In this document: piece after piece, positions 1-50,939 of the stretch
Numbering within the stretch: the first letter of the stretch is position 1
How the letters are laid out: every line of letters starts with the position of its first letter
Assembly: GCA_030615855.1 (NCBI GenBank)
Contig: JAUWYL010000007.1
Coordinates: 1-50,939, forward strand
Length of the DNA stretch: 50,939 bases
Source of the DNA: a bacterium
GTDB lineage: Bacteria > UBP18 > UBA7526
Reading direction: 5' to 3'
The notes under the pieces: generated by a model
Told to the model about the DNA's origin: nothing
Seen by the model: the letters and a program-made list of their open reading frames with translations, nothing else
Database searches by the model: none
Made by a program: the position numbers and the translations under genes

Positions 1-159
1 AGATAAACCGGCTCTTAAAAGATTATTGCCTATGGAATATTTAAATTCTTTTGGTAGTTTTCTATACACCTCAAAGATTTTATCTATAAACTTTAGGGCA
101 AATTGGTAGACCTTTAGCCTTTCAAAATCAAACTGAAAATCGTCCTCTTTTTCTTTCAT
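1..159 (-). CDS. Four-helix-bundle protein (23S rRNA IVP / TIGR02436, bAvd-like fold), 5' part; runs off the window
   Basis: Not in the ORF track. Manual translation from ATG at 159 gives MKEKEDDFQFDFERLKVYQFALKFIDKIFEVYRKLPKEFKYSIGNNLLRAGLS, which fits the family pattern F-E-x-L-x-V-Y-Q...L-P-K-E-x-K-Y...R-A-x-x-S. Confidence 0.8.
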   Translation of the reverse strand, partial: MKEKEDDFQFDFERLKVYQFALKFIDKIFEVYRKLPKEFKYSIGNNLLRAGLS

Positions 160-170
160 AATCCTTTATC

Positions 171-207
171 TTAACTGGTTACTGTTCGCTGGTTACTGGT
201 TACTTCA
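171..207. repeat. Heptamer tandem repeat (ACTGGTT-type) directly upstream of the four-helix-bundle gene
   Basis: actggtt-actgttc-gctggtt-actggtt-acttca; the same unit recurs at about 40574-40597. Confidence 0.75.
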
Positions 208-747
208 CTACTCCATATAGACAAAGGTAGCCAGTTTAAGGCTGACGCTCAGGTTCCCCTTAGCATCAGAGGTGATGGTCATACTTTGAACATCGAGTAG
301 CCGCTCTGATTTTTCAATCTTATAAAGAAATTTAGCTAGGGAGGGGAGATCGCACTTCAGACTCAAGGATATGGGCTTGACCTTATAATATTCCTTTGGC
401 TGGAGAGCTCCCGGGCCGAAGGAGAGAATGGTTGCTCCAGAATCCCTTCCCATCCTGTAGACATCCTTTAGTAGCTTAGGTAGTCCTTCCTCCTTGGGCA
501 GCCTCCCCTTGGCAAATTTCAGCCTCGTCTGGGCCTCGAAGTAGTCCCTCTCCAACTTCTCCTCCATCCTGGCTGCTGCCTGGGCCTCCTTGAACTGGGC
601 CTCCTTCTTGGCCAGTTTCTCATTGGCCTCTTTCCACCTACTGGCCGGGGACCGAGGAGTTATATATAGAAAATAGTAGCCCGCTGCTAAGATAATAATT
701 ACTCCCATGAAGATGAGCAATTTCCTATCCCGGGGATTGAGCTTCAT
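208..747 (-). CDS. pilO: Type IV pilus assembly protein PilO
   Basis: N-terminal TM helix, coiled coil, LPKEEGLPKLL motif and C-terminal ferredoxin-like segment; follows pilM/N. Start moved to ATG 747, which has an AAGGAGG RBS. Confidence 0.8.
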   Translation of the reverse strand: MKLNPRDRKLLIFMGVIIILAAGYYFLYITPRSPASRWKEANEKLAKKEAQFKEAQAAARMEEKLERDYFEAQTRLKFAKGRLPKEEGLPKLLKDVYRMGRDSGATILSFGPGALQPKEYYKVKPISLSLKCDLPSLAKFLYKIEKSERLLDVQSMTITSDAKGNLSVSLKLATFVYME

Positions 748-844
748 CCCGCCCCTCCTTCTGTGATACAATTTGTTATCTTAAATAGTGTAAGATTATT
801 TTTACTGTATCGATTTCTCAACGAATTACAAAGAGGGGCGGGAT
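746..844. repeat. About 100 bp imperfect palindrome overlapping the pilO RBS and start
   Basis: Perfect 12-bp inverted repeat atcccgcccctc (746-757) / gaggggcgggat (833-844), with inner pairs gataca/tgtatc and atctta/taagat. Confidence 0.7.
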
Positions 845-848
845 TCAT

Positions 849-2831
849 TTACTCCTCCAATTCCTCTTTTTTCTCCTTAAGCTTCTCCCTTAGACCGACT
901 TTCTTCTTTTCCTCTGCGGACTCTGCGGTCTCTTTTGCGGTCTCTGCGGTTGCAGGTTCCTCTTCCATCCTCTTTATTACCTTTTTGATCTTCCATTTCA
1001 TGGGGAAGCTCACCGTTTCACCCTCCTTTGGTGTGGATACGCTCCCCAGATTTATCTCTTCAAAATAGGGTGAGCTCTTGAGCCTTACCATGAGGTTGGA
1101 GACCGCCTCTACAGAACCTGCCTGAGCAGAGATGCTGGCACTCTCCTTTGTTGGCAAAGAGAGGCTCTTAAGCCAGATAGAGGAGGGAAAGACCCTGGTC
1201 ATCTCCAAGAGAACATCGAGCCATTTTGCTTTTTCAGTAAGTAATCCAGTAATGACTTTTTCTCTCTTCTCCACCGCTGCCTTCTCTCTTTTAAGCTTCT
1301 CCACCTTGGGAACGATGTCCTTTATCTTCTCCAGTTCTGCCTCAACCTGGCGTAGCCTGGCCTCTCTCTGCTGAAGCCTCTGTAAAAATAGAAGGCCACT
1401 GAAGATAATAATCGCCACTCCCAGACCAGCAGCAATCATGAGGTTTCTCTTCCTGGCCTGGATGAGCACCCTCTCCTTCACGATCTGGGGAAGGAGGCTT
1501 ATTCTTACCTCGCCCAATTCAATGGCCCTCAAGGCCAATCCCACTGCCACGCTAAAGGAGGGCAGTATCTCCTTCAATTTGAAGATAGCGGGATCATATT
1601 TAATTTGAGATAGGGGATCGGCGATCTCAACCGGAACCCCGAGCCTCTGAGATAAGAACCTCTCTAAGTTCTTGAGTCGGGCACTCCCTCCAGAGAGGAT
1701 GACCTTGGTGATATCCGCCCCACCTGGCTGGGAGCGATAGTAGTTCAAAGAGCGCCGGATCTCAGCGAATAGGTTCTCTAATACGGGAGAGAGAGCACTG
1801 GCTACCTGGGAGGTGGGATTGGGAGCGGGAGGAACTTCTGGTGGTTTCTCGGGTGCAGGAGGTATCTCGGGTGGTTTTTCAGGTGGTTTCTCTGGAGCAG
1901 GTGGAACTTCAGGCGGCTTCTCTGGTGAAGGAGGAACTTCTGGTGGTTTCTCGGGTGCAGGAGGTATTTCGGGCGGTTTTTCAGGTGGTTTTTCTGGTGT
2001 GGGTGGAATCTCTGGGGGCGCAGCCTCTGGTGGTCTTTCCGGAACGGAAGGAATTTCAGGAGGTCTCTCAGGTGCCTGGAAAAGGGCATCCCCCTCTTCC
2101 CTCTTCAACTTCTCCGCCTCGCTAAAGGATACTCCGAGCTTATACTGAATGGCCCCTGTCAAATCATTCCCAGCTACCGGTGCGCTCCTGGTGAACTCCA
2201 GCACCCCATCCCGATGGATGCTGATGTCTGTGGTCGTGGCCCCGATGTCTATCAAGGCTACCACCTCCGCCTCTTTAGGGGGCTTCCTGAACCTCAGGGC
2301 ATTATAGAGGGTGAGGGAGGAGATGTCCATCGCCACACAGCTAAGTTCTGCCCCCTCAACCAGAGCCAGACGGTCATCGATGAGTTCCTGCTTCATGGCA
2401 GCTAAGATGACCTTTACCTCTTCCCCCTCCTTCCCGGGCAGAGCCTGGTAGTCCATACCCACCTTATCTAAGGGGAAGGGGATCTGGTTCTGGGCCTCGA
2501 ACTTAATTACCTGATCTAATCTCTCCCTTGCTCCAGAAGGGAGTCTCAGGTGCCTTATGATCACTGACTGGCCAGGGACAGCGATGACCGCATTCTTGAC
2601 CTTTATCTCATTCTCTTCTAATAATCTCTTTATTCCCTCAATAACCCTGGCCCTCTTCTCCTTATTCTCTAGGGCAGGGTCTAAGTGAAGCTCCACCATC
2701 CCGGCATTAGCCAGTTCCACCTCCTCCTTGGTCACCTTCAATAGAATGGCCTTTATGGAACTGGTTCCAATGTCCAGGCCAAGGACCGCTTTTGCCTTGA
2801 GTAATGGCTTGAATAAAGAAATCTTCTTCAA
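849..2831 (-). CDS. pilM: PilM-PilN fusion protein with a proline-rich insertion
   Basis: Actin-like ATPase motifs GLDIGTSSIK, IDIGATTT, LSGGSARL and AVGLALR, then ISLLP, a TM helix, coiled coil and PilN-like domain (WLDVLLEMTRVFPSSIWLKSL). Confidence 0.85.
   Translation of the reverse strand: MKKISLFKPLLKAKAVLGLDIGTSSIKAILLKVTKEEVELANAGMVELHLDPALENKEKRARVIEGIKRLLEENEIKVKNAVIAVPGQSVIIRHLRLPSGARERLDQVIKFEAQNQIPFPLDKVGMDYQALPGKEGEEVKVILAAMKQELIDDRLALVEGAELSCVAMDISSLTLYNALRFRKPPKEAEVVALIDIGATTTDISIHRDGVLEFTRSAPVAGNDLTGAIQYKLGVSFSEAEKLKREEGDALFQAPERPPEIPSVPERPPEAAPPEIPPTPEKPPEKPPEIPPAPEKPPEVPPSPEKPPEVPPAPEKPPEKPPEIPPAPEKPPEVPPAPNPTSQVASALSPVLENLFAEIRRSLNYYRSQPGGADITKVILSGGSARLKNLERFLSQRLGVPVEIADPLSQIKYDPAIFKLKEILPSFSVAVGLALRAIELGEVRISLLPQIVKERVLIQARKRNLMIAAGLGVAIIIFSGLLFLQRLQQREARLRQVEAELEKIKDIVPKVEKLKREKAAVEKREKVITGLLTEKAKWLDVLLEMTRVFPSSIWLKSLSLPTKESASISAQAGSVEAVSNLMVRLKSSPYFEEINLGSVSTPKEGETVSFPMKWKIKKVIKRMEEEPATAETAKETAESAEEKKKVGLREKLKEKKEELEE
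1810..2078 (-). repeat. Coding tandem repeat (PEKPPE[IV]PPA)n inside PilM
   Basis: About 85 aa of Pro/Glu/Lys repeats; near-identical DNA blocks begin at 1828 and 1930 (102-bp offset). Confidence 0.9.
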
Positions 2832-2875
2832 ATCTTCACCTTATAAATCATTACCAGTTGCTACTCTCAGTTTGG

Positions 2876-3103
2876 TCACAAAGTGACCTCTAATTGTTGG
2901 ATCCCAACAAATCTATTTCGGGGAACCTTCTCCTTATCCAACCTTTTCACTTCCAGACAGAGCTCTATCGCCTCTTTAATCCGAGACAATAGCCTACCCA
3001 TGGTCTTAGCCTGGGTATGACATCCTGGAAGATCGGGAACTTGAGCAATTAGAAAACCATCCTCATCTTCCTCAATCAAGACCGGAAAAGTATACTTTCT
3101 CAT
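2876..3103 (-). CDS. hicB: HicB-family antitoxin-like protein (short, orphan)
   Basis: Motif IEEDEDG..AQVPDLPGCHTQAKT..ELL..IKEAIELCLE-type; no hicA next to it. Confidence 0.8.
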   Translation of the reverse strand: MRKYTFPVLIEEDEDGFLIAQVPDLPGCHTQAKTMGRLLSRIKEAIELCLEVKRLDKEKVPRNRFVGIQQLEVTL

Positions 3104-3317
3104 CCCTCATGCCTCCTTACTTTTCAAGCGCTAAGATTAAAATTCTACTCATAATTCTTGGACCTTCTCTCTCCATTATTCGTGTTAATTTCCGCCAAAC
3201 TAACGACGGCCAAGCGCGTCTTTCCTCCTTTGCATCTTCCAGTTTCAGCCAGAGGCTGATCCGCCTTGGGCGGAAAATTTAGCGTCTCTGCGGTTGCAAT
3301 CTTCTTCATCTAATTTC

Positions 3318-4655
3318 CTAATCGTATTCCAGGACAGCCTCTGACCAGTAGAGGATTTTTATGGGTCCCATGGTGCCATCATCATGATAGTCCCTATCTA
3401 CTGTGGCCTCAATCCTTCTCTCTGCTAAGGTCTCTGTGTCCCTCATTACCTTTCCTGTAGAGACAATTCTAAAGCGATCTGACCTTACGGTAACAAAATC
3501 CGAGTAATCATCGAAACTGCTTTCACCTATTTCGTCAGTATTCATTATCTCTCCCCGTCCGTGCCCCCCCGTCCTTCCAGTCGAAGAAGCCTCCTTCCCA
3601 TAGGTATAGTCACTCTTCTGGACGCCTTCCTTATCTGCAATCTCTCCCATCCGGGTCTTTATAATATTGGTGGCCTTAACATCACCGATCTTATAGTAAG
3701 ACCTCAGGCTCCAGTAGGTGGCGGTATTGATATTGATTACTCCCTCTATCTCATCATCGTCACTGACCTTAATGACGTCTGCCAGCCTCTCCAGCATGGT
3801 ATCAGCGACGCCATCGGCGCCGCCCACCTCGCCCACCTGGCTATAGGGACGTTCATTAATAATATTCTGAGCTGTTATAGGTCCCAAGAGAGCGACCGGC
3901 AGGGCATCGATCTCGTCAACGGTAGCGGTATTGATATTTAACCTTTCACCATCGCTAACTCCAGTGCCGGTCATATCGACATCGCGGTCCATGCAGTGAT
4001 TTTTATTCTTGGAATAGATGCTGAGATCACAGGCATGGTTTTCCAGGGGATTCTCTCCGACATTGATGTCCTTTACCTTCTGAATCTCCCTTATGGTATC
4101 AAAATCGTAATCCTTAACATCCGTTTCATTTCCACTCCTTGTCCTATAGGTGGTAGAAGCGCTACCTGAATCCCGATAGTCCTTGATATTGACCGCTTTC
4201 TGTTCAGCAGCCACATTACCTCCCAATAGGTAGTATAAGGATTCTAAGGAGTAGTCGGCCGACTCTCCATAATCCACGTTGATATTCATCATAGAGGACT
4301 CATCCACTAAATGGACGCTATAACCCCCTTTTCCAAAAGAGAACCATTTATCATCCCAGGACATGGGACACTCCGCTACTGAAGTATCACAGGAGAAGTT
4401 CTCACTGAAGGTGGTGAACCAGTCTTCGTGAAGACTGTCTGTCTCATTCGTATCTGCCCTGAGTTTTGCGATGGCGGCATCTATCCCGGCAGAAGCAAGG
4501 TAGCGGGCCTGAACGGCATGGTAGCTATTGTTGGCCAGTCTCAACTCCATACGCATCATAAAGGTAAAGGAGGCCGCCATCATTACTAAGATGGTCATTA
4601 TCCAGAGGGCCATAATGAGCGCAATCCCTCTTTTATCTTGGATTTCTTTCTTCAT
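3318..4655 (-). CDS. GspK/PilX-like minor pilin with ComEA-type helix-hairpin-helix repeats
   Basis: Class III signal KRG|IALIM without Glu5, QARYLASAGIDAAIAKL, two (L/I)NINTAT HhH motifs, C-terminal FRIVSTGKV...ILYWSE. Confidence 0.75.
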   Translation of the reverse strand: MKKEIQDKRGIALIMALWIMTILVMMAASFTFMMRMELRLANNSYHAVQARYLASAGIDAAIAKLRADTNETDSLHEDWFTTFSENFSCDTSVAECPMSWDDKWFSFGKGGYSVHLVDESSMMNINVDYGESADYSLESLYYLLGGNVAAEQKAVNIKDYRDSGSASTTYRTRSGNETDVKDYDFDTIREIQKVKDINVGENPLENHACDLSIYSKNKNHCMDRDVDMTGTGVSDGERLNINTATVDEIDALPVALLGPITAQNIINERPYSQVGEVGGADGVADTMLERLADVIKVSDDDEIEGVININTATYWSLRSYYKIGDVKATNIIKTRMGEIADKEGVQKSDYTYGKEASSTGRTGGHGRGEIMNTDEIGESSFDDYSDFVTVRSDRFRIVSTGKVMRDTETLAERRIEATVDRDYHDDGTMGPIKILYWSEAVLEYD

Positions 4656-4669
4656 CCTTTCACCTCCTC

Positions 4670-5335
4670 TTATGGATGTGCCAGATAGACAATGGTTTTT
4701 ATCTCACTCTCCTCAGTGAATTTGGAACTGGGGGCTTGGGCAGTCAGGGTAATCTCCACAGCATCGGGTAGTTCTCCCTCTCCACCAGAGGGATCAGCAT
4801 CCCAGCTTTCCTTCCAAGTATCCGCATCATCATCCTTATCATGATACCTGAAGTTCAATCCCGTAATATGGGAGGCTAACTCTTCTGCTGGGTCTCCTCC
4901 AGAGGTAATATCATCATCCGGGACATTGGGTATCTGCTTTCTGCGCATGAGCATATTCCCTGATAGATAGAAACCTAGTTCAACGCAGTCAAACTTTAAC
5001 TCGAGAGGAGTATAGGTGCTCCCATAATTATAACCATCCGGGGGATGGGCGATGGAGATGAAGTTCAGAGTATCGGGATTTGTATCGACCCCAACAAGAT
5101 AGATATCCTTTCCTGGGTTATAGTTTATATTGAGGGTGATTGCTCCCCGGATCTCCTCACTCATTCTGTCTAAAGCGATGCGTATATTCTGGTATCTCTT
5201 GGTCCTGGCCTCCCCCTTCTGCCAGGCATCCATGGCCATCTTAGAGACATTATAGATGGCCATGCCCAAAAGGGCGGTAATGACCAAAGCCACCATAAGT
5301 TCCAGTAGGGTTACCCCCTTTTGCTCCTTAATCAT
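4670..5335 (-). CDS. GspJ/PilW-like minor pilin
   Basis: MIKEQKG|VTLLELMVAL, RIALDRMSEEIRGA, LPDAVEITL. Start moved to ATG 5335. Confidence 0.8.
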   Translation of the reverse strand: MIKEQKGVTLLELMVALVITALLGMAIYNVSKMAMDAWQKGEARTKRYQNIRIALDRMSEEIRGAITLNINYNPGKDIYLVGVDTNPDTLNFISIAHPPDGYNYGSTYTPLELKFDCVELGFYLSGNMLMRRKQIPNVPDDDITSGGDPAEELASHITGLNFRYHDKDDDADTWKESWDADPSGGEGELPDAVEITLTAQAPSSKFTEESEIKTIVYLAHP

Positions 5336-5345
5336 AATAATCCCC

Positions 5346-5864
5346 TCAGTTATAGTTGGCCATGAGGGTAGTGAGATACACGCATCTCTGGCCGCTATGG
5401 CCACTCCCTGCCTTGTATGGCCACCAGACAGAGACCGTCACTTCCTTTGGATCGCTTCCCGAGGATATAGCCTGCCACTCGTATCTTGAGTAATAGCCAG
5501 GGGCAATGCTCTCGCTTGTCTCATTGGGAATGTTGGCATACCCTCCCCTCTTTATCTCCTCCATCCTCCTCTGGGCAAGGAGGGTGGCAGTGGTCAGGTC
5601 CTCCCCCAACTTGCTCGCCTTCAGTCCCATAGGCATAACACGCAAGAGGGCTAAGAGGGCTACGGCAAGAATGATAAGGGCGATCATGACCTCCAGAACC
5701 GTAAACCCCGCTTTCCTTGAATCGGGGAATCGGGGAATCGGGGTATCGGTAATTTTTCCCTTGTTTCCGCTTCTCCCATCTGCCCCGTAGGCTTGTCCTT
5801 CGGGGTTCCCCTTTTCTCCCTTTCCCTGATAACCTGATAACCTGATTACCTGATTACCGATCAC
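5346..5864 (-). CDS. GspI/PilV-like minor pilin with a long repeat-derived leader
   Basis: KAG|FTVLEVMIAL, ATLLAQRRMEEIK. GTG start preceded by GGTGA; the 53-aa leader is encoded largely by 8-mer repeats. Confidence 0.8.
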   Translation of the reverse strand: MIGNQVIRLSGYQGKGEKGNPEGQAYGADGRSGNKGKITDTPIPRFPDSRKAGFTVLEVMIALIILAVALLALLRVMPMGLKASKLGEDLTTATLLAQRRMEEIKRGGYANIPNETSESIAPGYYSRYEWQAISSGSDPKEVTVSVWWPYKAGSGHSGQRCVYLTTLMANYN

Positions 5865-5913
5865 TGTTTCACCTGCACGCTTTCTCCCCGTTTCTCTGTT
5901 TCATTACTTAAAC

Positions 5914-6564
5914 CTACCAGCTACTATATATTTTAACCCGAGCAGTAGCTTTGGCATTTTCTACCCGATACTTAACTTTCCCAGCTGTATCCTGCAGTTT
6001 TACGATTCCCTCATTGGCTGAGTCTGTAAGAGTGACTGTGCCTTTAAAGGTAAAGGTATGATGATAGGGGTCACTCGCTCCTCCTCCAATCACCTCATCT
6101 ATGACCACCACTTTGGGCAATTTTCTCTCGGAGCCCGGTTCTGGGTTCTTTGGAGGATAGGATAATGCGGGCTGAATCCAGACTACTTTATTGGTCTTAT
6201 CATAGACCGCATAGTACTCTTCTCTTAAAGTCATGGCCTTACTGTGGGCCATCCTCATGGTTGAGGCCACATCCCGGGCAGCATTCTTGACGCTCGTCCT
6301 GCGATAGGTCCCCTGGCCGTAGAAGAGTACCCCCCCAATGACAATGGCAATGATGACCACCACCACCATCATTTCTATAAGACTGAACCCGGCTTTCTTT
6401 GAATCGGAGAATCGGTGTGTTTCTGTATCGGTGTAACGGCGTATCGGTGTATCGGTGTAATTCTCTTTTATTACCTTACTCCGACACTCCCTCACTCCAT
6501 TACTCCGTTTCACCTGCCCACTTTCCCATTTTGCATTTTTAATTTTGCATTTTTCATTTTTCAT
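5914..6564 (-). CDS. GspH/FimT-like minor pilin with a long repeat-derived leader
   Basis: KAG|FSLIEMMVVV, AARDVASTMRMAHSKA. ATG overlaps the upstream stop (TGATG) with a GGAGG RBS. Paralog of 9658-10194. Confidence 0.8.
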   Translation of the reverse strand: MKNEKCKIKNAKWESGQVKRSNGVRECRSKVIKENYTDTPIRRYTDTETHRFSDSKKAGFSLIEMMVVVVIIAIVIGGVLFYGQGTYRRTSVKNAARDVASTMRMAHSKAMTLREEYYAVYDKTNKVVWIQPALSYPPKNPEPGSERKLPKVVVIDEVIGGGASDPYHHTFTFKGTVTLTDSANEGIVKLQDTAGKVKYRVENAKATARVKIYSSW

Positions 6565-7982
6565 CAGTCCTCCGGGATTTCCCTATAGTACCAGATTTTG
6601 CCTTTAACCGCCGGGGTAGCCTTTCCCCTGTTTATAATGATTCTGATCCTCTTCAAAGTCTCCTGACCGGATGGGGAAACATACCTCCCGGTTGATATTA
6701 TCTCAAAGAACTGGTTATTATGGGACTGGGGAGGGCCAGTAGGGCTATTGTTGAAGGAGAAGTTTGTGGTATAGGTCTTATCCGCAGCAAGTATCTCAAA
6801 GTCGGCATCATCGTCATTAACATCGGGTGTAGTGGGATTATTTGAGTCCCAGTTATCATACTCTGTCTCTGCATCCGGGTCAAAGTTATCCTTGATATTG
6901 TCCCTTACATAGTCGTTAGTGATGCTTTTTTCCGCAATCCGCACCGCCGTTGTATTCGGGTAGCCCCACTTGCGGACGTAATTAATAAATTCGTTAAACT
7001 CATCTTGGGCGCTACCCATCTCGTCCTGATTGGTCCGATCCAAAGTCCCATCATCCCAAGTATCAAGAAAGTAGTACTTCGCTGGGGAGCCACTTGAGGG
7101 AGGATTGAGGTCTATGTCCTGGATATTGAAAGGTTTTGAGGAATCGGTTTCGCTTCCGCTGTTGTCATCGTCCCGGTTGGTGTCTATGCCATCGAAGGGG
7201 TTATCGTCTGCTGTCCTTTCTATTCCATCGGCTCCAGCACGATAGGCAAGGATTGCTGTCACTACCCGGTCGATATTCGTCTCAGTTACTTTCAGTATGG
7301 CATAGCCAGGAGTTCCACTCTGATTCCTGCCAAAGGCAGCCTTCAGGGCCTTCTCATTTGCCGTATTGACATTTATAGGAAGACGGGTATCAGGGTTTGT
7401 AGGAAACTCTTTATGATAGACCTTTGCCACCTGATGATAGACTGAGAGGCTCTCCTCGCTTATATCATAGACGCAGGCTAATTCGTCAAGGGTCTCAAAG
7501 GGCCCATAAGTCTCTTTCTGATAGTTGACGATATTATTGACTTTTATAGTGCCTATATTTGGCAGCCCATCCAGAAGGTTCTTCCAGGAACTGTTGTCTG
7601 CTAAGGGATTATTGAGGCTCACCTTCCCTCCCTCATCATTTATTATGACGGCATAGTAGCCGAAGGTATTTCCATCCTCATCCGTCAAAGTAATCCACTT
7701 GGAATCCGCTGTTCCATCTCCATCGTTATCAACATCCGAACCACTGAAATAGGTGGCCCAATCCTCCTTTAGGGAATCAATGGTAAGATCTGTATCCCTC
7801 CTCAGCCAATAGACCGCATGGTCTATCCCGGCCTGGGTGATATACATAGCCTTCATATCGTCCCGATGGGTACGGGCGATGATGGGCTCCAAGCGCATCA
7901 TGAAGATGAAGGTGGTGCCGATGATGGCTAAGACGGCCAAGAGCCACATAGCCATAATCACGGCAACGCCCTTTTCTCCCAT
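6564..7982 (-). CDS. GspK/PilX-like minor pilin (second copy), Asp-rich
   Basis: MGEKG|VAVIM, AMYITQAGIDHAV, INVNTAN motif, DxDxDG-like loops (DVDNDGDG), FEIISTG...IWYYRE. ATG 7982 is coupled to the upstream stop. Confidence 0.75.
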   Translation of the reverse strand: MGEKGVAVIMAMWLLAVLAIIGTTFIFMMRLEPIIARTHRDDMKAMYITQAGIDHAVYWLRRDTDLTIDSLKEDWATYFSGSDVDNDGDGTADSKWITLTDEDGNTFGYYAVIINDEGGKVSLNNPLADNSSWKNLLDGLPNIGTIKVNNIVNYQKETYGPFETLDELACVYDISEESLSVYHQVAKVYHKEFPTNPDTRLPINVNTANEKALKAAFGRNQSGTPGYAILKVTETNIDRVVTAILAYRAGADGIERTADDNPFDGIDTNRDDDNSGSETDSSKPFNIQDIDLNPPSSGSPAKYYFLDTWDDGTLDRTNQDEMGSAQDEFNEFINYVRKWGYPNTTAVRIAEKSITNDYVRDNIKDNFDPDAETEYDNWDSNNPTTPDVNDDDADFEILAADKTYTTNFSFNNSPTGPPQSHNNQFFEIISTGRYVSPSGQETLKRIRIIINRGKATPAVKGKIWYYREIPED

Positions 7983-8728
7983 CAAAAGCCCCCAGTTAAA
8001 TCCTCTCCATAGCGGATGCCCGCCTTGACCATGGCGTGCAAGGTGGTCCCGGGATCGCTCTCATCTGTAGGATCGGCTTTGACCGTCAAAGTAATTTTTA
8101 GCATCCCGACACGGGATGCCGGTGGTCGATCATTAAAGTAGAGATAGGAAACAACACCTTCTGTACCGGGCATGGCGGCAGTTATTGGTTGGGAACCAGC
8201 ACTATGAAAACTATAACTTCCCTCACTTGTTTGGTAAGGAGGATTGAGCACTCTCTTATAAAGGGTATAGGTCTCGCTCCCCACCCCCGGCTCGCCAGAG
8301 TACCTGGAAAACTGAATCTTCTCCACTCCTTCTGTTCCATCTATAGGGACATAGAGGGTAATCCAGCGGCCCTCCCTCGCTGATCCTCCTTCCCCGAGTT
8401 CGAAGACAACATCTGGGGTATCTCCACCTACATCGGGTAGGGCCTGCCTGATCTCATTTACCATTCTCTCAAAGGCTATTCGGACATTCTGAATCAGTTC
8501 TACCCTCTCCTCTCCTGTCTTATAGGCCTTGGTTCCCATCTTAAAGACAGTATAGAAAGCAACCATTAACAGAGAGAGTAAGGCAACAGCGACCAGAAGC
8601 TCAACAAGGGTAATTCCCATTCTTTTTGAATCGGGGAATCGGAGAACCGGGGTATCGGGGTATCGGGGAATCGGGGTATCGGGGTTCCCTTTTTCTTCCT
8701 TTTCCTGATTACCTAATAACCTGATCAC
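7982..8728 (-). CDS. GspJ/PilW-like minor pilin with a repeat-derived leader
   Basis: KRMG|ITLVELLVAV, RIAFERMVNEIRQA; the leader contains DTPIPRYPDTPVLRFPDS. Confidence 0.78.
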   Translation of the reverse strand: MIRLLGNQEKEEKGNPDTPIPRYPDTPVLRFPDSKRMGITLVELLVAVALLSLLMVAFYTVFKMGTKAYKTGEERVELIQNVRIAFERMVNEIRQALPDVGGDTPDVVFELGEGGSAREGRWITLYVPIDGTEGVEKIQFSRYSGEPGVGSETYTLYKRVLNPPYQTSEGSYSFHSAGSQPITAAMPGTEGVVSYLYFNDRPPASRVGMLKITLTVKADPTDESDPGTTLHAMVKAGIRYGEDLTGGF

Positions 8729-8756
8729 TGGTCACTTTCCCACTTTCTATATTTTA

Positions 8757-9209
8757 TTACATCTTTTTCTCATAATCAGTAAAGAGGGTAACCAGTTTTA
8801 CGCTTCGCTCCCCACCATAGGGCTTATAGAAGACCTCAACCACAACTTTCTTAAGCTTGGGGTTGTTTACCGCATCCACATCACTAATTGTGGTCACCCG
8901 CTTGAACTGGAGATAATCAGTTATATCCCCATAATTCTCTGTGGTAGTGCCGCTGGATAGTTGGGCCCATCCCGTATTCCTTAATTCCTCTATCTTCGCC
9001 TGGGCCAGAAAGGAGGCCACCGTGGTATCTTGGGATATCTTACTTGCCCTGAGGCCAATAGGGAAGAGGTGCATGATGGCCAGTAGGCCAAAACCCAGGA
9101 CAATCACAGCAACCATGACCTCCAGAAGGGTGAATCCCGCTTGACGGGGAATCGGGGTATCGGGGAATCGGGGTATCGGGGTATCGGCGTAACAGAGTAT
9201 GGGGGTCAT
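8757..9209 (-). CDS. GspI/PilV-like minor pilin with a repeat-derived leader
   Basis: QAG|FTLLEVMVAV, ASFLAQAKIEELR. ATG 9209 overlaps the stop of the four-helix-bundle gene (ATGA). Confidence 0.78.
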   Translation of the reverse strand: MTPILCYADTPIPRFPDTPIPRQAGFTLLEVMVAVIVLGFGLLAIMHLFPIGLRASKISQDTTVASFLAQAKIEELRNTGWAQLSSGTTTENYGDITDYLQFKRVTTISDVDAVNNPKLKKVVVEVFYKPYGGERSVKLVTLFTDYEKKM

Positions 9210-9589
9210 TTGGAGATAGACCATTTGTCAGCAGTGTTAATCATTTTGACTAACTGACCAAGAATTTGTTCATATCGATTATCTAATTTCTGCCAGACGT
9301 CCTTTTTTATGTATTCCATGTGGAGTGCAAAGTCAAGCCAGCATTGTGTTTCGGCCGCCTCTCCTTCACTATCGCTGAGTTTGGAAATAAAGGCTGCTTT
9401 ATAGCGACGTTTTCTCCAGGCCTCCGCAATATTCGAACAGACAGAACGAGATGACCGACGCATCTGTTCACAAAGCGAATATCTCTCCTCTGGTGGAAAA
9501 GTTTTGCACAATTCGTGGATTTCCAATGCACATTCCATTGCCAACAGATATACCTCCAAATCCCTAAATGTCTCTGCATATCTACTCAT
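9206..9589 (-). CDS. Four-helix-bundle protein (23S rRNA IVP / TIGR02436 family)
   Basis: FRDLEVY, FPPEERYSLCEQMRRSSRSVCSNIAEAWRKRRY, KLSDSEGEAAETQCWLDFA. Confidence 0.9.
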   Translation of the reverse strand: MSRYAETFRDLEVYLLAMECALEIHELCKTFPPEERYSLCEQMRRSSRSVCSNIAEAWRKRRYKAAFISKLSDSEGEAAETQCWLDFALHMEYIKKDVWQKLDNRYEQILGQLVKMINTADKWSISK

Positions 9590-9590
9590 C

Positions 9591-9657
9591 CCTTACTCCC
9601 ATACTCCGTTACTCCCTTACTCCACCACTCTGTTTCTCCCATTCTCCGTTTCATCCC
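9591..9657. repeat. Octamer repeat arm (xxTACTCC) upstream of the four-helix-bundle gene
   Basis: ccttactcc-catactcc-gttactcc-cttactcc; 9598-9612 is the reverse complement of 9189-9203 at 14/15 positions. Confidence 0.85.
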
Positions 9658-10194
9658 TTAATCTTCCCAGCTATCATAGATTCTCGCCCGGGCAGTCGGG
9701 GATTTAAGCGTTACTTTATAGAAGTTCTTGAGCCCTTTGTCTTTTAACCAAACACTTCCCGCGGTAACCGTGCTTTTGGGTGAGAATTTATGATAAGCCG
9801 TCCCGGTGTCTGTATCCGCTGGAACGGGATCCGGAGTGCCAGGGTTCGATGCTTGGCCTCCCGTGCCTGCTTTGACCCGGGCGATGATTGCCATATCGGG
9901 AAGGGCTTGCTCCGTGCCAAAGTCCGGATTCTTCCCTGAAGTAATATAGATGGAATAGGATTGGACCCAGATGGTTTCATTATTACAGTCATAGACTGCA
10001 AGATAATTTTCTCTCTCTGTGACCGCCTTCTGCCGGGCGAGGCGCATGACGTTCACCACATCCCTGGCCGCCACCTTGACGCTCGTCGTCTCCCTGAAAT
10101 TCTTGAATATAGCAAAGGCCGCCAGGGCCATAAGAGCAATAATAAATATTACGGTCATTAGCTCTATAATAGAGAAGCCATTTCTTTTATTCAT
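9658..10194 (-). CDS. GspH/FimT-like minor pilin
   Basis: MNKRNG|FSIIELMTVI, AARDVVNVMRLARQKAV. Confidence 0.8.
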   Translation of the reverse strand: MNKRNGFSIIELMTVIFIIALMALAAFAIFKNFRETTSVKVAARDVVNVMRLARQKAVTERENYLAVYDCNNETIWVQSYSIYITSGKNPDFGTEQALPDMAIIARVKAGTGGQASNPGTPDPVPADTDTGTAYHKFSPKSTVTAGSVWLKDKGLKNFYKVTLKSPTARARIYDSWED

Positions 10195-10371
10195 TATAAT
10201 ACTTCACGGATGAGCACGGATTGACTAAACGGATTAGCACTGATTCAATCACCAACGGGGATGTTCTGATAATCTAGGAAATCGAGCTGCGCCCGTCTGG
10301 CCGTCGGACAGACAACCCTTCAACGTATAACGAAAAACGAAACTGGTTAACTGTTATGTATGATTGCCCCC

Positions 10372-10419
10372 CCACCACTTTTAAGCAAATCTAATTTTGG
10401 AAATCTTGAAAAGTGGTGG
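10372..10419 (-). terminator. Stem-loop downstream of the major pilin gene (terminator or stabiliser candidate)
   Basis: 11-bp inverted repeat ccaccactttt / aaaagtggtgg; no clear U-tract. Confidence 0.4.
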
Positions 10420-10450
10420 AGGGTTATATACTAAAGTGGGTCATCCACTC

Positions 10451-10930
10451 TTAGGGACTCTTGAACTCACCAGGGTTGACGTAGACTACAGAGTAGGTAG
10501 GCGCACCTTCATACTCTCCACCCCTGCACCAGATGGTGTATCTCGAAGGCCTGCCAGAGGTAACAGCTTGGTATCCGTAGGGGTTACCCCAGGGATCATC
10601 CGGCCAATTGCTGGTGTGTTTTCTGAACTTCATATAGGGGCCGGACCAGTTATCACCGATTGATTCAGCATCTGTTACCAGTGATTTTAGCCCGTAGCTG
10701 CCAGATGTTGACCCGGGCTTAGTGTCGCTACCACTCAAGGGATACTGGTCGCAGTCCAGGTAGTACATCTCGCAGGCAGTAGTCATGCTATCCAGGTCTG
10801 CCCAGCCACCGCCCTCCTTGGCCTTCCTCTGCTGCATCATGAACCTTGGTAGGGCAACGGCAGCTAAGATCCCGATGATGACTACTACCACCATCAACTC
10901 AATCAGCGTAAAACCCTTCTCTCTCTTCAT
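10451..10930 (-). CDS. gspG: GspG-like major (pseudo)pilin
   Basis: MKREKG|FTLIELMVVVVIIGILAAVALP, WSGPYM and DPWGNPY motifs; strong GAGGAGGTGA RBS before ATG 10930. Confidence 0.8.
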   Translation of the reverse strand: MKREKGFTLIELMVVVVIIGILAAVALPRFMMQQRKAKEGGGWADLDSMTTACEMYYLDCDQYPLSGSDTKPGSTSGSYGLKSLVTDAESIGDNWSGPYMKFRKHTSNWPDDPWGNPYGYQAVTSGRPSRYTIWCRGGEYEGAPTYSVVYVNPGEFKSP

Positions 10931-10950
10931 TCTTCTCACCTCCTCTCTAT

Positions 10951-11098
10951 ACACGGATTTCTTTGTTTTGCTTACTGTTTGGGATTAAACACACGGATAA
11001 TCACGGATAAAATCTTAGACACGGATTTTCACAGATTGGAAACGAATTAGCACGGATTTATCTGTGACCATCCGTAAAGAATCTGTGATTATCTGTGT
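10951..11098. repeat. CACGGAT/ATCCGTG-family hairpin element in the pilin 5' UTR
   Basis: Several cac(g/a)gat units followed by atc(t/c)gtg units; the left part resembles 42259-42320. Confidence 0.8.
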
Positions 11099-11100
11099 AT

Positions 11101-11130
11101 ATAATATCATAGTAAATTTCTATTTGTCAA
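11101..11130 (-). promoter_or_regulatory. Sigma70-type promoter for the major pilin
   Basis: TTGACA (11130-11125), 18-bp spacer ending in TGA, TATTAT (11106-11101). Confidence 0.65.
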
Positions 11131-11197
11131 GGATTTTCTAGTATTTGCTGATTCTTACTTTTTAATTTTACATTTTGCATTTTGCATTTTGCATTTT

Positions 11198-12133
11198 TCA
11201 ATGTTCCTCAAGGAGCCTCTCCATCTCCCTTACTACATCATAATCAGAATCTTTTGCTTCTGCATATCCTTCAAGTCCCGTTCCAGGATAGAGGGCCTCC
11301 AGGATCTCTCTTCCTTCTGGCGACTGGCCTAACTTTAAGAAGGCTTTAGATATCTTCTTCACTAACTTCTTATCCAAGTCAGGTCTTACGGCAAAGGGCT
11401 CATTCGATATGGGTGGAGTGCGGGCAATGACTTTCAATTCCTCTATCTTCTCCGGCTCTTCCCGGAAGGTGCTCTTCCGGGCATCATCGAAGCAGGCCCC
11501 GGCAGCAAAGTTTTTATGATAGACATTCAAGACCACCCCATCGTGGGTCCCGGTAAAGAATACTCTTTTAAAGTCCTTATCCGGGTCAATCCCTTTCTTT
11601 AGGAGAAGAACCTTAGGATAGAGGTAGCCAGAGGCCGACTCCCTATCCGTGAAGCAGAAACTCTTACCTCTCAAATCATTTAAGGTATTGATTCCAGAAT
11701 CCTTCCTCACAATGATTAAGGAACGGTAGGTAGCTGAGCCATGACGGATGGGCTTCAGGATGGCGTAATAGCCTGCTCGCTCATTCCCCTCAACATAAGA
11801 CTTGGGTCCCAGATGAACCAGATCATAGATCTTCTTCTCCATCCCTTTAATCATGGCCTCATAGTCCCTTGCGAACTGGAACCTCACCCTCATACCCAGT
11901 TCCTTCTCTAAGTATCTGATCAAGGGCTGTGACCTTTTCAGGAGTCTTACCACGTTCTCTGCGGGCACCCTTCCGATGACCAGGACCTCTTTCTCTTCTT
12001 TGGCCCTTGCCCTCTCTATCACTTGAGAAGGAAGAGGAGCCCTTATAAAATTGTAGTAGTAATAGCCCCCCAGGATTAGGGCCAGAAAAAGAACCAGGAT
12101 TATCGGAGTTATCCACTTTATTTTCTTAGCCAT
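11198..12133 (-). CDS. PhnD-family phosphate/phosphonate ABC substrate-binding protein, membrane anchored
   Basis: DYEAMIKGM, YRSLIIVRKDSGI, FTDRESASGYLYP, GTHDGVVLNV, DSDYDVVR; N-terminal TM helix. Start moved to 12133. Confidence 0.8.
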   Translation of the reverse strand: MAKKIKWITPIILVLFLALILGGYYYYNFIRAPLPSQVIERARAKEEKEVLVIGRVPAENVVRLLKRSQPLIRYLEKELGMRVRFQFARDYEAMIKGMEKKIYDLVHLGPKSYVEGNERAGYYAILKPIRHGSATYRSLIIVRKDSGINTLNDLRGKSFCFTDRESASGYLYPKVLLLKKGIDPDKDFKRVFFTGTHDGVVLNVYHKNFAAGACFDDARKSTFREEPEKIEELKVIARTPPISNEPFAVRPDLDKKLVKKISKAFLKLGQSPEGREILEALYPGTGLEGYAEAKDSDYDVVREMERLLEEH

Positions 12134-12149
12134 CATTACCCCCATAATT

Positions 12150-12390
12150 AAGTTGATACGTTGATAAGTCAACAAGTTAATACGAGAATACGAAAATAAG
12201 TGAATAAGTCATTGGGTCTCGGGTTACGGGTCTCGGGTTACGAGTTAAAACCCGTTTATTGTAATTTGTAACTCGCAACCCGTCACTCGCAACTCGTTAT
12301 TTCTTCTCCTCTGCCCCTTTTTCTTATCTACGTATTTTCTTATTTTCTTGTTTTCTTATTTTCCCTTGTTAACTTGTATTCTCGTCAACT
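12150..12390. repeat. Nested hairpin element: outer 8-mer arms (aacaagtt / aacttgt), inner 7-mer arms (gggttac / gtaactc)
   Basis: Read directly: gggtctc-gggttac-gggtctc-gggttac-gagtt ... aactcgc-aacccgt-cactcgc-aactcgt within A-rich and T-rich arms. Confidence 0.8.
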
Positions 12391-12399
12391 CCGTTGCCG

Positions 12400-13623
12400 T
12401 TAGCCCGACATGGCGCTCATCTGGAAGATGGGAAGGTACATGGCGATTACGATGAAGCCCACCACCAGTCCCATACCCAGTATTAGGATAGGCTCTAAGA
12501 CGCTGGTTAGGGCGGCCACCGTAGTATCTACCTCCCGGTCGTAGGCATCGGAGACCTTTATGAGCATGTTATCCAGGGCGCCCGTCTCCTCACCCACGGC
12601 GATCATATGGACTACCATGGGAGGGAAGACCGGGCTCTTCCCTAAAGGACCAGCAATGGACTCCCCTTCCCTTATGCTATTATGGACCGCCACCATGGCC
12701 CGGGCTATCACCTCATTCCCTGCGGTATCTCTTACAATTAAGAGGGCCTGTAAGATGGGGACCCCACTGGTAATCAGGGTTCCTAAGGTGCGGGCGAACC
12801 GGGAGAGGGCGCTCTTCTTCACCAGTTCTCCCAAGATGGGTATCCTGAGTTTGATCTTATCTGCCTGATACCTCCCCTCCTCCTTCCTCACCCACATTCT
12901 GTAGACAGCAATCAGGACCAGGATGGCCAAGAGGTTCACCCACCAGAAGCCCCTCAAGAAGTCGCTTATCACCATCATTATCTTCGTGGGAAGGGGAAGG
13001 GTAAGAGCAACCTCCTCAAACATGCCGACGAAGGTGGGGATGATGGCGATGGTCAAAAAGAGGACCACTCCTATTCCCACCATAATGACCAGGGCGGGAT
13101 AGACCATGGCCCCCTTCACCTTGGCCCTCACTGCTTGGTCCTTCTCGCTGAACTCCGCCAACCGGGCCAGGACGACCTCTAAGACCCCGCCTGCCTCACC
13201 AGCCTTTATCATGTTGACATAGAGTTTGTTAAATGTCCTGGGGTGCTTGGCTAAGGCATCGGAGAAGGTGCCTCCTCCCTGAACGCTGGCGGCGATATCC
13301 TTTATCTGGACCTTAAGATTGGGGTTCTCTGTCTGTTCGCCTAAAACAGTGAGGCTACGCAGCAGGGGAAGTCCAGAGTCGATGAGGGTGGAGAGCTGCC
13401 TGGTGAAGGTTACGATATCTTTTCCTTTTACTCTCTTGCCCGCAAACATTCCTAAGAAGGTATCTAATATTCCACCCTTGGCTGCCTTCTCCTCCCTGAC
13501 CTCCAGGGGAAGATAGCCCATATCCCTTAAACGTCCTAAGGCGAGCCTCTCATTATCCGCATCCAGGGTTCCTGCTACCTCTGTCCCTGCCTTATCCAGG
13601 GCCTTGTAAGCAAAAGTGGCCAT
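12400..13623 (-). CDS. pilC: Type IV pilus / T2SS inner-membrane platform protein PilC/GspF
   Basis: FTRQLSTLIDSGLPL, AGEAGGVLEVVLARLA, GEETGALDNML, EPILIL. Confidence 0.93.
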   Translation of the reverse strand: MATFAYKALDKAGTEVAGTLDADNERLALGRLRDMGYLPLEVREEKAAKGGILDTFLGMFAGKRVKGKDIVTFTRQLSTLIDSGLPLLRSLTVLGEQTENPNLKVQIKDIAASVQGGGTFSDALAKHPRTFNKLYVNMIKAGEAGGVLEVVLARLAEFSEKDQAVRAKVKGAMVYPALVIMVGIGVVLFLTIAIIPTFVGMFEEVALTLPLPTKIMMVISDFLRGFWWVNLLAILVLIAVYRMWVRKEEGRYQADKIKLRIPILGELVKKSALSRFARTLGTLITSGVPILQALLIVRDTAGNEVIARAMVAVHNSIREGESIAGPLGKSPVFPPMVVHMIAVGEETGALDNMLIKVSDAYDREVDTTVAALTSVLEPILILGMGLVVGFIVIAMYLPIFQMSAMSG

Positions 13624-13629
13624 TTCTCA

Positions 13630-13726
13630 CCTCACTCCGTTCGGTACACTGATTATTACAGATATTAACACTGATTAGCACTGATTATCCGTGCCCATCC
13701 GTTCTTACATCCGTGCTAATCCGTGC
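13630..13726. repeat. CACGGAT-family hairpin plus CCTCACTCCGTTCGG motif at the pilC start
   Basis: cactgatt units facing atccgtg units. Confidence 0.8.
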
Positions 13727-13727
13727 T

Positions 13728-15578
13728 TTAAGATTGTTCTGGCTTACTCTTCTCTTCGGCGGGCTTTGCGGTCTCTTCTGCGGCCTCTGCGGTTGCAGGC
13801 TTTTCTTCCTCGGGTGGCTTCTCCTCTGGGAGGGTTTCTTCCTCTGCAGTAGTTGCCCGGGCAAGTTCCTCTATGGTCATCTCTCCCGCTATTATCTTCC
13901 TCCAGCCATCCTCAAATAGGCTGCCCATCCCGGTCTCTCTGGCCTTGGCAGTTATTGCTGATGTCGAGGCCCGGGTCAGAATTAGTTCCCTCAGAGGATC
14001 ATTCATAATTAGTAACTCTGCGATGGCGCTACGACCATGATAGCCGGTATGGGCGCATTCCGGGCATCCCTTCCCTCTATAGAATTTGACCCCCTTAATA
14101 TCCTCTTCAGTCAATCCAATATCCCTCACTACCCTGGGATCCGGAGTATAGGGTTCCTTGCATTTCTTGCATATAGTCCTCACCAGTCTCTGGGCAAGGA
14201 TGGCCTCTAAGGTGGAGGTCATTAAGAAGGGCTCGATCCCCATATCGATTAGCCTGGTGATGGCTCCCGGGGCATCGTTGGTATGTAATGTGGAGAAGAC
14301 CAGGTGACCGGTGAGAGAGGCCTGAACCGCAAGCTGGGCGGTCTCCAAGTCCCTAATCTCACCCACCAGAATGACATCCGGGTCCTGACGAAGGATGTGC
14401 CTTAGACCCCGAGTAAAGGTGAGGCCTATCTTGGGGTTGATGGGCTCCTGGATGATCCCGTGGAGTTGATACTCCACCGGATCCTCTAAAGTTATGATCT
14501 TCAGATCCGGTCTATTTATCCTGGCCAAGGAGGCATAGAGGGTGGTGGTCTTCCCGCAGCCCGTGGGCCCGGTAACCAATATGATCCCGTTTGGACGATG
14601 AATGAGTTCCTTTAGCTGCTCCTCTATTCCTTTCGAGAAGCCGAGTTGCTCAAGTTCTACCATGATGGCTGATTTATCCAGGACCCTCATGACCACGCTC
14701 TCCCCGAAGATGGTGGGGAGACAGGAGACCCTCAGGTCGATCTCCCTCCCCCCCATGACGATCCTTATCCTCCCATCCTGGGGGAGCCTCCTCTCTGCGA
14801 TATTGAGATCGGCCATAATCTTAAACCTTGAGATAATCGCTGTCTGGAGGTGCTTGGGAGGGGGGGCGATCTCATGTAATACCCCATCCACCCGATACCT
14901 CACTTTGAGACTGTCCTCAAAGGGCTCGATGTGAATATCAGAGGCCCGATCCTTTATGGCCTGCATCAGGATGAGGTTGACCAGCTTTATGATGGGGGCC
15001 TCAGAGGCCATCCTCTTGAGGTCCGCGATATCCTCCTCTGCTGCCTCCTCCACCACTTCTGCCACCCCTCCGCTCATGGACTCTATCATCTGCTCCACCG
15101 TCTCCTCCCCTACCCCATAGTACTTCTCTATGGCCTTCATCACCTCATCCTCGGAAGCGATGACCGGCTTCACCTGACCATCGATAATGAGGCGCAGGTC
15201 ATCTAAGGCATGGACGTTCAGGGGATCAGCGAGGGCCACGGTCAAAACATCCCCCTTCCTCTCAATGGGGATTACCTTATAGAGGTGGGCGAAGGGGGGA
15301 GAGATGGTATCCAAGAGATCCTCATCTATCTTATGATCCTTAAGGCTTATCACCTCCATGCCGAACTGCTTTCCTAAGGCATCTAATATCTCTTCCTCTG
15401 TGGCATAGTTATTCTTAATCAATATCTTGCCCAGCCTCTCATGGGTGCTCTTCTGCTCCTGCAGGGCACGATTCAACTCCTCCTCTGTAATGACCCCGGC
15501 ATTCTTCAATATCTGACCTAAGGGCCGCTGCTGAAAGGCAGGGGCAGGAGGAATTCTCCTTGGTCTTCTCTCTGCCAT
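13728..15578 (-). CDS. pilB: PilB/GspE assembly ATPase (copy 2) with a MshEN-like N-terminus and acidic tail
   Basis: LGQILKNAGVIT, Walker A GPTGCGKTT, LRQDPDVILVGE, tetra-Cys Zn motif. Confidence 0.92.
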   Translation of the reverse strand: MAERRPRRIPPAPAFQQRPLGQILKNAGVITEEELNRALQEQKSTHERLGKILIKNNYATEEEILDALGKQFGMEVISLKDHKIDEDLLDTISPPFAHLYKVIPIERKGDVLTVALADPLNVHALDDLRLIIDGQVKPVIASEDEVMKAIEKYYGVGEETVEQMIESMSGGVAEVVEEAAEEDIADLKRMASEAPIIKLVNLILMQAIKDRASDIHIEPFEDSLKVRYRVDGVLHEIAPPPKHLQTAIISRFKIMADLNIAERRLPQDGRIRIVMGGREIDLRVSCLPTIFGESVVMRVLDKSAIMVELEQLGFSKGIEEQLKELIHRPNGIILVTGPTGCGKTTTLYASLARINRPDLKIITLEDPVEYQLHGIIQEPINPKIGLTFTRGLRHILRQDPDVILVGEIRDLETAQLAVQASLTGHLVFSTLHTNDAPGAITRLIDMGIEPFLMTSTLEAILAQRLVRTICKKCKEPYTPDPRVVRDIGLTEEDIKGVKFYRGKGCPECAHTGYHGRSAIAELLIMNDPLRELILTRASTSAITAKARETGMGSLFEDGWRKIIAGEMTIEELARATTAEEETLPEEKPPEEEKPATAEAAEETAKPAEEKSKPEQS

Positions 15579-16642
15579 TATCTCTTCTCCTGAATGATCT
15601 TCTGCATCTCGTCCTTATCGTGACACCTGGTCATCGTGTCCTGATAGGTTATCAGTCCCCTCTGATAGAGCTCGAAGAGGGACTGATCCATGGTCTTCAT
15701 CCCGTATCTGGTTCCGGTCTGGATGGCAGAGAGGATCCGATGGGTCTTCATATCCCTTATCATATTGGCAATGGCCGGAGTAACCATCATGATCTCAAAG
15801 GCTGCCGCCCTTCCCTTACCGCTTGCCTTGGGTAAGAGTTGCTGGCAGAAGACCGCTACCAGAGAGACGGAGAGCATCATCCTGATCTGCTCCTGCTGGT
15901 CAGGAGGAAAGACATCTATGATCCGATCCACGGTCTGAGAAGCAGAGTTGGTATGCAATGTAGCGAAGACCAGGTGGCCGGTCTCTGCGGCAGTGATGGC
16001 GGCCTCAATGGTTGCCAAGTCCCTCATCTCTCCCACCAGAATGACATCCGGGTCCTGACGAAGGCCACGAACCAGGGCCTCGGCAAAGGAGGGGGTATCT
16101 ATACCTATCTCCCTCTGGGTGACGATACTCATCTTATGGGGATGGTAGTATTCTATAGGGTCCTCGACAGTGATGATGTGGCGATCCTGCTCAGAATTTA
16201 TGATATCGACCATAGTGGCCAAGGTGGTCGTCTTTCCGCTTCCCGTGGGCCCGGTAACCAAGATGAGCCCCCGCGGCCGATACAAGAGGTCCTTAACAGA
16301 AGCGGGAAGGCCCAGTTCTTCTAAGGTAAGGAGTTTGGTGGGGATGAGTCTCATAGAGATGGCTACCGACCCCGTCTGGCGATAGATGCAGACCCGGAAC
16401 CTTCCCTGATCCTTGAAGGTATGGCCGAAGTCGGCCGATCCCATCTCCTTTATCTGCTCCTGGTATCTCTGGGGGGAGAGGGCCTCCATAAACGATTGAG
16501 TATCCTCTGGCTTCAGGGGCTTCGTATCCAGAGGATGTAATTTCCCATCGATGCGCAGTACTGGTGGCCGACCGACGTGAATATGTAGATCAGAGGCATT
16601 CCTATCAACGACCATCTGTAAGAGCTTCTCCACTTCCAACAT
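15578..16642 (-). CDS. pilT: PilT retraction ATPase
   Basis: ASDLHIHVGRPP, GPTGSGKTT, EDPIE, AAETGHLVFATLHT, AIANMIR (AIRNLIRE-like). Confidence 0.93.
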   Translation of the reverse strand: MLEVEKLLQMVVDRNASDLHIHVGRPPVLRIDGKLHPLDTKPLKPEDTQSFMEALSPQRYQEQIKEMGSADFGHTFKDQGRFRVCIYRQTGSVAISMRLIPTKLLTLEELGLPASVKDLLYRPRGLILVTGPTGSGKTTTLATMVDIINSEQDRHIITVEDPIEYYHPHKMSIVTQREIGIDTPSFAEALVRGLRQDPDVILVGEMRDLATIEAAITAAETGHLVFATLHTNSASQTVDRIIDVFPPDQQEQIRMMLSVSLVAVFCQQLLPKASGKGRAAAFEIMMVTPAIANMIRDMKTHRILSAIQTGTRYGMKTMDQSLFELYQRGLITYQDTMTRCHDKDEMQKIIQEKR

Positions 16643-16656
16643 CTCACACTCCTCTT

Positions 16657-16812
16657 AAACAAAATTAAATATCAAAAATTAAATATTAAAATTACATATC
16701 AAAATGTAAAATTATTCTCATCATAAAATAATATCGAGGCAGAAAAGTTTCTTCTATAGAATATTTCTTTTTGATTTTTAATTTGTCATTTTGCATTTTG
16801 CATTTTGAATTG
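16657..16812. repeat. AT-rich heptamer hairpin element (CAAAATG/CATTTTG family)
   Basis: aaatatc-aaaaatt-aaatatt... facing ...cattttg-cattttg-cattttg; relatives at about 6528-6563, 11157-11197, 30815-30926, 35250-35347 and 44285-44390. Confidence 0.85.
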
Positions 16813-16814
16813 CT

Positions 16815-18515
16815 CTATTCTATGTCTGCCTGGGTTACCCTCAATACCTCATCAATGGTGGTCTGGCCCATGGCTACCTTCAGGAAGCCATCCTCCCTCA
16901 TGGTCCTCATCCCTTCCTCCCTGGCTCTTGCCTTGACCACAGTGGACGGGGCCTTCTCCAGGATAAGGTCCCTTATCCTATCAGTGATGGGCATGACCTC
17001 GAAGATTCCGTTCCTTCCCCGATAGCCGGTACGGGCGCAGGCCATACATCCCTTCCCTCTATATAACTTTCCTTCCTTCAAATCTTCCTTCTTCTTATTT
17101 AAGAGAAGTAGGTCTTTGGTGCTCGGCTCATAGGCCTCCCGACACTCAGGACAGATGGTCCTCACCAATCTCTGGGCCATGACCCCGGCCACACTGGAGG
17201 CGACCAGGAAGGGCTTTACCCCCATATCTACCAGCCTGGTGACGGCAGAAGGGGCATCGTTGGTATGTAAAGTAGAGAAGACCAGGTGTCCGGTTAGAGA
17301 GGCCCGGATGGCGATCTCTGCCGTCTCCACATCCCTTATCTCACCGATCATGATGATGTTCGGTGCCTGGCGCAGGATGGAGCGCAGGCATCTGGCGAAG
17401 GTGAGACCGATCTTGGGCCTCACCTGGGTCTGGTTTATCCCAGAGACGTGGTACTCTACTGGATCCTCTACAGTAATGAGCTTGACGTCTGCGGTATTGA
17501 TCTTATTGAGTGCCGCATATAGGGTGGTTGTCTTTCCACTCCCCGTAGGGCCGGTAACAAGTATGATTCCATTGGGCCTCCTGATCAGGGAATCAAAGAG
17601 CTCCTCATAGTCGGATAAGAAGCCCACCTCCCTCAGGCCAAGCATGACGGAGGACTTATCCAGGATCCTCATGACGATGCTCTCCCCGAAGAGAGAGGGA
17701 AAGGAAGAGACCCTCAGGTCAATGTCTCGGCCCAGCATCTTAAGCATGATTCTTCCATCCTGGGGAAGCCTTCTCTCGGCGATATTCATTCCGGCCATGA
17801 TCTTTATCCTGGAGAGCATGGGGGCCTGGAAGCGCTTTGGGGGAGGGGTCTTCTCGTGCAATACCCCATCTATCCTATATCTTATTTTGAATGTTTTCTC
17901 GAAGGGCTCTAAGTGGATGTCGCTTGCCCTTTCCTTCAGGGCCTGTAGAATAATGAGACTGACCAGTTTTATGATGGGGGCTTCATCCGCGATCTCTTCT
18001 AATTCTTCTGCTCCTTCCTCCTCGTGTATTACCTCTAACTCTTCCATGCCAGCCACCATCTCTTCTACAGACTCCTCAACCAGGCCATAATTCCTCTCAA
18101 TGGCCTTCATCACCTCATCCTCAGAAGCAACCATCCCCTTCACCTTACAGTCCAATAGAAGAGAGAGGTCATCCAAAGAACGGATATCGAAGGGATTGGC
18201 CATGGCCACGGTGAGGGTCTTCTTGGTCTTCTTTAGAGGGAGCACTCTATAGAGGTGGGCGGTCCTTGCTGAGATGGCCTTCAGGGCCTCCTCAGTGAAC
18301 TTATAATCCTCCAATTTCACCCTCTTCATCCCCATCTGAGCAGCGATGAGATCCAGGATCTGGTCCATGGTAGCTAATTTCAGGCGCACAATGACCTTCT
18401 CCAGTCTCCCCTTCTCCTTACGCTGCTCTTCTAAGGCGGTATTTAGTTGATCTTGGGTGAGGAGCCTGCTTGAGGTCAATATCCTTTCCAGGGTTCTCTG
18501 TCTCGCCTCTACCAA
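16815..18515 (-). CDS. pilB: PilB/GspE assembly ATPase (copy 1)
   Basis: ASDIHLEP, RRLPQDGR, GPTGSGKTT, CPECRE...GCMAC Zn motif. Confidence 0.92.
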   Translation of the reverse strand: MVEARQRTLERILTSSRLLTQDQLNTALEEQRKEKGRLEKVIVRLKLATMDQILDLIAAQMGMKRVKLEDYKFTEEALKAISARTAHLYRVLPLKKTKKTLTVAMANPFDIRSLDDLSLLLDCKVKGMVASEDEVMKAIERNYGLVEESVEEMVAGMEELEVIHEEEGAEELEEIADEAPIIKLVSLIILQALKERASDIHLEPFEKTFKIRYRIDGVLHEKTPPPKRFQAPMLSRIKIMAGMNIAERRLPQDGRIMLKMLGRDIDLRVSSFPSLFGESIVMRILDKSSVMLGLREVGFLSDYEELFDSLIRRPNGIILVTGPTGSGKTTTLYAALNKINTADVKLITVEDPVEYHVSGINQTQVRPKIGLTFARCLRSILRQAPNIIMIGEIRDVETAEIAIRASLTGHLVFSTLHTNDAPSAVTRLVDMGVKPFLVASSVAGVMAQRLVRTICPECREAYEPSTKDLLLLNKKKEDLKEGKLYRGKGCMACARTGYRGRNGIFEVMPITDRIRDLILEKAPSTVVKARAREEGMRTMREDGFLKVAMGQTTIDEVLRVTQADIE

Positions 18516-18539
18516 CTGACCACTCCTTAAAATTTGAAT

Positions 18540-18690
18540 CAGTTAACAAGTTGACTAGTTAATAAGTTAATAAGGAAAATAGTTGGATTACACCCCTATT
18601 CCAACTAATTCACCAATTTCCTAATATACTAAACCAGTCCAACCAATCTACCTATTTCACTAACTTGTATCCTTGTACCTTGCCAACTTT
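18540..18690. repeat. Octamer hairpin element (aacaagtt / aacttgt family) in the pilB leader
   Basis: gttaacaa-gttgacta-gttaataa-gttaataa ... aacttgta-ccttgta-ccttgcc. Confidence 0.7.
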
Positions 18691-18696
18691 CCTTTT

Positions 18697-18725
18697 ATAT
18701 TATCATATTTATTTAGATTTGTCAA
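18697..18725 (-). promoter_or_regulatory. Sigma70-type promoter for the pilB-pilT-pilB-pilC operon
   Basis: TTGACA (18725-18720), 17-bp spacer, extended -10 TGA-TAATAT (18702-18697). Confidence 0.7.
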
Positions 18726-18869
18726 ATGTGAACGTAGCGATGCTATTAGCTGCGGGATCTTTTTAGTAGTCTCTCCTGGAGCCTTTTGATCTTCTCTTTC
18801 TGGTGGAACCTGCGATTAGCGACCAGCCCGCCGAAGGCGAGGTCTCGCCCCTTTGGGGCGGACGATATG

Positions 18870-19520
18870 CTATCCCCTGCTTTCTTTATTTATGGCCTCT
18901 AAGGCCTCGGCTGCCTTCTCCACCTCTGGCTCCAGTTTCGCCCTTCCTGTCTCTCGGCTATCGATGACTATTAGGGGAAGGGGAGAGGCCCCCTTAAGCC
19001 TCTCTTCAGACTCCAAGAGGAGTTCTTCGAAGTCGTCCTCTTTATAATAGGATTCCATGAGATCGGGAGGGACGATATGACTGTCCAGGTCCTCTCCCCC
19101 CTTCTCCTGAAACCTCTTGACATTCCTCTGATAACAGACCTGATAGGGAGCGAAGATATAGAAGATGAGGGATTTTTCCAAAACCTCTGGAGTGAAATTA
19201 TTTAAGGCCTGAAGGTAGTTATTCCGGGCAAACTCAACGAAGATCATCCTATTCTCTTTCTCTAATCTCTTCATCCTTTCATTCACTACCTTCAATACCT
19301 CATCCACAATGCTCCAGTCAGTGACCTCAAAGCCTCCGGCCTTCCTCCTGTGTCTCTTGAAATGGACATCCTTATCAAAGAGTTCTTTTAAGATAGGAAA
19401 GTCATCTATCCTCATAAACTCCTTGGCCAGCTCTCGTTCTTTTAACTTCTCAGTGAGCATCTCATAGATGACGCTCTTCCCGCATCCTGGACGGCCTAAG
19501 AGAAAGATGAATGAATACAA
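18870..19520 (-). CDS. P-loop NTPase, nucleoside/nucleotide-kinase-like
   Basis: FIFLLGRPGCGKS Walker A at the N-terminus and a kinase-like lid (CYQRNVKR). Probable TTG start at 19520. Confidence 0.6.
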   Translation of the reverse strand: MYSFIFLLGRPGCGKSVIYEMLTEKLKERELAKEFMRIDDFPILKELFDKDVHFKRHRRKAGGFEVTDWSIVDEVLKVVNERMKRLEKENRMIFVEFARNNYLQALNNFTPEVLEKSLIFYIFAPYQVCYQRNVKRFQEKGGEDLDSHIVPPDLMESYYKEDDFEELLLESEERLKGASPLPLIVIDSRETGRAKLEPEVEKAAEALEAINKESRG

Positions 19521-19548
19521 AATAAGCCTCACTTCGTTCGGCAATTTC

Positions 19549-19642
19549 CACAGATTAGCACGGATTGACCAAACTGATTAGCACGGATTTAGTGATGAGA
19601 ATCAGTGCTAATCCGTATCTTTTAATCTGTGCCCATCCGTGT
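19549..19642. mobile_element. 94-bp MITE-like hairpin element, copy A
   Basis: Differs from 49358-49451 at 3 of 94 positions by manual alignment. Confidence 0.75.
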
Positions 19643-19665
19643 AATTACTCAAGTTTTAATACAAT

Positions 19666-20265
19666 TTAGTAGTCATACTTCTTCCTGAACTTTACTTCTT
19701 TGAATCTCTCTGCCCCCAGTTCCGAGAGTTTATAACCCCGGGCCATCTTGAAGAAGAGTTTCCCGGTGCAGATACAATCGATCCAGGACTTATGCCTTCC
19801 AAAGGGCCTCTTTATTCTGAATTCTCTCATCATATCCTCTAAATGAAGATTTCTCTTCTTGAAGAGCATGCCCCCCATCTTTGCCGTATCGCAGACCCAG
19901 TTATTGGGCACGGGAAGTTTACACTCTCTTATCACCGCTCGTATGAAATCGATATCAAATCCCGCCCGATGGACGACCAGGATGCTCCCCTTTATAAAAT
20001 TTAAAAATTCGGGGAGGACCTCTTCTATGGGAGGCTTATTCTTCAGGGTCTCAGGATTTATCTTATTCACGGCCAAGGCCTGGGGATCGAAATAATCTGT
20101 CTTGGGCCTGATGCGCTTAAAGAACCTTTCCAGGATTTTAGCCTTTCCATTCTTATAGGAATACTTTACTGCTCCCAGCTCGATGATCTCTCCTCCATCC
20201 TTCCTTCTTCCTGTGGTCTCAGTATCGATGACACAGACGATCTTCTCTTTCGTTTTCTTAGTCAT
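19666..20265 (-). CDS. DEDDh 3'-5' exonuclease (DnaQ/PolC-like)
   Basis: ExoI IDTETTG, EIIELGAVK, ExoII HRAGFDIDF, ExoIII HKSWID. Start moved to ATG 20265. Confidence 0.85.
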   Translation of the reverse strand: MTKKTKEKIVCVIDTETTGRRKDGGEIIELGAVKYSYKNGKAKILERFFKRIRPKTDYFDPQALAVNKINPETLKNKPPIEEVLPEFLNFIKGSILVVHRAGFDIDFIRAVIRECKLPVPNNWVCDTAKMGGMLFKKRNLHLEDMMREFRIKRPFGRHKSWIDCICTGKLFFKMARGYKLSELGAERFKEVKFRKKYDY

Positions 20266-20282
20266 AGCCGCCCCTGTCGGGG

Positions 20283-20622
20283 AAATCCCAAATTCCAAGC
20301 ACCAAATTCCAAACAAATTTCAATTATCAGACACCAAGATACAAGAGACAATAACCCAAAAAGCATATCAGGATACCAATAGGAAGGGGATCAGGGCATC
20401 AGGATATCAGGTGGAAAATTCACCTGATCTGATAACCTGGTACTCTGATATTCTGCCTACTGATCTTCTGGTACTCTGATATTCTATCCACTGATTTACT
20501 TATTTTTGGTGATTTGGTCATTGTATATTGTTTGCCCTGCGAAATTCGGAGAATTTCCAGGATTAAGTCCCCGCAATCTTTTTAGATTGCAGGGGATGAT
20601 TTGTTATTTGTAATTTGGATAA
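20283..20622. repeat. Multiply nested hairpin repeat region
   Basis: Outer aaattcc / atttgg 7-mers, inner atcagg / ctgata 8-mers, plus short palindromes at 20537-20560 and 20568-20596. Confidence 0.75.
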
Positions 20623-20623
20623 T

Positions 20624-21607
20624 TTAGCCCACTTCTTTAATTATGCTTCTGACGTAGGCCGTTTCCTCTTCCAGAATCTTTCTCTTATCCTTCACCTGAT
20701 CCAGATACTTATAGGCCGTCTCCAGAACAATGAGTTCTGGCTCCAATTTCTTTACGATCTCAAAATAATTCTTAAGGTTCTTTCTTTTTAAGGGACCAGT
20801 CTCCAGATGGAGAGGAGGATGAAAGGTCTTCTCCCCGGGAACATAGTCATTGAGATGGAGCTCTTTTACCAGATCTTTAGGGATTCTTTCCATTATTCTT
20901 TCCGGTTCATCAGGGATATCTTTTCCGCAGTCTGCCCTGGTAAACCAGTGGCCAATGTCGAAGTTGAAGTAGACCTCTGTCCCCATCCTCCTTGCCTCTT
21001 CAACTACCTCAATGCAATCCTCTGGTTCAACGAAGATGTTATCAAAGGCGACATTATTCTCTAAATGGAGAAGCAAGCCCCTCTCTTGGGCATAACCTCC
21101 CAATTCTACTAAAGTCTTGACCAAGGCCTCTTTCAACTTTCTGAGGTAGAGTTTAGAGACCATATAGAAGGGAGCACTCCCCGGATGCATGATGAGATAC
21201 CTTGCTCCGATATCAGAAGCAAAATCAATGTATACCTTCTGTAGTTCCACCGCTTTTCTTCTATCCAGCTCCTGGAGACTGCAGACGCTCGAGCCAACAT
21301 TAGAATAGGAGAGATGCAAGGATAGAGAGACGCCCTCTTTTTCTGCCTTCTCTCTTACTCTCTTTCTCTCCTCTTTGCTAAAATCTGGATAGGGGTTAGG
21401 GACATCGCCATCGAGTTCCACATGACCCAGACCAAACTCCTTGGCCAATTTAATCTGGAAGAGGATATCCTTCTTAAACTTAACCAACCCCAAGGCATTC
21501 ATACTAAAGAGGTCATACTCTCCGCTCAGGACCTTCTTCTTTTCCTCTTTACTCAGTTTATCCAAGACAAAGGTGTTGGTAAAATTTCGACCTAACTTAA
21601 TCATCAT
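20624..21607 (-). CDS. Xylose-isomerase / AP-endonuclease-2 TIM-barrel metalloenzyme
   Basis: SLHLSY, MHPG, LENN, FDIGH, LHLND...H and LE metal-ligand pattern. Confidence 0.8.
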   Translation of the reverse strand: MMIKLGRNFTNTFVLDKLSKEEKKKVLSGEYDLFSMNALGLVKFKKDILFQIKLAKEFGLGHVELDGDVPNPYPDFSKEERKRVREKAEKEGVSLSLHLSYSNVGSSVCSLQELDRRKAVELQKVYIDFASDIGARYLIMHPGSAPFYMVSKLYLRKLKEALVKTLVELGGYAQERGLLLHLENNVAFDNIFVEPEDCIEVVEEARRMGTEVYFNFDIGHWFTRADCGKDIPDEPERIMERIPKDLVKELHLNDYVPGEKTFHPPLHLETGPLKRKNLKNYFEIVKKLEPELIVLETAYKYLDQVKDKRKILEEETAYVRSIIKEVG

Positions 21608-21625
21608 TACTCCTCCCTCTAAGAG

Positions 21626-21745
21626 TGGTTTACGGTTAACAGTGTACGGTTTACGGTAAACTGTAAACAGCCCGAAGGGCGGGCAAATTGATTAGTAGTT
21701 ATTCATCAGCGGGGCAAGTAAAACGCACCGCTCAACCGTAAACGA
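21626..21745. repeat. Heptamer hairpin element (GGTTTAC / GTAAAC family)
   Basis: ggtttac-ggttaac-agtgtac-ggtttac-ggtaaac; a second copy at about 38666-38701. Confidence 0.8.
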
Positions 21746-21751
21746 TGTTTT

Positions 21752-23080
21752 TTAGAGTTCTTCCACTCCTTTCTTCGTCACCCGGGCATAGAAGAACTTG
21801 GGCTTCTCAACCTTCTCTTTTCCTATCGTATAACTTGTTAAGAACTTCTCCTTTGCGTTCTCTATCTTTTTCCTATCGCCATCGGTATGGAAGATGGCTA
21901 AGGGTTCGCCCTCCTTTACCTCATCGCCTATCTTCTTCTTCAAGAGGACCCCTACACTGGAATCGATGACATCCTCCTTCTTCTGCCTTCCGGCACCCAA
22001 GACCTGGGAACTTACTCCCACGGAGAAGGCATCTATCTTCTGGACATATCCTTCTCCTAGACTCTCTACCTCTATCCTTTCTTTGCACTGGGGAAGGAGA
22101 GAAGGATCATCGATTGCCTTTGGATCCCCTCCCTGAGCCTTGACCATCTCCTTCAGTTTCTCCAGGCCCTTTCTATTCTCGATTACTTCCCTCAACCTTT
22201 CCCTGGCTTCCTTCAGATTCCTCACCACCTCAGAGATTAGGAGCATGTTCGCTCCCAATTCAATACATAACTCTTCTAAATCCTTAGGGCCTTCTCCTTT
22301 CAGAGTATCTATGGCTTCTTTGACTTCAATGGCATTCCCTATAGCATAACCCAAGGGCTCCTCCATACTGGTAATGAGAGCCACCATCCTCTTTCCCGCT
22401 CCCTTACCAATGGCGACCATGGCCTTTGCTAAGGCTAAGGCATCCTCATACTTCACCATGAAGGCCCCGGAACCGGTCTTGACATCCAGGACAATCCCAT
22501 CTGACCCGGCAGCCAGCTTCTTGCTCAGGATGCTTCCTGCAATTAGAGGGATGGAGTCCACAGTCGCCGTAACATCCCTCAGGGCATAGATCCTCTTATC
22601 TGCGGGTGCCAATTCCTTTGTCTGACCCATTAAAGCCAGACCAATCCTATTCACACTCTCGGTAAACTCTTCCATGGTAAGGGAAGTCTTGAATCCTGGG
22701 ATGGATTCCAACTTATCTATTGTTCCTCCGGTATGGCCCAGACCCCTTCCGGTCATCTTGGCTACCTTTCCTCCGGCAGCAGCAACTATAGGACCAAGCA
22801 CCAGGGTCGTGGTATCCCCTACTCCCCCTGTGGAGTGCTTATCGACCTTGAATCCCTTTATCCCTGAGAGGTCTACCCTATCGCCAGAGTTTACCATGGC
22901 CATGGTGAGATCCGTTGCCTCCTCTGGAGACATCCCCTGGAAGTAGACCGCCATCAGGAAGGCTGCCATCTGGTAATCGGGGATCTGATCTTTACAGTAA
23001 CCCTCGATCATGAAATTAATCTCTTCTCTACTTAATCTCTCTCCATTCCTCTTCTTTAAAATAAGATCATAGACCCTCAT
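21752..23080 (-). CDS. pdp: Pyrimidine-nucleoside phosphorylase
   Basis: DKHSTGGVGD, KMTGRGLGHTGGTIDKLESIPG, YALRDVTATV. Start moved to ATG 23080. Confidence 0.95.
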   Translation of the reverse strand: MRVYDLILKKRNGERLSREEINFMIEGYCKDQIPDYQMAAFLMAVYFQGMSPEEATDLTMAMVNSGDRVDLSGIKGFKVDKHSTGGVGDTTTLVLGPIVAAAGGKVAKMTGRGLGHTGGTIDKLESIPGFKTSLTMEEFTESVNRIGLALMGQTKELAPADKRIYALRDVTATVDSIPLIAGSILSKKLAAGSDGIVLDVKTGSGAFMVKYEDALALAKAMVAIGKGAGKRMVALITSMEEPLGYAIGNAIEVKEAIDTLKGEGPKDLEELCIELGANMLLISEVVRNLKEARERLREVIENRKGLEKLKEMVKAQGGDPKAIDDPSLLPQCKERIEVESLGEGYVQKIDAFSVGVSSQVLGAGRQKKEDVIDSSVGVLLKKKIGDEVKEGEPLAIFHTDGDRKKIENAKEKFLTSYTIGKEKVEKPKFFYARVTKKGVEEL

Positions 23081-23094
23081 TTTATCTCCTAATA

Positions 23095-23335
23095 AACATA
23101 GTTGACAAGTTAATAAGTCAATAAGTTGATAAGTGAATAAAAAAAACATTTGATTAGGGTTAAGGTTAGGTTGTTAGTTTGATTGTTAGGTTAGGTAGTT
23201 GGTCTTTAAACACCTAACTCTTACCTAACTATCAAACCCCTGTCTGCCGACAGGCAGGCACTACTTTGCCCTAACCCAACTACCAACGACTTTGGACAAT
23301 CTTGTCAACTTGTTCCCTTGTCAACTTGTTAACTG
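23095..23335. repeat. Nested hairpin repeat region with a CCTGTCTGCCGACAGGCAGG palindrome
   Basis: Outer gttgacaa / ttgtcaac arms, inner gttag / ctaac arms, palindrome at 23239-23258. Confidence 0.75.
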
Positions 23336-24121
23336 TATTTTAGTGATGATTTCTCTCACTAACTTCTTAAATTTGGTTTCTACTTTCTTGGTGGTCTCAA
23401 TCACTTCTTTATGAGAGAGGGGTTTCTTTAGGATTCCGGCGGCCATATTGGTGATGCAGGAGATGCCCAGGACCCTCATCCCCAGACTTTTGGCAACGAT
23501 GACCTCAGGAACGGTGGACATCCCTACGGCATCTGCCCCCAATTTCTCAAAGGCCTTGATCTCTGAGGGGGTCTCATAGTTCGGACCAGGGACCGCGATA
23601 TAGACTCCCTTCTTAATCTCGATTCCTTGATCCTTGGCTATCCGCTCTGTTAGTTCTATCAGGTTCTTATCATAGGTGAAGGTCATATCAATGAATTTTC
23701 TTCTTCCTCTCAAGGGATTCCCTCCCATAAAATTAATATGATCAGTAATAAGCATTAAATCTCCGGGTTTGAAGTCTTTATTTATTCCTCCGCCAGCATT
23801 GGTTACCATCAAGATTGCTGCTCCCAGTTCCTTCATCACCCTAACGGGATAGGTAATCTCCTCCAGAGAATAGCCTTCATAATAATGGCATCTCCCCTGC
23901 ATGGCCACCACCTTCTTCCCTTCCAGTTCTCCCATGACCAGATTCCCCTTATGCCCGGGAACCTTCGGTACTGGAAAGTGAGGAATCTCCTCATAGGGTA
24001 TGCTAACCCCTTCTATCTCATCCGCCAATGAGCCCAGGCCAGAACCCAAAATCAATGCAACTCTCGGTTTTAGATCCGTCTTCCCCCGAATAAATTCTAC
24101 ACTCTCCTCTATCTTTCCCAT
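23321..24121 (-). CDS. punA: Purine-nucleoside phosphorylase (trimeric, PNP I/XapA type)
   Basis: LILGSGLG, MQGRCHYYEGY, GPNYETPSE, GADAVGMSTVPE. Confidence 0.93.
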   Translation of the reverse strand: MGKIEESVEFIRGKTDLKPRVALILGSGLGSLADEIEGVSIPYEEIPHFPVPKVPGHKGNLVMGELEGKKVVAMQGRCHYYEGYSLEEITYPVRVMKELGAAILMVTNAGGGINKDFKPGDLMLITDHINFMGGNPLRGRRKFIDMTFTYDKNLIELTERIAKDQGIEIKKGVYIAVPGPNYETPSEIKAFEKLGADAVGMSTVPEVIVAKSLGMRVLGISCITNMAAGILKKPLSHKEVIETTKKVETKFKKLVREIITKIQLTS

Positions 24122-24142
24122 ACTTTCTCTCCTTCATTCAAG

Positions 24143-24306
24143 GGTTAGCAATAAAAAGTTACTAACGGTTACTAATCCCGCCTGCCGGGCAGGATAGAGG
24201 TTACTAACAGTTACTAATGGTTACCGACACAATTACTAAAATTACTAAAAAGCAACTGATAGTAACCTATAGTAACAGCGAAGCGTAGTAACTGATAGTA
24301 ACTGTT
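24143..24306. repeat. Decamer hairpin element (GGTTACTAAC / GTAAC family)
   Basis: gttactaacg-gttactaat ... gatagtaact repeats with an inserted cccgcctgccgggcagg palindrome. Confidence 0.75.
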
Positions 24307-24335
24307 TTACGCCTTACTTCACCCTTGTCTTTCAG

Positions 24336-25376
24336 TTAGTCTATCCCTAACTCCTGGAACTCCTTCTCAAATTCCCTCTTCAGGTCCGCTCTCTCTTTTT
24401 CAGTAGTAAAGGCGTGCTCTATGCCATTCAAGGTTATTTTTTTGATATCCTCCAAAGAGAGCTGATAGTACTCGATGGCCCTTATTATCTCGCTGGTCAG
24501 GGTGATATTGGATACGCTTCGATCGTCAGTATTTATAGTAACCGGGATTCCCAGATCATAGTATTCTCGGAAAGGATGGAGGTCGTACTCCTTGACTACC
24601 TGGGTCTGAACATTAGAGGTAAGACACATCTCTAAGGGAATCCTCTCTCTCTTTACTTTCTCTAATAGATCAGGGTCTTCTCTCAGGCGAACCCCGTGGC
24701 CGATGCGCCTGGCACCCAGGACCTCCAGGGCAAACCTTATATTCTCTGCACCTCCCGCCTCTCCCGCATGGACCGTGGCCGGGAGGTTATTTTTCTTGGC
24801 GATGAGGAAGGCCTCCTTCCTCTCTCCCACTGGGAAGTGGGCCTCATCCCCTGCCAAGTCAATCCCTGCTACTCCATTCTCTCTATATTTCAAGGCGAGA
24901 TTAACGGTCTGGATGGAGGTGATAGGAGGCTCTGAGCGATAGCAGCATAATAGAAGCAGAGTCCTTATCTTAAAATCCCTCCCTCCTCTCTTGAGCCCCT
25001 TCAGGACGCTTTTTACCACTTCTTCCATGGGGAAGCCTTCCCTCGCCTGAAGCACGGGAGCGAACCTCACCTCCATATACCTTATATTCTCTTTACTAGC
25101 ATCCTCACATAACTCATAGGAGATCCTCTCCAAGATCTCCGGGTCCTTCAGGACAGGATAGAATACCTCAAAGGCTTTAAGGAAGTCGGAGAGGCTTCGG
25201 CAATCAGGCGGGACCTGGACATATTTTGTCAATTCCTTCAAATCCTGAGTAGGGAGCCTGACCCCCATCTTATTCGCAGCGTCCCTTATGGTCCCCACCC
25301 GTACCGAGCCATCGAGATGGACGTGGAGGTCACACTTGGGAAGGCTATGGACCAGAGCGGGCGAGATTCTTCTCAT
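24336..25376 (-). CDS. add: Adenosine deaminase
   Basis: [37 protein letters not shown]. Confidence 0.93.
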
Positions 25377-26551
25377 CCCAGAATCTCCTTCTTGAAGCTC
25401 TTCCCTATTTTAAAGAGTTCAAAAGCGAATAGCTCAGCGATGGTCTGGGCGATATCGGTAAAGGTTTTTCTAATCCCTAAGTTTATGCCCCCCTTTGCCC
25501 TCTGGCCATAAACCAAGAGGGGAACATACTCCCTGGTATGGTCTGTCCCTGGGAAGGTAGGATCACAGCCATGGTCTGCGGTCAAAATTAAGAGATCATC
25601 CTCCCTGAGGTTGGCCACGATCTGAGGTAAGCGGGCATCGAAGGCCTCTAAGGCATCGGCATAACCTTCGGGATTATTCCGATGACCATACAAAGAATCG
25701 AAATCCACAAGATTAATAAAGATAAGGCCTCTGCTCTTCTCCTTCATAGCCAAAATAGTCTTATCCACCCCATCCATATTTCCTTTGGTGTGGATCTCTT
25801 CTGTCAATCCCTTACCAGCGAAGATATCTCCGATCTTTCCGATCCCGATTACCTGATAGCCCTTTTTTTTGAAACGATCGAGAAGGGTGTCCTCTGGAGG
25901 GGGAACGGACAAGTCCCTCCTCCTATCCGTTCTCACTAAGTAACCCGGTTCACCAACAAATGGCCGGGCGATGACTCTTTCCACACTATACTTCCCAGTT
26001 AACATCTTTCTTGCGATGCGGCACATCTTATATAATTCTTCTATCGGGATGACCTCTTCATGAGCGGCGATCTGAAAAACGCTATCCGCGCTAGTATAAA
26101 CAATTGGTTTCCCAGTTTCAAGATGCTCTGAGATATACTCCTCAATGATCACCGTTCCCGAGGCCTTCTTATTCCCCAGGATTCTCCTACCGATCGCCTT
26201 GGAGAAGGTCTTGATGACCTCTTCCGGAAAACCCTTAGGATAGGTGGGAAATCTCTTCCTCAGGATGAGACCCGCGATCTCCCAGTGACCAGAGGTAGTG
26301 GCCTTCTCATGGTTCAGCTCAGCCATCTTCCCGTAGGCCCCCCAAGGTTTATCTATGGGAGGAACCCCTTTGATATCTATGATGTTCCCTATCCCTAGCC
26401 ACCTCAGGTTAGGAAGGGACAATCCCCCTACCGCCTGGGCGATATGGCCCAAGGTATTGGAGCCCCGATCCCCGAACTTATGGGCATCGGGAAGTTCACC
26501 CACTCCTACGCTATCTAAGACAATCAAGACAACCCTATTAATCTTACCCAC
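25373..26551 (-). CDS. deoB: Phosphopentomutase
   Basis: [56 protein letters not shown] start at 26551 after GAGGAG. Confidence 0.95.
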
Positions 26552-26682
26552 GCTTGTCTCCTCAATGGTTAAGATAAGTCTCACTACCGTTCGACAATCT
26601 TCACAGATTAGCACAGATTAAAAGAAACAGATGATCACAGATGGAATACATAGATAACCGCAGATATCTATCTCCATCTTTT

Positions 26683-29301
26683 TTATTTTGATACAGGGGG
26701 AATGACCGGTTTTTTATTTTTAACTTCTTTATAAGTTATCATAGGTGGATTATCTACCGGGCATATAAAAGAACAGATCATACAGCTTAAACATTTTTCT
26801 TCATCCTGAACCGGTCTTCGTTTTTCACTATCCCATTCAAGAGATTGTCCCCCGGCATCCTGACAGACAATATAACACTGGCCGCATCCGATGCAACGGT
26901 CAAGGTCAAATTCTGCAATTCCCTGACGTGTTAAATCAAAGGCATCCGTGGGGTGAAGATGAGGCAACGCCTTTCCCACAATATCCTTCACTCCCTTATA
27001 CCCCTTTTCCTCCATAAAATCAGAAAGGCCCTCGCACATATCCTCAACAATCCTGTGGCCATAATGGATAACACCGGTTGTCATCTGAACAACTGAGGCC
27101 CCGCATAACAGGTATTCAACCGCGTCAATCCAGGTCTCTATCCCCCCGCATCCTACAAGAGGTAAATTTAATTCAGAAGACTGGGCCATTTCGGCAATAA
27201 ACCTCAAACCAATTGGTTTAACTGCCGGACCTGAATATCCGCTTATTGCGCCCTTCCCAGCAACATTGGGCTTGGGGACATAATCGTCCAGTCCAATCTC
27301 AGTAAGGGCACGAACAGTGTTAATAGCGGTAATACCATCTGCACCACCTTTTTTGGCAAATAATGCCGGTTCAGTCATGTCGGTAATGTTGGGAGTCATT
27401 TTTGCCAGTATCGGTATTTTAACCACATTTCTTACTGCAGCAGTAAACCTTTCTATAAGATCGAATGCCTGCCCTACTTTCATACCTGAACCTTCCACCG
27501 TCATGTGGGGGCAGGAAAAATTCAGCTCAAGCATATCTGACCCAATCCCTTCAGCCATCTTTGCCAGTTCAACCCATTCATACTCTGAAAAGCCCATAAG
27601 ACTTGCTATAACAACATGTTTGGGCCAATGTTTCTTCAGGTATTTAATATCCCGAAGATTATCTTTAAGCGGTCTATCCGTTATCTGTTCAACGTTTTGA
27701 AGACCGACTAATTTTTTGTCTTCATAATTGTACTTTGCCATTCTGGGAGCTGGATGTATTATTTTTATTTTATCAAAGCCAAGGGTTTTATAGGCGACAC
27801 CGCCGAATCCATGGTCAAACGCCCTGCCAATCATCTCCCCGGTATTGGATACCGGTGAAGAAGATAATAAAAATGGTGTGGGAAACCTGATCCCGCACAT
27901 CTCAATACTTAGATCTTTCGTTCTATCCATTTTTATCCTTCTGGTAAGCTGAATATTTTCTTTACCCAAACTCCTGATTATCTTCTTTGCCGCTTCCTTT
28001 CCATCCGCTAAGGCCTCTACGGCAAGTGCCGATCCCCTGACTATATCTCCACCGGCAAAAATCTTTTTATCCGCAGTGGATATGCCATCCCTTTTCGTGG
28101 TTATCAGGTTATTCCTTTTATACTTGATTTTTGAAGATAAATCCCTGATTCCCGCCTCCGGACCGGAACCAATAGCCATAACAACCGTATTGACTTCGAG
28201 ATCGAATTCCGTACCTGATACTGGCCGGGCATTTGATGGGATAAATAAATTTGGTTTGACCCATTCCGTTTCGTTCCCTTTTACTCCCGCAACTCGGCCT
28301 CTCTCCCCAATGATTTCCGTTACCTGGCATTGTGGTTTAATAATAACGAAATTATCTCTTGCCATTTCGAGGTCATCTTTAGCAGCAGGTATCTCTGCTA
28401 AACTTTCCAGACATATACAATATACCTTTTTTGCGCCAAGTCCTTTACAGGTATTGGCAACATCCATTGCTACCGAACCGCCTCCAATAATAGCCACGTT
28501 CTTATTTTTAACCATTCGGGTAATCTTACCTTTGTTTCCATTACGGACGAATTCTAAAAACTCGGTAGCCGTGGTAACGTTTTTTAAATCAGAACCCGGT
28601 ATCTTAATTTTATAAGGGTTCCATAAACCGGTAGCTATAAATACCGCCTTAAATCCTTTCTTAATAAGATTATCAACACCCTTAGCTCCTATTCGAGATT
28701 TACATTTAATTTTAACGCCAAGCTTTTTGACATCTTCTAACTCTCTATCAAGAAATTCACTGTTCAACCTGAACTCAGGAACACCATATCTAAGAACACC
28801 GCCTGGTTTCTCTTTTGATTCAAACACAGTGACATTAAAGCCTGCTTTGGCAAGTTCGGCAGCACAGGATAATCCTGCAGGCCCGGAACCCACAATGGCA
28901 ACTTTCTGTTTTCTCTTGGCACCTTTTCTTAGGGGATTAAAACCTGTCTCCCAGGCGTATTCCACCAGGAATCTCTGCAATTTTCCTATCTCAATGGGTC
29001 GGTCAATTTCAGTTGCACTGCAGGCCTTTTGACACAGTTTTTCATTGGGACAGACAATCCCGCATATACCTCCTAAAATATTATTTTCTTTAATAGTCCT
29101 TACCGCCCCCTTAATATCTCTTAATCGCAATTTTCTGATAAAAGTCCCCGGGTCAGTATCAGCAGGACATTCTTGACTACAGGGAGCATCATAACATAAC
29201 AAACATCTTGAAGCTTCAATAATAGCCTGACTAAGGTCAAAACCCTTCTTCATATCTAAAATGTTTTCTACCCGGTTACTTTTTCTTTTGGCAGATTTCA
29301 T
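26683..29301 (-). CDS. Dihydropyrimidine dehydrogenase, fused PreT (FAD/Fe-S) and PreA (FMN/Fe-S)
   Basis: EASRCLLCYDAPC, GSGPAG, GGGSVAMD, then ELNFSCPH, AINTV and two C-terminal CxxCxxCxxxC clusters. Confidence 0.88.
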   Translation of the reverse strand: MKSAKRKSNRVENILDMKKGFDLSQAIIEASRCLLCYDAPCSQECPADTDPGTFIRKLRLRDIKGAVRTIKENNILGGICGIVCPNEKLCQKACSATEIDRPIEIGKLQRFLVEYAWETGFNPLRKGAKRKQKVAIVGSGPAGLSCAAELAKAGFNVTVFESKEKPGGVLRYGVPEFRLNSEFLDRELEDVKKLGVKIKCKSRIGAKGVDNLIKKGFKAVFIATGLWNPYKIKIPGSDLKNVTTATEFLEFVRNGNKGKITRMVKNKNVAIIGGGSVAMDVANTCKGLGAKKVYCICLESLAEIPAAKDDLEMARDNFVIIKPQCQVTEIIGERGRVAGVKGNETEWVKPNLFIPSNARPVSGTEFDLEVNTVVMAIGSGPEAGIRDLSSKIKYKRNNLITTKRDGISTADKKIFAGGDIVRGSALAVEALADGKEAAKKIIRSLGKENIQLTRRIKMDRTKDLSIEMCGIRFPTPFLLSSSPVSNTGEMIGRAFDHGFGGVAYKTLGFDKIKIIHPAPRMAKYNYEDKKLVGLQNVEQITDRPLKDNLRDIKYLKKHWPKHVVIASLMGFSEYEWVELAKMAEGIGSDMLELNFSCPHMTVEGSGMKVGQAFDLIERFTAAVRNVVKIPILAKMTPNITDMTEPALFAKKGGADGITAINTVRALTEIGLDDYVPKPNVAGKGAISGYSGPAVKPIGLRFIAEMAQSSELNLPLVGCGGIETWIDAVEYLLCGASVVQMTTGVIHYGHRIVEDMCEGLSDFMEEKGYKGVKDIVGKALPHLHPTDAFDLTRQGIAEFDLDRCIGCGQCYIVCQDAGGQSLEWDSEKRRPVQDEEKCLSCMICSFICPVDNPPMITYKEVKNKKPVIPPVSK

Positions 29302-29321
29302 TTTATACCTCCTTTGAATCT

Positions 29322-29390
29322 GGATATCAGGGTATCAGAGTATCAGGGAATCAGGGAATTCCCGATCACCCGATGACCCGATAACCCAAT
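29322..29390. repeat. Octamer hairpin (TATCAGGG / CCCGATA family)
   Basis: atatcagg-gtatcaga-gtatcagg-gaatcagg-gaatt | cccgatca-cccgatga-cccgataa-cccaatca. Confidence 0.85.
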
Positions 29391-30733
29391 CACTCTACTT
29401 CCTGATCTGCGATCTTCAATACCTCATCAAGGACTGCTATTCCTTCGTCTACTTGTTCTTCGGTAATAATCAAGGGAGGGGCAACACAGAGGTGGTCATA
29501 CCAACTAACGATGTATACCCCCTTTTTTAATGCTTCCCCTGCTATCTTGTCCGTCATAATGGGCTTGGTAGTAAACTTATCGGCTTTCACATTAAAGGGT
29601 TCTTTCGTTTTTCTATTCTCTACTAGTTCCAATGCCCAAAAATGGCCGATTCCTCTTACGTCGCCGATGCATTGGTGATGCTCTTTCAATTCAGATAACT
29701 TCTCCTCTAAGTGCCTGCTGACCCTCTTGGGAAGCCCAGTCGCCATGAGTCTCTTGTACTCTGCTACTGCTGCCGGGATGGCGGCTAAGACCAAAGGATG
29801 CATGGCATAGGTATGGCCATGACACATAACTTTATCTTCAAAATGATCCTTAATCTTCTTGGTAGTTACCGTAATTCCCACCGGAGCATAGGCCGCTGAA
29901 CATCCCTTTGCGCTAGTCAATATATCAGGCTTAACATTCCAATTATCTAAAGCCCAGGCCGGGCCTGTTCTATACCAGCCACTCATTACTTCATCGGCAA
30001 TGAGCAATATCCCATTCTCATCGCAGATCTCTCTTAATCGAGGAAGATATTCTTTGGGAGGAACTAATTTACCATTGGTACCCACTACCGGCTCTATAAA
30101 GACCGCTGCTACATTCCCCTCTTCCTTAATCATATAGTCCAGATATTCTACACACTGGATATTACAATCAGGATATTTCAATCCAAAGGGACAGCGATAA
30201 CAGTAGACATCCGGAGCAAAGACGATGCCCGGTACAGTACATCTTGCTCTTTCGGCATAGAATCGTCTGGTATCTCCGGTCAAGGAGGCACCTACCGCGG
30301 TAGCCCCATGATAAGAATGATATCTGGAGATGACCTTAAAGTTAGGGAACATATATTGCCTGGTTATCTTCATTGCCGCTTCATTGGCCTCTGTCCCAGA
30401 TGTAGAATAGAAAATCTGATCTAAACCCTTGGGCAATACAGTGAGTAAGGCCGCGGTTGCTTTTGCCCTTATTTCACAGGCAAAGCCGGGACTTATATAA
30501 GGCATCTTCTCTGCTTGTTTGATGATGGCCTCAATGATTGCCTTATTTTTATGGCCCAGATTGGAACACATTAACTGAGACGAAAAATCAAGGATGGGCC
30601 GATCCTTCTCATCATAGATATAAACCCCTTCTGCATCCTTGATAAATAAGGGTGTCTTCCATCCTTCCTGTCGTCTCCAGGTACCATAGGTATGCTCTGT
30701 TAATGCCTTAACCATCTCCTCTGTTTTGGTCAT
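29390..30733 (-). CDS. Class III PLP aminotransferase, likely beta-alanine / omega-amino-acid transaminase
   Basis: SGTEANE, SYHG, IADEVMSG, TSAKG (PLP Lys), HGHTY; located inside the pyrimidine degradation genes. Confidence 0.8.
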   Translation of the reverse strand: MTKTEEMVKALTEHTYGTWRRQEGWKTPLFIKDAEGVYIYDEKDRPILDFSSQLMCSNLGHKNKAIIEAIIKQAEKMPYISPGFACEIRAKATAALLTVLPKGLDQIFYSTSGTEANEAAMKITRQYMFPNFKVISRYHSYHGATAVGASLTGDTRRFYAERARCTVPGIVFAPDVYCYRCPFGLKYPDCNIQCVEYLDYMIKEEGNVAAVFIEPVVGTNGKLVPPKEYLPRLREICDENGILLIADEVMSGWYRTGPAWALDNWNVKPDILTSAKGCSAAYAPVGITVTTKKIKDHFEDKVMCHGHTYAMHPLVLAAIPAAVAEYKRLMATGLPKRVSRHLEEKLSELKEHHQCIGDVRGIGHFWALELVENRKTKEPFNVKADKFTTKPIMTDKIAGEALKKGVYIVSWYDHLCVAPPLIITEEQVDEGIAVLDEVLKIADQEVE

Positions 30734-30960
30734 CTTGAGTCTCCTCCCTCCTCATAACCTGATTTTGCAAATTTGCCGTTTATCGTCTATCGGTTGCGGT
30801 TAGATTGATGCGTTAAAATATGAAATATGAAATATCAAATATTAAAATGACATATTAAAATCCAAAAATGTTTTAAATTTCACATTTTGCATTGTCATTT
30901 TAATTTTTACACTTTGATTTTTGATATAGCACTATCCTTCAACGTATACCGAAATCCCTG

Positions 30961-32337
30961 TTATATTCTGCCGTAAGCCTTTCTGGGAACAAATTGACCC
31001 CAGCCTTTTTCTCCCACGAACTTGCCATTCTTAGCGATAATCCTTCCTCGGGAGATGGTCATTGCTGGATAGCCAGTTAACTTCCATCCAGTATAGGGGT
31101 TCCAGTCGCAGGTGGACTGTAACCTCTTTGGCGATATAGTCACCCTCTTCTTAGGGTCGAAGACCACCAGATCGGCATCGGAACCGATGGCAATGGTCCC
31201 CTTCCTAGGGTAGAGACCGAAGATCTTGGCACTATTGGTAGAGGTAACTGCTACTAGATTATTGACGCTCCATCCTCGCTTCACACAAGCGGTATACATC
31301 ATGGGCAGAAAGGTCTCCAGTCCCGGCATGCCGAAGGGGATCTTGGCGAAGACCCCTTTCCAGAGGGCCTTCTGCTTGATATTGAAGGTGCAAGTATCGG
31401 TCCCCATATTGAGTATCGTCCCTTCCTCCATCCCCTTCCAGAGGGCCAGGCAATCGGATCTCTTCCTTATGGGTGGGCAGGTGGCATACCAATGGCCATT
31501 CTTCTTCTTGAATAGATCATCGGTTAAGAAGAGGTACTGGGGGCAGGTCTCGGCATAGACGTCTACTCCTCTCTTCTTTCCTTCCCTTACTGCTTCTAAG
31601 CCCTCCTTAGTTGTCATATGGACGATGTAGAGAGAACCATCTGCTGCTTCTGCCAAGGTGATGGCCCTCTGGATCGCTTCTCCTTCAGTGAAGTTCGGCC
31701 TGGTAAGGGCGTGGTTATAGGTAGCGAATTTCTTCTCTTTTAAATATTTTGCCGTCAGGGTTTCGGTGACATAGACATTCTCTGCGTGAACCCCGATCCT
31801 TCCTCCGTATCTCTTGGCCATAACTAAGGCCTCATAGAGGTCGGCATCGTCGCTCATCCATCCCTCTCCCCGATAGATCATGAACATTTTAAAAGAAGGA
31901 ATGCCGCTCTTGATGACTTCTGGTAACTCTCTCTGGGTCCTCTTATTCTTCCAGTCAGTAATTCCCACATGGAGGGAATAATCAATGGCCACCTTAGAAT
32001 CTGCTAATTTCCTCCTGGCCCTGATAGTCTCCTTCATGCTCGTTCCCTTTGCCTGGATGGCGAAGTCAATGATGGTGGTGATCCCACCTGCGGCAGCAGA
32101 GGCCGTTTCCTCAAAGAAGTCGGCACTTACCGTTCCGCAGAAAGGAAGCTCGCAGTGGACATGGGGGTCAATGGTCCCGGGCAGGACATACTTCCCCCGG
32201 GCATCGATGACCTGGGTTCCCCTCTTTGCTCTCAGGTTCTTACCAATAGCTACGATCTTCCCTCCTCTGATACCAACATCCGCCCGATAGGTCTCGGAGG
32301 CTGTTATCACCTTCCCATTCTTAATTACAAGATCCAT
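30961..32337 (-). CDS. hydA: Dihydropyrimidinase (D-hydantoinase)
   Basis: PGTIDPHVH, SFKMFMIY, VHAEN, YIVHM, ETCPQYL, KGTIAIGSDADLVVFDP. Confidence 0.9.
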   Translation of the reverse strand: MDLVIKNGKVITASETYRADVGIRGGKIVAIGKNLRAKRGTQVIDARGKYVLPGTIDPHVHCELPFCGTVSADFFEETASAAAGGITTIIDFAIQAKGTSMKETIRARRKLADSKVAIDYSLHVGITDWKNKRTQRELPEVIKSGIPSFKMFMIYRGEGWMSDDADLYEALVMAKRYGGRIGVHAENVYVTETLTAKYLKEKKFATYNHALTRPNFTEGEAIQRAITLAEAADGSLYIVHMTTKEGLEAVREGKKRGVDVYAETCPQYLFLTDDLFKKKNGHWYATCPPIRKRSDCLALWKGMEEGTILNMGTDTCTFNIKQKALWKGVFAKIPFGMPGLETFLPMMYTACVKRGWSVNNLVAVTSTNSAKIFGLYPRKGTIAIGSDADLVVFDPKKRVTISPKRLQSTCDWNPYTGWKLTGYPAMTISRGRIIAKNGKFVGEKGWGQFVPRKAYGRI

Positions 32338-32434
32338 CTACTTACCTCCTCTTACACACGAATTTTGGAATTCGGATGCCACAAATTATCTGTGATCTGT
32401 GAGAATCTGTCTTAGATCTGTGGAAATCTGTGTT

Positions 32435-33343
32435 CTAGGGAAGGAGCTTTGTCAGGTCTCCATAGGTCTCTGGTCTCCGGTCTCTATAGAACTGCCAGGC
32501 CTGTCTTATCTCCTCGATCTCATCCAGGTCGAGGTCCGCCACTACTATCTCGTCTTTATACTCACCTGCCTGGGCAATAATCTTTCCCTTGGGACTGCAG
32601 AAGTAACTGGAGCCATAGAACCTCCCCGTATTCCAGGGCTTCTCTGTCCCTACCCTATTTATTGCTCCTACAAAGTAGCCATTAGCCACCGCATGGGCCG
32701 GCTGCTCTAACTCCCAGAGATATTTGGATACTCCGGCAGTAGTGGCTGAAGGATTGAACATAATCTGGCATCCATGCAATCCCAGGATCCTGGCTCCATC
32801 CGGGAAGTGCCTATCGTAACAGATGTAGGGAGCAACCTTAGCATAGGCGGTCTGGAAGACAGGATAGTCTGTATTCCCGGGCTTGAAGTAATACTTCTCG
32901 TAGAACCCGGGATGGACGTAGGGAATATGCATCTTTCGGGTAGTCCCCAGTAGTTTTCCATCGGCATCGATGACCGCTGCCGAGTTGTAATAGACCCCGG
33001 CCATGGCCCTTTCATAGATAGGAACCACGATGACCATGGAGTACTTCTTGGCCACTTTTGCGATCTCTCTTGTGGTTGGCCCGGGGATGGGCTCTGCGCT
33101 ATAGTACCATCTCATATGATGCTCGGCACAAAAGTAGGGACCGTTGAAGAGTTCCTGATAGCATAAGACCTGGACTCCTTTTTTGGCCGCCTTTTCCGTC
33201 ATCTTGATATGCTTCTTTAGCATGGCCTCTTTAATCTTATCGACCTCTTTCTTGATCGCCTTCTCGCTCATCTTGGAAGTATCCTTGGTAGGTGGAATGA
33301 CATTCTTCGCCTGAATCAGTCCTCCTCTTACTACTTTTGCCAT
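32435..33343 (-). CDS. Beta-ureidopropionase-like carbon-nitrogen hydrolase (nitrilase family)
   Basis: E-K-C triad in YQELF, RKMHIP and ICYDRHF; FYRDRRPETY. Confidence 0.85.
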   Translation of the reverse strand: MAKVVRGGLIQAKNVIPPTKDTSKMSEKAIKKEVDKIKEAMLKKHIKMTEKAAKKGVQVLCYQELFNGPYFCAEHHMRWYYSAEPIPGPTTREIAKVAKKYSMVIVVPIYERAMAGVYYNSAAVIDADGKLLGTTRKMHIPYVHPGFYEKYYFKPGNTDYPVFQTAYAKVAPYICYDRHFPDGARILGLHGCQIMFNPSATTAGVSKYLWELEQPAHAVANGYFVGAINRVGTEKPWNTGRFYGSSYFCSPKGKIIAQAGEYKDEIVVADLDLDEIEEIRQAWQFYRDRRPETYGDLTKLLP

Positions 33344-33355
33344 AATTACCTCCTT

Positions 33356-35188
33356 TTATACTAAATCTAGTTCTTTTAGTCTCTCCTTGGTAGGAATTCC
33401 CTTCTCGTCCCAGCCGCGGAGTCTATAGTATTCTGGGAGCATCTTGTTGAGATCAGGAACTTTTCCCTTCGCCTTGCCATCTGGCTTGGCGGTCAAGAGG
33501 CGTTTGGGTAGGATATCGTCCTTGCCAGAGATTCCCAGTTTTATGTCATAGAGTCTCTTAAGATTGAATAACCTCTCTCCAACTTTTAAGAGTTCCTCCT
33601 TATTCATCTCAAAACCAGTAACCCTATTCACCCACCTAGCGATCTGGGAGGGCTCTGCCCTTCCCATCAAAAACTTACAGAGCCCCAAGGGATTATAGAC
33701 GCTTAAGAAGTTCTGCAGGTTATAGACGATCTCCGGCTTATCCTCTTCTCTGAACTGATCTGGTGGCTCTATATATCCCAAGTCTTTTATTTTCAATCCT
33801 CTATCGAGGAAATAGGTCAAACCTTCCAAGTGGCAGGCGCCTCTTACTGCCGTAGCATAGGAGAGGGCCATGGAGAAATGTCCCCTTGGATCGTGAGCCG
33901 GATAGTCAAGACCCTTTGTCTGGGAAACGAAATCCTCTGTTCTTTTGCCAATCTTCTCTGCTGCTTTTACTGGTCCATCTGCTAAGTACTCTCCACCAAA
34001 CCCCTCCTTCTTGGCAATCTGATTTATGAGAGCAATCATGGCCTTAGAATCTCCCCACTTTATCTCTAAGCCTCCAATATCATCTTTCGTTATTTTTCCT
34101 TTTTCATAGCACTCCATGGCAAAAGCCAAAGTATTTCCGGTAGAGATGGTATCCAATCCGAATCTATTGCACAATTCATTTACATAGGCCAGGAGTTCCA
34201 GGTCATCATTGAGACAGTTTGCTCCCAGCATTCCCACTGTTTCATACTCTGGATAGTGGCCATAGAATTTTCCATACTTGCCGTCACCTTTGACAATTTT
34301 AGCACAGCCTATGGGACAAGCATAACAATGATAATGTCTTACCCAGATTGTCTCCCTCATCCTCTGCCCAGATATTCCCTTGATCCCTTCCGCCCAGGAG
34401 CCGAGTTGCCAGTTCTTTATCGGCAGGTCGGCGAAGGCCTCCACTGCTACTGCGCCACCGGAGGTACCGAATTCGCTCAATCCCTCTGCCTTCTCTTTTA
34501 TTACTGGAATCTCTTTCTTCAATAGTTCTCTTAAGGCCTCCCGATCCTTAACCTCTGGTCTTTGTTTCCCCCTCACCACGATGGCCTTCAGGTTCTTGGA
34601 ACCCATTACCGCTCCCGGTCCACCCCGGGCAGCATTCCGGGCATTTATTCCATCAAAGACAATACCTGCTATTCTGGATAGGTTCTCTCCTGCCTGACCG
34701 ATTGCAGCCACAAGCGTTCTCTCATCCGTCTCTTTCTTTAATAGTTCACTAGTTATAAAGGTGTCTTTTCCCCAAACATTTCCCGCATCTTTAATCTTAC
34801 AGGCCCCATCATCAATCCAGAGATAGACCGGTTTACTTGATTTCCCTTTAATCATTATTCCATCATATCCCGTGCACTTGAACTGGGCGGGCCAGTGGCC
34901 TCCTACTGTGGACTCATTCCATATTCCAGTTAGAGGACTTTTGCTACAGACGCTTAACTTGCAGGCCGTAGGAACCATAGTCCCGGTTAAGAGGCCGGCC
35001 ATAAAGATCAAGGGATTAGCAGGATCAAAAGGATCAAGACTCAGATCTGCCTCTTCAGATAATATCTTGGCTGCTAAGCCGCTTCCCATGAAGTATTTCT
35101 TAACATCCTCCTCACTTACTTCCTTTTCAGATATCTTCTGAGCGGTGAGATCGACTTCCAGTATCTTTCCCTGATAACCATAGCTCAT
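33356..35188 (-). CDS. aor: Tungsten-type aldehyde:ferredoxin oxidoreductase
   Basis: KSPLTG, AARGGPGAVMGSKNLKAI, CYACPIGC, PEYET, GLDTIS, RGACH, YYRLRGWD. Start moved to ATG 35188. Confidence 0.9.
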   Translation of the reverse strand: MSYGYQGKILEVDLTAQKISEKEVSEEDVKKYFMGSGLAAKILSEEADLSLDPFDPANPLIFMAGLLTGTMVPTACKLSVCSKSPLTGIWNESTVGGHWPAQFKCTGYDGIMIKGKSSKPVYLWIDDGACKIKDAGNVWGKDTFITSELLKKETDERTLVAAIGQAGENLSRIAGIVFDGINARNAARGGPGAVMGSKNLKAIVVRGKQRPEVKDREALRELLKKEIPVIKEKAEGLSEFGTSGGAVAVEAFADLPIKNWQLGSWAEGIKGISGQRMRETIWVRHYHCYACPIGCAKIVKGDGKYGKFYGHYPEYETVGMLGANCLNDDLELLAYVNELCNRFGLDTISTGNTLAFAMECYEKGKITKDDIGGLEIKWGDSKAMIALINQIAKKEGFGGEYLADGPVKAAEKIGKRTEDFVSQTKGLDYPAHDPRGHFSMALSYATAVRGACHLEGLTYFLDRGLKIKDLGYIEPPDQFREEDKPEIVYNLQNFLSVYNPLGLCKFLMGRAEPSQIARWVNRVTGFEMNKEELLKVGERLFNLKRLYDIKLGISGKDDILPKRLLTAKPDGKAKGKVPDLNKMLPEYYRLRGWDEKGIPTKERLKELDLV

Positions 35189-35206
35189 CTTTATCAACCT
35201 CTTTAT

Positions 35207-35390
35207 GCACAGATTAGCACTGATTGCAACACGGATAGACACAGATGACTAAATGCAAAAATTAAAGTGCAAAATGACAAATCAAAATTTAAAATTTTGG
35301 ATTTCAATACGTAGTCTTGATTTTTGATATTTGATTTTTAAATTTAAACTAATCCGTGTGAATCCGCAATCAATCCGTATGAATCCGTGT
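35207..35390. mobile_element. Composite hairpin element (AT-rich heptamer hairpin nested in a CACGGAT hairpin)
   Basis: 35230-35358 is a close reverse complement of 44276-44410. Confidence 0.75.
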
Positions 35391-36578
35391 TTAGATGACT
35401 CTTTCTTTCCTCAACTCCTTAATCTTTTTCGGGCTATACCTGAGATACTTCTTCAGAATCTCCTTTGTATGCTCTCCCAGCAATGGCGGACGGCCAGGAA
35501 TTTCGTCTGAGAATCCAGCCATCTTCAGAGGAGTTCCAGCCATCTTGATCCTTCCCGCTACAGGGTGTTTGATCTCCTGGATCATGTTGCGAAATAGAAT
35601 CTGGGGGTGACGCACCATCCTCTCCATATTATTCACCGGGCCACAGGGAATACCCCGTTCATTGAAGATAGTTAAAAGTTCCTTAACTGTTCTCTTCTTC
35701 GTCCATCTCTCAATCAGGGATTTAAGAATCCTTTCATTCTTCACTCTCTTTTTATTATTCGTAAACCTGGGATCTTTGAGGAAGTTCTTTCTTCCCATTG
35801 CCTGGCAGAAATTATGCCAGAGTTTCTCATTGCCGATGGCGATTACCATATAGCCATCCTTGGCTCTAAACATATCAAAGGGTGTTAGAGAAGGGTGTCG
35901 CGATCCAATGGGCGTGGGTGATTTTCCGGTAGCAAAGTACCTTATGATGGCATTCTCTAAAACAGAGGCTACGGAGTCCACCATGGCAACATCGATCCGG
36001 GAACCCTTCCCTGTCTGTTCTCGATTATAGAGAGCGATCATTATTCCATAAGCGGTGAACATCCCGGCTAAGATATCAGCGATGGAGGTTCCCACCCTGG
36101 TAGGAGGGCCATCGGGAAAGCCGGTGATGGACATTATTCCTCCTACTGCCTGGGCAACGATGTCGTATCCCGCCATGCGGGATATGGGCCCGGTCTGGCC
36201 ATAGCCAGAGGTTGAGGCATAGATTACCCTGGGGTTTATCTTCTTTATATCTTGATAGCCAAAGCCCAGTTTATCCATGGTCCCTGGACGAAAGTTCTCC
36301 AAGATAACATCCACCTTCTCTATTAATCTTCTTACAATTTCCTTTCCTTCCTCATGCTTCAGGTTTAAAGTGATGGATTTCTTCCCCCGATTGAGGCTCA
36401 TATAGTAGCCGCTTTCTCCTTTAATGAAGGGGCCAAAGAAGCGGGCATCGTCACCAGTTCTGGGTCTCTCAACCTTTATCACCTCTGCTCCCATATCACA
36501 GAGCATCATGGCGCAGTAGGGTCCGGCTAACACCCTGGTAAAGTCTAAGACCCTAATCCCTTTTAATGGCTTCTTCAT
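35391..36578 (-). CDS. Family III (CaiB/BaiF/Frc) CoA-transferase
   Basis: LDFTRVLAGP, DMGAEVIKVE, LNRGKKSI, ENFRPG, GYDIVAQA, catalytic Asp in IADILAG. Start moved to 36578. Confidence 0.92.
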   Translation of the reverse strand: MKKPLKGIRVLDFTRVLAGPYCAMMLCDMGAEVIKVERPRTGDDARFFGPFIKGESGYYMSLNRGKKSITLNLKHEEGKEIVRRLIEKVDVILENFRPGTMDKLGFGYQDIKKINPRVIYASTSGYGQTGPISRMAGYDIVAQAVGGIMSITGFPDGPPTRVGTSIADILAGMFTAYGIMIALYNREQTGKGSRIDVAMVDSVASVLENAIIRYFATGKSPTPIGSRHPSLTPFDMFRAKDGYMVIAIGNEKLWHNFCQAMGRKNFLKDPRFTNNKKRVKNERILKSLIERWTKKRTVKELLTIFNERGIPCGPVNNMERMVRHPQILFRNMIQEIKHPVAGRIKMAGTPLKMAGFSDEIPGRPPLLGEHTKEILKKYLRYSPKKIKELRKERVI

Positions 36579-36655
36579 CCTTCCCCCTTTTATATTCGTG
36601 TTGATTCGTGTTTCCATCTCTCCCGTTTTCGCTTTACAGTTCGCGTTGATTCGCG

Positions 36656-37138
36656 TTATTCTATGATTGCCAAGACATCTCCAGTATTGACCATATCTCC
36701 CTTGGCCACCCGGATCTCCTTTATTCTTCCCTCCTTGGGACTAAAGACCTCACTCTCCATTTTCATGGCCTCTAAGATAAGAATGACCTCATCCTTGTTC
36801 ACTCTTTCTCCCTCACTGGCCTCAACGCTTATTATCTGGCCACTCATGGGTGAGATAATGGTTCCCTCTTCTTTTTCTTCTAATCTCTCTATCTTTCGTC
36901 GGACGGCAAGCTTCTCTGCCTCCTCTATCTCTAAACGATAGAGCTCCTGATTGACAGAGATTAGGGTAGGAAGGCCATTCTCCTCCTCCAAAGAGGATAT
37001 CTCATAGGAGCGATTATTGACCAGAAGGGAGTCCTTGTTCAAATCGACATGATATGGTCTGCCGTTCACGACGATCATCCCCGGTTCCTTTACCTCTACC
37101 CGATAGTGATCGTTACCAACAGCGACCCGGAATCTCAT
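36656..37138 (-). CDS. Biotin carboxyl carrier protein (with an N-terminal BT-like domain)
   Basis: EAMKME biotinylation motif; ATG overlaps the biotin carboxylase stop. Confidence 0.88.
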   Translation of the reverse strand: MRFRVAVGNDHYRVEVKEPGMIVVNGRPYHVDLNKDSLLVNNRSYEISSLEEENGLPTLISVNQELYRLEIEEAEKLAVRRKIERLEEKEEGTIISPMSGQIISVEASEGERVNKDEVILILEAMKMESEVFSPKEGRIKEIRVAKGDMVNTGDVLAIIE

Positions 37139-38649
37139 ATCTTCTTCAATCCTCTCCGCCACTTGCTTTCGGCGAACCCTCTTCTCCAGAGATTTTCTCT
37201 CTTTTTCTCCCTCTTTAGAGGGGTTCCCTTACGGTTCTGATAGGCGAGGAGACAGCCGGTAATGACCGCTATCTTCTCTGAGGCCCGATTATTCACCTTT
37301 AACCTCTTAAGTAACCTATGCCTCTCAATGAAGGAAAGGCTTATCTTTCCCCTTTGAAAATCCCTTTCACAGAGAATGGCCTTATGTAAGGGAACGGTAG
37401 TCTTCACCCCTTCGATAATGAATTCATTCAAGGCCGCTCCCATCCTTCTTATCACCTCTTCCCTATCTTTCCCCCAGACAGTGAGTTTGGCAATCAGGGT
37501 ATCGTAGTATAAAGGAATGGTATACCCGGAATAGATAGAGCTATCCACCCTCACTCCCAGTCCTCCTGGGAATCTCAGGTTTCTGATCGTTCCTGGAGAG
37601 GGAGCAAAGTCATTCAAGGGATCTTCAACATTTATTCGGCACTCCATAGCACATCCATCTAAGGAAATATCTTTCTGCCTGAAACGTAACCTCTCACCAG
37701 TGGCAAGCCTTATCTGGGCTTTAACCAGATCAATCCCGGTTACTCTCTCAGTTACCGAATGCTCCACCTGAATCCGAGCATTTATCTCAATGAAGTAGAA
37801 GTTCTTTCTCTCATCTAAGATAAATTCTACCGTCCCAGCATTAGTATATTCCACGGCTTTTGCGACCTTTACCGCTGCCTCTCCCAATCTATTTCTCAAT
37901 TTCTCATCGACTACTGGAGAGGGCGTCTCCTCTAAAAGTTTCTGATACCTTCTCTGTATCGTGCAGTCCCTCTCCCCAAGATGAATCATATTATTATGCT
38001 CATCGGCCAATATCTGGACCTCGATATGCCTGGGATTCCTGATATACTTCTCAATGTAAAGGGCGGGGTCATCGAAGGAGACTCGAGCCTCTAACCTGGC
38101 CACCTTCAAGAGAGAAGGAAGTTCTTTTAATCTATTAACCCGGCGTAGTCCTCGTCCTCCCCCACCATAGGCGGCCTTGATTATTATCGGAAGCCCTAAT
38201 CTTCGGGCCAAATCCCGGGCCTCCTTATTACTCTTTATCGGTTCTTTTGAACCCGGTATTATAGGAACTCCAGCCTCCTCCACAATCTTTCTGGCCAAGA
38301 GCTTATTACCCACTCTTTCCATAGTGCGGGAATCTGGGCCGACGAATTTTATTCTATTCTTCTCACATAATTTAACAAACTTTGGATTCTCTGCCAAGAA
38401 GCCATATCCCGGATGAACGGCCTGGGCCCCACTTGACTTAGCGATCTCGATGATCTTTCTCATATTGAGGTAGCTCTCCTTGGGCTGAGGTCCACCCAAA
38501 AAATAGGCCTCGTGCGCCAGCTTGACGTAAAGGCTCGCTCTATCAACTGAGGAGTAGACAGCAACCGTCTGGATGCCCAGTTCCCGGCAGGCACGAATGA
38601 TCCTTACCGCAATCTCTCCCCGATTGGCGATCAGTATCTTCTTGAACAT
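37135..38649 (-). CDS. accC: Biotin carboxylase
   Basis: KILIANRGEIA, HPGYGFLAEN, GGGGRG, RDCTIQRRYQK, EINARIQVEH. Confidence 0.93.
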   Translation of the reverse strand: MFKKILIANRGEIAVRIIRACRELGIQTVAVYSSVDRASLYVKLAHEAYFLGGPQPKESYLNMRKIIEIAKSSGAQAVHPGYGFLAENPKFVKLCEKNRIKFVGPDSRTMERVGNKLLARKIVEEAGVPIIPGSKEPIKSNKEARDLARRLGLPIIIKAAYGGGGRGLRRVNRLKELPSLLKVARLEARVSFDDPALYIEKYIRNPRHIEVQILADEHNNMIHLGERDCTIQRRYQKLLEETPSPVVDEKLRNRLGEAAVKVAKAVEYTNAGTVEFILDERKNFYFIEINARIQVEHSVTERVTGIDLVKAQIRLATGERLRFRQKDISLDGCAMECRINVEDPLNDFAPSPGTIRNLRFPGGLGVRVDSSIYSGYTIPLYYDTLIAKLTVWGKDREEVIRRMGAALNEFIIEGVKTTVPLHKAILCERDFQRGKISLSFIERHRLLKRLKVNNRASEKIAVITGCLLAYQNRKGTPLKREKKRENLWRRGFAESKWRRGLKKI

Positions 38650-38711
38650 TTTTCTCTCACCTAGAGGTTTACGGTGTACGGTTAACGGTAAACGGTAAAC
38701 GATCCTTCTTG

Positions 38712-39848
38712 TTATCCAAGAATAGCAAGTAGGATTCCAGCGGCGATAGCAGAACCGATCACTCCCGCCACATTGGGGCCCATAGCATGCATTAATAAGA
38801 AGTTACTGGGATCCTCCCTCTGTCCCTCCTTCTGTACCACCCGGGCCGCCATGGGGACGGCAGAAACTCCTGCCGCACCGATCAGAGGATTGATAGGTTC
38901 TTTGGAGAAGAAGGACATAAGCTTACCAAAAAGCACCCCGCTTGCCGTGGCAATGGAGAAGGCGATCACTCCTAAGACCAGTATCTTCAGGGTAACCAAA
39001 GTGAGGAAGGTCTCTCCCCTCATAGTGGCTCCGATGCATATCCCTAAGAATATAGTGGTGATATTTATGATCTCGTTCTCTGCCGTACGGGCCAGCCTCT
39101 TCACCACCCCGCTCTCCCTCATCAAGTTTCCCAGCATGAACATCCCGATTAAAGGAGAGGCCTTGGGGACTAATAGGATACATAGGATGGCAACGATTAA
39201 GGGAAAGAGTATTTTCTCCCTTCTTGAGACCGGACGCAGTTGCTTCATAATAATCTTTCTCTCCTCTTTAGTAGTAAGAAGCCTCATGATAGGGGGCTGG
39301 ATGAGGGGGACCAGGGCCATATAGGAGTAGGCAGCAATAGCGACCGGTCCCATCAAATGGGGAGCGAGGATAGAGGTAGTGAAGATGGCGGTTGGACCAT
39401 CTGCACCACCAATGATTCCTATGGAGCCTGCTTCAGGGAGGGTAAAGCCTAATCCAATGGCGCCCAAGAGAGTGGCGAAGATCCCGAACTGGGCCGCAGC
39501 CCCCAAGAGAAAGGTCTTGGGATGAGCCAGAAGGGGGCCGAAATCGGTCATGGCTCCGATACCCAAGAAGATTAAAGGAGGGAAAATGCCATATTTTATT
39601 CCGAAGTAGAGGTAGTAGAGCATCCCTCCTTCCTCCATTATTCCGGATAGAGGGATATTGGCCAATATGCTCCCGAAACCGATAGGAATGAGAAGTAATG
39701 GTTCATACTTCTTGGCGATGGCTAAGTAGATTAATAGGCATCCAACCCCAATCATGATTATATTCTGATAAGTGAGGTTGGTATATCCAATATTTTCTAA
39801 GAGGCTAGCAAATGCCCTTCCCAGATTCTGGATTTGAGAGAAAAACAT
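38712..39848 (-). CDS. Na+-translocating decarboxylase beta subunit (OadB/MmdB/GcdB family)
   Basis: [57 protein letters not shown]. Confidence 0.95.
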
Positions 39849-40231
39849 TACTTTCTTCCTAAAGGAGTAAGGATCATGAGAAGGTTCCCAATATCCACCT
39901 TCTCTCCCTTCTTCACCTTGATCTCCTTAACCACCCCTTTAGCAGGGGTAATGATGGCGTTCTCCATCTTCATGGCCTCCAAGATGATGACCGTCTCTCC
40001 TGCCTTTACCTTATCCCCTACCTGCTTCTTTATCTCTATGATGAGCCCCGGGATGGGAGAGGTGATATCAATTTCCTTCTTAGTAACGCGGGGGGCTTGA
40101 GGAATGAGGAGCTTCTTAATGCTTACCTCTACCCCAGGCCTCTTGGAAGGAATAGGAGCCTGAGCAGAGGTCTCTTCCTCTATCTCCACCTCAAATACCT
40201 TTCCATTTACCTTAATCCTAAACTTCCTCAT
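39848..40231 (-). CDS. Biotin carrier subunit of the Na+-pumping decarboxylase (MmdC/GcdC-like)
   Basis: [18 protein letters not shown]-terminus and EAMKMEN. Confidence 0.88.
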
Positions 40232-40515
40232 CTAAGAACCCTTCTTCTAATGAGGGAGGTTCTCATCTGCTCTTCCCTCTTCCTCCTCGCCCATCTGGAT
40301 GGCTTATAGTGAACCTCGCTCTCTGGTGATTCTAAGGCGACTAAGGCAGCGGATAAGGCGGCAATGGTCTCCTTCTCCCTTCCTGGATAGCGGGTAACCT
40401 TCTTCTTAGAAAGCCGGGCTAACAGTCGCATAATAATGACCAGGAGAAACAAGGAAGCGAAGACGATGAGCATCCCAACGATGACAATGGATATCCCGCT
40501 CAGCCACTTCTCCAT
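40228..40515 (-). CDS. OadG/MmdD-family membrane anchor subunit
   Basis: GMLIVFASLFLLV TM helix, IAALSAAL motif, position in the operon. Confidence 0.75.
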   Translation of the reverse strand: MEKWLSGISIVIVGMLIVFASLFLLVIIMRLLARLSKKKVTRYPGREKETIAALSAALVALESPESEVHYKPSRWARRKREEQMRTSLIRRRVLR

Positions 40516-40597
40516 ATCACCCTCGCTTCGCTCGGAATTAGTTAATAAGTTGACAAGTTGATAAGTTTACTTGTTAACTTCTGGTTACTGGTTACTT

Positions 40598-42241
40598 CTA
40601 TAGTGGTATATTCCCATGCTTCTTCTGGGGTCTCGATTCTCCCTTTGAGGAAAACATCTCTAAGGCCTTGATGAGTTGGGGTCTGGTCTCATAGGGTTCG
40701 ATGACCTTATCCACATATCCCCGGCGGGCAGCAACATAGGGATTGGCGAACTTCTTTGTATACTCCGCTATCTTCTTTGCCAGGACCTCTTGAGGCTTCT
40801 TGCTTGAGGCGATTTCCTTTTTATATACGATCTCTGCTGCTCCCTGGGGACCCATGACCGCGATCTCTGCAGTGGGCCAAGCATAGACGGCATCCGCCCC
40901 TAAGTGCCGGGAGCACATCCCGATATATGCCCCTCCATATGCCTTTCTGAGGATGATAGTTAATTTGGGTACTGTGGCCTCAGAGTAGGCATATAAGAGC
41001 TTTGCCCCATGCCTAATCACTCCCCCATGCTCCTGGTCTGTTCCTGGCAAGTATCCCGGGACATCGACAAAGGTAACCAGAGGGATATTAAAAGAGTCAC
41101 AGAATCTGACAAACCTGGCTGCTTTATCAGAACTATTGACATCCAAGACCCCTGCTAAGACCTTGGGCTGATTGGCAATAATGCCTACGGAGTAACCGTT
41201 CAATCTTCCAAAGCCGATGACCATATTGGGGGCGAAATAGGACTGTATCTCAAAGAACTCGGAAGCATCGACCACCTTCTCAATGACATCCCGCACATCA
41301 TAGGGCTTCTTGGGGATGGTGGGGACCAGATTGGCTAAGGTCTCATCCATCCGGTTAGGATCATCACCCAAGTCAATGATGGCCGGCTCCTCCAGGTTAT
41401 TGGAGGGGATGTAACTTAAGAGTTTCTTCAGAAGATTAAAGGCTTCCTCCTCAGATTCGCAGGCAAAGTGGGCCACCCCGGATAATTGGTTATGGGCCAT
41501 GGCCCCTCCTAATTCCTCCTGACTAACATCCTCTCCCGTGACGGTCTTTACCACATCCGGGCCAGTGATGAACATCCTGCTAATTCCCTTCACCATGAAG
41601 GTGAAGTCGGTGATGGCGGGGGAATAGACCGCTCCTCCCGCACAGGGACCCAAGATGACTGAGATCTGAGGGATTACCCCAGAGGCAAGAGTATTCCTAT
41701 AGAATATATCTCCATAACCTTTCAGGGAATCCACCCCTTCCTGAATCCGAGCCCCTCCAGAGTCATTTATCCCAATTAGAGGAACGCCCATCTTCATGGC
41801 CAGATCCATGACCTTGCATATCTTCTGGGCATGCATCTCACCCAGACTTCCCCCAGCAATGGTGAAGTCCTGGGCAAAGAGACAGACCCTCCTTCCATCC
41901 ATGCGACCATAACCCGTGACCACTCCCTCACCAGGAAGGGCTTTCTTATCCATCCCTAAATCTGTTGCCCGGTGTCTAACGAAGATATCCGTCTCCTCAA
42001 AGCTTCCGTCATCCAACAAAAGGTCGATCCTCTCTCTTGCCATAAGCTTTCCTTTCTTATGCTGGGCTTCGATCCTCTCCTTCCCACCCCCTAAGAAGAT
42101 CTTCTCTCTCTTCTCCTTTAGTTCGGCCATCTTCTGGGCTATGGTAGCCTTGGGTATCACCTCTACCCCAGGAGGCCTCTTCACCACTTCTTTCTTCAAC
42201 TTCTTCTTCAGAATCCCTTTGATCTTTTTAAAGATTGGCAT
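40598..42241 (-). CDS. Acyl-CoA carboxyltransferase (MmdA/PccB-like alpha subunit)
   Basis: [45 protein letters not shown]. Start moved to ATG 42241. Confidence 0.92.
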
Positions 42242-42341
42242 CTCTTTCCTCCTTTTTGACACGGATTTTTTTGCATTGCTTACTGCTTAGGCAAAAACAC
42301 CGCGGATTGTCACGGATTCATCCGTTTCTTTAAATCCGTGC

Positions 42342-43286
42342 TCATCCGTGCTTATGTTCCAGGACTTCTTCTGCTGCCTTTACGATATCGTTGGAATCGA
42401 GGTTAAACTCTTTGATTAGTTCCTCTGGTGTTCCCGACTCTCCAAACCTATCCTGAATGCCAATGAACCTCATGGGAACGGGATAGTTCTCCACCACTAC
42501 CTCTGCCACAGCACTCCCAAACCCTCCCATGATCTGATGTTCCTCACAGGCGATGATGGCTCCGGTCTCTTTAGCTGCCTTTATAATTGCCTCCTTATCA
42601 ATGGGCTTTACCGTATGAAGGTTAATTACTCTGGCACTTACTCCCTTCTTCTCTAACTTCTCTGCCGCCTTTAATGATTCACAGACCATGTAGCCACAGG
42701 CGATTAGAGAGACATCCTTTCCTTCTCTAAATGTTGCTGCTTTTCCGAGCTTGAAAGGGGTATCCTTTTTAGTAATTACTGGTATCTTCTCCCTTCCAAA
42801 TCGGATATAGGCCGGACCCTTAATCTCTGCGGCTAGCATAGTCGCCTTATAGGTCTCAATGGCATCGCAGGGAACGATGACCTTCATGTTGGGTAAAACT
42901 CTCATGAGAGTAATCTCCTCTAAGGCCTGGTGGGTAGCACCATCCGGGCCAACAGAAACCCCACCATGAGCCCCTCCGATCTTGACATTGAGGTTAGCAT
43001 AGCAGATGGTAGTCCTTATCTGATCCCAGGCCCTTCCAGCAACAAAGACTCCATAGGTTGAGACAAATGGTATCTTTCCTGTCAAGGATAGACCAGCAGC
43101 GGTATTGAGCATATCCTGCTCAGCAATCCCGATCTCGAAGAATCGATCGGGGAACTTCTCAGCAAACCATAATGTTCGGGTAGAATCGGTTAAGTCCGCA
43201 CCTAAGACAACCACTTTGGGATTGGTCTTTCCTAACTCAACTAATGCCTCTCCATAACCATCCCTCGTCGCTTTCATCTCTGTCAT
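42342..43286 (-). CDS. Transketolase, C-terminal subunit
   Basis: GIAEQD, GPDGATHQALE, PAYIRFGR, EEHQIMGGFGSAVAE. Confidence 0.92.
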   Translation of the reverse strand: MTEMKATRDGYGEALVELGKTNPKVVVLGADLTDSTRTLWFAEKFPDRFFEIGIAEQDMLNTAAGLSLTGKIPFVSTYGVFVAGRAWDQIRTTICYANLNVKIGGAHGGVSVGPDGATHQALEEITLMRVLPNMKVIVPCDAIETYKATMLAAEIKGPAYIRFGREKIPVITKKDTPFKLGKAATFREGKDVSLIACGYMVCESLKAAEKLEKKGVSARVINLHTVKPIDKEAIIKAAKETGAIIACEEHQIMGGFGSAVAEVVVENYPVPMRFIGIQDRFGESGTPEELIKEFNLDSNDIVKAAEEVLEHKHG

Positions 43287-43307
43287 CTTTCTAAACCTCC
43301 TTATAAT

Positions 43308-43391
43308 CACAGATTAGCACAGATTAAAGGATACAGATTATCACAGATAAATCCGTGTGTATCAGTGTTGTTATCCGTGTCTATCCGTGTT
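43308..43391. repeat. CACAGAT/ATCCGTG-family hairpin element
   Basis: cacagatt units facing atccgtgt units; further copies at about 10205-10245, 26600-26670, 32355-32432, 42259-42350, 45695-45757 and 46955-47030. Confidence 0.85.
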
Positions 43392-44258
43392 CTAGGCTTC
43401 CGCTTCTTCCAACTGCTCTTTGGTCGGTTTCATATTTAGTTCCTTTAAGGCCAGTTCTATCTGCTCTCCCTTGGGTGCCACACCATGCCACTCTGCCTTA
43501 TCTTCCATGAAGGAGACCCCTTTCCCTTTTATGGTGTGGGCAATAATCATGGTGGGCTTCCCCTTTGTCCTCTCCGCCTCATCATAGGCATCCATCACTT
43601 CCTTTATACTATGGCCATCGATCTCGATGACATGCCAGCCGAAGGACGCCCACCTCTCCTTTACTGATTCTAATTTCATGACATCCTCAGTGAAGCCGTC
43701 TATCTGTAATCTATTCCGATCGATAATGGCGCAGAGGTTATCTAACTTATAATGGGACGCGGTCATGGCTGCCTCCCAGACCTGGCCCTCATCCGTCTCC
43801 CCATCTCCTAAGAGGCAGTAGACCCGATAATCCTTTCTATCCAACCTAGCACCTAAAGCGATGCCATTGGCGATGGATAGCCCCTGGCCTAAAGAGCCGC
43901 AGGAGGTCTCTAAGCCGGGAAGGTAGAGCATATGGGGATGTCCCTGCAACCGGGAATGTAACTTCCTCAAGGTCATTAATTCCTCTTTCGGGAAATAGCC
44001 ACATCTGGCCATAACGGTATATAGAGCGGGGCAGATATGCCCTTTGGAAAGGATGAACCTGTCCCTATCCGGCCAATCTGGCTTCTTGGGTTCGTGTCGC
44101 ATCTTATAATAATAAAGTCCGGTCAGTATCTCAACAGATGATAATGAGCCACCTGGATGGCCGCTCCCTGCTTCACCCAGCATCTTGATGATATCCTTTC
44201 TGATCTCCGTTGCCTCCTTCTCTAGTTTCTTAATATCCGGTCTCTTCTTTTCTTCCAT
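43392..44258 (-). CDS. Transketolase, N-terminal (TPP-binding) subunit
   Basis: SGHPGGSLS, DRFILSKGH, GSLGQG, GDGE...N TPP motif. Confidence 0.93.
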   Translation of the reverse strand: MEEKKRPDIKKLEKEATEIRKDIIKMLGEAGSGHPGGSLSSVEILTGLYYYKMRHEPKKPDWPDRDRFILSKGHICPALYTVMARCGYFPKEELMTLRKLHSRLQGHPHMLYLPGLETSCGSLGQGLSIANGIALGARLDRKDYRVYCLLGDGETDEGQVWEAAMTASHYKLDNLCAIIDRNRLQIDGFTEDVMKLESVKERWASFGWHVIEIDGHSIKEVMDAYDEAERTKGKPTMIIAHTIKGKGVSFMEDKAEWHGVAPKGEQIELALKELNMKPTKEQLEEAEA

Positions 44259-44275
44259 AATTTAACCTCCTTATG

Positions 44276-44410
44276 CACGGATTAGTTTAAATTTAAAAAT
44301 CAAATATTAAAAATTAAAATTACATATTAAAATCCAAAATTTTAAACTTTGATTTGTCATTTTGCACTTTGATTTTTGCATTTTGCATTTAGTCATCGTG
44401 TCTATCCGTG
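44276..44410. mobile_element. Composite hairpin element, inverted copy of 35230-35358
   Basis: Manual reverse-complement alignment; differs by substitutions and one extra heptamer unit. Confidence 0.75.
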
Positions 44411-45661
44411 TTATGGATAGATTCCCCTTAACCTCGTGGCTTCTGCCACTCGAGAAACGGCTAACATATAAGCAGCAGTCCTCATATCCACCTTCTCCTG
44501 TTGATAAACCTTCAAGACATCCTGAAAACCCTTTACCATTACCTTCTCTAACTGAGCATTCACCTCTTCCTCTGTCCAGAAGTGGAACTGGAGGTCCTGC
44601 ATCCATTCAAAATAACTGACCGTCACTCCACCAGCATTGGCTAAAATATCGGGAATGACGAATATCTTATTCCTGGCCAGTATCTCATCCGCTCCAGGAG
44701 TAGTCGGCCCATTGGCCGCCTCAGCAATGATCTTAGCTTTGATTCTCTCTGCGTTCTCTTCTGTTATCTGATTCTCTAAAGCAGCGGGAACCAAAACATC
44801 ACATTTTAGTTCCAGAAGTTCGCTATTTGTGATTGCCTCTCCTTTCTCATACTCCTTCACCGAGCCGGTTCTACTCTTATATTCCGCGAGTTTAGCAGGA
44901 TCGAGGCCTTTCCTGTTATAGATTCCACCCCGGGAATCAGAAACAGCAATTATTTGGGCACCCTTTTCTCCTAAGATCCGGACTATTCCAGCACCGGCTG
45001 CACCATATCCCTGGACTGCTATGGTTGCCCCCTGGAGGTCCAGACCAAGGTATTGGAGAGCCTGTTGAACAGTGAATACCACTCCCCAGGAAGTAGCATC
45101 CTTCCTTCCTTTGGTACCGCCTAGGGCTAAAGGTTTCCCAGTCACTACCCCGGGAACAGTAAAGCCCTGAGCCATGGAATAGGTATCCATAATCCAGGAC
45201 ATAATCTGGGAATCGGTATAGACATCAGGAGCCGGAATGTCCTTCTCCGGGCCAATAATAACCGAAATCTCATAGGTAAATCTCCTGGTCAATCTTTCTA
45301 TCTCTCCCAAAGACATCTCTTTTGGGTTACACGTAACTCCACCTTTCGCGCCCCCGTAAGGAATACCCACCACGGCACACTTCCAGGTCATAGCCATGGC
45401 CAGGGCCTTTATCTCATCCAGGGTAACCGTGGGATGATACCTTATCCCCCCTTTTGACGGCCCCCTATCCACATTATGCTGTACCCGATAACCAGTGAAT
45501 ACCTCTAAGGAACCATCATCCATCTTTACTGGAATGGAGACGATGAGCTGCCTTTTGGGAAACTTAAGCTTCTTATGCAAACCAGGGTCGAGTTTGAGTT
45601 TTTCCGCTGCTCTATCCAGTAATTCCAGACCAATCTGAAAAGAACTGTGTTTCTCTGCCAT
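44411..45661 (-). CDS. gdhA: Glutamate dehydrogenase (Glu/Leu/Phe/Val family)
   Basis: GPSKGGIRYHP, MTWKCAV, GGAKGG, DIPAPDV, EAANGP, NAGGVTVSYFEW. Confidence 0.93.
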   Translation of the reverse strand: MAEKHSSFQIGLELLDRAAEKLKLDPGLHKKLKFPKRQLIVSIPVKMDDGSLEVFTGYRVQHNVDRGPSKGGIRYHPTVTLDEIKALAMAMTWKCAVVGIPYGGAKGGVTCNPKEMSLGEIERLTRRFTYEISVIIGPEKDIPAPDVYTDSQIMSWIMDTYSMAQGFTVPGVVTGKPLALGGTKGRKDATSWGVVFTVQQALQYLGLDLQGATIAVQGYGAAGAGIVRILGEKGAQIIAVSDSRGGIYNRKGLDPAKLAEYKSRTGSVKEYEKGEAITNSELLELKCDVLVPAALENQITEENAERIKAKIIAEAANGPTTPGADEILARNKIFVIPDILANAGGVTVSYFEWMQDLQFHFWTEEEVNAQLEKVMVKGFQDVLKVYQQEKVDMRTAAYMLAVSRVAEATRLRGIYP

Positions 45662-45757
45662 TCCTATAAGCCTCCTCTCAAAACAATTCTGTAACCACGG
45701 ATTACACAGATTTTACGGATTATTTTTAAATCTGTCTAATCCGTCTAATCTGTGGTT

Positions 45758-46924
45758 TCATTGAAGTCTTAAATTCTTTATTCTTTTTACTGCTTCCTTT
45801 ATTCTTGATTTATCGACCGTTAAAGCCGCCCGGATATAGCCCTCACCAGATTTACCAAAACCGTTCCCCGGGGTCATGACGATTCCACACTTCTCCAGTA
45901 AGGTCTCGCAGAGCTTCGCTGAAGTATATTTCTCGGGTACCGGAATCCAAACATAGAAGGCCACCTTTGGCAGAGGAACATCCCAGCCCAGGCTATTCAA
46001 TCCATTTACTAAAATATCCCTTCTCTCCTTATAGGTAGCGACATTTTGAGCAATGCACTCCTGCGGGCCGGCCAAGGCCTCCATCCCGGCATACTGGATG
46101 GCCTGGAAAACCCCGGAATCGATATTGGTCTTTATACTCCCCAACCCGGCCAGGATATTACTATTACCCACCGCAAAGCCTATCCTCCAGCCGGTCATAT
46201 TATAGGTCTTGGACAAGGAGTGGAACTCTATTCCCACCTTTCTCGCTCCTGCTATTTCTAAGAAACTGGGCGGCTTATAACCTTCGTAGCCCAGCTCAGA
46301 GTAGGTGGCATCATGGCAGACGATAACATCATTCTCTTTAGCGAACTTGACCACTTTCTTGAAGAAGTCTTTATCTGCTACGGCAGAGATGGGATTATTG
46401 GGATAATTGATAAACATTAATTTTGCTTTTTTGGCAATCTTTCTATCAATGGCCCCCAAATCTGGTAGAAAATTATTCTCTCTCAATAAAGGCATGGAAT
46501 GAGGAATTCCACCAGCAAGAGTCACCCCTGCCCGATATACCGGATAGCCCGGATCGGGAATGAGGGTTAAGTCTCCCTCATTTATAAAAGCCAGAGGAAT
46601 GTGACCTATCCCCTCCTTGGCTCCAATGAGAGTAAGAACCTCTCTCTCTGGATCCAACTCGACATTAAATCTCTTTTTATACCAGGAGGCAACCGCTTTC
46701 CGGAATTTGAGCATTCCTTCATAAGTAGGGTATCTATGATTCTTAGGGTCCTTGGCTGCCCTATATAATGCCTCGATGATATGGTTTGGGGTAGGAAGGT
46801 CCGGATCCCCCACTCCAAAGTCAATGATATCCACACCTTTAGCAATTGCTTCCCTCTTCGCCCTATCGATCTGAGCAAAGAGATAAACGGGTAGTTTCTC
46901 TATTCTTTCTGCTCTTTTAATCAT
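45758..46924 (-). CDS. dapL: LL-diaminopimelate aminotransferase (DapL2-like class I aminotransferase)
   Basis: YLFAQID, GVGDPD, NYPNNP, EFHSLSKTYNMTGWRIG, NIDSGVFQAIQ; close to dapF. Confidence 0.8.
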   Translation of the reverse strand: MIKRAERIEKLPVYLFAQIDRAKREAIAKGVDIIDFGVGDPDLPTPNHIIEALYRAAKDPKNHRYPTYEGMLKFRKAVASWYKKRFNVELDPEREVLTLIGAKEGIGHIPLAFINEGDLTLIPDPGYPVYRAGVTLAGGIPHSMPLLRENNFLPDLGAIDRKIAKKAKLMFINYPNNPISAVADKDFFKKVVKFAKENDVIVCHDATYSELGYEGYKPPSFLEIAGARKVGIEFHSLSKTYNMTGWRIGFAVGNSNILAGLGSIKTNIDSGVFQAIQYAGMEALAGPQECIAQNVATYKERRDILVNGLNSLGWDVPLPKVAFYVWIPVPEKYTSAKLCETLLEKCGIVMTPGNGFGKSGEGYIRAALTVDKSRIKEAVKRIKNLRLQ

Positions 46925-47097
46925 AGATAAGCCTCACTTTGTTCGGCAGAATAGGGATGCAGACAGATTTAAGCGGATTCAGACAGATAATTTATCCGTT
47001 TGCATCTGCGATAATCCGTTTGAATCCCTTCCTTTATGATTTATTCAAATTCTGATGTTGTAAAATGGCAGATAATGCTTTAGGTCAAGCGTAGTTG

Positions 47098-47127
47098 CCA
47101 GCCGTCGCGTGCAACGGCTTGTTAGAC
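47098..47127 (-). mobile_element. Truncated attC site (left half)
   Basis: Minus strand GTCTAAC-AAGCCGTTGCACGCGACGG, with the TAA of the upstream gene inside the inverse core. Confidence 0.6.
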
Positions 47128-47361
47128 AACCAGAGTGAACCATGTAATCATAAGGATCCCAACGACCACGCCAAAAGCTCCTAGAAGGAGCCCGATCTTT
47201 CCGGCGCGAGTGGTTCTGGTCAAGAAGCCTGTGACGAGGGCAATCGCGCTGGCCGCGAGCGACCCCCAGAAAAGGCAGGCCGATTGGCCCCAACTCAAAA
47301 CGAACACAAAGTAACCTAATACTGCCAAGACCCCGAAGATAATCGAAACGGTGGACATCAC
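47122..47361 (-). CDS. Small three-TM membrane protein (gene cassette)
   Basis: GAGGAGGT RBS, three hydrophobic segments, stop codon inside GTCTAAC. Confidence 0.65.
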   Translation of the reverse strand: MMSTVSIIFGVLAVLGYFVFVLSWGQSACLFWGSLAASAIALVTGFLTRTTRAGKIGLLLGAFGVVVGILMITWFTLVV

Positions 47362-47421
47362 ATTACCTCCTCTCTAAACGAGTTCTTATTGAATTCCTTC
47401 GTCTTATTTTGTCACAAATTT

Positions 47422-47832
47422 TTACTTTTTCTTTTCAGTAATTGTCCATATTGCGCCCTCAGGTGGAATATCAGCAGTCCTGGTGACATAATTTTCAGGA
47501 TTTAATGTTTCCTCGGCCTTCAGGTTGTGCCATCCAGGGGTAACAAGATCGACGCATTGATCGCCTGGAGGCGCTGAACAGCTCTTCTCCCCATCAATAG
47601 ATAGCGTCAACCAGAATGAAGTTTTGTTTTTGAGAACAAATTCCGCGCTGGTCTTTGTCGTACACGCGGACTCACCAACTTCCTTTGCGCTTGTGGCTAG
47701 GGCTTCTTGTTTGCTCGTGCCAAGCTCCTCCTGAAGCAACACGGCTCCTTGTTCCCGCTTTGAACAGCCAAGGAATGATACTCCAACAGTCAGCATCATC
47801 AATACGGCAATAATCACTGTAGGTCTCTTCAT
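47422..47832 (-). CDS. Putative lipoprotein (gene cassette)
   Basis: AGGAGGAGG RBS, signal peptide with lipobox FLGC. Confidence 0.75.
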   Translation of the reverse strand: MKRPTVIIAVLMMLTVGVSFLGCSKREQGAVLLQEELGTSKQEALATSAKEVGESACTTKTSAEFVLKNKTSFWLTLSIDGEKSCSAPPGDQCVDLVTPGWHNLKAEETLNPENYVTRTADIPPEGAIWTITEKKK

Positions 47833-47871
47833 ACCTCCTCCTTTCCGTTGTGCTATTGTGCGTCGGTTGAT

Positions 47872-47892
47872 TGCCCAACATAGGTTTATCTG
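47872..47892 (-). mobile_element. attI-like recombination site, copy 2
   Basis: ACAGATAAACCTAT-GTTGGGC; the 17 bp up to and including GTT are identical to those at 49316-49332. Confidence 0.5.
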
Positions 47893-47949
47893 TACTAATA
47901 AAATTACAATTACGGCTATTTCTACCCATTAAAATCCATACAAAAATAA

Positions 47950-47976
47950 GGGGTCAGGTGCAGCACGTTGTTATAT
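47950..47976 (-). mobile_element. Truncated attC site (left half) closing the RES cassette
   Basis: ATATAAC-AACGTGCTGCACCTGACCC; ATATAAC is the exact complement of the GTTATAT core at the cassette start (48558-48552). Confidence 0.6.
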
Positions 47977-48515
47977 ATTTAATTTTTTTCAATTGGTGCA
48001 ATTCGGTTTTTATAAATTCGGCGGCCTCAATATTAAACAAAACAACATTAAAACCAACTTGATTCAATGCGCTTTTGTACCGCAAACCATCATATTTTTG
48101 CTGCTTAAAAACCTCCGATAAATATTGTGTATGACAGTAATCCCATACAGGAAAATTTGGATCTGTAGGTTTGGCAAACGACTCATTAATTTTCTTCCAT
48201 ATATGGTTTTCAATCGAATGATCATCTATCTCCTTGGTCATATCAACTAATTTCACATGGTGGCCCCATTTCAGAAGCTTTATATGGAATTTTTTCCAAA
48301 ATATTGTCTTTGGAATAATCATTCCCTAATCTAGCTCTAAACAATGATATCCCTTTGCTTAAATTAATCTCCCTTTGCAAAGCAGATTTGATTAAAAAGG
48401 TTATGAAGTTATTTTCTTTTGCATTCAGTACGAATCTATTGGCCACTCGTCTTCGGATAACAAAACGTGCCCATGCATCTTTGTCATCAAAATTAAGTAG
48501 ATTGTTTTCAGACAT
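47954..48515 (-). pseudogene. RES-domain protein, frameshifted with an apparent internal deletion
   Basis: Frame 1 LFRARLG...EMGPP stops early; frame 2 continues VKLVDMT...TQYLSEVFKQQKYDGLRYKSAL...NVVLFN. The usual GRAN...YLY...AEVRP core is missing. Confidence 0.65.
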
Positions 48516-48551
48516 TCGGTCTCTGCCCATTTTCATTGAACAATATTGTTG

Positions 48552-48606
48552 ATATAACATCCGAAATCAGTGGTGCCTTAGCGTTCGCTGGATTGAGTTG
48601 TTAGAC
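48552..48606 (-). mobile_element. Complete short attC site (about 55 bp)
   Basis: GTCTAAC-AACTC-AATCCAG-CGAACGCTAAGGCACCA-CTGATT-TCGGAT-GTTATAT: inverse core, L boxes with one extrahelical base, GTT core. Confidence 0.75.
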
Positions 48607-48608
48607 AT

Positions 48609-49010
48609 TCATTTAGTAGAATATCGATTTATTAAAAAATCTAATGTTCTACGTAAAATAGGAAATGCCTTTTTTACGTCTTCATAGTTTCTCTCAGCAA
48701 GTTCTTCGTGAAGATAAAGATGAGATGTTGTATTACGCTGGTTGAGCATATCGAGCCAAACAGCTTCATCATGAAGCCAACCAATTCGAAATGATTCTTT
48801 CAGAGATTCTCGAGGCGTTTTAGTGTCAATGCCTTCATATTTAAGGGCGCGTTTTAGCGTTTTCCACATTAGTTCAATAACATATTCAAATCTGTGGATT
48901 GTTCCTTCAACTACAAGTTCTCGATCCTTAGGGATTTTTAAAGCATCTTCTAGTTTAATTATGGCTCTTTCAAGATTATTAAGGCTATCTTGCAATTTAC
49001 GAATGCTCAT
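48609..49010 (-). CDS. HEPN-domain toxin (HI0074-like nucleotidyltransferase substrate-binding protein)
   Basis: GTIHRFEYVIELMWKTLK, RNTTSH (Rx4H RNase motif). Confidence 0.88.
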   Translation of the reverse strand: MSIRKLQDSLNNLERAIIKLEDALKIPKDRELVVEGTIHRFEYVIELMWKTLKRALKYEGIDTKTPRESLKESFRIGWLHDEAVWLDMLNQRNTTSHLYLHEELAERNYEDVKKAFPILRRTLDFLINRYSTK

Positions 49011-49287
49011 AAAGAACAACTCCTTGTTTTATAATACGATTTTTTAATGGTATTGGTGTAGAGTCCAGATGAACAAGACATATCCAATATAATGAACGTG
49101 CTCGATATGCTTTATCCCGCAGGTAAATTATATCACGTTTCGTAAGTCGTGAACCAGATATTGCTATATCGACATCTGCTCTATCGTCATTATCATTAAA
49201 TACTCGTGAACCAAATAATATTATTTTTGCTATTTTTTCATGATCGACGAGAATTTTTATAAATCGGTTGACTGACGAGGGCAACAT
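48997..49287 (-). CDS. Minimal nucleotidyltransferase (MNT) antitoxin
   Basis: ILFGSR...DVDIAI motif; overlaps the HEPN gene. Start uncertain (49287, 49320 or 49335). Confidence 0.82.
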   Translation of the reverse strand: MLPSSVNRFIKILVDHEKIAKIILFGSRVFNDNDDRADVDIAISGSRLTKRDIIYLRDKAYRARSLYWICLVHLDSTPIPLKNRIIKQGVVLYEHS

Positions 49288-49311
49288 AATTTTATTATTT
49301 TTTATTTTTAT

Positions 49312-49332
49312 GTCTAACATAGGTTTATCTGT
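49312..49332 (-). mobile_element. attI-like recombination site, copy 1
   Basis: ACAGATAAACCTAT-GTTAGAC; GTTAGACAT is exactly complementary to ATGTCTAAC at the cassette end (48608-48600). Confidence 0.55.
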
Positions 49333-49357
49333 CATCTTCGCTACGCTCAGCTAACTT

Positions 49358-49451
49358 CACAGATTAGCACGGATTGACTAAACTGATGAGCACGGATTTA
49401 GCGATGAGAATCAGTGCTAATCCGTATCTTTTAATCTGTGCCCATCCGTGT
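49358..49451. mobile_element. 94-bp MITE-like hairpin element, copy B
   Basis: 91/94 identical to 19549-19642. Confidence 0.75.
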
Positions 49452-49464
49452 AGTAATTCCTACG

Positions 49465-50277
49465 TTATAGCTCGCCTTGATAGATAATTTCTGCATCACC
49501 TTCTAAATAGAGATTGGTGATCTTGGAATCAGAGGAATCAAAGTATACGGTCAGAATAGAACCGCTTCTAGTATATATCTTAGTGGGAGATTTTGTTCTG
49601 CCCAATAGATGGGCGATGATGGCAGAGGCAGTCGCTCCGGTCCCGCAGGCTAAGGTCTCATCTTCTACTCCCCTTTCATAGGTTCTAATATCGAGTGAGT
49701 CTTCATCCCTTACTCTGATAAAATTAGCATTCGTTCCCTCTGGAGCAAATTCCTGGTGATATCTAATCTTCTTTCCCAGTTCTTTCACCTTTGCCTTCTC
49801 CAAATCCTCTGTAAAGAGAACAATATGGGGAACACCAGTGTTGATACTATGAACTTCATATTCGCCACCTTCGGCTGAAAGCTTAAAATTCAATCTTGGA
49901 TTAGTTGGATCACTCATCTTTACTTTTACCCTATCATCAGAAACAACTTCTGCTTCCAGAATTCCAGCCATAGTCTCAATTTTGCATTTTGCATTTTGCA
50001 TTTTGCATTTTGCATTTATGTATAACGCAACGCATCTCGCCCCATTACCACACATCTCAACCTCTCCCCCATCGGGATTGAAGACCCTCATCTTGAAATC
50101 CGCCTTTTCTGAGCCTTCAATAAGCAACAGGCCATCTGCACCTATATTTATTTTACGTTTACATATTTTTTTAACAAAATCCAGCATCCAGGATCCAGTA
50201 TCCAGGATTTGCTTTTCTCGATTATCTATCACAACGAAATCATTCCCGCTGGCACACATCTTAGTAAACTTAATCAT
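49465..50277 (-). CDS. dapF: Diaminopimelate epimerase containing two heptamer-repeat tracts
   Basis: GNDFVVID, GADG, EMCGNGARC, NTGVPH, RTYERGVEDETLACGTGA. Confidence 0.95.
   Translation of the reverse strand: MIKFTKMCASGNDFVVIDNREKQILDTGSWMLDFVKKICKRKINIGADGLLLIEGSEKADFKMRVFNPDGGEVEMCGNGARCVALYINAKCKMQNAKCKIETMAGILEAEVVSDDRVKVKMSDPTNPRLNFKLSAEGGEYEVHSINTGVPHIVLFTEDLEKAKVKELGKKIRYHQEFAPEGTNANFIRVRDEDSLDIRTYERGVEDETLACGTGATASAIIAHLLGRTKSPTKIYTRSGSILTVYFDSSDSKITNLYLEGDAEIIYQGEL
49979..50013. repeat. (ATTTTGC)5 perfect tandem repeat inside dapF
   Basis: Five exact units, translated as NAKCKMQNAKCKI. Confidence 0.95.
50179..50206. repeat. (ATCCAGN)4 tandem repeat inside dapF
   Basis: atccagc-atccagg-atccagt-atccagg, translated as LDTGSWMLD. 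Confidence 0.85.
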
Positions 50278-50939
50278 TCCAAGCCTCTCTGGGCTATTTC
50301 AATCGCTTTTATCAGTGCTTTCGCCTTATTCATCGTTTCCTGATATTCTCTCTCTGGAATAGAGCCAGCAACGATTCCTGCTCCTGCCTGGATATAGGCC
50401 TGGTTTCCTTTGATAACTATGGTTCTAATGGTAATGCAGGTATCGAGATTCCCGGAAAAAGAAAAGTAGCCCACTGCTCCAGCATAGGGCCCCCTCTTTA
50501 CCGGTTCTAATTCTTCAATGATTTCCAGGGCCTTTTTTCTTGGGGAACCGACAACTGTCCCGGCAGGAAAGTTAGAGCGCAGAACATCGAAAGAGTCTTT
50601 ATCTTTTCGCAGTCTTCCGGTAATATCACTCACAATGTGCATCACATGGGAGTATTTTTCGATTGACATCAGTTCATTTACTCTCACGCTTCCTGGTCTT
50701 GACACTTTTCTTACGTCTCTCTTCCCTAAGTCAACAAGCATCATATGCTCTGCTCTGTCCTTAGGATGGGTAAGAAGTTCTTTTTCGAGAGTCTTATCCT
50801 CCTTTAAAGTCTTTCCTCGATGCCTGGTCCCAGCAATGGGTCTTACCTCAACAATTCCTTCTTCCAACCGCACTAAAATCTCTGGTGAGGAACCGATCAA
50901 TCTCAAGTCCTTACACTTTAGATAATACATATAAGGAGA
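50274..50939 (-). CDS. trpE: Anthranilate synthase component I (chorismate-binding), 3' part
   Basis: SPYMYY, GSSPE, RPIAGTR, AEHMMLVDLG, YSHVMHIVS, RGPYAGAVG, QAGAGIV; PabB cannot be excluded. Confidence 0.8.
   Translation of the reverse strand, partial: SPYMYYLKCKDLRLIGSSPEILVRLEEGIVEVRPIAGTRHRGKTLKEDKTLEKELLTHPKDRAEHMMLVDLGKRDVRKVSRPGSVRVNELMSIEKYSHVMHIVSDITGRLRKDKDSFDVLRSNFPAGTVVGSPRKKALEIIEELEPVKRGPYAGAVGYFSFSGNLDTCITIRTIVIKGNQAYIQAGAGIVAGSIPEREYQETMNKAKALIKAIEIAQRGLE

Follow-up and report, generated by a model that had tools for sequence, protein, structure and literature searches.

The spacers of the locus studied here are filled with short tandem repeats followed by their own reverse complements, and a few of these hairpins enclose a small gene, which raises the question of whether hairpins with and without a gene belong to one system and how they came to lie between the genes. 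The window, i.e., the whole stretch of 50,939 nt that was analysed, comprises positions 1 to 50,939 of contig JAUWYL010000007.1 (assembly GCA_030615855.1; lineage UBP18; UBA7526), and the genome has a size of 1.375 Mb and a completeness of 93.6%.

Tandem arrays in the intergenic spacers

All 35 spacers of the window with a length of at least 25 nt were examined. As read by eye, approximately 28 of them consist of tandem units of 7 to 10 nt followed by reverse-complement units, which bears out the single grammar that an earlier note had claimed for about 25 spacers; the spacers at 36618-36655 and 38650-38711 contain direct arrays only, and approximately seven are free of any array. The seven unit families of that note were all recovered (CACGGAT, CAAAATG/ATTTTGC, TATCGGGG/TATCAGGG, AACAAGTT, GGTTTAC, GGTTACT, and TACTCC). 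TRF returned 96 rows for the window, an inverted-repeat search yielded 35 inverted pairs within 200 nt, and several arrays occupy the 5′ ends of pilin-like ORFs.

Genome-wide, 1880 TRF rows were obtained, compared with 272 in a second-order Markov control; merged arrays with a period of 6 to 12 numbered 910 versus 33, and adjacent inverted array pairs 72 versus 0. Arrays occurred at 3.92 per kb in intergenic sequence, approximately 15 times as densely as deep inside ORFs (0.25 per kb), and 320 of the 606 co-oriented spacers contain an array. Since more than 90% of the genes are co-oriented, in long runs, the spacers are probably transcribed; a search for RNA runs that contain the window yielded none. 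Arm complementarity is often loose, and many arrays lack a well-matched inverted partner: at a strict array-partner score of at least 11, a reverse-complement partner within 300 nt was found for only 205 of the 910 arrays, versus 56 in a complement-only control. When folding was compared with shuffled sequences, z ≤ -2 was reached by 16/35 window spacers on the gene-sense strand and by 12/35 on the opposite strand; only the former set thus folds better than shuffles, and approximately 10 of the 35 spacers lie near z = 0. In distant genomes, each represented by a single sample of 19-20 kb, arrays amounted to 1-9.5 per 10 kb with PF05635 and 0.5-5.5 without, the two ranges overlapping.

Small genes in hairpin loops

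Both flanks are assembled for 13 genes of the PF05635 (four-helix-bundle) and GxxExxY (PF13366/TIGR04256) families, the upstream flank of a 14th lying on another contig. By eye, 12 of the 13 are flanked by a 5′ array and a reverse-complement 3′ array, and these ORFs therefore lie in hairpin loops; upstream of the exception, C41:18369, the 5′ arm recurs in direct orientation, and a complete hairpin lies downstream of this gene. Ranked by flank complementarity among 1264 genes, the 13 cargo genes occupy positions 1, 2, 3, 9, 12, 21, 22, 26, 46, 93, 116, 309, and 1004 (Mann-Whitney p = 2.7e-7), in agreement with the anticipated association with the two gene families. CACNGA- or CACGA-type arms surround the genome's own GxxExxY genes in six of six cases, and small GIY-YIG genes occupy a separate, GC-rich hairpin type. 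We know of no enzyme activity for either cargo family. The two four-helix-bundle loci reported previously for the window were confirmed, the second as a 5′ fragment; in this and the following list, strand is given for genes.

9206..9589, minus strand: four-helix-bundle gene of the 23S_rRNA_IVP family (PF05635, E = 2.8e-31; PDB relatives 2RLD and 2GSC) in the loop of a tandem-repeat hairpin within a type IV pilin operon; rank 1 of 1264 for cross-gene pairing
9145..9205: 3′ arm of this loaded element, sense ATACCCCG units (TRF 9145-9206, x7.8); the pilin-like ORF downstream has a reading frame that stays open across the arm
9590..9657: 5′ arm of this element, sense GGGAGTAA / CGGAGTAT units (TRF 9589-9647)
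1..159, minus strand: 5′ part of a four-helix-bundle gene running off the contig start (PF05635 match at C6:1-123; ATG at 159), one of two near-identical genome copies; 141 nt are identical to the copy on C7, and the rest lies on the end of C26 or the start of C2
171..207: 5′ arm of the 1..159 element, sense GTAACCA units, plus-strand ACTGGTT x4.4 (TRF 174-204); an identical 32-nt arm precedes the C7 copy; the 3′ arm is on another contig

Downstream, on C26/C2, there are TGGTTAC arms. Within the genome, paralogues share 25-44% (four-helix-bundle) or 33-56% identity (GxxExxY); they are old, so that evidence of recent movement is confined to two gene pairs and the empty families. Neither transposition nor homing was seen directly.

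Empty, nested, and other hairpins of the window

The remaining arrays and hairpins are given below together with the content of the corresponding sites in the related genomes G001 and G002.

5719..5858: arrays GAATCGGG and CCTGATAA in the long 5′ extension of a pilin-like ORF (TRF); in ORF 5346-5864 the N_methyl motif starts only at residue 49
6424..6564: arrays TGTATCGG, CCTCACTC, and CATTTTT in a pilin-like ORF 5′ extension (TRF); in ORF 5914-6564 the N_methyl motif spans residues 55-80
8628..8756: GAATCGGG x7 array with a short spacer, preceding the pilin motif of ORF 7982-8728 (TRF)
10984..11197: empty CACGGAT-family hairpin, then ATTTTGC array (inverted pair I9, 84% complementary; z = -4.6)
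12160..12389: triple-nested empty hairpin, outer AACAAGTT, middle ATAAGTGA/TTTTCTTA, inner GGGTCTCGGGTTAC (inverted pairs I7 and I10; TRF; z = -6.2 sense, -6.7 antisense)
13664..13727: empty CACTGAT/ATCCGTG hairpin (inverted pair I22; TRF; z = -2.4)
16660..16811: empty AT-rich hairpin with the start of a four-helix-bundle ORF and its stop-codon end; in two HSPs it matches positions 69-101 and 436-494 of the loaded element in G001 (inverted pairs I3 and I19)
19550..19640: dispersed empty hairpin of approximately 100 nt, CACGGATTAG family (z = -4.1)
20385..20495: empty hairpin, ATCAGG / CTGATAT family (TRF; z = -4.5); another family at this site in G002
21627..21745: GGTTTAC / GTAAACC hairpin with GC-rich inner hairpin (TRF; z = -2.2); a different family in G002
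23107..23334: nested hairpin, outer AAGTTAAT/CTTGTCAA, inner GGTTAGG/CCTAACC (TRF; z = -3.6), with an insert of approximately 50 nt that is missing from G002
24153..24307: GTTACTA / TAGTAAC hairpin with small GC-rich hairpins and GCGAAGC insert (inverted pairs I13-I16); ACGGAGA/CCGGTTC hairpin in G002
26602..26682: CACAGAT-family hairpin, almost identical in G002 (TRF)
29325..29393: TATCAGGG x4, then CCCGATNA x4, a periodic bulged helix (TRF; MFE -35 kcal/mol, z only -1.2); CGCAGAT-family element in G002
30812..30927: empty AT-rich hairpin (inverted pairs I2 and I11), a member of the family to which the loaded element in G001 belongs
32355..32434: CACGAAT / ATCTGTG hairpin (spacer reading); 1545-nt insert at this site in G002
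35207..35390: outer CACGGAT hairpin with a looped AT-rich element inverted relative to the genes (inverted pair I8); outer hairpin alone in G002
40547..40596: AAGTTGAC array and CTGGTTA array (TRF), longer in G002
42263..42352: empty CACGGAT hairpin (z = -4.0)
43308..43391: CACGGAT/ATCTGTG hairpin (TRF); in G002, a second locus has a copy of this element
44259..44410: outer CACGGAT arms whose loop contains an empty AT-rich element (inverted pairs I1, I4, and I5); 82% and 90% identity to the two G001 arms, G001 positions 100-441 missing
45696..45754: CACGGAT hairpin (inverted pairs I17 and I18, 89-94% complementary; z = -5.7); the orthologous spacer in G002 has 19 nt and no hairpin
46950..47025: CAGACAGAT/GCGGAT hairpin (z = -3.8); content differs in G002
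49358..49452: second window copy of the dispersed empty hairpin of approximately 100 nt, 96.8% identical to 19550-19640 (inverted pair I25)

The empty AT-rich hairpins of the window retain both arms of the loaded copy in G001, approximately its first ten codons, and its stop-codon end. Alignment of the copies shows that the empty hairpins derive from loaded ones by internal deletion of the ORF. At unrelated loci, a pair of GxxExxY copies and a pair of four-helix-bundle copies share the arms and the ORF only; arms and ORF are thus duplicated as one unit, and the similarity between such whole-element copies stops at the arms. The empty hairpin of approximately 100 nt has six near-full genome copies with 90-97% identity, and unit numbers vary between otherwise identical copies. 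Orthologous spacers in sister genomes vary in presence, absence, or family of the hairpin. Specifically, the spacer orthologous to 42263..42352 has no hairpin in G003, is empty in the window and in G002, and in G001 contains a four-helix-bundle gene together with inner arms, so that absent, empty, and loaded states are all found. Nesting occurs at the apex of CACGGAT hairpins, with identical junctions at three sites, and the near-full empty AT-rich copies comprise six that are gene-oriented and two that are opposite; some hairpin loops thus contain a further element, which, if empty, may point either way. With cargo in loops, ORF-deleted empties, spacer alleles, and no match to the transposase families searched, the core proposal of loaded and empty members of one system between co-transcribed genes was borne out by each test applied, and the earlier interpretation as a whole largely holds.

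Same layout in other phyla

At GxxExxY loci in other phyla, a flank duplex with z < -3 was found in 41/71 cases; for the 65 loci with both measures, the count was 37, and windows displaced by 450 nt gave 2. Only 18/71 of these loci had arrays on each side that TRF could detect, and 17/71 had at least two CACNGA motifs on each side, versus 0-2 in controls. Four-helix-bundle loci in other genomes reached z < -3 in 12/25 cases versus 1/22 displaced controls and carried tandem arrays on both sides in 17/25. The same architecture is therefore shown around both gene families in many phyla. None of the 20 four-helix-bundle loci examined for this in other genomes lies within rRNA.

Origin of the hairpins

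On balance, the spacers probably hold a family of small selfish elements with inverted-array ends, one small gene when full, and mostly empty copies. Tandem units of 7-10 nt, arrayed in inverted orientation at the two ends, make each element a hairpin.

It is unlikely that the hairpins instead arose in place, through replication slippage and template switching, as RNA elements of the host that are kept as an aid to polycistronic mRNAs (serving as processing sites, 3′ end protection, or cistron insulation), with the small genes as opportunists in existing loops. MutS was not found in six of six genomes of the family, which would favour slippage, and the variable unit numbers point the same way, as does the hairpin at 43311-43391, in which, relative to G002, one arm has been converted to another unit type and the other arm kept. 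The co-orientation of the genes, with spacers probably transcribed, is consistent with a role in mRNA, and a translational role has been proposed for tandem heptamers directly upstream of start codons (PMC4679880). Formation in place is, however, at odds with multi-unit elements that have the same loop and ends at unrelated loci, with cargo-ORF remnants in empty hairpins, with both orientations among empty copies, and with the lack of a hairpin in some orthologous spacers. Furthermore, the stems show no sense-strand wobble excess (181 G:U-type versus 184 A:C-type mismatches), so that RNA-level selection is unsupported, and terminator-like sites are not in excess (18 versus 22.3 expected).

It is quite improbable that the hairpins form a system of the REPIN/MITE type that depends for its movement on a conventional transposase acting in trans, encoded in the unassembled 6% or recently lost, with the cargo genes as passengers. 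The hairpin repeats are indeed dispersed in extragenic space and have internal-deletion derivatives; contigs end at repeated elements, which means that the assembly may lack repeated genes, and at 93.6% completeness a transposase could be among them. Against this stand the lack of a match to Y1_Tnp, TnpB Zn-ribbon, rve, DDE_Tnp_1, and RVT_1 in the assembled genome, in line with the earlier observation that no transposase is visible, and the fact that no target-site duplication was seen; moreover, the arm-enclosed genes always belong to the same two families, in many phyla, the pattern expected of an element's own gene, such as a RAYT between its REPs. It is hardly credible that the hairpins lack a common origin and merely reflect low complexity, inverted matches due to chance, or artefacts of assembly: the arms are degenerate, many spacers fold no better than shuffles, and a density of 5 arrays per 10 kb is also attained in AT-rich genomes that lack PF05635, but this reading is already contradicted by the Markov control, by flank-complementarity controls near zero, and by recurrence of the elements in five independently assembled relatives.

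Relation to known systems

RAYT genes are flanked by REPs, cyanobacterial STRR repeats are intergenic tandem heptamers, and Correia and ERIC elements are MITEs that are co-transcribed and processed. We read the present elements as a variant of IVS/MITE/REPIN-like selfish elements. The 23S rRNA IVS of Coxiella burnetii carries an S23p ORF (PMC4990558), and IVSs are regarded as selfish and patchily distributed, their stem being cut by RNase III without re-ligation (bioRxiv 10.1101/2024.02.27.582315). The present elements share with these IVSs a PF05635-family ORF looped out between flanking sequences that pair into a long stem, the replacement of the tip of an existing hairpin, and the occurrence of ORF-less versions. 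They differ from the IVSs in their host RNA, which is operon mRNA, in the tandem 7-10 nt units that make up their arms, and in their nesting. The assembly of this genome contains no 23S gene.

With REPIN-RAYT systems, the elements share dispersed extragenic hairpin repeats (PMC3116915), many non-autonomous copies, and a few copies with a gene enclosed between inverted arms; they differ in that no Y1 transposase was found, the enclosed genes encode four-helix-bundle or PD-(D/E)XK proteins, and the arms are short-unit arrays of many families per genome rather than a single palindrome. MITEs (reviewed with REPs in PMC3184786) of the Correia/ERIC type are likewise non-autonomous inverted-repeat elements in operon spacers that originate by internal deletion, whereas here neither a transposase parent nor a target-site duplication was seen and the termini are tandem arrays. 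CPR bacteria have free-standing homing-endonuclease genes as well as rRNA insertions (bioRxiv 10.1101/2024.02.27.582315); as here, small nuclease genes and 23S_rRNA_IVP genes share the same kind of insertion, and ORF-bearing and ORF-less versions occur at the same sites. Those insertions carry GIY-YIG, compared with GIY-YIG and PD-(D/E)XK (GxxExxY, a putative nuclease) here, and their targets are conserved rRNA sites rather than spacers and hairpin loops.

TAACTGA heptamers of Beggiatoaceae, Cyanobacteria, and Bacteroidetes (169 direct sets, one inverted set) resemble the present arrays as tandem 7-nt units in spacers near start codons of distant phyla, and the related units GTTACTA and TCAGTTA occur in this genome; they were proposed as a translational regulator, and the accessible part of that paper (PMC4679880) makes no link to hairpins, enclosed genes, or mobility. 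Heptamer arrays between genes have been described before, and the earlier description of the system as undescribed stands only insofar as literature searches yielded no description of it.

Proposed life cycle of the elements

In the selfish elements preferred here, a full copy contains one small gene in its loop; the majority of copies have lost this gene and remain as empty hairpins. Spread into spacers and hairpin loops presumably occurs at the DNA level, either in a homing-like manner, in which a putative encoded nuclease would cut cognate arms and repair would copy the loaded donor, or by recombination between like arms. Slippage, aided by the apparent lack of MutS, may expand and homogenise the arrays. 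The cargo gene might be expressed by read-through from the host operon. An RNase III gene is present in the genome, and, by analogy with rRNA intervening sequences, the stem is probably cut by this enzyme, which would release the cargo mRNA and leave the neighbouring cistrons unharmed.

Genome setting and strand bias

The genome from which the window derives (G000; 1.375 Mb, 45 contigs, estimated completeness 93.6%) has its genes aligned almost completely in one direction on each contig. In the window, 48 of the 49 kept ORFs lie on the minus strand, and contig C30 carries 240 plus-strand versus 16 minus-strand ORFs; a share of more than 90% co-oriented ORFs on most contigs represents an unusually strong strand bias. 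The window corresponds to one entire contig (C6). Its ORFs include a cluster for type IV pili, whereas others serve the catabolism of nucleosides and pyrimidines or encode a Na+-pumping decarboxylase, together with related enzymes. Neither a tRNA scan nor a search of Rfam at gathering thresholds gave any match in the window. Two long spacers harbor sigma-70-like near-consensus promoters with an extended -10 region on the minus strand (11101-11130 and 18697-18725; TTGACA-N18-TATTAT and TTGACA-N17-TAATAT), so that not every spacer is purely intercistronic.

Tandem arrays and their inverted partners

The spacers of the window had previously been described in the earlier note, for about 25 cases, as carrying tandem units together with their reverse complements. 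This grammar was seen in about 28 of the 35 window spacers read, and all seven unit families named at the time were recovered in the same reading. TRF (the tandem repeat search) returned 96 rows for the window, a separate repeat search gave 35 inverted pairs within 200 nt, and the repeats were found to extend over the genome, where 1880 rows were obtained versus 272 in a second-order Markov control. Merging yielded 910 arrays of period 6 to 12 (33 in the Markov control), belonging to dozens of unit families and dominated by periods 7 (368 arrays), 8 (262), and 10 (117). Array density per kb was 3.92 in intergenic sequence, compared with 0.51 within 150 nt of the start of longest-start ORFs and 0.25 further inside the ORFs; an array was present in 320 of the 606 co-oriented spacers. 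Adjacent inverted array pairs, determined by matching TRF consensus sequences, numbered 72 in the genome and 0 in the Markov control, and by a strict score a reverse-complement partner was assigned to only a minority, 205 of the 910 arrays, compared with 56 for a complement-only control. Complementarity of the arms is often loose and periodic.

The expectation that the spacers fold better than shuffled sequence held for part of them. Relative to dinucleotide shuffles, z values of -2 or below were reached by 16 of the 35 spacers on the sense strand and by 12 of the 35 on the other, whereas about 10 spacers were near zero. At 29325-29393, four copies of TATCAGGG face four copies of CCCGATNA with a folding energy of -35 kcal/mol, yet z is only -1.2. 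Among 18 distant genomes, the array densities of those with and without PF05635 overlapped, a comparison that is confounded by GC content.

No MutS gene (PF00488) was detected in G000 or in five relatives of the same family, G001 to G005 (six genomes, completeness 53-94%; the five relatives, 53-85%), and the very high density of slippage-prone arrays could be a consequence of lost mismatch repair.

Several further features were observed in or beside arrays. In pilin-like ORFs, in-frame arrays occupy N-terminal extensions (window 9145-9224, 8628-8728, 6424-6564, and 5719-5864) and precede the N_methyl motif, which begins at residues 27-55; either they are translated as a long prepilin leader, or the true starts lie downstream and the ORFs are over-extended. 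A module of about 25 nt (GCCGAACGAAGTGAGGCTTAT-type, with GAGG) is located directly after hairpins and immediately upstream of start codons in genes that are unrelated (window 19520-19545, 46925-46960, 40516-40545, and 49336-49360; also contigs C36, C21, and C18); a ribosome-binding site may be brought along or copied by the elements. Very small inserts within arms (window 24122-24335; G000:C35:26482-27484) consist of mini-hairpins rich in GC (CCTGCCGGGCAGG type) and of GCGAAGC, a motif that forms a very stable DNA mini-hairpin.

Genes in the loops of hairpins

Two families of small cargo genes occur in G000, namely PF05635 (23S_rRNA_IVP, four-helix bundle; 8 full genes and 3 contig-end fragments) and TIGR04256 (GxxExxY; 6 genes). 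Both PF05635 copies of the window, including the gene at 9206-9589 (E = 2.8e-31), sit between protein-coding genes. The proposed association of such genes with the hairpins was borne out: as judged by eye, 12 of the 13 cargo genes with both flanks assembled have an array on the 5′ side and its reverse complement on the 3′ side. A 14th gene was left out because its upstream flank is on another contig. Upstream and downstream arms were, for example, TAGTCA/TGACTA, ATGCGTT/AACGCAT, GGTTACTA/TAGTAACC, and CACGGATTAG/CTAATCCGTG. At the exception, C41:18369, the 5′ arm is repeated directly on the upstream side, and the downstream side carries a complete hairpin. Some of the elements are nested, as at C30:13741, where CACAGAT outer arms enclose GGTAACG inner arms, which in turn enclose the gene.

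For quantification, a pairing score was calculated for 1264 genes by subtracting the self-folds of both flanks from the cross-gene duplex energy. The uncorrected duplex energy is noisy, since ordinary genes located between complete hairpins of the same family pair as well; the subtraction sharpened the score. The 13 measurable cargo genes ranked 1, 2, 3, 9, 12, 21, 22, 26, 46, 93, 116, 309, and 1004 (Mann-Whitney p = 2.7e-7), rank 1 being held by the window gene at 9206-9589. Start codons of the cargo ORFs lie in or adjoin the 5′ arm. Downstream of 9206-9589, a pilin-like frame is open through the 3′ arm, and its in-frame ATG overlaps the cargo stop codon.

High ranks were also obtained for two small stand-alone GIY-YIG genes, whose flanking inverted repeats are short, GC-rich, and of another type. 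These loci (G000:C35:39184-39525 and G000:C30:56569-56835; ACCCCGCACCTTT / AAAGGTGCGGGGT type repeats) represent a second kind of gene-in-hairpin arrangement, and similar GC-rich hairpins devoid of a gene are located at about 20550-20590 and 18820-18860 of the window. Four-helix-bundle elements directly beside tRNA genes were observed at G000:C44:16407-17396 and at two loci in two distant genomes (L111 and L131).

The GxxExxY genes match PF13366 (PDDEXK_3) with E values of 1e-30 to 1e-42, and D...ExK is conserved in their alignment; by sequence, no relative with a solved structure was found for them. The small GIY-YIG genes match PF01541, and the four-helix-bundle protein matches structures 2RLD and 2GSC. 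A nuclease fold is present in the GxxExxY and GIY-YIG cargo but absent from the four-helix-bundle cargo.

Origin of empty elements and duplication as a unit

The earlier division of the elements into loaded and empty members could be put in concrete terms, as a match to an element of G001, a genome of the same genus, identifies empty hairpins as loaded copies with a deleted ORF. In the G001 spacer between the transketolase C-terminal subunit and carboxyltransferase genes, CACGGAT outer arms and AAATCAAAA inner arms accompany a four-helix-bundle ORF. At the same site, the window (42263-42341) and G002 have the outer hairpin only, and the spacer of G003 measures 36 nt and has no hairpin. Matches to the inner arms of G001 are found in the window, in its empty AT-rich hairpins. 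Specifically, window 44259-44410 aligns in two pieces, with positions 47-99 (82%) and 442-511 (90%) of the loaded element, and thus corresponds to this element minus positions 100-441, while window 16643-16814 retains both ends of the loaded ORF, namely about 10 initial codons and the final codons including the stop. A four-helix-bundle gene is the only cargo for which an orthologous site showed both a loaded and an empty allele.

Arms and gene are also duplicated together. The GxxExxY loci C30:3099 and C45:36826 share a near-identical 5′ arm, ORF, and 3′ arm and are unrelated outside. A pair of four-helix-bundle loci, one of them at the window start, agrees exactly over a 32-nt 5′ arm and 141 ORF nucleotides but not in the outer flanks or in the count of 3′ units; the copies break the assembly. 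Among empty elements, six near-full copies of a hairpin of about 100 nt, including two within the window, are 90-97% identical, and the AT-rich family comprises about 20 partial and 8 near-full copies, the latter in gene orientation in six cases and in the opposite orientation in two. Three AT-rich copies reside in the apex of CACGGAT-type hairpins with identical junctions. No target-site duplication was recognised in the flanks inspected for the dispersed copies, where short ones would be difficult to spot among the repeated arms.

Turnover between sister genomes

Sixteen spacers were compared with those of G002, whose genes are syntenic with 85-96% nucleotide identity. The presence/absence polymorphism predicted for orthologous spacers was observed, together with replacement of one unit family by another in several spacers and near-identity in some.

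Window spacers and their counterparts in G002
45662-45757: hairpin in the window; 19 nt in G002
29302-29389: other unit family in G002
24122-24335: other unit family in G002
21608-21751: other unit family in G002
44259-44410: other unit family in G002
35243-35390: inner element in the window, not in G002
26615-26682: nearly unchanged in G002

The comparison with G003 was restricted by N runs in its spacers. In G003:C45:1-20000 (locus L016), N runs fall exactly in several spacers, beside sequence resembling the start of the dispersed 100-nt element.

Larger differences from G002 were also noted. The 97-nt hairpin spacer at window 32338-32434 corresponds to a 1545-nt insert with at least one ORF (G002:C29:50314-51858). 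At window 38650-40568, the Na+-decarboxylase beta and gamma genes had no tblastn match on the compared stretch of G002:C29, and the biotin-carrier gene had only a partial 60% match at the orthologous place, where about 370 nt separate the carboxyltransferase and biotin carboxylase genes of G002. In place of a variable island at 47833-49464 (RES-domain, nucleotidyltransferase, and substrate-binding genes; toxin-antitoxin-like), G002 has some 6 kb of different sequence.

The architecture in other phyla

A scan with the GxxExxY alignment, using one genome per species, recovered 562 relatives in 597 candidate stretches. The best 80 of these 562 derive from MAGs labelled Elusimicrobia, Ratteibacteria, Desulfobacterales, Planctomycetota, Verrucomicrobiota, Bacteroidota, and others; the closest relatives among the matches listed are from MAGs labelled Elusimicrobia, Edwardsbacteria, and Ratteibacteria. 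The flanks of 72 of the best 80 were analyzed (8 were omitted for partial matches or too little flank), and 71 loci were measurable. The duplex of upstream and downstream flanks reached z < -3 relative to shuffles at 41 of the 71. For the 65 loci with both measures, 37 passed at the gene versus 2 when displaced 450 nt outward (Wilcoxon p = 1.2e-8). The arms again consist of tandem units (CACGAAA, CACGGAT, CACAGAG, and CAGGAA); at least two CACNGA upstream combined with at least two TCNGTG downstream were present at 17 of the 71 loci versus 0-2 in wrong-side or displaced controls. TRF arrays were found upstream at 28, downstream at 41, and on both sides at 18 of these loci, with clear reverse-complement units at 13.

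PF05635 was found in 28 of the 61 genomes searched, G000 included. Of 30 returned loci, 27 entered the flank analysis, which measured 25 after exclusion of 2 with internal stops. The flank duplex gave z < -3 at 12 and z < -2 at 15 of the 25, versus z < -3 at 1 of 22 displaced controls. Arrays were present upstream at 20 loci, downstream at 20, and on both sides at 17, and clear reverse-complement units were found at 11. None of the 20 PF05635 loci examined in other genomes lies in rRNA. These data support the conclusion that the mobile-element architecture with loaded and empty members reaches far beyond G000.

Mechanism

The earlier note had left open whether the elements form a mobile or an RNA-processing system. 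An RNA-processing role is unsupported by the sequence statistics. Folding of the 606 co-oriented spacers without G:U pairs gave 181 G:U-type versus 184 A:C-type 1x1 mismatches on the sense strand, and with no G:U excess we do not claim RNA-level selection on this strand. Purine content did not differ between the 5′ and 3′ halves of the spacers (0.565 versus 0.557, p = 0.21), and, as described, Rfam gave no match. Terminators in 9000-28999 numbered 18 versus 22.3 expected, which rules out the hairpins as intrinsic terminators; promoters in this interval numbered 29 versus 25.0 expected.

We infer a DNA-level means of movement. The absence of a visible transposase was borne out for four families in the 93.6% complete genome, in which PF01797 (Y1_Tnp), PF07282 (TnpB Zn-ribbon), PF00665 (rve), and PF01609 (DDE_Tnp_1) were unmatched, and no match to the reverse transcriptase domain RVT_1 (PF00078) was obtained in G000. 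RNase III is encoded. In the proposed scheme, elements would move as DNA into spacers and hairpin loops, slippage would expand the arrays, host operon transcripts would supply cargo expression, and RNase III would probably cut the stems, by analogy with rRNA intervening sequences, which this enzyme removes from their transcript with no ligation of the ends.

Relation to known systems

The closest kin of the elements are rRNA intervening sequences, REPIN-RAYT systems, co-transcribed MITEs, tandem heptamers, and rRNA insertions bearing homing endonucleases. Like 23S rRNA intervening sequences, the elements have flanks that pair into a long stem with an ORF of the 23S_rRNA_IVP/four-helix-bundle family in the loop, but they are not located in a 23S rRNA helix, and the assembly contains no LSU rRNA. 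A study of CPR rRNA insertions describes 23S_rRNA_IVP, GIY-YIG, and LAGLIDADG ORFs as well as ORF-less versions (bioRxiv 10.1101/2024.02.27.582315). As in REPIN-RAYT systems, extragenic hairpin repeats are dispersed and similarity stops at the repeat, but a Y1/IS200-like transposase gene (PF01797) is lacking. Non-autonomous copies arising by internal deletion recall MITEs, but among the four transposase families searched none that could act in trans was found here. Tandem 7-nt units, mostly intergenic, are shared with STRR and TAACTGA heptamers, but instead of one dominant direct unit in one orientation there are dozens of families with inverted partners. Direct TAACTGA repeats near start codons are described for Beggiatoaceae, Cyanobacteria, and Bacteroidetes in PMC4679880, the excerpted parts of which draw no link to hairpins or enclosed genes. 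The nuclease fold of the GxxExxY and GIY-YIG cargo is reminiscent of free-standing homing endonuclease genes. Integron cassettes are a poor fit, since the hairpins separate housekeeping genes that keep their synteny in G002 at 85-96% identity.

There is a substantial chance that the elements constitute a distinct class, beyond a variant of intervening sequences, MITEs, or REPINs. Tentatively, and rating it somewhat short of probable, we propose that PF05635 and GxxExxY would be signature genes of one cross-phylum class of mobile hairpins with tandem-unit arms, which settle in any transcribed loop or spacer and of which rRNA intervening sequences would be the rare rRNA-hosted case. Such elements would spread without a canonical transposase, by way of an encoded PD-(D/E)XK or GIY-YIG nuclease that targets cognate arms or by arm-guided recombination, and would decay into ORF-less hairpins and the heptamer arrays of Cyanobacteria, Bacteroidota, Beggiatoaceae, and others. 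This proposal was not encountered in the literature searched. The search, supplements aside, yielded no report tying the PF05635 or GxxExxY families to flanking tandem-repeat hairpins; an earlier description may exist.

In practical terms, the arrays mislead annotation, being read as spurious ORFs or long N-terminal extensions, and assemblies break at them. Carriage in hairpin loops would explain four-helix-bundle genes between unrelated co-transcribed genes, such as the PF05635 genes found between cas genes, e.g., cmr3 and cmr2 (PMC3936711). One scheme would join rRNA intervening sequences, intergenic heptamer arrays, and MITE-like hairpins. In the literature, PF05635/TIGR02436 proteins are called uncharacterised (bioRxiv 10.1101/2024.02.27.582315), and the function of PDDEXK_3 (PF13366/TIGR04256 GxxExxY) is entered as "Unknown" (PMC3424549). 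Two very large families of no known function gain a defined genetic context here, as both are carried in hairpin loops between tandem-unit arms and both have ORF-less derivatives, and this context suggests testable roles for both proteins, which may cut or bind their cognate arms.

Follow-up and report, generated by a model that had tools for sequence, protein, structure and literature searches.

What has lengthened the leader peptides of four minor pseudopilins in this locus, and are the long leaders translated? The window, the whole stretch of 50,939 nucleotides analysed here, comes from an uncultured sediment bacterium. Its pilin-like genes all lie on the minus strand, a GspG-like gene being followed by two GspH-I-J-K-like pseudopilin sets (a slash marks the cleavage site):

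10451..10930, minus strand: G, GspG-like major pseudopilin (PF08334 and PF07963; TIGR01710 at 80.7 bits, under the cut-off); leader MKREKG/F, SD dG -16.3 at ATG 10930
9658..10194, minus strand: H1, GspH-like minor pseudopilin (PF07963; TIGR01708 at 38 bits, under the cut-off); leader MNKRNG/F
9586..9654, minus strand: uORF of 22 codons, MKRRMGETEWWSKGVTEYGSKG, starting 3 nt past the H1 stop
9206..9589, minus strand: gene of a four-helix-bundle / 23S rRNA intervening-sequence protein, 127 aa (PF05635, 108 bits; TIGR02436, 104 bits)
8757..9209, minus strand: I1, GspI/PilV-like minor pseudopilin; leader 9135-9209, MTPILCYADTPIPRFPDTPIPRQAG/F
7982..8728, minus strand: J1, GspJ-like minor pseudopilin; leader 8615-8728
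6564..7985, minus strand: K1, GspK-like pseudopilin (NF037980 at 39.5 bits, under the cut-off)
5914..6564, minus strand: H2, GspH-like minor pseudopilin; leader 6388-6564
5346..5864, minus strand: I2, GspI-like minor pseudopilin; leader 5706-5864
4670..5335, minus strand: J2, GspJ-like minor pseudopilin (PF11612 and PF07963); leader MIKEQKG/V, SD dG -8.3
3318..4655, minus strand: K2, GspK-like pseudopilin (NF037980 at 74.7 bits, under the cut-off); SD dG -16.3

Counted from the start codon to the Gly preceding the cleavage site, the leaders have 25 (I1), 38 (J1), 59 (H2) and 53 (I2) aa in four minor pseudopilins, and 6 (G), 6 (H1), 5-6 (K1), 7 (J2) and 10 (K2) aa in the other five pilins, in line with the ranges of 25-59 and 5-10 aa given in an earlier, sequence-only reading of this DNA. 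Tandem Repeats Finder located arrays whose positions fall exactly under the long leaders:

5719-5749: I2 array, GAATCGGG, 3.9 copies
5825-5858: I2 array, CCTGATAA, 4.2 copies
6424-6459: H2 array, TGTATCGG, 4.5 copies
6474-6506: H2 array, 4.1 copies
6527-6564: H2 array, CATTTTT, 5.4 copies
8628-8685: J1 array, GAATCGGG, 7.1 copies
9145-9206: I1 array, CGGGGTAT, 7.8 copies

The predicted leader peptides are translations of these repeat units, and the peptide-to-unit assignments made earlier are correct. The I2 leader also contains a 23-nt palindrome-like unit (CCCCGAAGG...CCTACGGGG, 5783..5805) with copies at three other genomic loci (matches on both strands at C2:20398, C43:16882, C44:64513 and, in the window, C6:5783). 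Assembly error does not explain the repeat-built leaders. Run X1 yields independent contigs that match 5300-8683, 8656-9180 and 9153-10300 with 0 differences, an agreement that checks the assembler and not the sample, since X1 may be the source sample.

The repeats had been described as intergenic families. This description fits the AAAATGC-type unit, which is general (57 loci), and does not fit the CCCCGATW array (pattern GATWCNCCGATWC), which is limited to 8 loci in a genome of 1.375 Mb, five of them in pilin-like leaders. By sequence comparison, the latter, 3' array is part of a dispersed hairpin element of about 100-180 nt, a narrower entity than intergenic families. The 5' arm of the element is purine-rich and consists of imperfect 8-nt units (GGAGAAAC / GGAGTAAG); the 3' arm is pyrimidine-rich (GATTCCCC / GATACACC). 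Its 5' end often carries AGGTGAAAYA followed by (A/G)TG AAA CGG AGA, that is, an SD and a start codon, and its 3' end, GAT TCA AAR AAR GCG GGN, encodes D-S-K-K-A-G, a ready-made cleavage site. Read in three frames, the copies at the C7 and C2 loci have one frame that is stop-free throughout, and the C23 copy does not. An alignment shows a further copy of the element at C2:20440-20530, an intergenic site unlinked to the pilin genes, where the ORF VKRRRGETEKG...FPDSKKRGGRR ends in ATGA on the start of the next gene. In three genomes the element also lies within the gene of a 973-aa protein, in frame and flanked by the PD40 domain and the Omp85 domain.

The arms of the element resemble the flanks of the PF05635 genes of this genome, and these flanks pair more strongly than shuffled controls in seven of eight full copies. 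At the I1 site the PF05635 gene is nested between the two arms of the leader element (9590-9660 and 9133-9208), which form a predicted duplex of -56.7 kcal/mol. The uORF that precedes this gene is encoded by GGAGTAAG-type arrays (Tandem Repeats Finder: 9589-9647), and its stop and the PF05635 start share ATGA. The gene is missing at the I1 site in L019, G002 and G001, and a minor X1 contig skips it; the I1 leader in these three relatives opens with TAA GGG ATG AAA CGG AGA, as the uORF does.

The four long-leadered genes have no ATG, GTG or TTG near the G/F site, with the exception of an ATG at -2 in J1 (MG/I), which has no SD. The I1 leader runs from ATG 9209 to Gly 9135 (30 aa if counted from ATG 9224), and the J1 leader runs from GTG 8728 to Gly 8615, the ATG at -2 being the sole other start. 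The H2 leader extends from ATG 6564 to Gly 6388, with in-frame GTGs that would give 42 and 36 aa, and the I2 leader from GTG 5864 to Gly 5706, with no other canonical start. The nearest canonical start is 25 (I1), 36 (H2) and 53 (I2) codons away from G/F, so that a canonical start just before the cleavage site is absent from these three genes. The upstream starts of H2 (GGAGGA, dG -9.5), I2 (AGGTGA, -6.8) and J1 (GTG, -6.1) have normal SDs; for reference, 181 confident starts have a median of -6.8, and 600 randomly chosen positions one of -2.7. ATG 9209 of I1 is without an SD (dG -2.7), so this start would rely on coupling. Coupling of at least two starts to an upstream stop had been noted before and is present: the H2 start and the K1 stop share TGATG, and ATG 9209 and the stop of the PF05635 gene share ATGA.

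Set against three related genomes, three strain contigs and orthologs from databases, with K1 as the anchor for orthologous loci, the long leaders prove to be recent and variable. All genomes compared are MAGs. For J1, the leader is MKARG/V in G001; G000, G002 and L019 share the CCCCGATW leader, and L020 has another one, with a TTTCTCAC-array and the nearest ATG at -23. In I2, short leaders are found in G001 (7 codons from GTG, printed VLRSSKG/F) and in P0001 (90% identical; MLGSSKG/F), and long ones in P0004 and P0007 (50 aa), P0008 (49 aa) and P0003 (57 aa). Repeat-free orthologs with the same leaders were not found; the close relatives (P0001, and G001 for J1 and I2) have short leaders. The clearest case of a leader lengthened in frame is the major pseudopilin of G001: the SD and ATG AAG AGA are conserved as in G000 and G002, and a 54-nt in-frame insertion ahead of F+1, with no start codon within it, results in a 24-aa leader.

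Among pilin N-termini from nine sources, an in-frame ATG, GTG or TTG is kept in all 40 complete ones; a 41st, from L020, is cut by a contig end and was left out. Sixteen of the 40 have their nearest start at least 14 codons upstream. These 16 spans, which by our count represent about 8-10 distinct architectures and are not independent, are all open in the pilin frame, and the other two frames contain stops in 13 and 9 of them. The indels observed in leaders and arrays (+24 and -21 nt in J1 between G002 and G000, +24 nt in the uORF array in run X2, +54 nt in the G001 major pseudopilin) are all multiples of 3. Openness does not come automatically with an array (465 of 1494 array-strands have no stop in any frame, and 343 have stops in every frame), and where an array-containing span of at least 120 nt precedes a gene, the frame of that gene is open across only 2 of the 37 spans; the open leader frames are thus more than chance. 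The mature parts are under purifying selection, with dN/dS of 0.18 (G000-G002) and 0.03 (G000-L019) for I1 and 0.21-0.26 for J1, in pairs of lineages that all carry long leaders, and of 0.23-0.37 for H2 and I2 in comparisons with G000.

Because the start is kept throughout, the indels preserve the frame, the mature parts are constrained and the upstream starts of H2, I2 and J1 have SDs, the long leaders are likely translated, in agreement with the earlier suggestion that they are probably real. We infer, with the same degree of confidence, that minor pseudopilin genes had their short leader-coding segment replaced or invaded by the dispersed hairpin element. Joining of the element to the +1 Phe codon would recreate a class III cleavage site. 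The prepilin would be made with a hydrophilic leader of 25-59 residues that stays in the cytoplasm, and the A24 prepilin peptidase of this genome (C3:48372-48722; PF01478, 84 bits) would cut it off. With the leader cytoplasmic and removed, the mature pilin would be unchanged, and only in-frame copies would survive. The proposal that class III leaders are a safe harbour for repeats holds as a statement of tolerance and is too narrow as a rule, given the copy in the PD40-Omp85 protein and arrays within likely Sec signal peptides. Upstream arrays genome-wide (n = 320) are open in the gene frame in 87 cases and in frame +1 in 89, without enrichment of the former over the latter; both exceed frame +2 (52).

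These genome-wide counts are noncoding-like and would fit an untranslated 5' RNA, with noncoding arrays and translation starting near G/F, at ATT -6 in I1, ATT -11 in I2 and ATG -2 in J1. Pilin leaders would then be ordinary or minimal, and the open upstream frames incidental. Codons of these kinds do occur in frame at these positions; the J1 ATG is kept in G000, G002 and L019 and may be the actual start there, and in the H2 genes of G002 and L017 the arrays are followed by a good proximal GTG that gives a leader of 7 codons (printed VLKNRKG/F). We consider this explanation unlikely, since H2 has no near-cognate start within 12 codons of G/F, the proximal candidates are without SDs (J1 ATG at -2: dG +0.3, in pyrimidine-rich sequence), and J1 of L020 and the major pseudopilin of G001 have no proximal start of any kind. 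It also leaves unexplained both the frame that is open in every long leader and the frame-preserving indels.

The leader or its RNA hairpin could have a function of its own, either throttling minor-pilin translation or providing an RNase III site in the operon mRNA, and would then amount to more than selfish DNA that is tolerated. Stability is unusually high for the H2 leader RNA (z = -3.95), and the modelled hairpin right after the H2 start codon could hinder translation; the I1 (z = +1.3) and J1 (z = -1.0) leader RNAs are no more stable than shuffled sequences. A predicted consensus hairpin of 28 pairs joins the start-codon region of the element to its 3' end, but a compensatory change is seen in only two of the 28 pairs (covariation term +0.56). 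The arms resemble the stems of intervening sequences that, in the account given in PMC4990558, are cut by RNase III, and this genome has an RNase III gene. The 3' array is concentrated at pilin-like leaders here, but only 2 of the 22 element copies examined in relatives are at a pilin start, and close orthologs are without the element. Such a function seems rather improbable.

Phase switching by gain or loss of repeat units had also been proposed. Neither 7 nor 8 nt, the unit lengths, is divisible by 3, the arrays separate the mature part from its only start, and array length varies among strains; a unit change would shift the frame between start and G/F and toggle individual minor pilins. This arrangement resembles contingency loci, in which slipped-strand changes in repeats make surface-protein genes phase-variable, in that tandem units not divisible by 3 separate the start codon of a surface-structure gene from its functional part. 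The units here are imperfect, however, and the longest perfect tandem tracts have 2.4-3.1 units, whereas known phase-variable tracts are far longer. The J1 leader has equal length in G000 and L019 (a contig 92.7% identical to the window over this stretch), the I1 leader is identical in G002 and L019, every indel observed keeps the frame, and in this contig-level comparison all 40 complete N-termini are in frame. The proposal is thus very doubtful.

That I1, J1, H2 and I2 are decaying pseudogenes whose starts were lost to repeat insertion, dispensable because the H-I-J-K set is duplicated (C44 carries a third pilin cluster of the genome), is hardly credible: the native start codons are lost, but the mature parts are intact and constrained, the frames are open up to starts with SDs, and both I-type genes are long-leadered, so that their loss would leave the locus without a GspI-like subunit.

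The element-derived leaders can be compared with several known systems. Rickettsia palindromic elements, reportedly described by Ogata and co-workers in 2000, are said to lie in frame inside protein-coding genes. Like these and other small palindromic repeats and MITEs, the present element is short, dispersed and hairpin-forming, occurs in intergenic DNA as well as in frame inside ORFs, adds tens of residues where the host protein tolerates them, and uses its open frame in coding copies. Likened by description and not by sequence, it differs in several ways: its arms are tandem arrays of imperfect 8-nt units, it brings along an SD and a start codon, and a prepilin cleavage site is encoded at its 3' end. 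Among coding sites it favours leader peptides, which are cut off, over the surface of a mature protein, and it can carry a PF05635 gene.

Leaders of 6-26 aa are the range given in a review (PMC4471445), and those of J1, H2 and I2, at 36-59 aa, are longer. The same review gives 15-30 aa for the long class III leaders of type IVb pilins and Tad pilins (26 aa for Flp1). The genes of our locus share with them a hydrophilic leader ending in Gly, F/I/V at +1, Glu at +5, a hydrophobic helix and a dedicated A24 peptidase gene in the genome. In contrast to those pilins, they encode T2SS-type minor pseudopilins (GspH/I/J-like), which normally have leaders of 5-10 aa; three of the four leaders are above the published range, and all are repeat-encoded and not conserved even within the genus.

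Intervening sequences in 23S rRNA with an S23p / four-helix-bundle ORF are described for Coxiella and Leptospira in PMC4990558. As in that description, the PF05635 ORF lies between complementary, stem-forming termini in most full copies here. The copy in our locus differs in being placed in the leader-coding region of a pilin operon and not in helix 25 or 45 of 23S rRNA. The short tandem units that make up the stems vary among copies, and its ORF is translationally coupled on both sides, with ATGA at each end.

The genome of this MAG (G000), of which the window is contig C6, comprises 1.375 Mb in 45 contigs with 44% G+C, and the runs containing window DNA are labelled as sediment metagenomes. 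The pilin locus of the window, in gene order, includes the following genes.

12400-13623, minus strand: GspF-like gene, identified by eye only
between the GspF-like and GspG-like genes, minus strand: periplasmic-binding-type ORF, identified by eye only
10451-10930, minus strand: GspG-like gene, best family match and PF07963
9658-10194, minus strand: H1, GspH-like, best family match and PF07963
9206-9589, minus strand: PF05635 four-helix-bundle gene (PF05635, 108 bits)
8757-9209, minus strand: I1, GspI-like, best family match and PF07963
7982-8728, minus strand: J1, GspJ-like, best family match and PF07963
6564-7985, minus strand: K1, GspK-like, best family match
5914-6564, minus strand: H2, GspH-like, best family match and PF07963
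5346-5864, minus strand: I2, GspI-like, best family match and PF07963
4670-5335, minus strand: J2, GspJ-like, best family match and PF07963
3318-4655, minus strand: K2, GspK-like, best family match

The names are given as GspH/I/J/K-like because the best NCBIfam matches are below the curated cut-offs. No pseudopilin exceeds the cut-off of TIGR01708, TIGR01707, TIGR01711 or NF037980, though these families are the best matches (for example, 38.3 vs 44.35 for GspI, 42 vs 80 for GspH, and 25.9 vs 64.85 for GspJ). All seven G/H/I/J-type genes score above the PF07963 (N_methyl) cut-off, and in each of them the profile begins at the prepilin cleavage site, G|F. Four minor pseudopilins, I1, J1, H2 and I2 (PF07963 scores of 31.9, 23.7, 37.0 and 29.3 bits, respectively), carry the class III motif, with Gly at -1, a hydrophobic +1 position, Glu at +5 and some 20 hydrophobic residues (PF07963 / TIGR02532; motif scan). 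An A24 prepilin peptidase gene is present on another contig of the genome (C3:48372-48722; PF01478, 84 bits). Both GspK-like proteins have a ComEA-type helix-hairpin-helix region (PF12836; 45.6 bits in K2, 3318-4655, and 26.2 bits, just below the cut-off, in K1, 6564-7985).

The sequence-only reading had assigned leaders of 25-59 aa, written by repeats, to four minor pilins. Lengths of 25, 38, 59 and 53 aa for I1, J1, H2 and I2 and the nearest canonical starts were confirmed by reading of the sequence, TRF placed the repeat arrays under the same four leaders, and the two stop/start overlaps, TGATG at K1/H2 and ATGA at the PF05635 gene/I1, are as described. J1 has a further in-frame ATG at -2, in-frame GTGs give H2 leaders of 42 and 36 aa, and the sole canonical start of I2 is GTG 5864. 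The review PMC4471445 gives 6-26 aa for class III leaders and up to 18 for type IVa; I1 (25 aa) falls inside the former range, and J1 (38), H2 (36-59) and I2 (53) fall outside. The long leaders are hydrophilic, with K+R vs D+E counts of 2/2 in I1, 7/6 in J1, 16/8 in H2 and 9/5 in I2.

Four short motifs located no 16S 3' end in the G000 assembly, so the Shine-Dalgarno (SD) energies assume the usual anti-SD. The median dG is -6.8 at 181 confident starts and -2.7 at 600 random positions. The long-leader starts have dG of -9.5 at H2 ATG 6564, -6.8 at I2 GTG 5864, -6.1 at J1 GTG 8728 (+0.3 at J1 ATG(-2)), and -2.7 at I1 ATG 9209, which is ATGA-coupled.

With K1 as the anchor, orthologous loci were located in two congeneric genomes (G002, 79% aa identity, and G001), one genome of the same family (G003), and four metagenome contigs with matching stretches 85-96% identical in DNA. 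One of these contigs, L018, contains no pilin N-terminus and was left out of the comparison; every pilin N-terminus was read at the DNA level. Leaders of the same gene vary among these relatives and database orthologs (P0001-P0008).

J1: MKARG|V with an ATGA overlap in G001; a CCCCGATW-array leader in G000, contig L019 and G002; an unrelated TTTCTCAC-array leader in contig L020, with the nearest ATG at -23
I2: a 7-codon leader from GTG (printed VLRSSKG|F) in G001; MLGSSKG|F in P0001, a database protein 90% identical; 50 aa in P0004 and P0007, 49 aa in P0008 and 57 aa in P0003
H2: in G002 and contig L017, a good proximal GTG opens a 7-codon leader (printed VLKNRKG|F), and the arrays lie upstream of this GTG; in G001, a long leader

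The H2 leader type of G000 (ENYTDTPIRRYTDT.xHRFPDSKKAG) is found on I2-type pilins in P0004, P0007 and P0008. Leader-only database searches returned, besides the queries, two relatives of the H2 leader and one of the G002 I1 leader, so leaders of these types are rare among public proteins of the lengths that the search covered. The database ortholog P0002 is gene-called from an internal Met.

In the major pseudopilin of G001 (GspG-like, L014:185-277), 54 nt are inserted in frame between MKRGKG and F+1; the insertion opens with one GATTCACC unit and contains no internal start codon. The gene keeps the SD and the 'ATG AAG AGA' of its orthologs, and the resulting leader is 24 aa long. This is the least ambiguous case of a probably translated leader insertion.

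An in-frame canonical start is kept in all 40 complete pilin N-termini from nine sources (one more is cut by a contig end), and in 16 of them the nearest start is at least 14 codons away. Over these 16 long spans the two other frames contain stops in 13 and 9 cases, respectively; the 16 leaders are not independent and represent, by our own count, about 8-10 distinct architectures.

An assembly artefact is ruled out by the metagenome-run contigs and by the independent assemblies L019, G002 and P0003-P0008. Decay to pseudogenes is ruled out by dN/dS of the mature parts, computed between lineages all having long leaders. The ratio is 0.18 (G000-G002) and 0.03 (G000-L019) for I1, 0.21-0.26 for J1, and 0.23-0.37 for H2 and I2 compared with G000, with saturated dS. 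The pilin genes with long leaders are alive.

Gain or loss of repeat units had also been proposed to phase-switch individual tip pilins, and here the comparison gives no support to the proposal. The perfect tandem tracts comprise only 2.4-3.1 units, and leader length is equal between strains whose contigs are ~93% identical across the stretch. All length changes in the contig comparisons (+24, -21, +24 and +54 nt) keep the frame, and the 40 complete pilin N-termini include none that is frameshifted. The +24 and -21 nt indels are in the J1 leader alignment of G000, L019 and G002; in sediment metagenome run X2 the array at 9593, inside a 22-codon uORF, is longer by 24 nt (3 units). Among the contigs compared, we found neither the long perfect tract nor the frame-shifting length polymorphism that characterize contingency loci.

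TRF returned 1880 rows for G000, mainly of period 7 (480 rows) or 8 (347 rows). After merging there are 747 arrays with a period of 6-10 nt, of which 517 lie outside gene models (1235 longest-ORF models, covering 87% of G000 DNA). Their units are highly diverse, with 328 canonical units in 726 rows. Openness of an array is not automatic: of 1494 array-strands, 465 contain no stop in any of the three frames and 343 have stops in every frame, and the gene frame is open through 2 of 37 upstream array spans of at least 120 nt and 24 of 117 spans of 75-120 nt. The frame test covered 320 G000 genes in which the first start after an array cluster lies directly downstream of that cluster. The clusters are open in the gene frame, frame +1 and frame +2 in 87, 89 and 52 genes, respectively; because gene-frame openness is not in excess over frame +1 genome-wide, arrays as a class are not obviously coding. 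An apparent peak of upstream ORFs ending in ATGA proved trivial, as A at +4 is frequent in genes. Adjacent arrays have inverse-complementary units in 22 of 311 pairs vs 1.4% of random pairs, a modest signal, and we do not claim a hairpin-arm role for all arrays.

The 3' array of the long leaders (GATWCNCCGATWC) is present at only eight loci in G000.

window: leaders of I1, J1, H2 and I2
C44: leader of the K-like pilin of the C44 cluster, MKRRQGEREKRGKSPIHRFPDSPINSQRG|MALV
C7: a 973-aa ORF, inside which the array lies in frame between PD40 repeats and Omp85 domain
C2 and C23: two intergenic sites

The C2 copy and five pilin leaders align as one element, a dispersed hairpin-forming repeat with its own start codon that extends from '(A/G)TG AAA CGG AGA' to 'GAT TCA AAR AAR GCG GG' (alignment A2). 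Since A2 has the same ends at the intergenic C2 copy and at the pilin leaders, the D-S-K-K-A-G end with its Gly codon belongs to the element. The element ORF of the C2 copy ends in ATGA overlapping the start of the next gene.

The element pattern has 6, 16, 0, 12 and 13 matches in the related genomes G001-G005, that is in four of five genomes, and the reversed control has 0-1. We examined 22 sites out of the 30 loci returned (17 further matches are without a locus); only two of these sites, both known G001 pilin sites, adjoin a pilin motif. The PD40-Omp85 site is also filled, in frame and with differing element versions, in three genomes of two genera.

G000:C7:27016-29937 (L022:217-3138, minus strand), 973 aa
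G002:C43 (L044)
G005:C76 (L052)

On this evidence the element is not pilin-specific. Within the genus, its commonest coding site is pilin leaders, which constitute five of the eight element loci in G000, vs about 15 pilin-like genes among 1235 models; copies that share a cluster probably do not count as independent. Among the leader RNAs, that of H2 has unusual stability (z = -3.95) and that of I2 moderate stability (-2.1); folds of the I1 and J1 leader RNAs are not better than shuffles. In the A2 consensus fold the start-codon region pairs with the 3' end (28 pairs, with compensatory change in only 2). Being dispersed, having hairpin potential, and occurring both between genes and within ORFs, the element is an in-frame palindromic repeat.

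The third pilin cluster of G000 is located at C44:29800-33000 (L023). The leader of its J-like gene is 17 aa long and contains a TTTCTCAC-array insert (MSKKLTFSLSHRLTRNG|F); the hairpin element builds a 29-aa leader in the K-like gene, and arrays precede a proximal TTG in the H-like gene.

PF05635 has ten matches in G000, of which eight are full length. The loci besides that of the window include the following.

C44:16764-17078
C45:9562-9879
C26:20996-21310
C35:26782-27084
C30:13741-14067
C2:23502-23819

The flanks of the PF05635 gene consist of short tandem arrays; in 7 of the 8 full copies their mutual pairing is stronger than that of shuffled controls, and the unit sequence is specific to each locus (e.g., ATGCGTT vs AACGCAT). 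The cassette arms at the I1 locus form a duplex of -56.7 kcal/mol. These loci look like IVS-like stem-loop cassettes in mRNA spacers. In 23S rRNA intervening sequences (IVS), an S23p ORF is placed between complementary termini and RNase III excises the insert, according to PMC4990558. The cassettes share with them a PF05635/S23p ORF between complementary stem-forming termini; unlike the rRNA insertions, in helix 25 or 45, the window copy lies between pilin genes H1 and I1, in mRNA-coding DNA. An RNase III gene is present in G000, and no rRNA was found in its assembly with the motifs tried.

The PF05635 cassette is nested within the I1 leader. In G002, L019 and G001 the PF05635 gene is absent, and the I1 leader starts 'TAA GGG ATG AAA CGG AGA' right after the H1 stop. 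The same ATG in G000 starts the 22-codon array-encoded ORF (9586-9654, minus strand), 3 nt after the H1 stop. This uORF is coupled by ATGA to the PF05635 gene (9206-9589, minus strand), which is coupled by another ATGA to I1 ATG 9209. A minor contig of sediment metagenome run X1 joins 9144 to 9642 and has no PF05635 gene. Two contigs open with an identical truncated PF05635 N-terminal match (window 1-123 and C7:1-123; 27.2 bits each), which suggests that assemblies break at PF05635 cassettes.

In-frame palindromic repeats are known from Rickettsia. The present element is likened to the Rickettsia RPE families for its behaviour alone. Among the titles listed by literature searches, none concerned prepilin leaders built from repeats, nor leaders that house IVS-type cassettes. 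We read the repeat-built leaders as in-frame selfish palindromic repeats lodged in the cleavable class III leader.

A farther-reaching explanation, which we regard as unlikely, is that the element is a mobile cassette akin to IVS elements that carries a complete class III leader, with a hairpin that sets a strain-specific dosage of tip pilins. Such a cassette would supply the SD, the start codon, a single open frame, and the K-K-x-G cleavage-site end. It would repeatedly overwrite native minor-pilin leaders, sometimes bringing along the four-helix-bundle gene, and the hairpin would put pilin translation under structural or RNase III control.

Should the production and removal of the long leaders be borne out, the class III leader would offer selfish in-frame repeats a nearly cost-free home inside genes, and the leaders accepted by prepilin peptidases would reach about twice the review-stated length. 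The finding connects IVS-type four-helix-bundle cassettes with the short tandem arrays in the spacers of this lineage. The two are usually treated separately, and both are seen to reshape translation starts in one operon. Such genes will be mis-started or overlooked by gene callers and pilin predictors built around short leaders.

Other cleavable N-terminal peptides may be further hosts of arrays, because arrays seem, by eye only, to encode part of the hydrophobic core in likely Sec signal peptides, e.g. MKVKRLFFILFFLSLFTVHCSLFTVSAWA (C44 near 47277-47403 and 48230-48305; C30:52615-52738). A 23-nt palindrome-like unit (CCCCGAAGG...CCTACGGGG) is present at four loci, window 5783-5805, C2:20398, C43:16882 and C44:64513. 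The window copy is within the I2 leader, and a related copy in the opposite orientation is located upstream of H1 in G001.

Follow-up and report, generated by a model that had tools for sequence, protein, structure and literature searches.

A PF05635 gene between complementary repeat arrays in a prepilin leader: a probable mobile cassette read by translational relay

The window analysed here is a stretch of 50,939 nt that makes up contig C6 of genome G000 (1.375 Mb in 45 contigs, 93.6% complete). The locus of interest lies in a pseudopilin operon, and its genes and arms are all on the minus strand. The upstream flanking gene (9658..10194, 178 aa), taken from the ORF list and matched by the Pfam profile N_methyl at 1.2e-6, encodes a pseudopilin and ends in a TAA codon read at 9660-9658. 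Three bases after this stop begins an ATG (9654-9652) that is found in the same place in the related genomes G002 and G001, where it opens the pilin ORF and which we therefore call the ancestral pilin start. In the window it opens a mini-ORF of 22 codons (9586..9654) whose TGA (9588-9586) shares an ATGA (9589-9586) with the start codon of the next gene. This next gene, the cassette gene (9206..9589), encodes a 127-aa four-helix-bundle protein assigned to PF05635 (23S_rRNA_IVP) by Pfam and by sequence matches to PDB entries. Its stop codon (TGA, 9208-9206) overlaps in turn with the ATG (9209-9207) of an intact downstream pseudopilin gene (8757..9209; ORF list; N_methyl 8.3e-8), and the resulting second ATGA, read at 9206..9209, bears out the overlap that had been claimed from the sequence alone. 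The cassette gene thus has the same strand as the genes on both sides of it.

The downstream pilin has a leader of 25 aa (9209-9135) that ends in a glycine (9137-9135); the mature protein, as read from the sequence, begins at the phenylalanine (9134-9132) of the cleavage motif GFTLLE, which is cut between G and F (9137-9132). An alternative in-frame ATG lies at 9224-9222 (ORF 8757..9224). The cassette gene is flanked by two arms. The 5' arm (9595..9652), which is crossed by the mini-ORF, reads in the RNA as an array of 8-nt words of the GGAG type, rich in purines, and the 3' arm (9149..9206) is a pyrimidine-rich array, again of 8-nt words, whose in-frame translation makes up most of the pilin leader. 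Both were delimited by an inverted-repeat search and by TRF (which reports 9589-9647 on the 5' side), the 3' arm also by ORF translation. Both arms of the cassette therefore fall within translated frames, the 5' arm in the mini-ORF and the 3' arm in the pilin leader. Between the 3' arm and the cleavage motif the sequence read contains no further in-frame ATG, GTG or TTG, so that the usable pilin starts are those at 9209 and 9224 and the 3' arm sits between them and the cleavage motif. The entire cassette (5' arm, gene and 3' arm) measures about 510 nt. A profile search of the genome found the 5' part of a second PF05635 gene at window positions 1..123 on the minus strand, where it is ended by the contig start; a 7-nt array detected by TRF at 174-204 belongs to this gene. 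Contig C7 opens with the same gene piece and arm as window positions 1..123.

The cassette protein matches PF05635 with 108.3 bits (2.8e-31, against a cut-off of 33.8), residues 9-113 covering profile positions 1-104 of 106, and it matches by sequence the PDB entries 2rld (1.3e-10) and 2gsc (7.4e-9), which have five chains each. The family assignment and these matches to pentameric four-helix-bundle entries agree with the four-helix bundle proposed in the sequence-only reading. A match to bAvd (PF22296) is weak (25.9 bits, under the cut-off of 40), and we would guess, by analogy with the homologous DGR protein Avd, that the cassette protein may bind nucleic acid, possibly the arrays. To our knowledge, no function has been assigned to PF05635 since the 1990s; the family is familiar chiefly as the ORF carried by some rRNA intervening sequences (IVSs). 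The S23p protein of X. campestris is reported to be a homopentamer of four-helix bundles (PMC4990558).

The two arms are 58 nt each, 71% complementary and 388 nt apart, and both are tandem arrays with a period of 8 nt (TRF, 7.8 copies at 9145-9206 and 4.4 copies at 9589-9623), a feature that resembles the STRR-type repeats discussed below. The pairing at 14 of 15 positions on which the sequence-only reading was built proved to be the core of this longer inverted repeat (9149-9206 with 9595-9652, inverted-repeat search). Its two halves, at 9598-9612 in the 5' arm and 9189-9203 in the 3' arm, pair on the minus strand (9612-9598 with 9203-9189) through 14 Watson-Crick pairs and a single mismatch, which is indeed a G.U pair in the sense transcript; with its 15 bp this is also the longest uninterrupted helix in the arms. 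The distance of no more than 10 nt between arms and codons likewise held, with 8 nt from the inner 5' helix to the ATG (9589-9587) and 2 nt from the TGA (9208-9206) to the 3' helix. For the sense RNA of 9130-9670 the predicted fold (-168.9 kcal/mol, z -4.0, none of 100 shuffles as good) has the arms paired around the ORF, whereas the antisense RNA folds less well (-151.5, z -2.8).

Repeat arrays are so abundant in this genome that the bracketing had to be compared with chance. TRF returned 1775 rows for G000, which merged into 1498 arrays covering 43,728 bp, mostly with periods of 7-10 nt; we know of no explanation for such short 7-10-nt tandem repeats in bacterial spacers. Inverted similarity exceeded the 99th percentile of random pairs in 129 of 3436 neighbouring array pairs. 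Gaps of less than 50 nt, which make them gene-less hairpins, are found in 71 of these 129, and six have gaps of 350-399 nt, five enclosing a PF05635 gene and one a PF13366 (GxxExxY-type) gene. Altogether there are 78 gene-less inverted pairs with gaps under 90 nt in G000, and elsewhere in the genome the two arms of a cassette occur together as hairpins without a gene. As a control, the complementarity of 5' and 3' flanks was scored for 1206 ordinary ORFs of G000: a score of at least 28 was reached by 9 of 12 small cassette genes and by 31 of the 1206 ordinary ORFs, and a score of at least 49, the value of the window copy, by four of the latter. Compared with 400 cross-locus arm pairs, the window copy (49) stands above the 99th percentile (32). 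The arm pairing at the window locus is beyond chance. One ordinary gene that is bracketed lies at C23:18162-19370, with a score of 72.

G000 has 10 matches to PF05635, of which eight are above the cut-off. Complementary flanking arrays are present at all seven copies for which both flanks are available, each with a different word of 7-8 nt or longer, and the six of these proteins that were aligned with the protein of the window copy are only 25-44% identical to it. TRF gives periods of 7-8 nt at 7 of 10 PF05635 gene ends and a period of 10 nt at 3 of 6 PF13366 genes, which is a tendency and not a rule. The PF13366 genes form a second small family, bracketed mostly by 10-nt words.

PF05635 matches were found in 58 of 151 genomes, from which a diverse set of 29 loci, one per genome, was taken together with the seven copies of G000. 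In this set 21 of 36 loci score above the 99th percentile of cross-locus arm pairs (32) and 15 are not significant; the bracket is seen in 17 of the 29 loci from other, mostly unrelated genomes. The bracket is thus common, but not universal, among PF05635 loci. Homologous genes elsewhere, whose lack of flanking arms the sequence-only reading had named as counting against its proposal, do carry inverted arms: at 25 of 42 loci (the 36 diverse ones and six of PF13366) no other 3' flank pairs as well with the 5' flank as the cognate one, with about one such locus expected by chance. The arms are a property of the gene and not of the place where it is found. We also fetched 80 metagenome loci of the subfamily, 68 of them with both flanks, representing 67 distinct relatives with identities of 54-63%. 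Their arms are mostly built of words of GGAG plus 4 nt (100 GGAG against 7 CTCC in the 5' arms) and pair across loci, which raises the 99th percentile of the null distribution to 54, compared with 32 in the diverse set. The word family is thus passed on along with the protein subfamily. Cassettes and gene-less hairpins have the same purine-first handedness, but the purine bias of the 5' arm was dropped as a strand signal because an element that runs from 5' purine to 3' pyrimidine reads alike on both strands. By crude ORF calls, both neighbours are co-oriented with the PF05635 gene at 24 of 32 diverse and 26 of 52 subfamily loci, which is not clearly above the usual rate for adjacent bacterial genes.

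The surroundings of the locus are conserved in related genomes, all of them, like G000, MAG assemblies in which repeats can be misassembled. Orthologues of the upstream pseudopilin are 96% identical in G002, 68% in G001 and 61% in G003, and for the protein encoded at 12400-13623, which we take to be GspF-like, the identity is 97% with G002 and 87% with G003. The downstream pilin is 78% identical to its G002 orthologue over 142 aa; the G003 orthologue gives a weak match to T2SSI (8.6e-5, under the cut-off). At the window junction, both G002 and G001 lack the gene and carry in its place a short hairpin, made of words from the same family and with a loop common to the two genomes. Since the two hairpins share this loop, the gene-less state is most simply taken as the original one of the genus, which would make the window copy a gain; at this exact site the gain is judged from three genomes, with independent losses as the alternative. 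The window copy accordingly lies in what the sister genomes have as a leader-peptide-coding hairpin of the pseudopilin gene. In G003 the junction is occupied by a decayed GIY-YIG-like mini-gene with an in-frame stop, matched by tblastn with the GIY-YIG proteins of G000 (5e-7 and 2e-6, in a 501-nt database), while a Pfam search of the G003 junction fragments gave no GIY-YIG match. What is left of the C-terminal part of this mini-gene contributes to the pilin leader.

Five sites, namely the window site and four further G002 cassette loci, were compared between G000 and G002. Presence of the cassette differs at three of them, at one the cassette has been replaced and at one it is shared. On contig C69 of G002 (G002:C69), a 490-nt cassette encoding a protein 61% identical to that of the window is found between the corresponding genes of a paralogous pseudopilin operon; its counterpart in G000 (G000:C44, near 31456) is a clean site with no arrays and a canonical 6-aa leader, MWKKKG, before the cleavage motif. 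The G002:C69 insert has AAGA on both sides, which is a repeat of only 4 nt within a purine-rich stretch. Its cassette gene lacks a stop codon and is fused in frame through the 3' arm to the downstream pilin, giving an ORF of 255 aa. The site on G002:C86 is occupied, and G000 has there (C10, 7225-7262) a gene-less hairpin with arms similar to those of its cassette on C30. At the site on G002:C42 and G000:C35 each genome has a cassette, but the two cannot be aligned and differ in their arm words, within flanks that are 88-92% identical, whereas the cassettes of G002:C30 and G000:C30 are shared (96%). A 5'-truncated copy is present at another locus in G003 (C6), after a TPR gene; a stretch of 218 nt is 89% identical, and 37 nt of its 5' arm are 95% identical. 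The same junction holds a pseudopilin directly in G001 and a GIY-YIG element in G000 and G002. This copy, which also has the 'outer' 5' words at its different locus, weakens a view of the arms as nested, with an inner pair belonging to the cassette and an outer pair resident at the site. As far as assembled sequences can be relied on, the aligned sites show a cassette that appears to be gained, lost and replaced as a unit between sister genomes.

The interpretation that we favour, and hold to be probable, is that the window element is a self-contained mobile PF05635 cassette bracketed by a stem, which sits in a cleavable prepilin leader and is expressed by a translational relay. The cassette would have no promoter of its own and would be carried on the transcript of the pilin operon. 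Ribosomes would begin at the old pilin ATG, read the 22-codon mini-ORF through the 5' arm, stop and restart at the first ATGA on the cassette gene, and do so again at the second ATGA on the pilin. The new 25-aa pilin leader would be the translated 3' arm, which the prepilin peptidase would take off. The two ATGA overlaps (9589-9586 and 9209-9206), the in-frame leader and the intact downstream pilin are the basis for this relay. The cassette encodes only the PF05635 protein, with no transposase in cis, profile searches of G000 matched neither RVT_1 nor Y1_Tnp, and its movement may take place without a dedicated transposase, by homologous or microhomology recombination through shared repeat words. 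We propose this route because words of the arms recur in resident hairpins and in purine-rich leader codons: the 5' arm of the window copy opens with words that serve as pilin leader codons in the sister genomes, and the clean site at G000:C44 is purine-rich at the junction. The recombination mechanism is thus one that we infer from the shared words. Alternatively, some transposase could have left the AAGA at G002:C69 as a target-site duplication. Complementarity of the arms could be maintained by hairpin template switching.

The sequence-only reading had gone further and proposed that the transcript is processed in the manner of an IVS, the arms pairing in the operon mRNA, RNase III cutting the stem and the gene being freed as a stem-capped mini-mRNA. 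The anatomy fits, in that a PF05635 gene on the strand of its flanks is closed by a long imperfect stem; the protein belongs to the same family as the IVS ORFs of Coxiella, Leptospira and Xanthomonas, G000 encodes an RNase III, the sense RNA is predicted to fold into the closed form and to be more stable than the antisense RNA, and the mismatch of the inner helix is a G.U pair in the sense strand. Covariation of inverted DNA repeats by itself, however, is no proof of RNA structure, as hairpin template switching can keep the arms complementary. A search for RNA runs found none for positions 8700-10200 of the window, and three RNA runs from the same sample or study gave no contigs over 5500-15500. 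Mismatches in the arms of the window copy comprise 3 G.U against 6 A.C, and the pooled counts are 66 against 44 in the 21 significant diverse loci (10 loci with an excess of G.U, seven with an excess of A.C) and 33 against 32 in 10 significant subfamily loci, and these counts do not clearly point to selection acting on the sense transcript. In ORF-bearing 23S rRNA IVSs, RNase III cuts in the middle of a 28-bp stem (PMC4990558), while here the longest unbroken helix has 15 bp and the rest of the arms shows 71% complementarity. As both arms are translated, ribosomes would melt the stem. Since the 3' arm lies between the pilin start and the cleavage motif, a cut in it would sever the start codon from the body of the pilin, which contradicts the claim of the same reading that the insert need not be polar, and the pilin fused to its cassette gene at G002:C69 could be made only from uncut RNA. 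The IVS-like interpretation is therefore partly supported, with the anatomy in its favour and processing that would be costly at the window locus; we consider such processing unlikely.

Less likely still is that the PF05635 protein acts in trans, binding the array words as hairpin DNA or RNA and promoting their extrusion, copying or recombination, so that the cassettes would be 'autonomous' and the gene-less hairpins their MITE-like derivatives. It would be in keeping with this that the family of arm words follows the protein subfamily among the 67 metagenome relatives, that gene-less hairpins have both arms of a cassette and the same purine-first handedness, that the PF13366 family is bracketed as well, mostly by 10-nt words, and that profile searches of the 93.6% complete G000 gave no match to RVT_1 or to Y1_Tnp. 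Common descent by itself, however, explains why words track the protein, no catalytic motif is known in the family, and some 1498 arrays stand against only about eight such genes in G000. The absence of Y1 transposase matches from G000 also led us to reject a REP/RAYT-type system. A by-product view, in which hairpin arrays occupy nearly every spacer and any small spacer gene looks bracketed, could draw on the 1498 merged arrays, the 78 gene-less inverted pairs and bracketed ordinary genes such as the one on C23, but it is largely refuted and in our opinion very improbable, given the enrichment among cassette genes over ordinary ORFs (9/12 against 31/1206), the recurrence of the bracket in 17 of 29 mostly unrelated genomes, the arrival of both arms with the G002:C69 cassette at a site free of arrays in G000, and the joint exchange of gene and arms at the C42/C35 site. 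Finally, the cassette gene might be a DGR accessory (Avd) gene or the remnant of a retroelement. The weak bAvd match points that way, and PF05635 is reported to be common beside DGR reverse transcriptases (PMC10053308); with no RVT_1 match in the 93.6% complete G000 and no template/variable repeat pair seen near the gene in the repeat search, this origin is hardly credible.

With the mobile cassette as the preferred reading, its relation to known systems can be described as follows. STRR-type repeats of cyanobacteria have 7-nt units, and similar intergenic repeats of 5-11 nt exist; their word families are numerous, and the arrays often form mirror-image hairpins. The arrays described here are likewise intergenic tandem repeats of 7-10-nt units that are often mirrored as hairpins, but they differ in having a specific gene family in the loop and in that complementary pairs of arrays move with the gene; the literature searched yielded no description that links STRR-type arrays with a looped gene family. 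MITE and REP-RAYT systems consist of an autonomous element and its gene-less hairpin derivatives. The cassettes share with them the small size, the bounding inverted repeats, the gene-less copies with the same arms and the presence or absence between close relatives, but no nuclease or transposase fold is known for their protein, Y1 transposases were not found and the arms vary from copy to copy. From DGR Avd (bAvd, PF22296), with which the protein shares a homologous four-helix-bundle fold family (PMC10053308), the system differs in having no reverse transcriptase and no TR/VR pair and in a bAvd score under the cut-off.

The closest parallel is the ORF-bearing 23S rRNA IVS, as it is presented in PMC4990558 for Coxiella burnetii S23p and for Leptospira, Xanthomonas and Brucella. 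Both elements encode a protein of one family (PF05635/S23p) and are of comparable length (428 nt for the IVS, about 510 nt for the cassette); in both, the ORF runs in the sense direction of the host transcript, complementary termini form a stem that closes it, and the distribution is sporadic, which suggests horizontal transfer. The host, in contrast, is a protein-coding pseudopilin operon and not helix 9, 25 or 45 of the rRNA (23S rRNA was not found in the G000 assembly); the arms consist of 8-nt words repeated in tandem instead of the simple 28-bp inverted repeat of that source, and both are translated; and excision without ligation, harmless in rRNA, would be harmful here. The full texts searched, from outside subscription journals, contained no description of PF05635 genes flanked by repeat arrays at sites other than rRNA.

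The locus thus links two puzzles, the function of PF05635 and the short tandem repeats of bacterial spacers, and makes both testable. The sister genomes provide clean before and after states in which gene and arms move together, may land at a site without arrays and can be replaced at one and the same site. The proposed relay would also indicate how an insert can be harmless inside an operon, through its seat in a cleavable prepilin leader and through stop/start overlaps on both sides that would keep translation coupled. More speculatively, PF05635 proteins, and in parallel those of PF13366 (GxxExxY), may be partners of mobile hairpin elements without a transposase, of which gene plus arms would be the autonomous form and the thousands of gene-less, STRR-like hairpins of 7-10-nt arrays the derivatives. 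The rRNA IVS would then be one landing site among others, and the insertion into a prepilin leader with its ATGA relays would illustrate how such elements can invade an operon without polarity.

The complementary arms that bracket the small PF05635 (four-helix-bundle) genes share a handedness with the inverted pairs of short-word tandem arrays that carry no gene between them. Across the source genome, 69 of the 78 such gene-less hairpins have a purine-rich 5' arm and eight a pyrimidine-rich one, as exemplified in the window at positions 5719-5858, 6424-6506, 12214-12297 and 20385-20485. The 5' arms of the cassettes are likewise purine-first, by 19 to 3 and 39 to 3 in two sets scored by a G>C criterion. 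This polarity is the same on either strand and is therefore a property intrinsic to the hairpin.

The assembly is broken at a second PF05635 cassette (window 1-230; C7, 1-230; C26, 32587-32940). The same gene is interrupted at the start of both C6, the window's contig, and C7; the gene piece and its 32-nt 5' arm of 7-nt words are identical in the two contigs, whereas the upstream neighbours and a short segment around the start codon differ, and the remainder of such a gene forms the end of C26. Thus, judging from the assembled sequence, this cassette is present as at least two near-identical copies at separate loci of the genome.

Six small PF13366 (PDDEXK_3, GxxExxY-type) genes of the source genome are bracketed in the same way (C45, 36814-37200 and 3261-3632; C30, 3069-3452, 58337-58699 and 23924-24319; C41, 18351-18713), the words being in most cases 10 nt long and of CACGGAT/ATCCGTG type; identical 10-nt words occur without a gene in the window, for example at 10992-11010, 13664-13728, 43308-43390 and 45696-45750. 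A few full-size ordinary genes also lie between strongly complementary arrays, with flank scores (complementarity of the 5' to the 3' flank; genome median 16) of 72 for C23, 18162-19370, whose sequence suggests a candidate acetate kinase, 54 for C3, 12513-13046, and 53 for both C30, 6056-6847, and C18, 22830-24071. Two small GIY-YIG genes (C35, 39292-39489; C30, 56620-56802) have, in place of tandem arrays, a fixed inverted repeat (ACCCCGC.../...GCGGGGT type) on their flanks. The C30 copy lies where a TPR gene ends (3' end), and the orthologous TPR-gene end is followed by a truncated PF05635 cassette in the related genome G003 and directly by a pseudopilin gene in G001.

Three more pseudopilin genes in the operon that holds the bracketed PF05635 gene (window 5700-5915, 6400-6564 and 8620-8760, minus strand) have long leader peptides with in-frame translated repeat arrays or hairpins, and a leader-like ATG at 5893 opens a short ORF ended by a stop, like the mini-ORF at the PF05635 gene. 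At the orthologous junction in G003 (L014, 1675-2030; from C27), the pseudopilin leader is now read from the C-terminal remnant of a frameshifted, stop-containing GIY-YIG-like mini-gene. In the sister genome G002 (L063, 1108-1875, minus strand; from C69), a PF05635 gene lacks a stop codon and continues in frame through its 3' repeat arm into the pseudopilin that follows, making a fusion ORF of 255 aa. As this sequence reads, prepilin peptidase would cut off the four-helix bundle in the manner of a giant 'leader'.

Follow-up and report, generated by a model that had tools for sequence, protein, structure and literature searches.

A tungsten-type aldehyde oxidoreductase within a pyrimidine-degradation gene cluster and a candidate malonate branch of pyrimidine catabolism

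The usual last enzyme of uracil and thymine breakdown is the CoA-acylating MmsA. In the window (the whole stretch of 50,939 nucleotides that was analysed), genes for pyrimidine degradation (Pyd) lie instead beside genes for an aldehyde:ferredoxin oxidoreductase (AOR), a family III CoA-transferase and a Na+-translocating decarboxylase. The locus raises the question of how the last steps of pyrimidine breakdown are carried out here and whether the pump belongs to them. Comparative analysis indicated that the AOR and CoA-transferase probably send pyrimidine carbon through malonate, and the system represents an undescribed variant of an established pathway. The initial annotation, which had read the whole region as one energy-conserving pyrimidine fermentation, was partly supported.

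Gene content of the locus

Genes were named from Pfam and NCBIfam profile searches of 22 ORFs (Table 1). All genes listed in the initial annotation (DPD, aminotransferase, dihydropyrimidinase, ureidopropionase, AOR, CoA-transferase, decarboxylase and GDH) were found, while AccC and BCCP2, positioned between OadB and the CoA-transferase, had been overlooked. The window genome is a MAG with a completeness of 93.6%. The host is an uncultured bacterium with a small genome.

Table 1. Features of the block, with strand and the profile evidence for each
Feature	Coordinates	Strand	Evidence
Nucleoside-cleavage genes (phosphopentomutase, adenosine deaminase, purine nucleoside phosphorylase, pyrimidine nucleoside phosphorylase)	21752..26614	-	NF003766, TIGR01430, NF006054, NF004747, each above cut-off
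Fused PreT-PreA NAD(P)H-type dihydropyrimidine dehydrogenase (DPD), 872 aa	26683..29301	-	Fer4_20, Pyr_redox_2, DHO_dh, Fer4_21; NF006183 PreA 508 bits (cut-off 335)
Class III (omega-amino acid) aminotransferase, candidate beta-alanine/3-aminoisobutyrate:2-oxoglutarate transaminase	29390..30733	-	PF00202
Dihydropyrimidinase	30961..32337	-	TIGR02033 478 bits (cut-off 393)
Nitrilase-superfamily (CN-hydrolase) beta-ureidopropionase, predicted	32435..33343	-	PF00795
Tungsten-type AOR, candidate (methyl)malonate-semialdehyde oxidoreductase	33356..35242	-	AFOR_N, AFOR_C
Family III CoA-transferase (a-type), candidate acyl-CoA:(methyl)malonate CoA-transferase	35391..36617	-	PF02515 471 bits
Biotin carboxyl carrier protein 2 (BCCP2), 168 aa	36656..37162	-	PF00364; EAMKME biotinylation motif
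Biotin carboxylase AccC (ATP-grasp)	37135..38649	-	TIGR00514 644 bits (cut-off 626.5)
Na+-translocating carboxybiotin decarboxylase beta subunit (OadB/MmdB), predicted	38712..39848	-	TIGR01109 536 bits (cut-off 191)
Biotin carrier 1 (BCCP1, MmdC-like), 127 aa	39848..40231	-	PF00364; EAMKME motif; N-terminal segment
OadG/MmdD-like small membrane subunit, 95 aa	40228..40515	-	TIGR01195 33.2 bits, just under cut-off 36.05
Acyl-CoA carboxyltransferase (CT), MmdA/PccB/12S type	40598..42262	-	PF01039 690 bits; TIGR01117 mmdA 891 bits, below cut-off 998.8
Split transketolase, N and C halves (pentose branch of nucleoside use)	42342..44258	-	Transketolase_N, then Transket_pyr + Transketolase_C
Glutamate dehydrogenase (GDH)	44411..45661	-	ELFV_dehydrog domains

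The fused DPD was 93-95% identical in two relatives (G001 and G002); G003 and every non-family locus encode DPD in two separate genes. The top solved relative of the aminotransferase was the taurine:2-oxoglutarate aminotransferase 6JIX (1.9e-78), and another class III type (33% identity) occupied the same position in G001 and G003. The beta-ureidopropionase, which starts 12 nt past the AOR stop, had Drosophila beta-alanine synthase (2VHH), human beta-ureidopropionase (6FTQ/8PT4) and N-carbamoylputrescine amidase as top solved relatives. The order of the nucleoside-cleavage genes was identical in G002, and the split transketolase was kept in G002 and G003. A GDH homologue was also present in six other Pyd loci (L099, L101, L102, L112, L163 and L164) and adjoined the AOR module of L268.

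The AOR and CoA-transferase in pyrimidine clusters

The top solved relatives of the AOR were 9MQX and 1AOR, and alignment showed that the cluster cysteines (C306/C309/C313 and the C of PLGLCKF), Y333/E334 and H471 match the residues of 1AOR. An orthologue (85-88% identity) was found in the same place in all five relatives, directly upstream of the beta-ureidopropionase gene, and this adjacency also holds in G003, despite the replacement of its dihydropyrimidinase, aminotransferase and DPD by other versions. Synteny among the six family genomes is weak evidence, as they are close kin. The same AOR subfamily was found inside Pyd clusters of all six family genomes and 13 further genomes. In a scan anchored on DPD (79 loci, 77 of them non-family), the AOR lay between or beside Pyd genes in 8 of the 77 non-family loci, with uracil-type permeases nearby; a second scan anchored on the AOR showed Pyd genes beside it in 12 of 80 loci and gained five more genomes. 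All 17 Pyd-linked AORs fell into a single 26-row clade (SH-aLRT 100), outside which lay the four other AOR paralogues of the window genome. The gene arrangement is judged to be beyond chance, because it was kept in 5/5 family relatives (as far as contigs extend) and an AOR within Pyd genes recurs in unrelated MAGs.

MmsA was called by TIGR01722 above its curated cut-off. The absence of MmsA, which the initial annotation had noted for this stretch, held genome-wide, no match above cut-off being found anywhere in the window genome. MmsA and the Pyd-embedded AOR were distributed complementarily: MmsA was above cut-off in 0/11 tested genomes with the AOR (0/6 family genomes and 0/5 others) versus 11/12 genomes with a Pyd locus lacking the AOR, in which the gene lay within the locus in six and just beyond its edge in three. 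Comparative evidence supports an AOR that would occupy the place normally held by MmsA. A EutE-type CoA-acylating aldehyde dehydrogenase, encoded on another contig of the window genome beside acetate kinase, counts against this proposal.

The top solved relatives of the CoA-transferase, YfdE (4HL6, 3.2e-109) and succinate-hydroxymethylglutarate CoA-transferase (9BR6), act on oxalate or C5-C6 dicarboxylates. It was the sole PF02515 gene in each of the six family genomes, always at the Pyd-AOR locus. Family III transferases of the b-type were found in four other Pyd-AOR loci (L130, L131, L152 and L157), and in L326 the AOR was followed, some 1.1 kb downstream, by a malonyl-CoA synthase (NF005702, 568 bits, cut-off 558). 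The Pyd-embedded AOR was usually accompanied by a dicarboxylate-type family III CoA-transferase and once by a malonyl-CoA synthase, which points, on comparative grounds, to its co-occurrence with an enzyme that activates a short dicarboxylate with CoA. The initial annotation had suggested searching genomes for AOR, CoA-transferase and OadB beside Pyd genes; the first two recurred, and OadB/OadG was found in 0/79 DPD-anchored loci. With the recurrence in Pyd loci and the MmsA complementarity, the suggested malonate branch of AOR and CoA-transferase gained comparative support.

The biotin enzymes and the sodium pump

The CT had 1VRG, 1X0U, propionyl-CoA carboxylase beta chains and 12S transcarboxylase as top solved relatives. 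It is the only carboxyltransferase of the genome, AccC is the sole PF02785 match, and FabD and three ketoacyl synthases are present. Because AccC and BCCP2 accompany the only carboxyltransferase, these three are the genome's one candidate for the acetyl-CoA carboxylase that supplies fatty-acid synthesis, and the presence of CT and AccC therefore needs no catabolic explanation. In 6/6 family genomes, CT, a small BCCP, AccC and another BCCP occupied the positions immediately upstream of transferase and AOR. The AMKM motif was found in both carriers. BCCP2 was 80-93% identical in the relatives, and BCCP1 was only 57-64% identical to the carrier of about 90 aa at their equivalent site, where flanking genes were 83-95% identical.

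The pump genes stood in the canonical order mmdA-D-C-B, also seen in 32 of 80 OadB loci with MmdA alongside. OadB was single copy in the window genome, and its functional residues 203, 229, 373, 377, 382 and 389 (chain positions) were identical to those of Salmonella OadB (6IVA), so the inserted pump looks catalytically intact. Contigs from runs of three studies spanned the insertion junctions of OadB, and the OadB/OadG insertion is real in independent assemblies. The Na+-translocating decarboxylase, which had been proposed as part of one unit with the Pyd genes, did not prove to be conserved: OadB/OadG was absent from 5/5 relatives (completeness 53-85%), among them G002, G003 and G004 with contiguous orthologous loci that lack both genes, the OadG-like protein had no counterpart in the relatives' loci, and OadB was absent from three of the five other AOR-Pyd genomes. 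Among the compared family genomes, the decarboxylase appears to have been added in the window's species alone. The insertion would fit the Na+ economy suggested by other genes of the genome, namely a V-ATPase K subunit matching the E. hirae Na+-ATPase 2BL2 (6.7e-37; LPGTQG, Q and E positions conserved), RnfA and RnfE.

These distributions bear on a reading, considered rather unlikely, in which AOR and CoA-transferase extend pyrimidine catabolism while the biotin block is functionally separate, CT, AccC and BCCP2 being a housekeeping acetyl-/propionyl-CoA carboxylase, OadG-BCCP1-OadB a horizontally acquired methylmalonyl-CoA decarboxylase module for another fermentation, and their adjacency to Pyd genes a quirk of a family with small genomes. 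The single CT and AccC alongside fatty-acid synthesis genes and the lack of OadB in the relatives are in line with it. No biotin enzyme was found in any non-family Pyd-AOR locus of the DPD-anchored scan, nor was a carboxyltransferase or OadB within reach, and the nearest OadB homologues (at most 69% identical) belonged to ordinary mmd operons in which mutase and epimerase were often present. Against it, two different modules consuming (methyl)malonyl-CoA were inserted at the same locus, OadG/OadB here and methylmalonyl-CoA mutase/MeaB/epimerase instead of the pump in two relatives (G001 and G005); no mutase was found in the window genome that could supply a classical succinate-to-propionate route; and the transferase depends on an acyl-CoA as donor, whose regeneration the decarboxylase would provide.

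Proposed pathway and its alternatives

The best explanation, given a somewhat better than even probability as a whole, is that the region forms the base-degrading half of a one-directional array, 27 kb long, for nucleoside catabolism, with an AOR/CoA-transferase branch through (methyl)malonate and a lineage-specific fate of the product that includes the Na+ pump here; we infer every substrate, CoA donor, flux direction and ion. DPD, dihydropyrimidinase and beta-ureidopropionase would degrade uracil to beta-alanine or thymine to 3-aminoisobutyrate, and the aminotransferase would yield malonate or methylmalonate semialdehyde, with GDH regenerating 2-oxoglutarate and freeing a second NH3. The dedicated AOR, not MmsA, would then oxidise the semialdehyde to the free dicarboxylate with reduction of ferredoxin, and the CoA-transferase would put this dicarboxylate onto CoA. 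In the window genome, the CT would move the carboxyl group of (methyl)malonyl-CoA to BCCP1, and OadB with OadG would decarboxylate the carboxybiotin and export Na+, restoring the acetyl- or propionyl-CoA used by the transferase. The Na+-type V/A-ATPase and Rnf may use or add to the gradient, and the same CT with AccC and BCCP2 would double as the single acetyl-CoA carboxylase of the cell.

In two relatives and in several further lineages, epimerase and B12-dependent mutase may instead convert methylmalonyl-CoA to succinyl-CoA. Mutase/epimerase was the commonest downstream partner elsewhere, and methylmalonyl-CoA enzymes lay exactly between transferase and AOR in G001, G005 and L268 and beside both in L130 and L131. 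Neither OadB nor mutase was found in G002, G003 and G004, and this counts against the proposal, which gives such relatives no route from uracil to acetyl-CoA. The broad range of AORs, the clade members outside Pyd contexts, the absence of OadB/OadG from the relatives, the TIGR01117 and TIGR01195 scores below cut-off and the incompleteness of the window MAG also weigh against it.

A route without malonate, in which spontaneous or enzymatic decarboxylation of the semialdehyde gives acetaldehyde or propionaldehyde, the AOR either oxidises these products or scavenges aldehydes generally, and CoA-transferase, mutase and carboxylase handle propionate/succinate (propionyl-CoA to methylmalonyl-CoA to succinyl-CoA), is considered improbable. 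AORs are enzymes of broad range, the top solved relative here is the general AOR 1AOR, 8 of the 26 clade members lay in other contexts (such as thiolase, SDR and ABC-transporter genes), and AccC, CT, epimerase and mutase of G001 and G005 make up the classical propionyl-CoA route. The malonyl-CoA synthase of L326 and the dicarboxylate enzymes related to the CoA-transferase argue against it, as do a separate acetaldehyde set in the genome (DeoC, CoA-acylating aldehyde dehydrogenase and acetate kinase) and the lack of a nearby carboxylase in most non-family loci.

It is very improbable that carboxybiotin from catabolic malonyl-CoA goes to AccC in reverse, with ADP and Pi yielding ATP, as the main route in relatives lacking OadB and a parallel one here. 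The CT-AccC block with its two carriers, one of which would suffice for a carboxylase, is retained in all family genomes, including the three without OadB and mutase to dispose of malonyl-CoA; against this, the reaction lies close to equilibrium and the usual ATP/ADP ratios make it unfavourable, no physiological precedent is known to us, and fatty-acid synthesis fully explains AccC. A biosynthetic direction, in which acetyl-CoA is carboxylated, CoA removed and malonate reduced by the AOR to semialdehyde for beta-alanine, can scarcely hold, since the Pyd genes already produce beta-alanine, the cluster accompanies nucleoside phosphorylases here and uracil permeases in other lineages, and the MmsA complementarity points to catabolism, even with AccC present and acid reduction by AORs given low-potential donors described in PMC9295118.

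If the proposed pathway is true, a sodium-pumping decarboxylase would harvest energy from pyrimidine carbon in this species.

Gene content of the pyrimidine locus and its genome

The window was one entire contig of a genome of 1.375 Mb (45 contigs, 93.6% complete). Annotation with Pfam and NCBIfam profiles showed a head-to-tail series of 22 minus-strand ORFs between about 46.9 and 19.7 kb. Every gene listed in the initial annotation was recovered where it had been placed. The biotin carboxylase (AccC) and the second biotin carrier (BCCP2) were missing from that account, and their presence changes the reading of the block that it had called a decarboxylase. A promoter and terminator scan of 26000-45900 gave counts at the level of shuffled sequence (37 vs 29.1 ± 5.1 and 17 vs 18.9 ± 4.5), which gives no basis for placing operon boundaries.

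Table. Features of the window (array genes in transcription order) and of other loci (L-numbered)
Feature	Position	Strand	Remarks
LL-diaminopimelate aminotransferase, glutamate dehydrogenase (GDH), split transketolase		minus	array, first
MmdA/PccB-type carboxyltransferase (CT), OadG-like protein, first biotin carrier (BCCP1), OadB		minus	OadG-like 95 aa; BCCP1 127 aa
AccC	37135-38649	minus	
BCCP2	36656-37162	minus	168 aa
Family III CoA-transferase, aldehyde:ferredoxin oxidoreductase (AOR)		minus	
Nitrilase-type beta-ureidopropionase, dihydropyrimidinase, class III aminotransferase, fused PreT-PreA dihydropyrimidine dehydrogenase (DPD)		minus	
Phosphopentomutase, adenosine deaminase, purine and pyrimidine nucleoside phosphorylases		minus	
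Xylose-isomerase-like TIM-barrel protein (AP_endonuc_2)	20624-21607	minus	
DnaQ-type exonuclease	19666-20316	minus	array, last
Type IV pilus/type II secretion-like array	849-18515	minus	
HI0074-family gene beside small unannotated ORF	48609-49335		
Lowest-GC part of the window	48001-50000		GC 0.363
V/A-type ATPase rotor K subunit, window genome	L339:1237-1707		G000:C20; 156 aa
Dihydropyrimidinase, aminotransferase, split DPD of relative G003	L092:11204-16718		
Three extra small genes of relative G002	L096:3391-4824		
Sister-AOR cluster of G042	L094:5032-14883		
Second sister-AOR cluster	L270:391-10250		
Flavoprotein gene after AOR	L137:19897-21678		

The TIM-barrel gene that ended the nucleoside array was 87% identical in G002, a relative from the same family, and one possibility is that it encodes a pentose or deoxypentose isomerase/epimerase. 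Next downstream of the nucleoside-catabolism genes and the DnaQ-type exonuclease came the long pilus-like array (a PilM-like protein, several pseudopilins, GspF/PilC, two GspE/PilB ATPases and a PilT ATPase); that this arrangement may reflect uptake of extracellular DNA as food is only a thought. The lowest-GC part of the window contained the HI0074-family nucleotidyltransferase substrate-binding (HEPN-like) gene, which with the small ORF may form a toxin-antitoxin-like pair or may be a mobile insertion.

Elsewhere in the genome, RnfA and RnfE were present and no [FeFe] hydrogenase was found. The V/A-type ATPase K subunit was a double hairpin, of the same type in the relatives G001 and G002, and matched the Enterococcus hirae Na+-ATPase subunit at 6.7e-37 vs about 1e-7 for H+ types; it retained LPGTQG and the Q and E positions, which we take to be Na+ ligands. 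On contig C23, acetate kinase had in its vicinity a EutE-type CoA-acylating aldehyde dehydrogenase (NF011927, 661 bits) as well as a DeoC-like aldolase, a gene set that probably represents a separate route for deoxyribose-derived acetaldehyde.

AOR at pyrimidine loci and the distribution of MmsA

All parts of the DPD (Fer4_20, Pyr_redox_2, DHO_dh and Fer4_21; PreT-like plus PreA-like) were contained in one ORF of 872 aa with 508 bits against NF006183 (cut-off 335), and the dihydropyrimidinase reached 478 bits against TIGR02033 (cut-off 393). The top solved relatives of the CN-hydrolase were beta-ureidopropionases, with N-carbamoylputrescine amidase scoring similarly, and the solved enzyme nearest to the class III aminotransferase, the candidate beta-alanine aminotransferase, was taurine:2-oxoglutarate aminotransferase.

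The AOR, of the tungsten type, contained AFOR_N and AFOR_C domains and aligned over its full length with 1AOR. Its C306, C309, C313 and the cysteine of PLGLCKF aligned with C288/C291/C295/C494 of 1AOR, which we take to be cluster ligands, while Y333/E334 and H471 aligned with Y312/E313 and H448, presumably catalytic. The window AOR has its fold family, its cluster ligands and its catalytic residues (Tyr-Glu and His) in common with the Pyrococcus furiosus AOR and FOR, but belongs to a separate bacterial subfamily found inside operons of reductive pyrimidine degradation (Pyd). Pyd-linked AORs were set apart from 86 other AORs by 24 positions, and the clade-specific Y327 and H329 lay in a loop two residues longer, immediately before the catalytic Tyr-Glu; K315, T442, Y477, Y490, W537 and K590 were also among the clade-specific residues. 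Oxidation of a carboxy-aldehyde, glutaric semialdehyde, has been proposed for FOR in the available part of a 2025 review (PMC12096430).

A search of 61 genomes showed an AOR orthologue (85-88% identical) in all five family relatives (G001-G005), which span three genera. The contigs of G002 and G003 extended past the AOR to beta-ureidopropionase and the remaining Pyd genes. The dihydropyrimidinase (58% identity), aminotransferase (33%) and split DPD (41%/51%) of G003 diverged from the rest of its syntenic array (80-95%), a case of gene displacement in place with pathway content kept. At the G002 locus, beta-ureidopropionase and dihydropyrimidinase were separated by three additional small genes (a thioredoxin-like, a YbjQ-like and an unannotated one), none of which was in the window.

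All genomes compared were metagenome-assembled, and outside the family many DPD-anchored loci were short. The first AOR-anchored scan showed, among the matches listed, mostly generic AORs without Pyd neighbours, so anchoring on the DPD and on a second AOR was needed. In the DPD-anchored scan, where neighbours (stop-to-stop ORFs) were labelled by best BLASTP match to window proteins (E ≤ 1e-8, query cover ≥ 35%), an AOR stood among Pyd genes in 10 of the 79 loci listed, 2 from the family and 8 from elsewhere (L130, L131, L137, L152, L155, L156, L157 and L159). Pfam annotation of five showed the order beta-ureidopropionase-AOR or dihydropyrimidinase-AOR-beta-ureidopropionase, with uracil/xanthine or cytosine/uracil permeases nearby. 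The gene after the AOR of L137 encoded a fumarate reductase/succinate dehydrogenase-type flavoprotein (best match TfrA-like, below cut-off), a possible further downstream variant. The scan anchored on the AOR of L157 showed Pyd genes adjoining the AOR in 12 of 80 loci listed and added five genomes (L262, L265, L266, L267 and L326). In L326, labelled Gemmatimonadota, beta-ureidopropionase, dihydropyrimidinase, aminotransferase, PreT, PreA and AOR followed in order, and a malonyl-CoA synthase (NF005702, 568 bits, cut-off 558) lay about 1.1 kb past the AOR on the same strand. An AOR among Pyd genes was present in at least 19 genomes, the 6 of the family and at least 13 others, some of whose records were labelled Thermodesulfobacteriota, Gemmatimonadota or Pseudomonadota.

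The first AOR tree held 99 AORs. Each row had to be an ORF of 450 aa or more with an alignment covering 540 or more query residues, a filter that removed truncated copies (L093 and L156 among them). The 12 Pyd-linked rows formed one set with one other row (SH-aLRT 99). The second tree of 65 rows comprised the earlier rows of at least 43.5% identity, paralogues from the window genome and 29 new rows of at least 44%. All 17 Pyd-linked AORs fell into one 26-row clade (SH-aLRT 100), together with the AOR of L268 and eight AORs of other contexts, and the Pyd label required two changes. In L268 the AOR shared its locus with a b-type CoA-transferase, a corrinoid adenosyltransferase, mutase, MeaB and epimerase; GDH and a permease of the nucleobase type were close by, and no Pyd genes lay within reach. 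The window genome encoded at least five further AOR-family genes on contigs C2, C8 and C10 (L001, L002, L004, L005 and L006), and the four paralogues that could be placed on the tree all fell outside the Pyd-linked clade. The nearest non-family AOR in the relatives sample (G042, 52% identity) was without Pyd neighbours; a cluster of LacI regulator, family I CoA-transferase, short-chain dehydrogenase (SDR), thiolase, AOR and sugar-type ABC transporter was conserved between G042 and L270, both carrying sister AORs of the Pyd-linked clade.

The initial annotation had noted the absence of MmsA, the CoA-acylating (methyl)malonate-semialdehyde dehydrogenase (MSDH), and this was borne out, the best match to TIGR01722 in the window genome scoring 23.8 bits against the cut-off of 448.5 used for the call. 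MmsA over the cut-off was found in none of the six family genomes (best 293 bits, G004) and in none of five further AOR-Pyd genomes examined (G061-G065), where the best match had 242 bits. Twelve comparison genomes were taken from long DPD-anchored loci in which the Pyd locus had no AOR within 10 kb, and 11 of the 12 contained MmsA over the cut-off, counts that are inflated by kinship, six genomes being one family and several of the twelve being labelled Spirochaetota. The MmsA ORF lay within the DPD-anchored locus in L099, L102, L112, L147, L163 and L164 and just past the locus edge in L109, L123 and L132. Despite the kinship, the distribution is consistent with that predicted if AOR replaces MmsA.

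The clustering of DPD, dihydropyrimidinase, beta-ureidopropionase and a candidate beta-alanine aminotransferase is shared with the known Pyd pathway. In the available part of PMC7332683, a ferredoxin-dependent DPD is described and MSDH and PydE (malonic semialdehyde reductase) are named as the endings of bacterial Pyd clusters. In contrast to an MmsA or PydD-PydE ending, the window genome was without MmsA throughout, no semialdehyde reductase was seen in the window's Pyd cluster, and AOR and CoA-transferase stood in that place; the aldehyde would accordingly be oxidised with ferredoxin to the free acid and thioesterified afterwards.

CoA-transferase, carboxylase block and Na+ pump

The CoA-transferase of the window matched PF02515 with 471 bits over profile positions 1-366 of 366. 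Its best solved relatives, alike over the full length, were E. coli YfdE (4HL6, 3.2e-109) and succinate-hydroxymethylglutarate CoA-transferase (9BR6, 3.2e-103), but its best NCBIfam matches, CoA:oxalate and succinate-glutarate CoA-transferases, were all below the model cut-offs, which argues for a distinct subfamily. Each of the six family genomes contained exactly one family III transferase, always at the pyrimidine locus, and two types (51-54% identical) alternated within the family: the window has the a-type and G001 and G005 the b-type, always accompanied by the mutase. Between the b-type transferase and AOR these two genomes carried the large and B12-binding subunits of methylmalonyl-CoA mutase, MeaB and a glyoxalase-type epimerase, and they were the only family genomes (2 of 6) with the mutase. 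Among the non-family AOR-Pyd loci, the b-type was present in L130, L131, L152 and L157 and the mutase in L130 and L131. A homologue of the transferase (48-53% identity) also stood beside mmdA-carrier-oadB in two OadB-anchored loci, L195 and L220 (a Dethiosulfatibacter aminovorans contig and a Nitrospinaceae-labelled MAG), so this transferase-decarboxylase pairing occurs outside pyrimidine clusters.

The best solved relatives of the CT were PCC beta chains, a Thermotoga homologue and 12S transcarboxylase, and its score against TIGR01117 (891 bits) was below the cut-off of 998.8. AccC reached 644 bits against TIGR00514 (cut-off 626.5), and both biotin carriers contained EAMKME (AMKM biotinyl-lysine motif). 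The CT and AccC at the pyrimidine locus were the sole copies in a genome with three ketoacyl synthases and two FabD-type acyltransferases, so that CT, AccC and BCCP2 would form the only candidate acetyl-CoA carboxylase. Partners of the pyruvate carboxylase, oxaloacetate decarboxylase alpha or 5S transcarboxylase kind were rejected, PF02436 (PYC_OADA) being found in 0 of the 6 family genomes.

OadB scored 536 bits against TIGR01109 (cut-off 191) and was identical to 6IVA at positions 203, 229, 373, 377, 382 and 389 (Asp, Tyr, Asn, Gly, Ser and Arg positions), which we take, from the oxaloacetate decarboxylase literature, to be functional residues. The OadG-like protein scored 33.2 bits against TIGR01195, below the cut-off of 36.05. 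Among the matches listed (one genome per species contigs), the nearest OadB homologues were at most 69% identical; homologues lay in ordinary mmdA-carrier-mmdB operons, with an epimerase alongside in 15 of the 80 loci listed. The Na+-translocating methylmalonyl-CoA decarboxylase is the MmdABCD(E) enzyme of Veillonella and Propionigenium, with which the window shares the order of CT, small membrane subunit, biotin carrier and OadB, the key OadB residues, and a CT 60-66% identical to those of mmd operons with mutase and epimerase. Unlike that system, the window genome was without mutase or epimerase, AccC and BCCP2 came after the pump genes, the CT and delta subunit scored below cut-offs, and the block was coupled by position to pyrimidine genes.

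Malonate is also used by activation followed by decarboxylation in the MatB/MatA route and in the biotin-dependent Mad system of Malonomonas. In both, malonate becomes a malonyl thioester and then an acetyl thioester plus CO2, in Malonomonas with an OadB-type Na+ pump. The logic proposed here is the same, and a MatB-type synthase lay beside the Pyd-AOR genes of L326, but the thioester would be carried on CoA through a family III transferase and not on acyl carrier protein, and the malonate would derive from uracil. Membership of the Mad type itself was rejected, OadB scoring 194.6 bits against the MadB model TIGR03136 (cut-off 596.9).

The initial annotation had proposed, as a check, to look in genomes for AOR, CoA-transferase (CaiB) and OadB beside Pyd genes. 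The AOR was so placed in at least 19 genomes and the transferase in 6/6 family genomes and four further loci, but OadB was a single copy in the window genome and present in 0 of 5 relatives (completeness 53-85%), and the non-family AOR-Pyd loci listed, many of them short, contained no carboxyltransferase, AccC or OadB. The orthologous loci of G002, G003 and G004 were contiguous (CT, a short carrier (about 90 aa), AccC, BCCP2, CoA-transferase and AOR) without OadB and OadG. Identity between BCCP1 of the window and this short carrier was just 57-64%, against 83-95% for the flanking genes. GC and GC3 of OadG, BCCP1 and OadB were similar to those of neighbouring genes, and composition is therefore neutral on horizontal transfer, neither for nor against.

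Contigs of sequencing runs were aligned and used only for junction bridging and not for depth. The span 36145-41623 was covered with no mismatch by a contig of 5479 nt from run X1, which may be the source sample; contigs of X2 and X3 bridged the AccC/OadB junction, and an X5 contig bridged OadB, BCCP1 and OadG; with runs of three studies bridging junctions, the OadB insertion is no assembly artefact. One X5 contig had the OadB-less form, with 38649 joined to 39960.

Proposed route and its meaning

To our knowledge, the ending of pyrimidine breakdown in strict anaerobes, and the energy gained from it, is poorly known. The gene content, synteny and recurrence of the locus, its complementarity with MmsA and the intact key residues point to a third Pyd ending, in which AOR would yield low-potential electrons and free (methyl)malonate. 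CoA activation would follow, through a family III transferase or, at a single locus, through malonyl-CoA synthase.

The steps, with their substrates, CoA donors, flux direction and ion specificity, were inferred from established pathway chemistry. Uracil would be reduced with NAD(P)H, and ring opening and decarbamoylation would give beta-alanine. Transamination would then produce malonate semialdehyde, with GDH returning NAD(P)H and freeing ammonia. AOR would oxidise the semialdehyde to malonate with ferredoxin, which Rnf could convert to an ion gradient, and the transferase would swap CoA from acetyl-CoA onto malonate. CT, BCCP1 and OadB would finally release CO2, export Na+ and regenerate acetyl-CoA. 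The thymine branch would lead to methylmalonyl-CoA, decarboxylated in the window genome and converted to succinyl-CoA where the mutase cassette exists.

This model does not account for G002, G003 and G004, which are without pump and mutase. Their malonyl-CoA may serve lipids, or be decarboxylated by a decarboxylase that has escaped detection or, speculatively, by reversed AccC. The last option would make the decarboxylation of uracil-derived malonyl-CoA energy-coupled in two interchangeable ways on one CT, by the OadB pump in the window species and by reverse AccC in the OadB-less relatives, which keep CT, two carriers and AccC and would gain substrate-level ATP. We regard such a two-way coupling as very improbable; if it holds, pyrimidines would genuinely be fermented for energy, by a mode of phosphorylation not known before.

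A full-text literature search, which covered neither subscription journals nor supplements and leaves absence from print unproven, showed no paper linking AOR or a tungsten enzyme with pyrimidine, beta-alanine or malonate-semialdehyde catabolism, and the available part of PMC12096430 had no mention of pyrimidine, uracil, malon- or beta-alanine. If the AOR-based ending is correct, it would assign a physiological substrate to one AOR subfamily and candidate functions to two uncharacterised types of family III CoA-transferase. The family would offer a natural experiment, in which one locus holds either a Na+ pump or a B12 mutase cassette or is without both, and the route would have implications for how sediment bacteria with small genomes live on the debris of nucleic acids.
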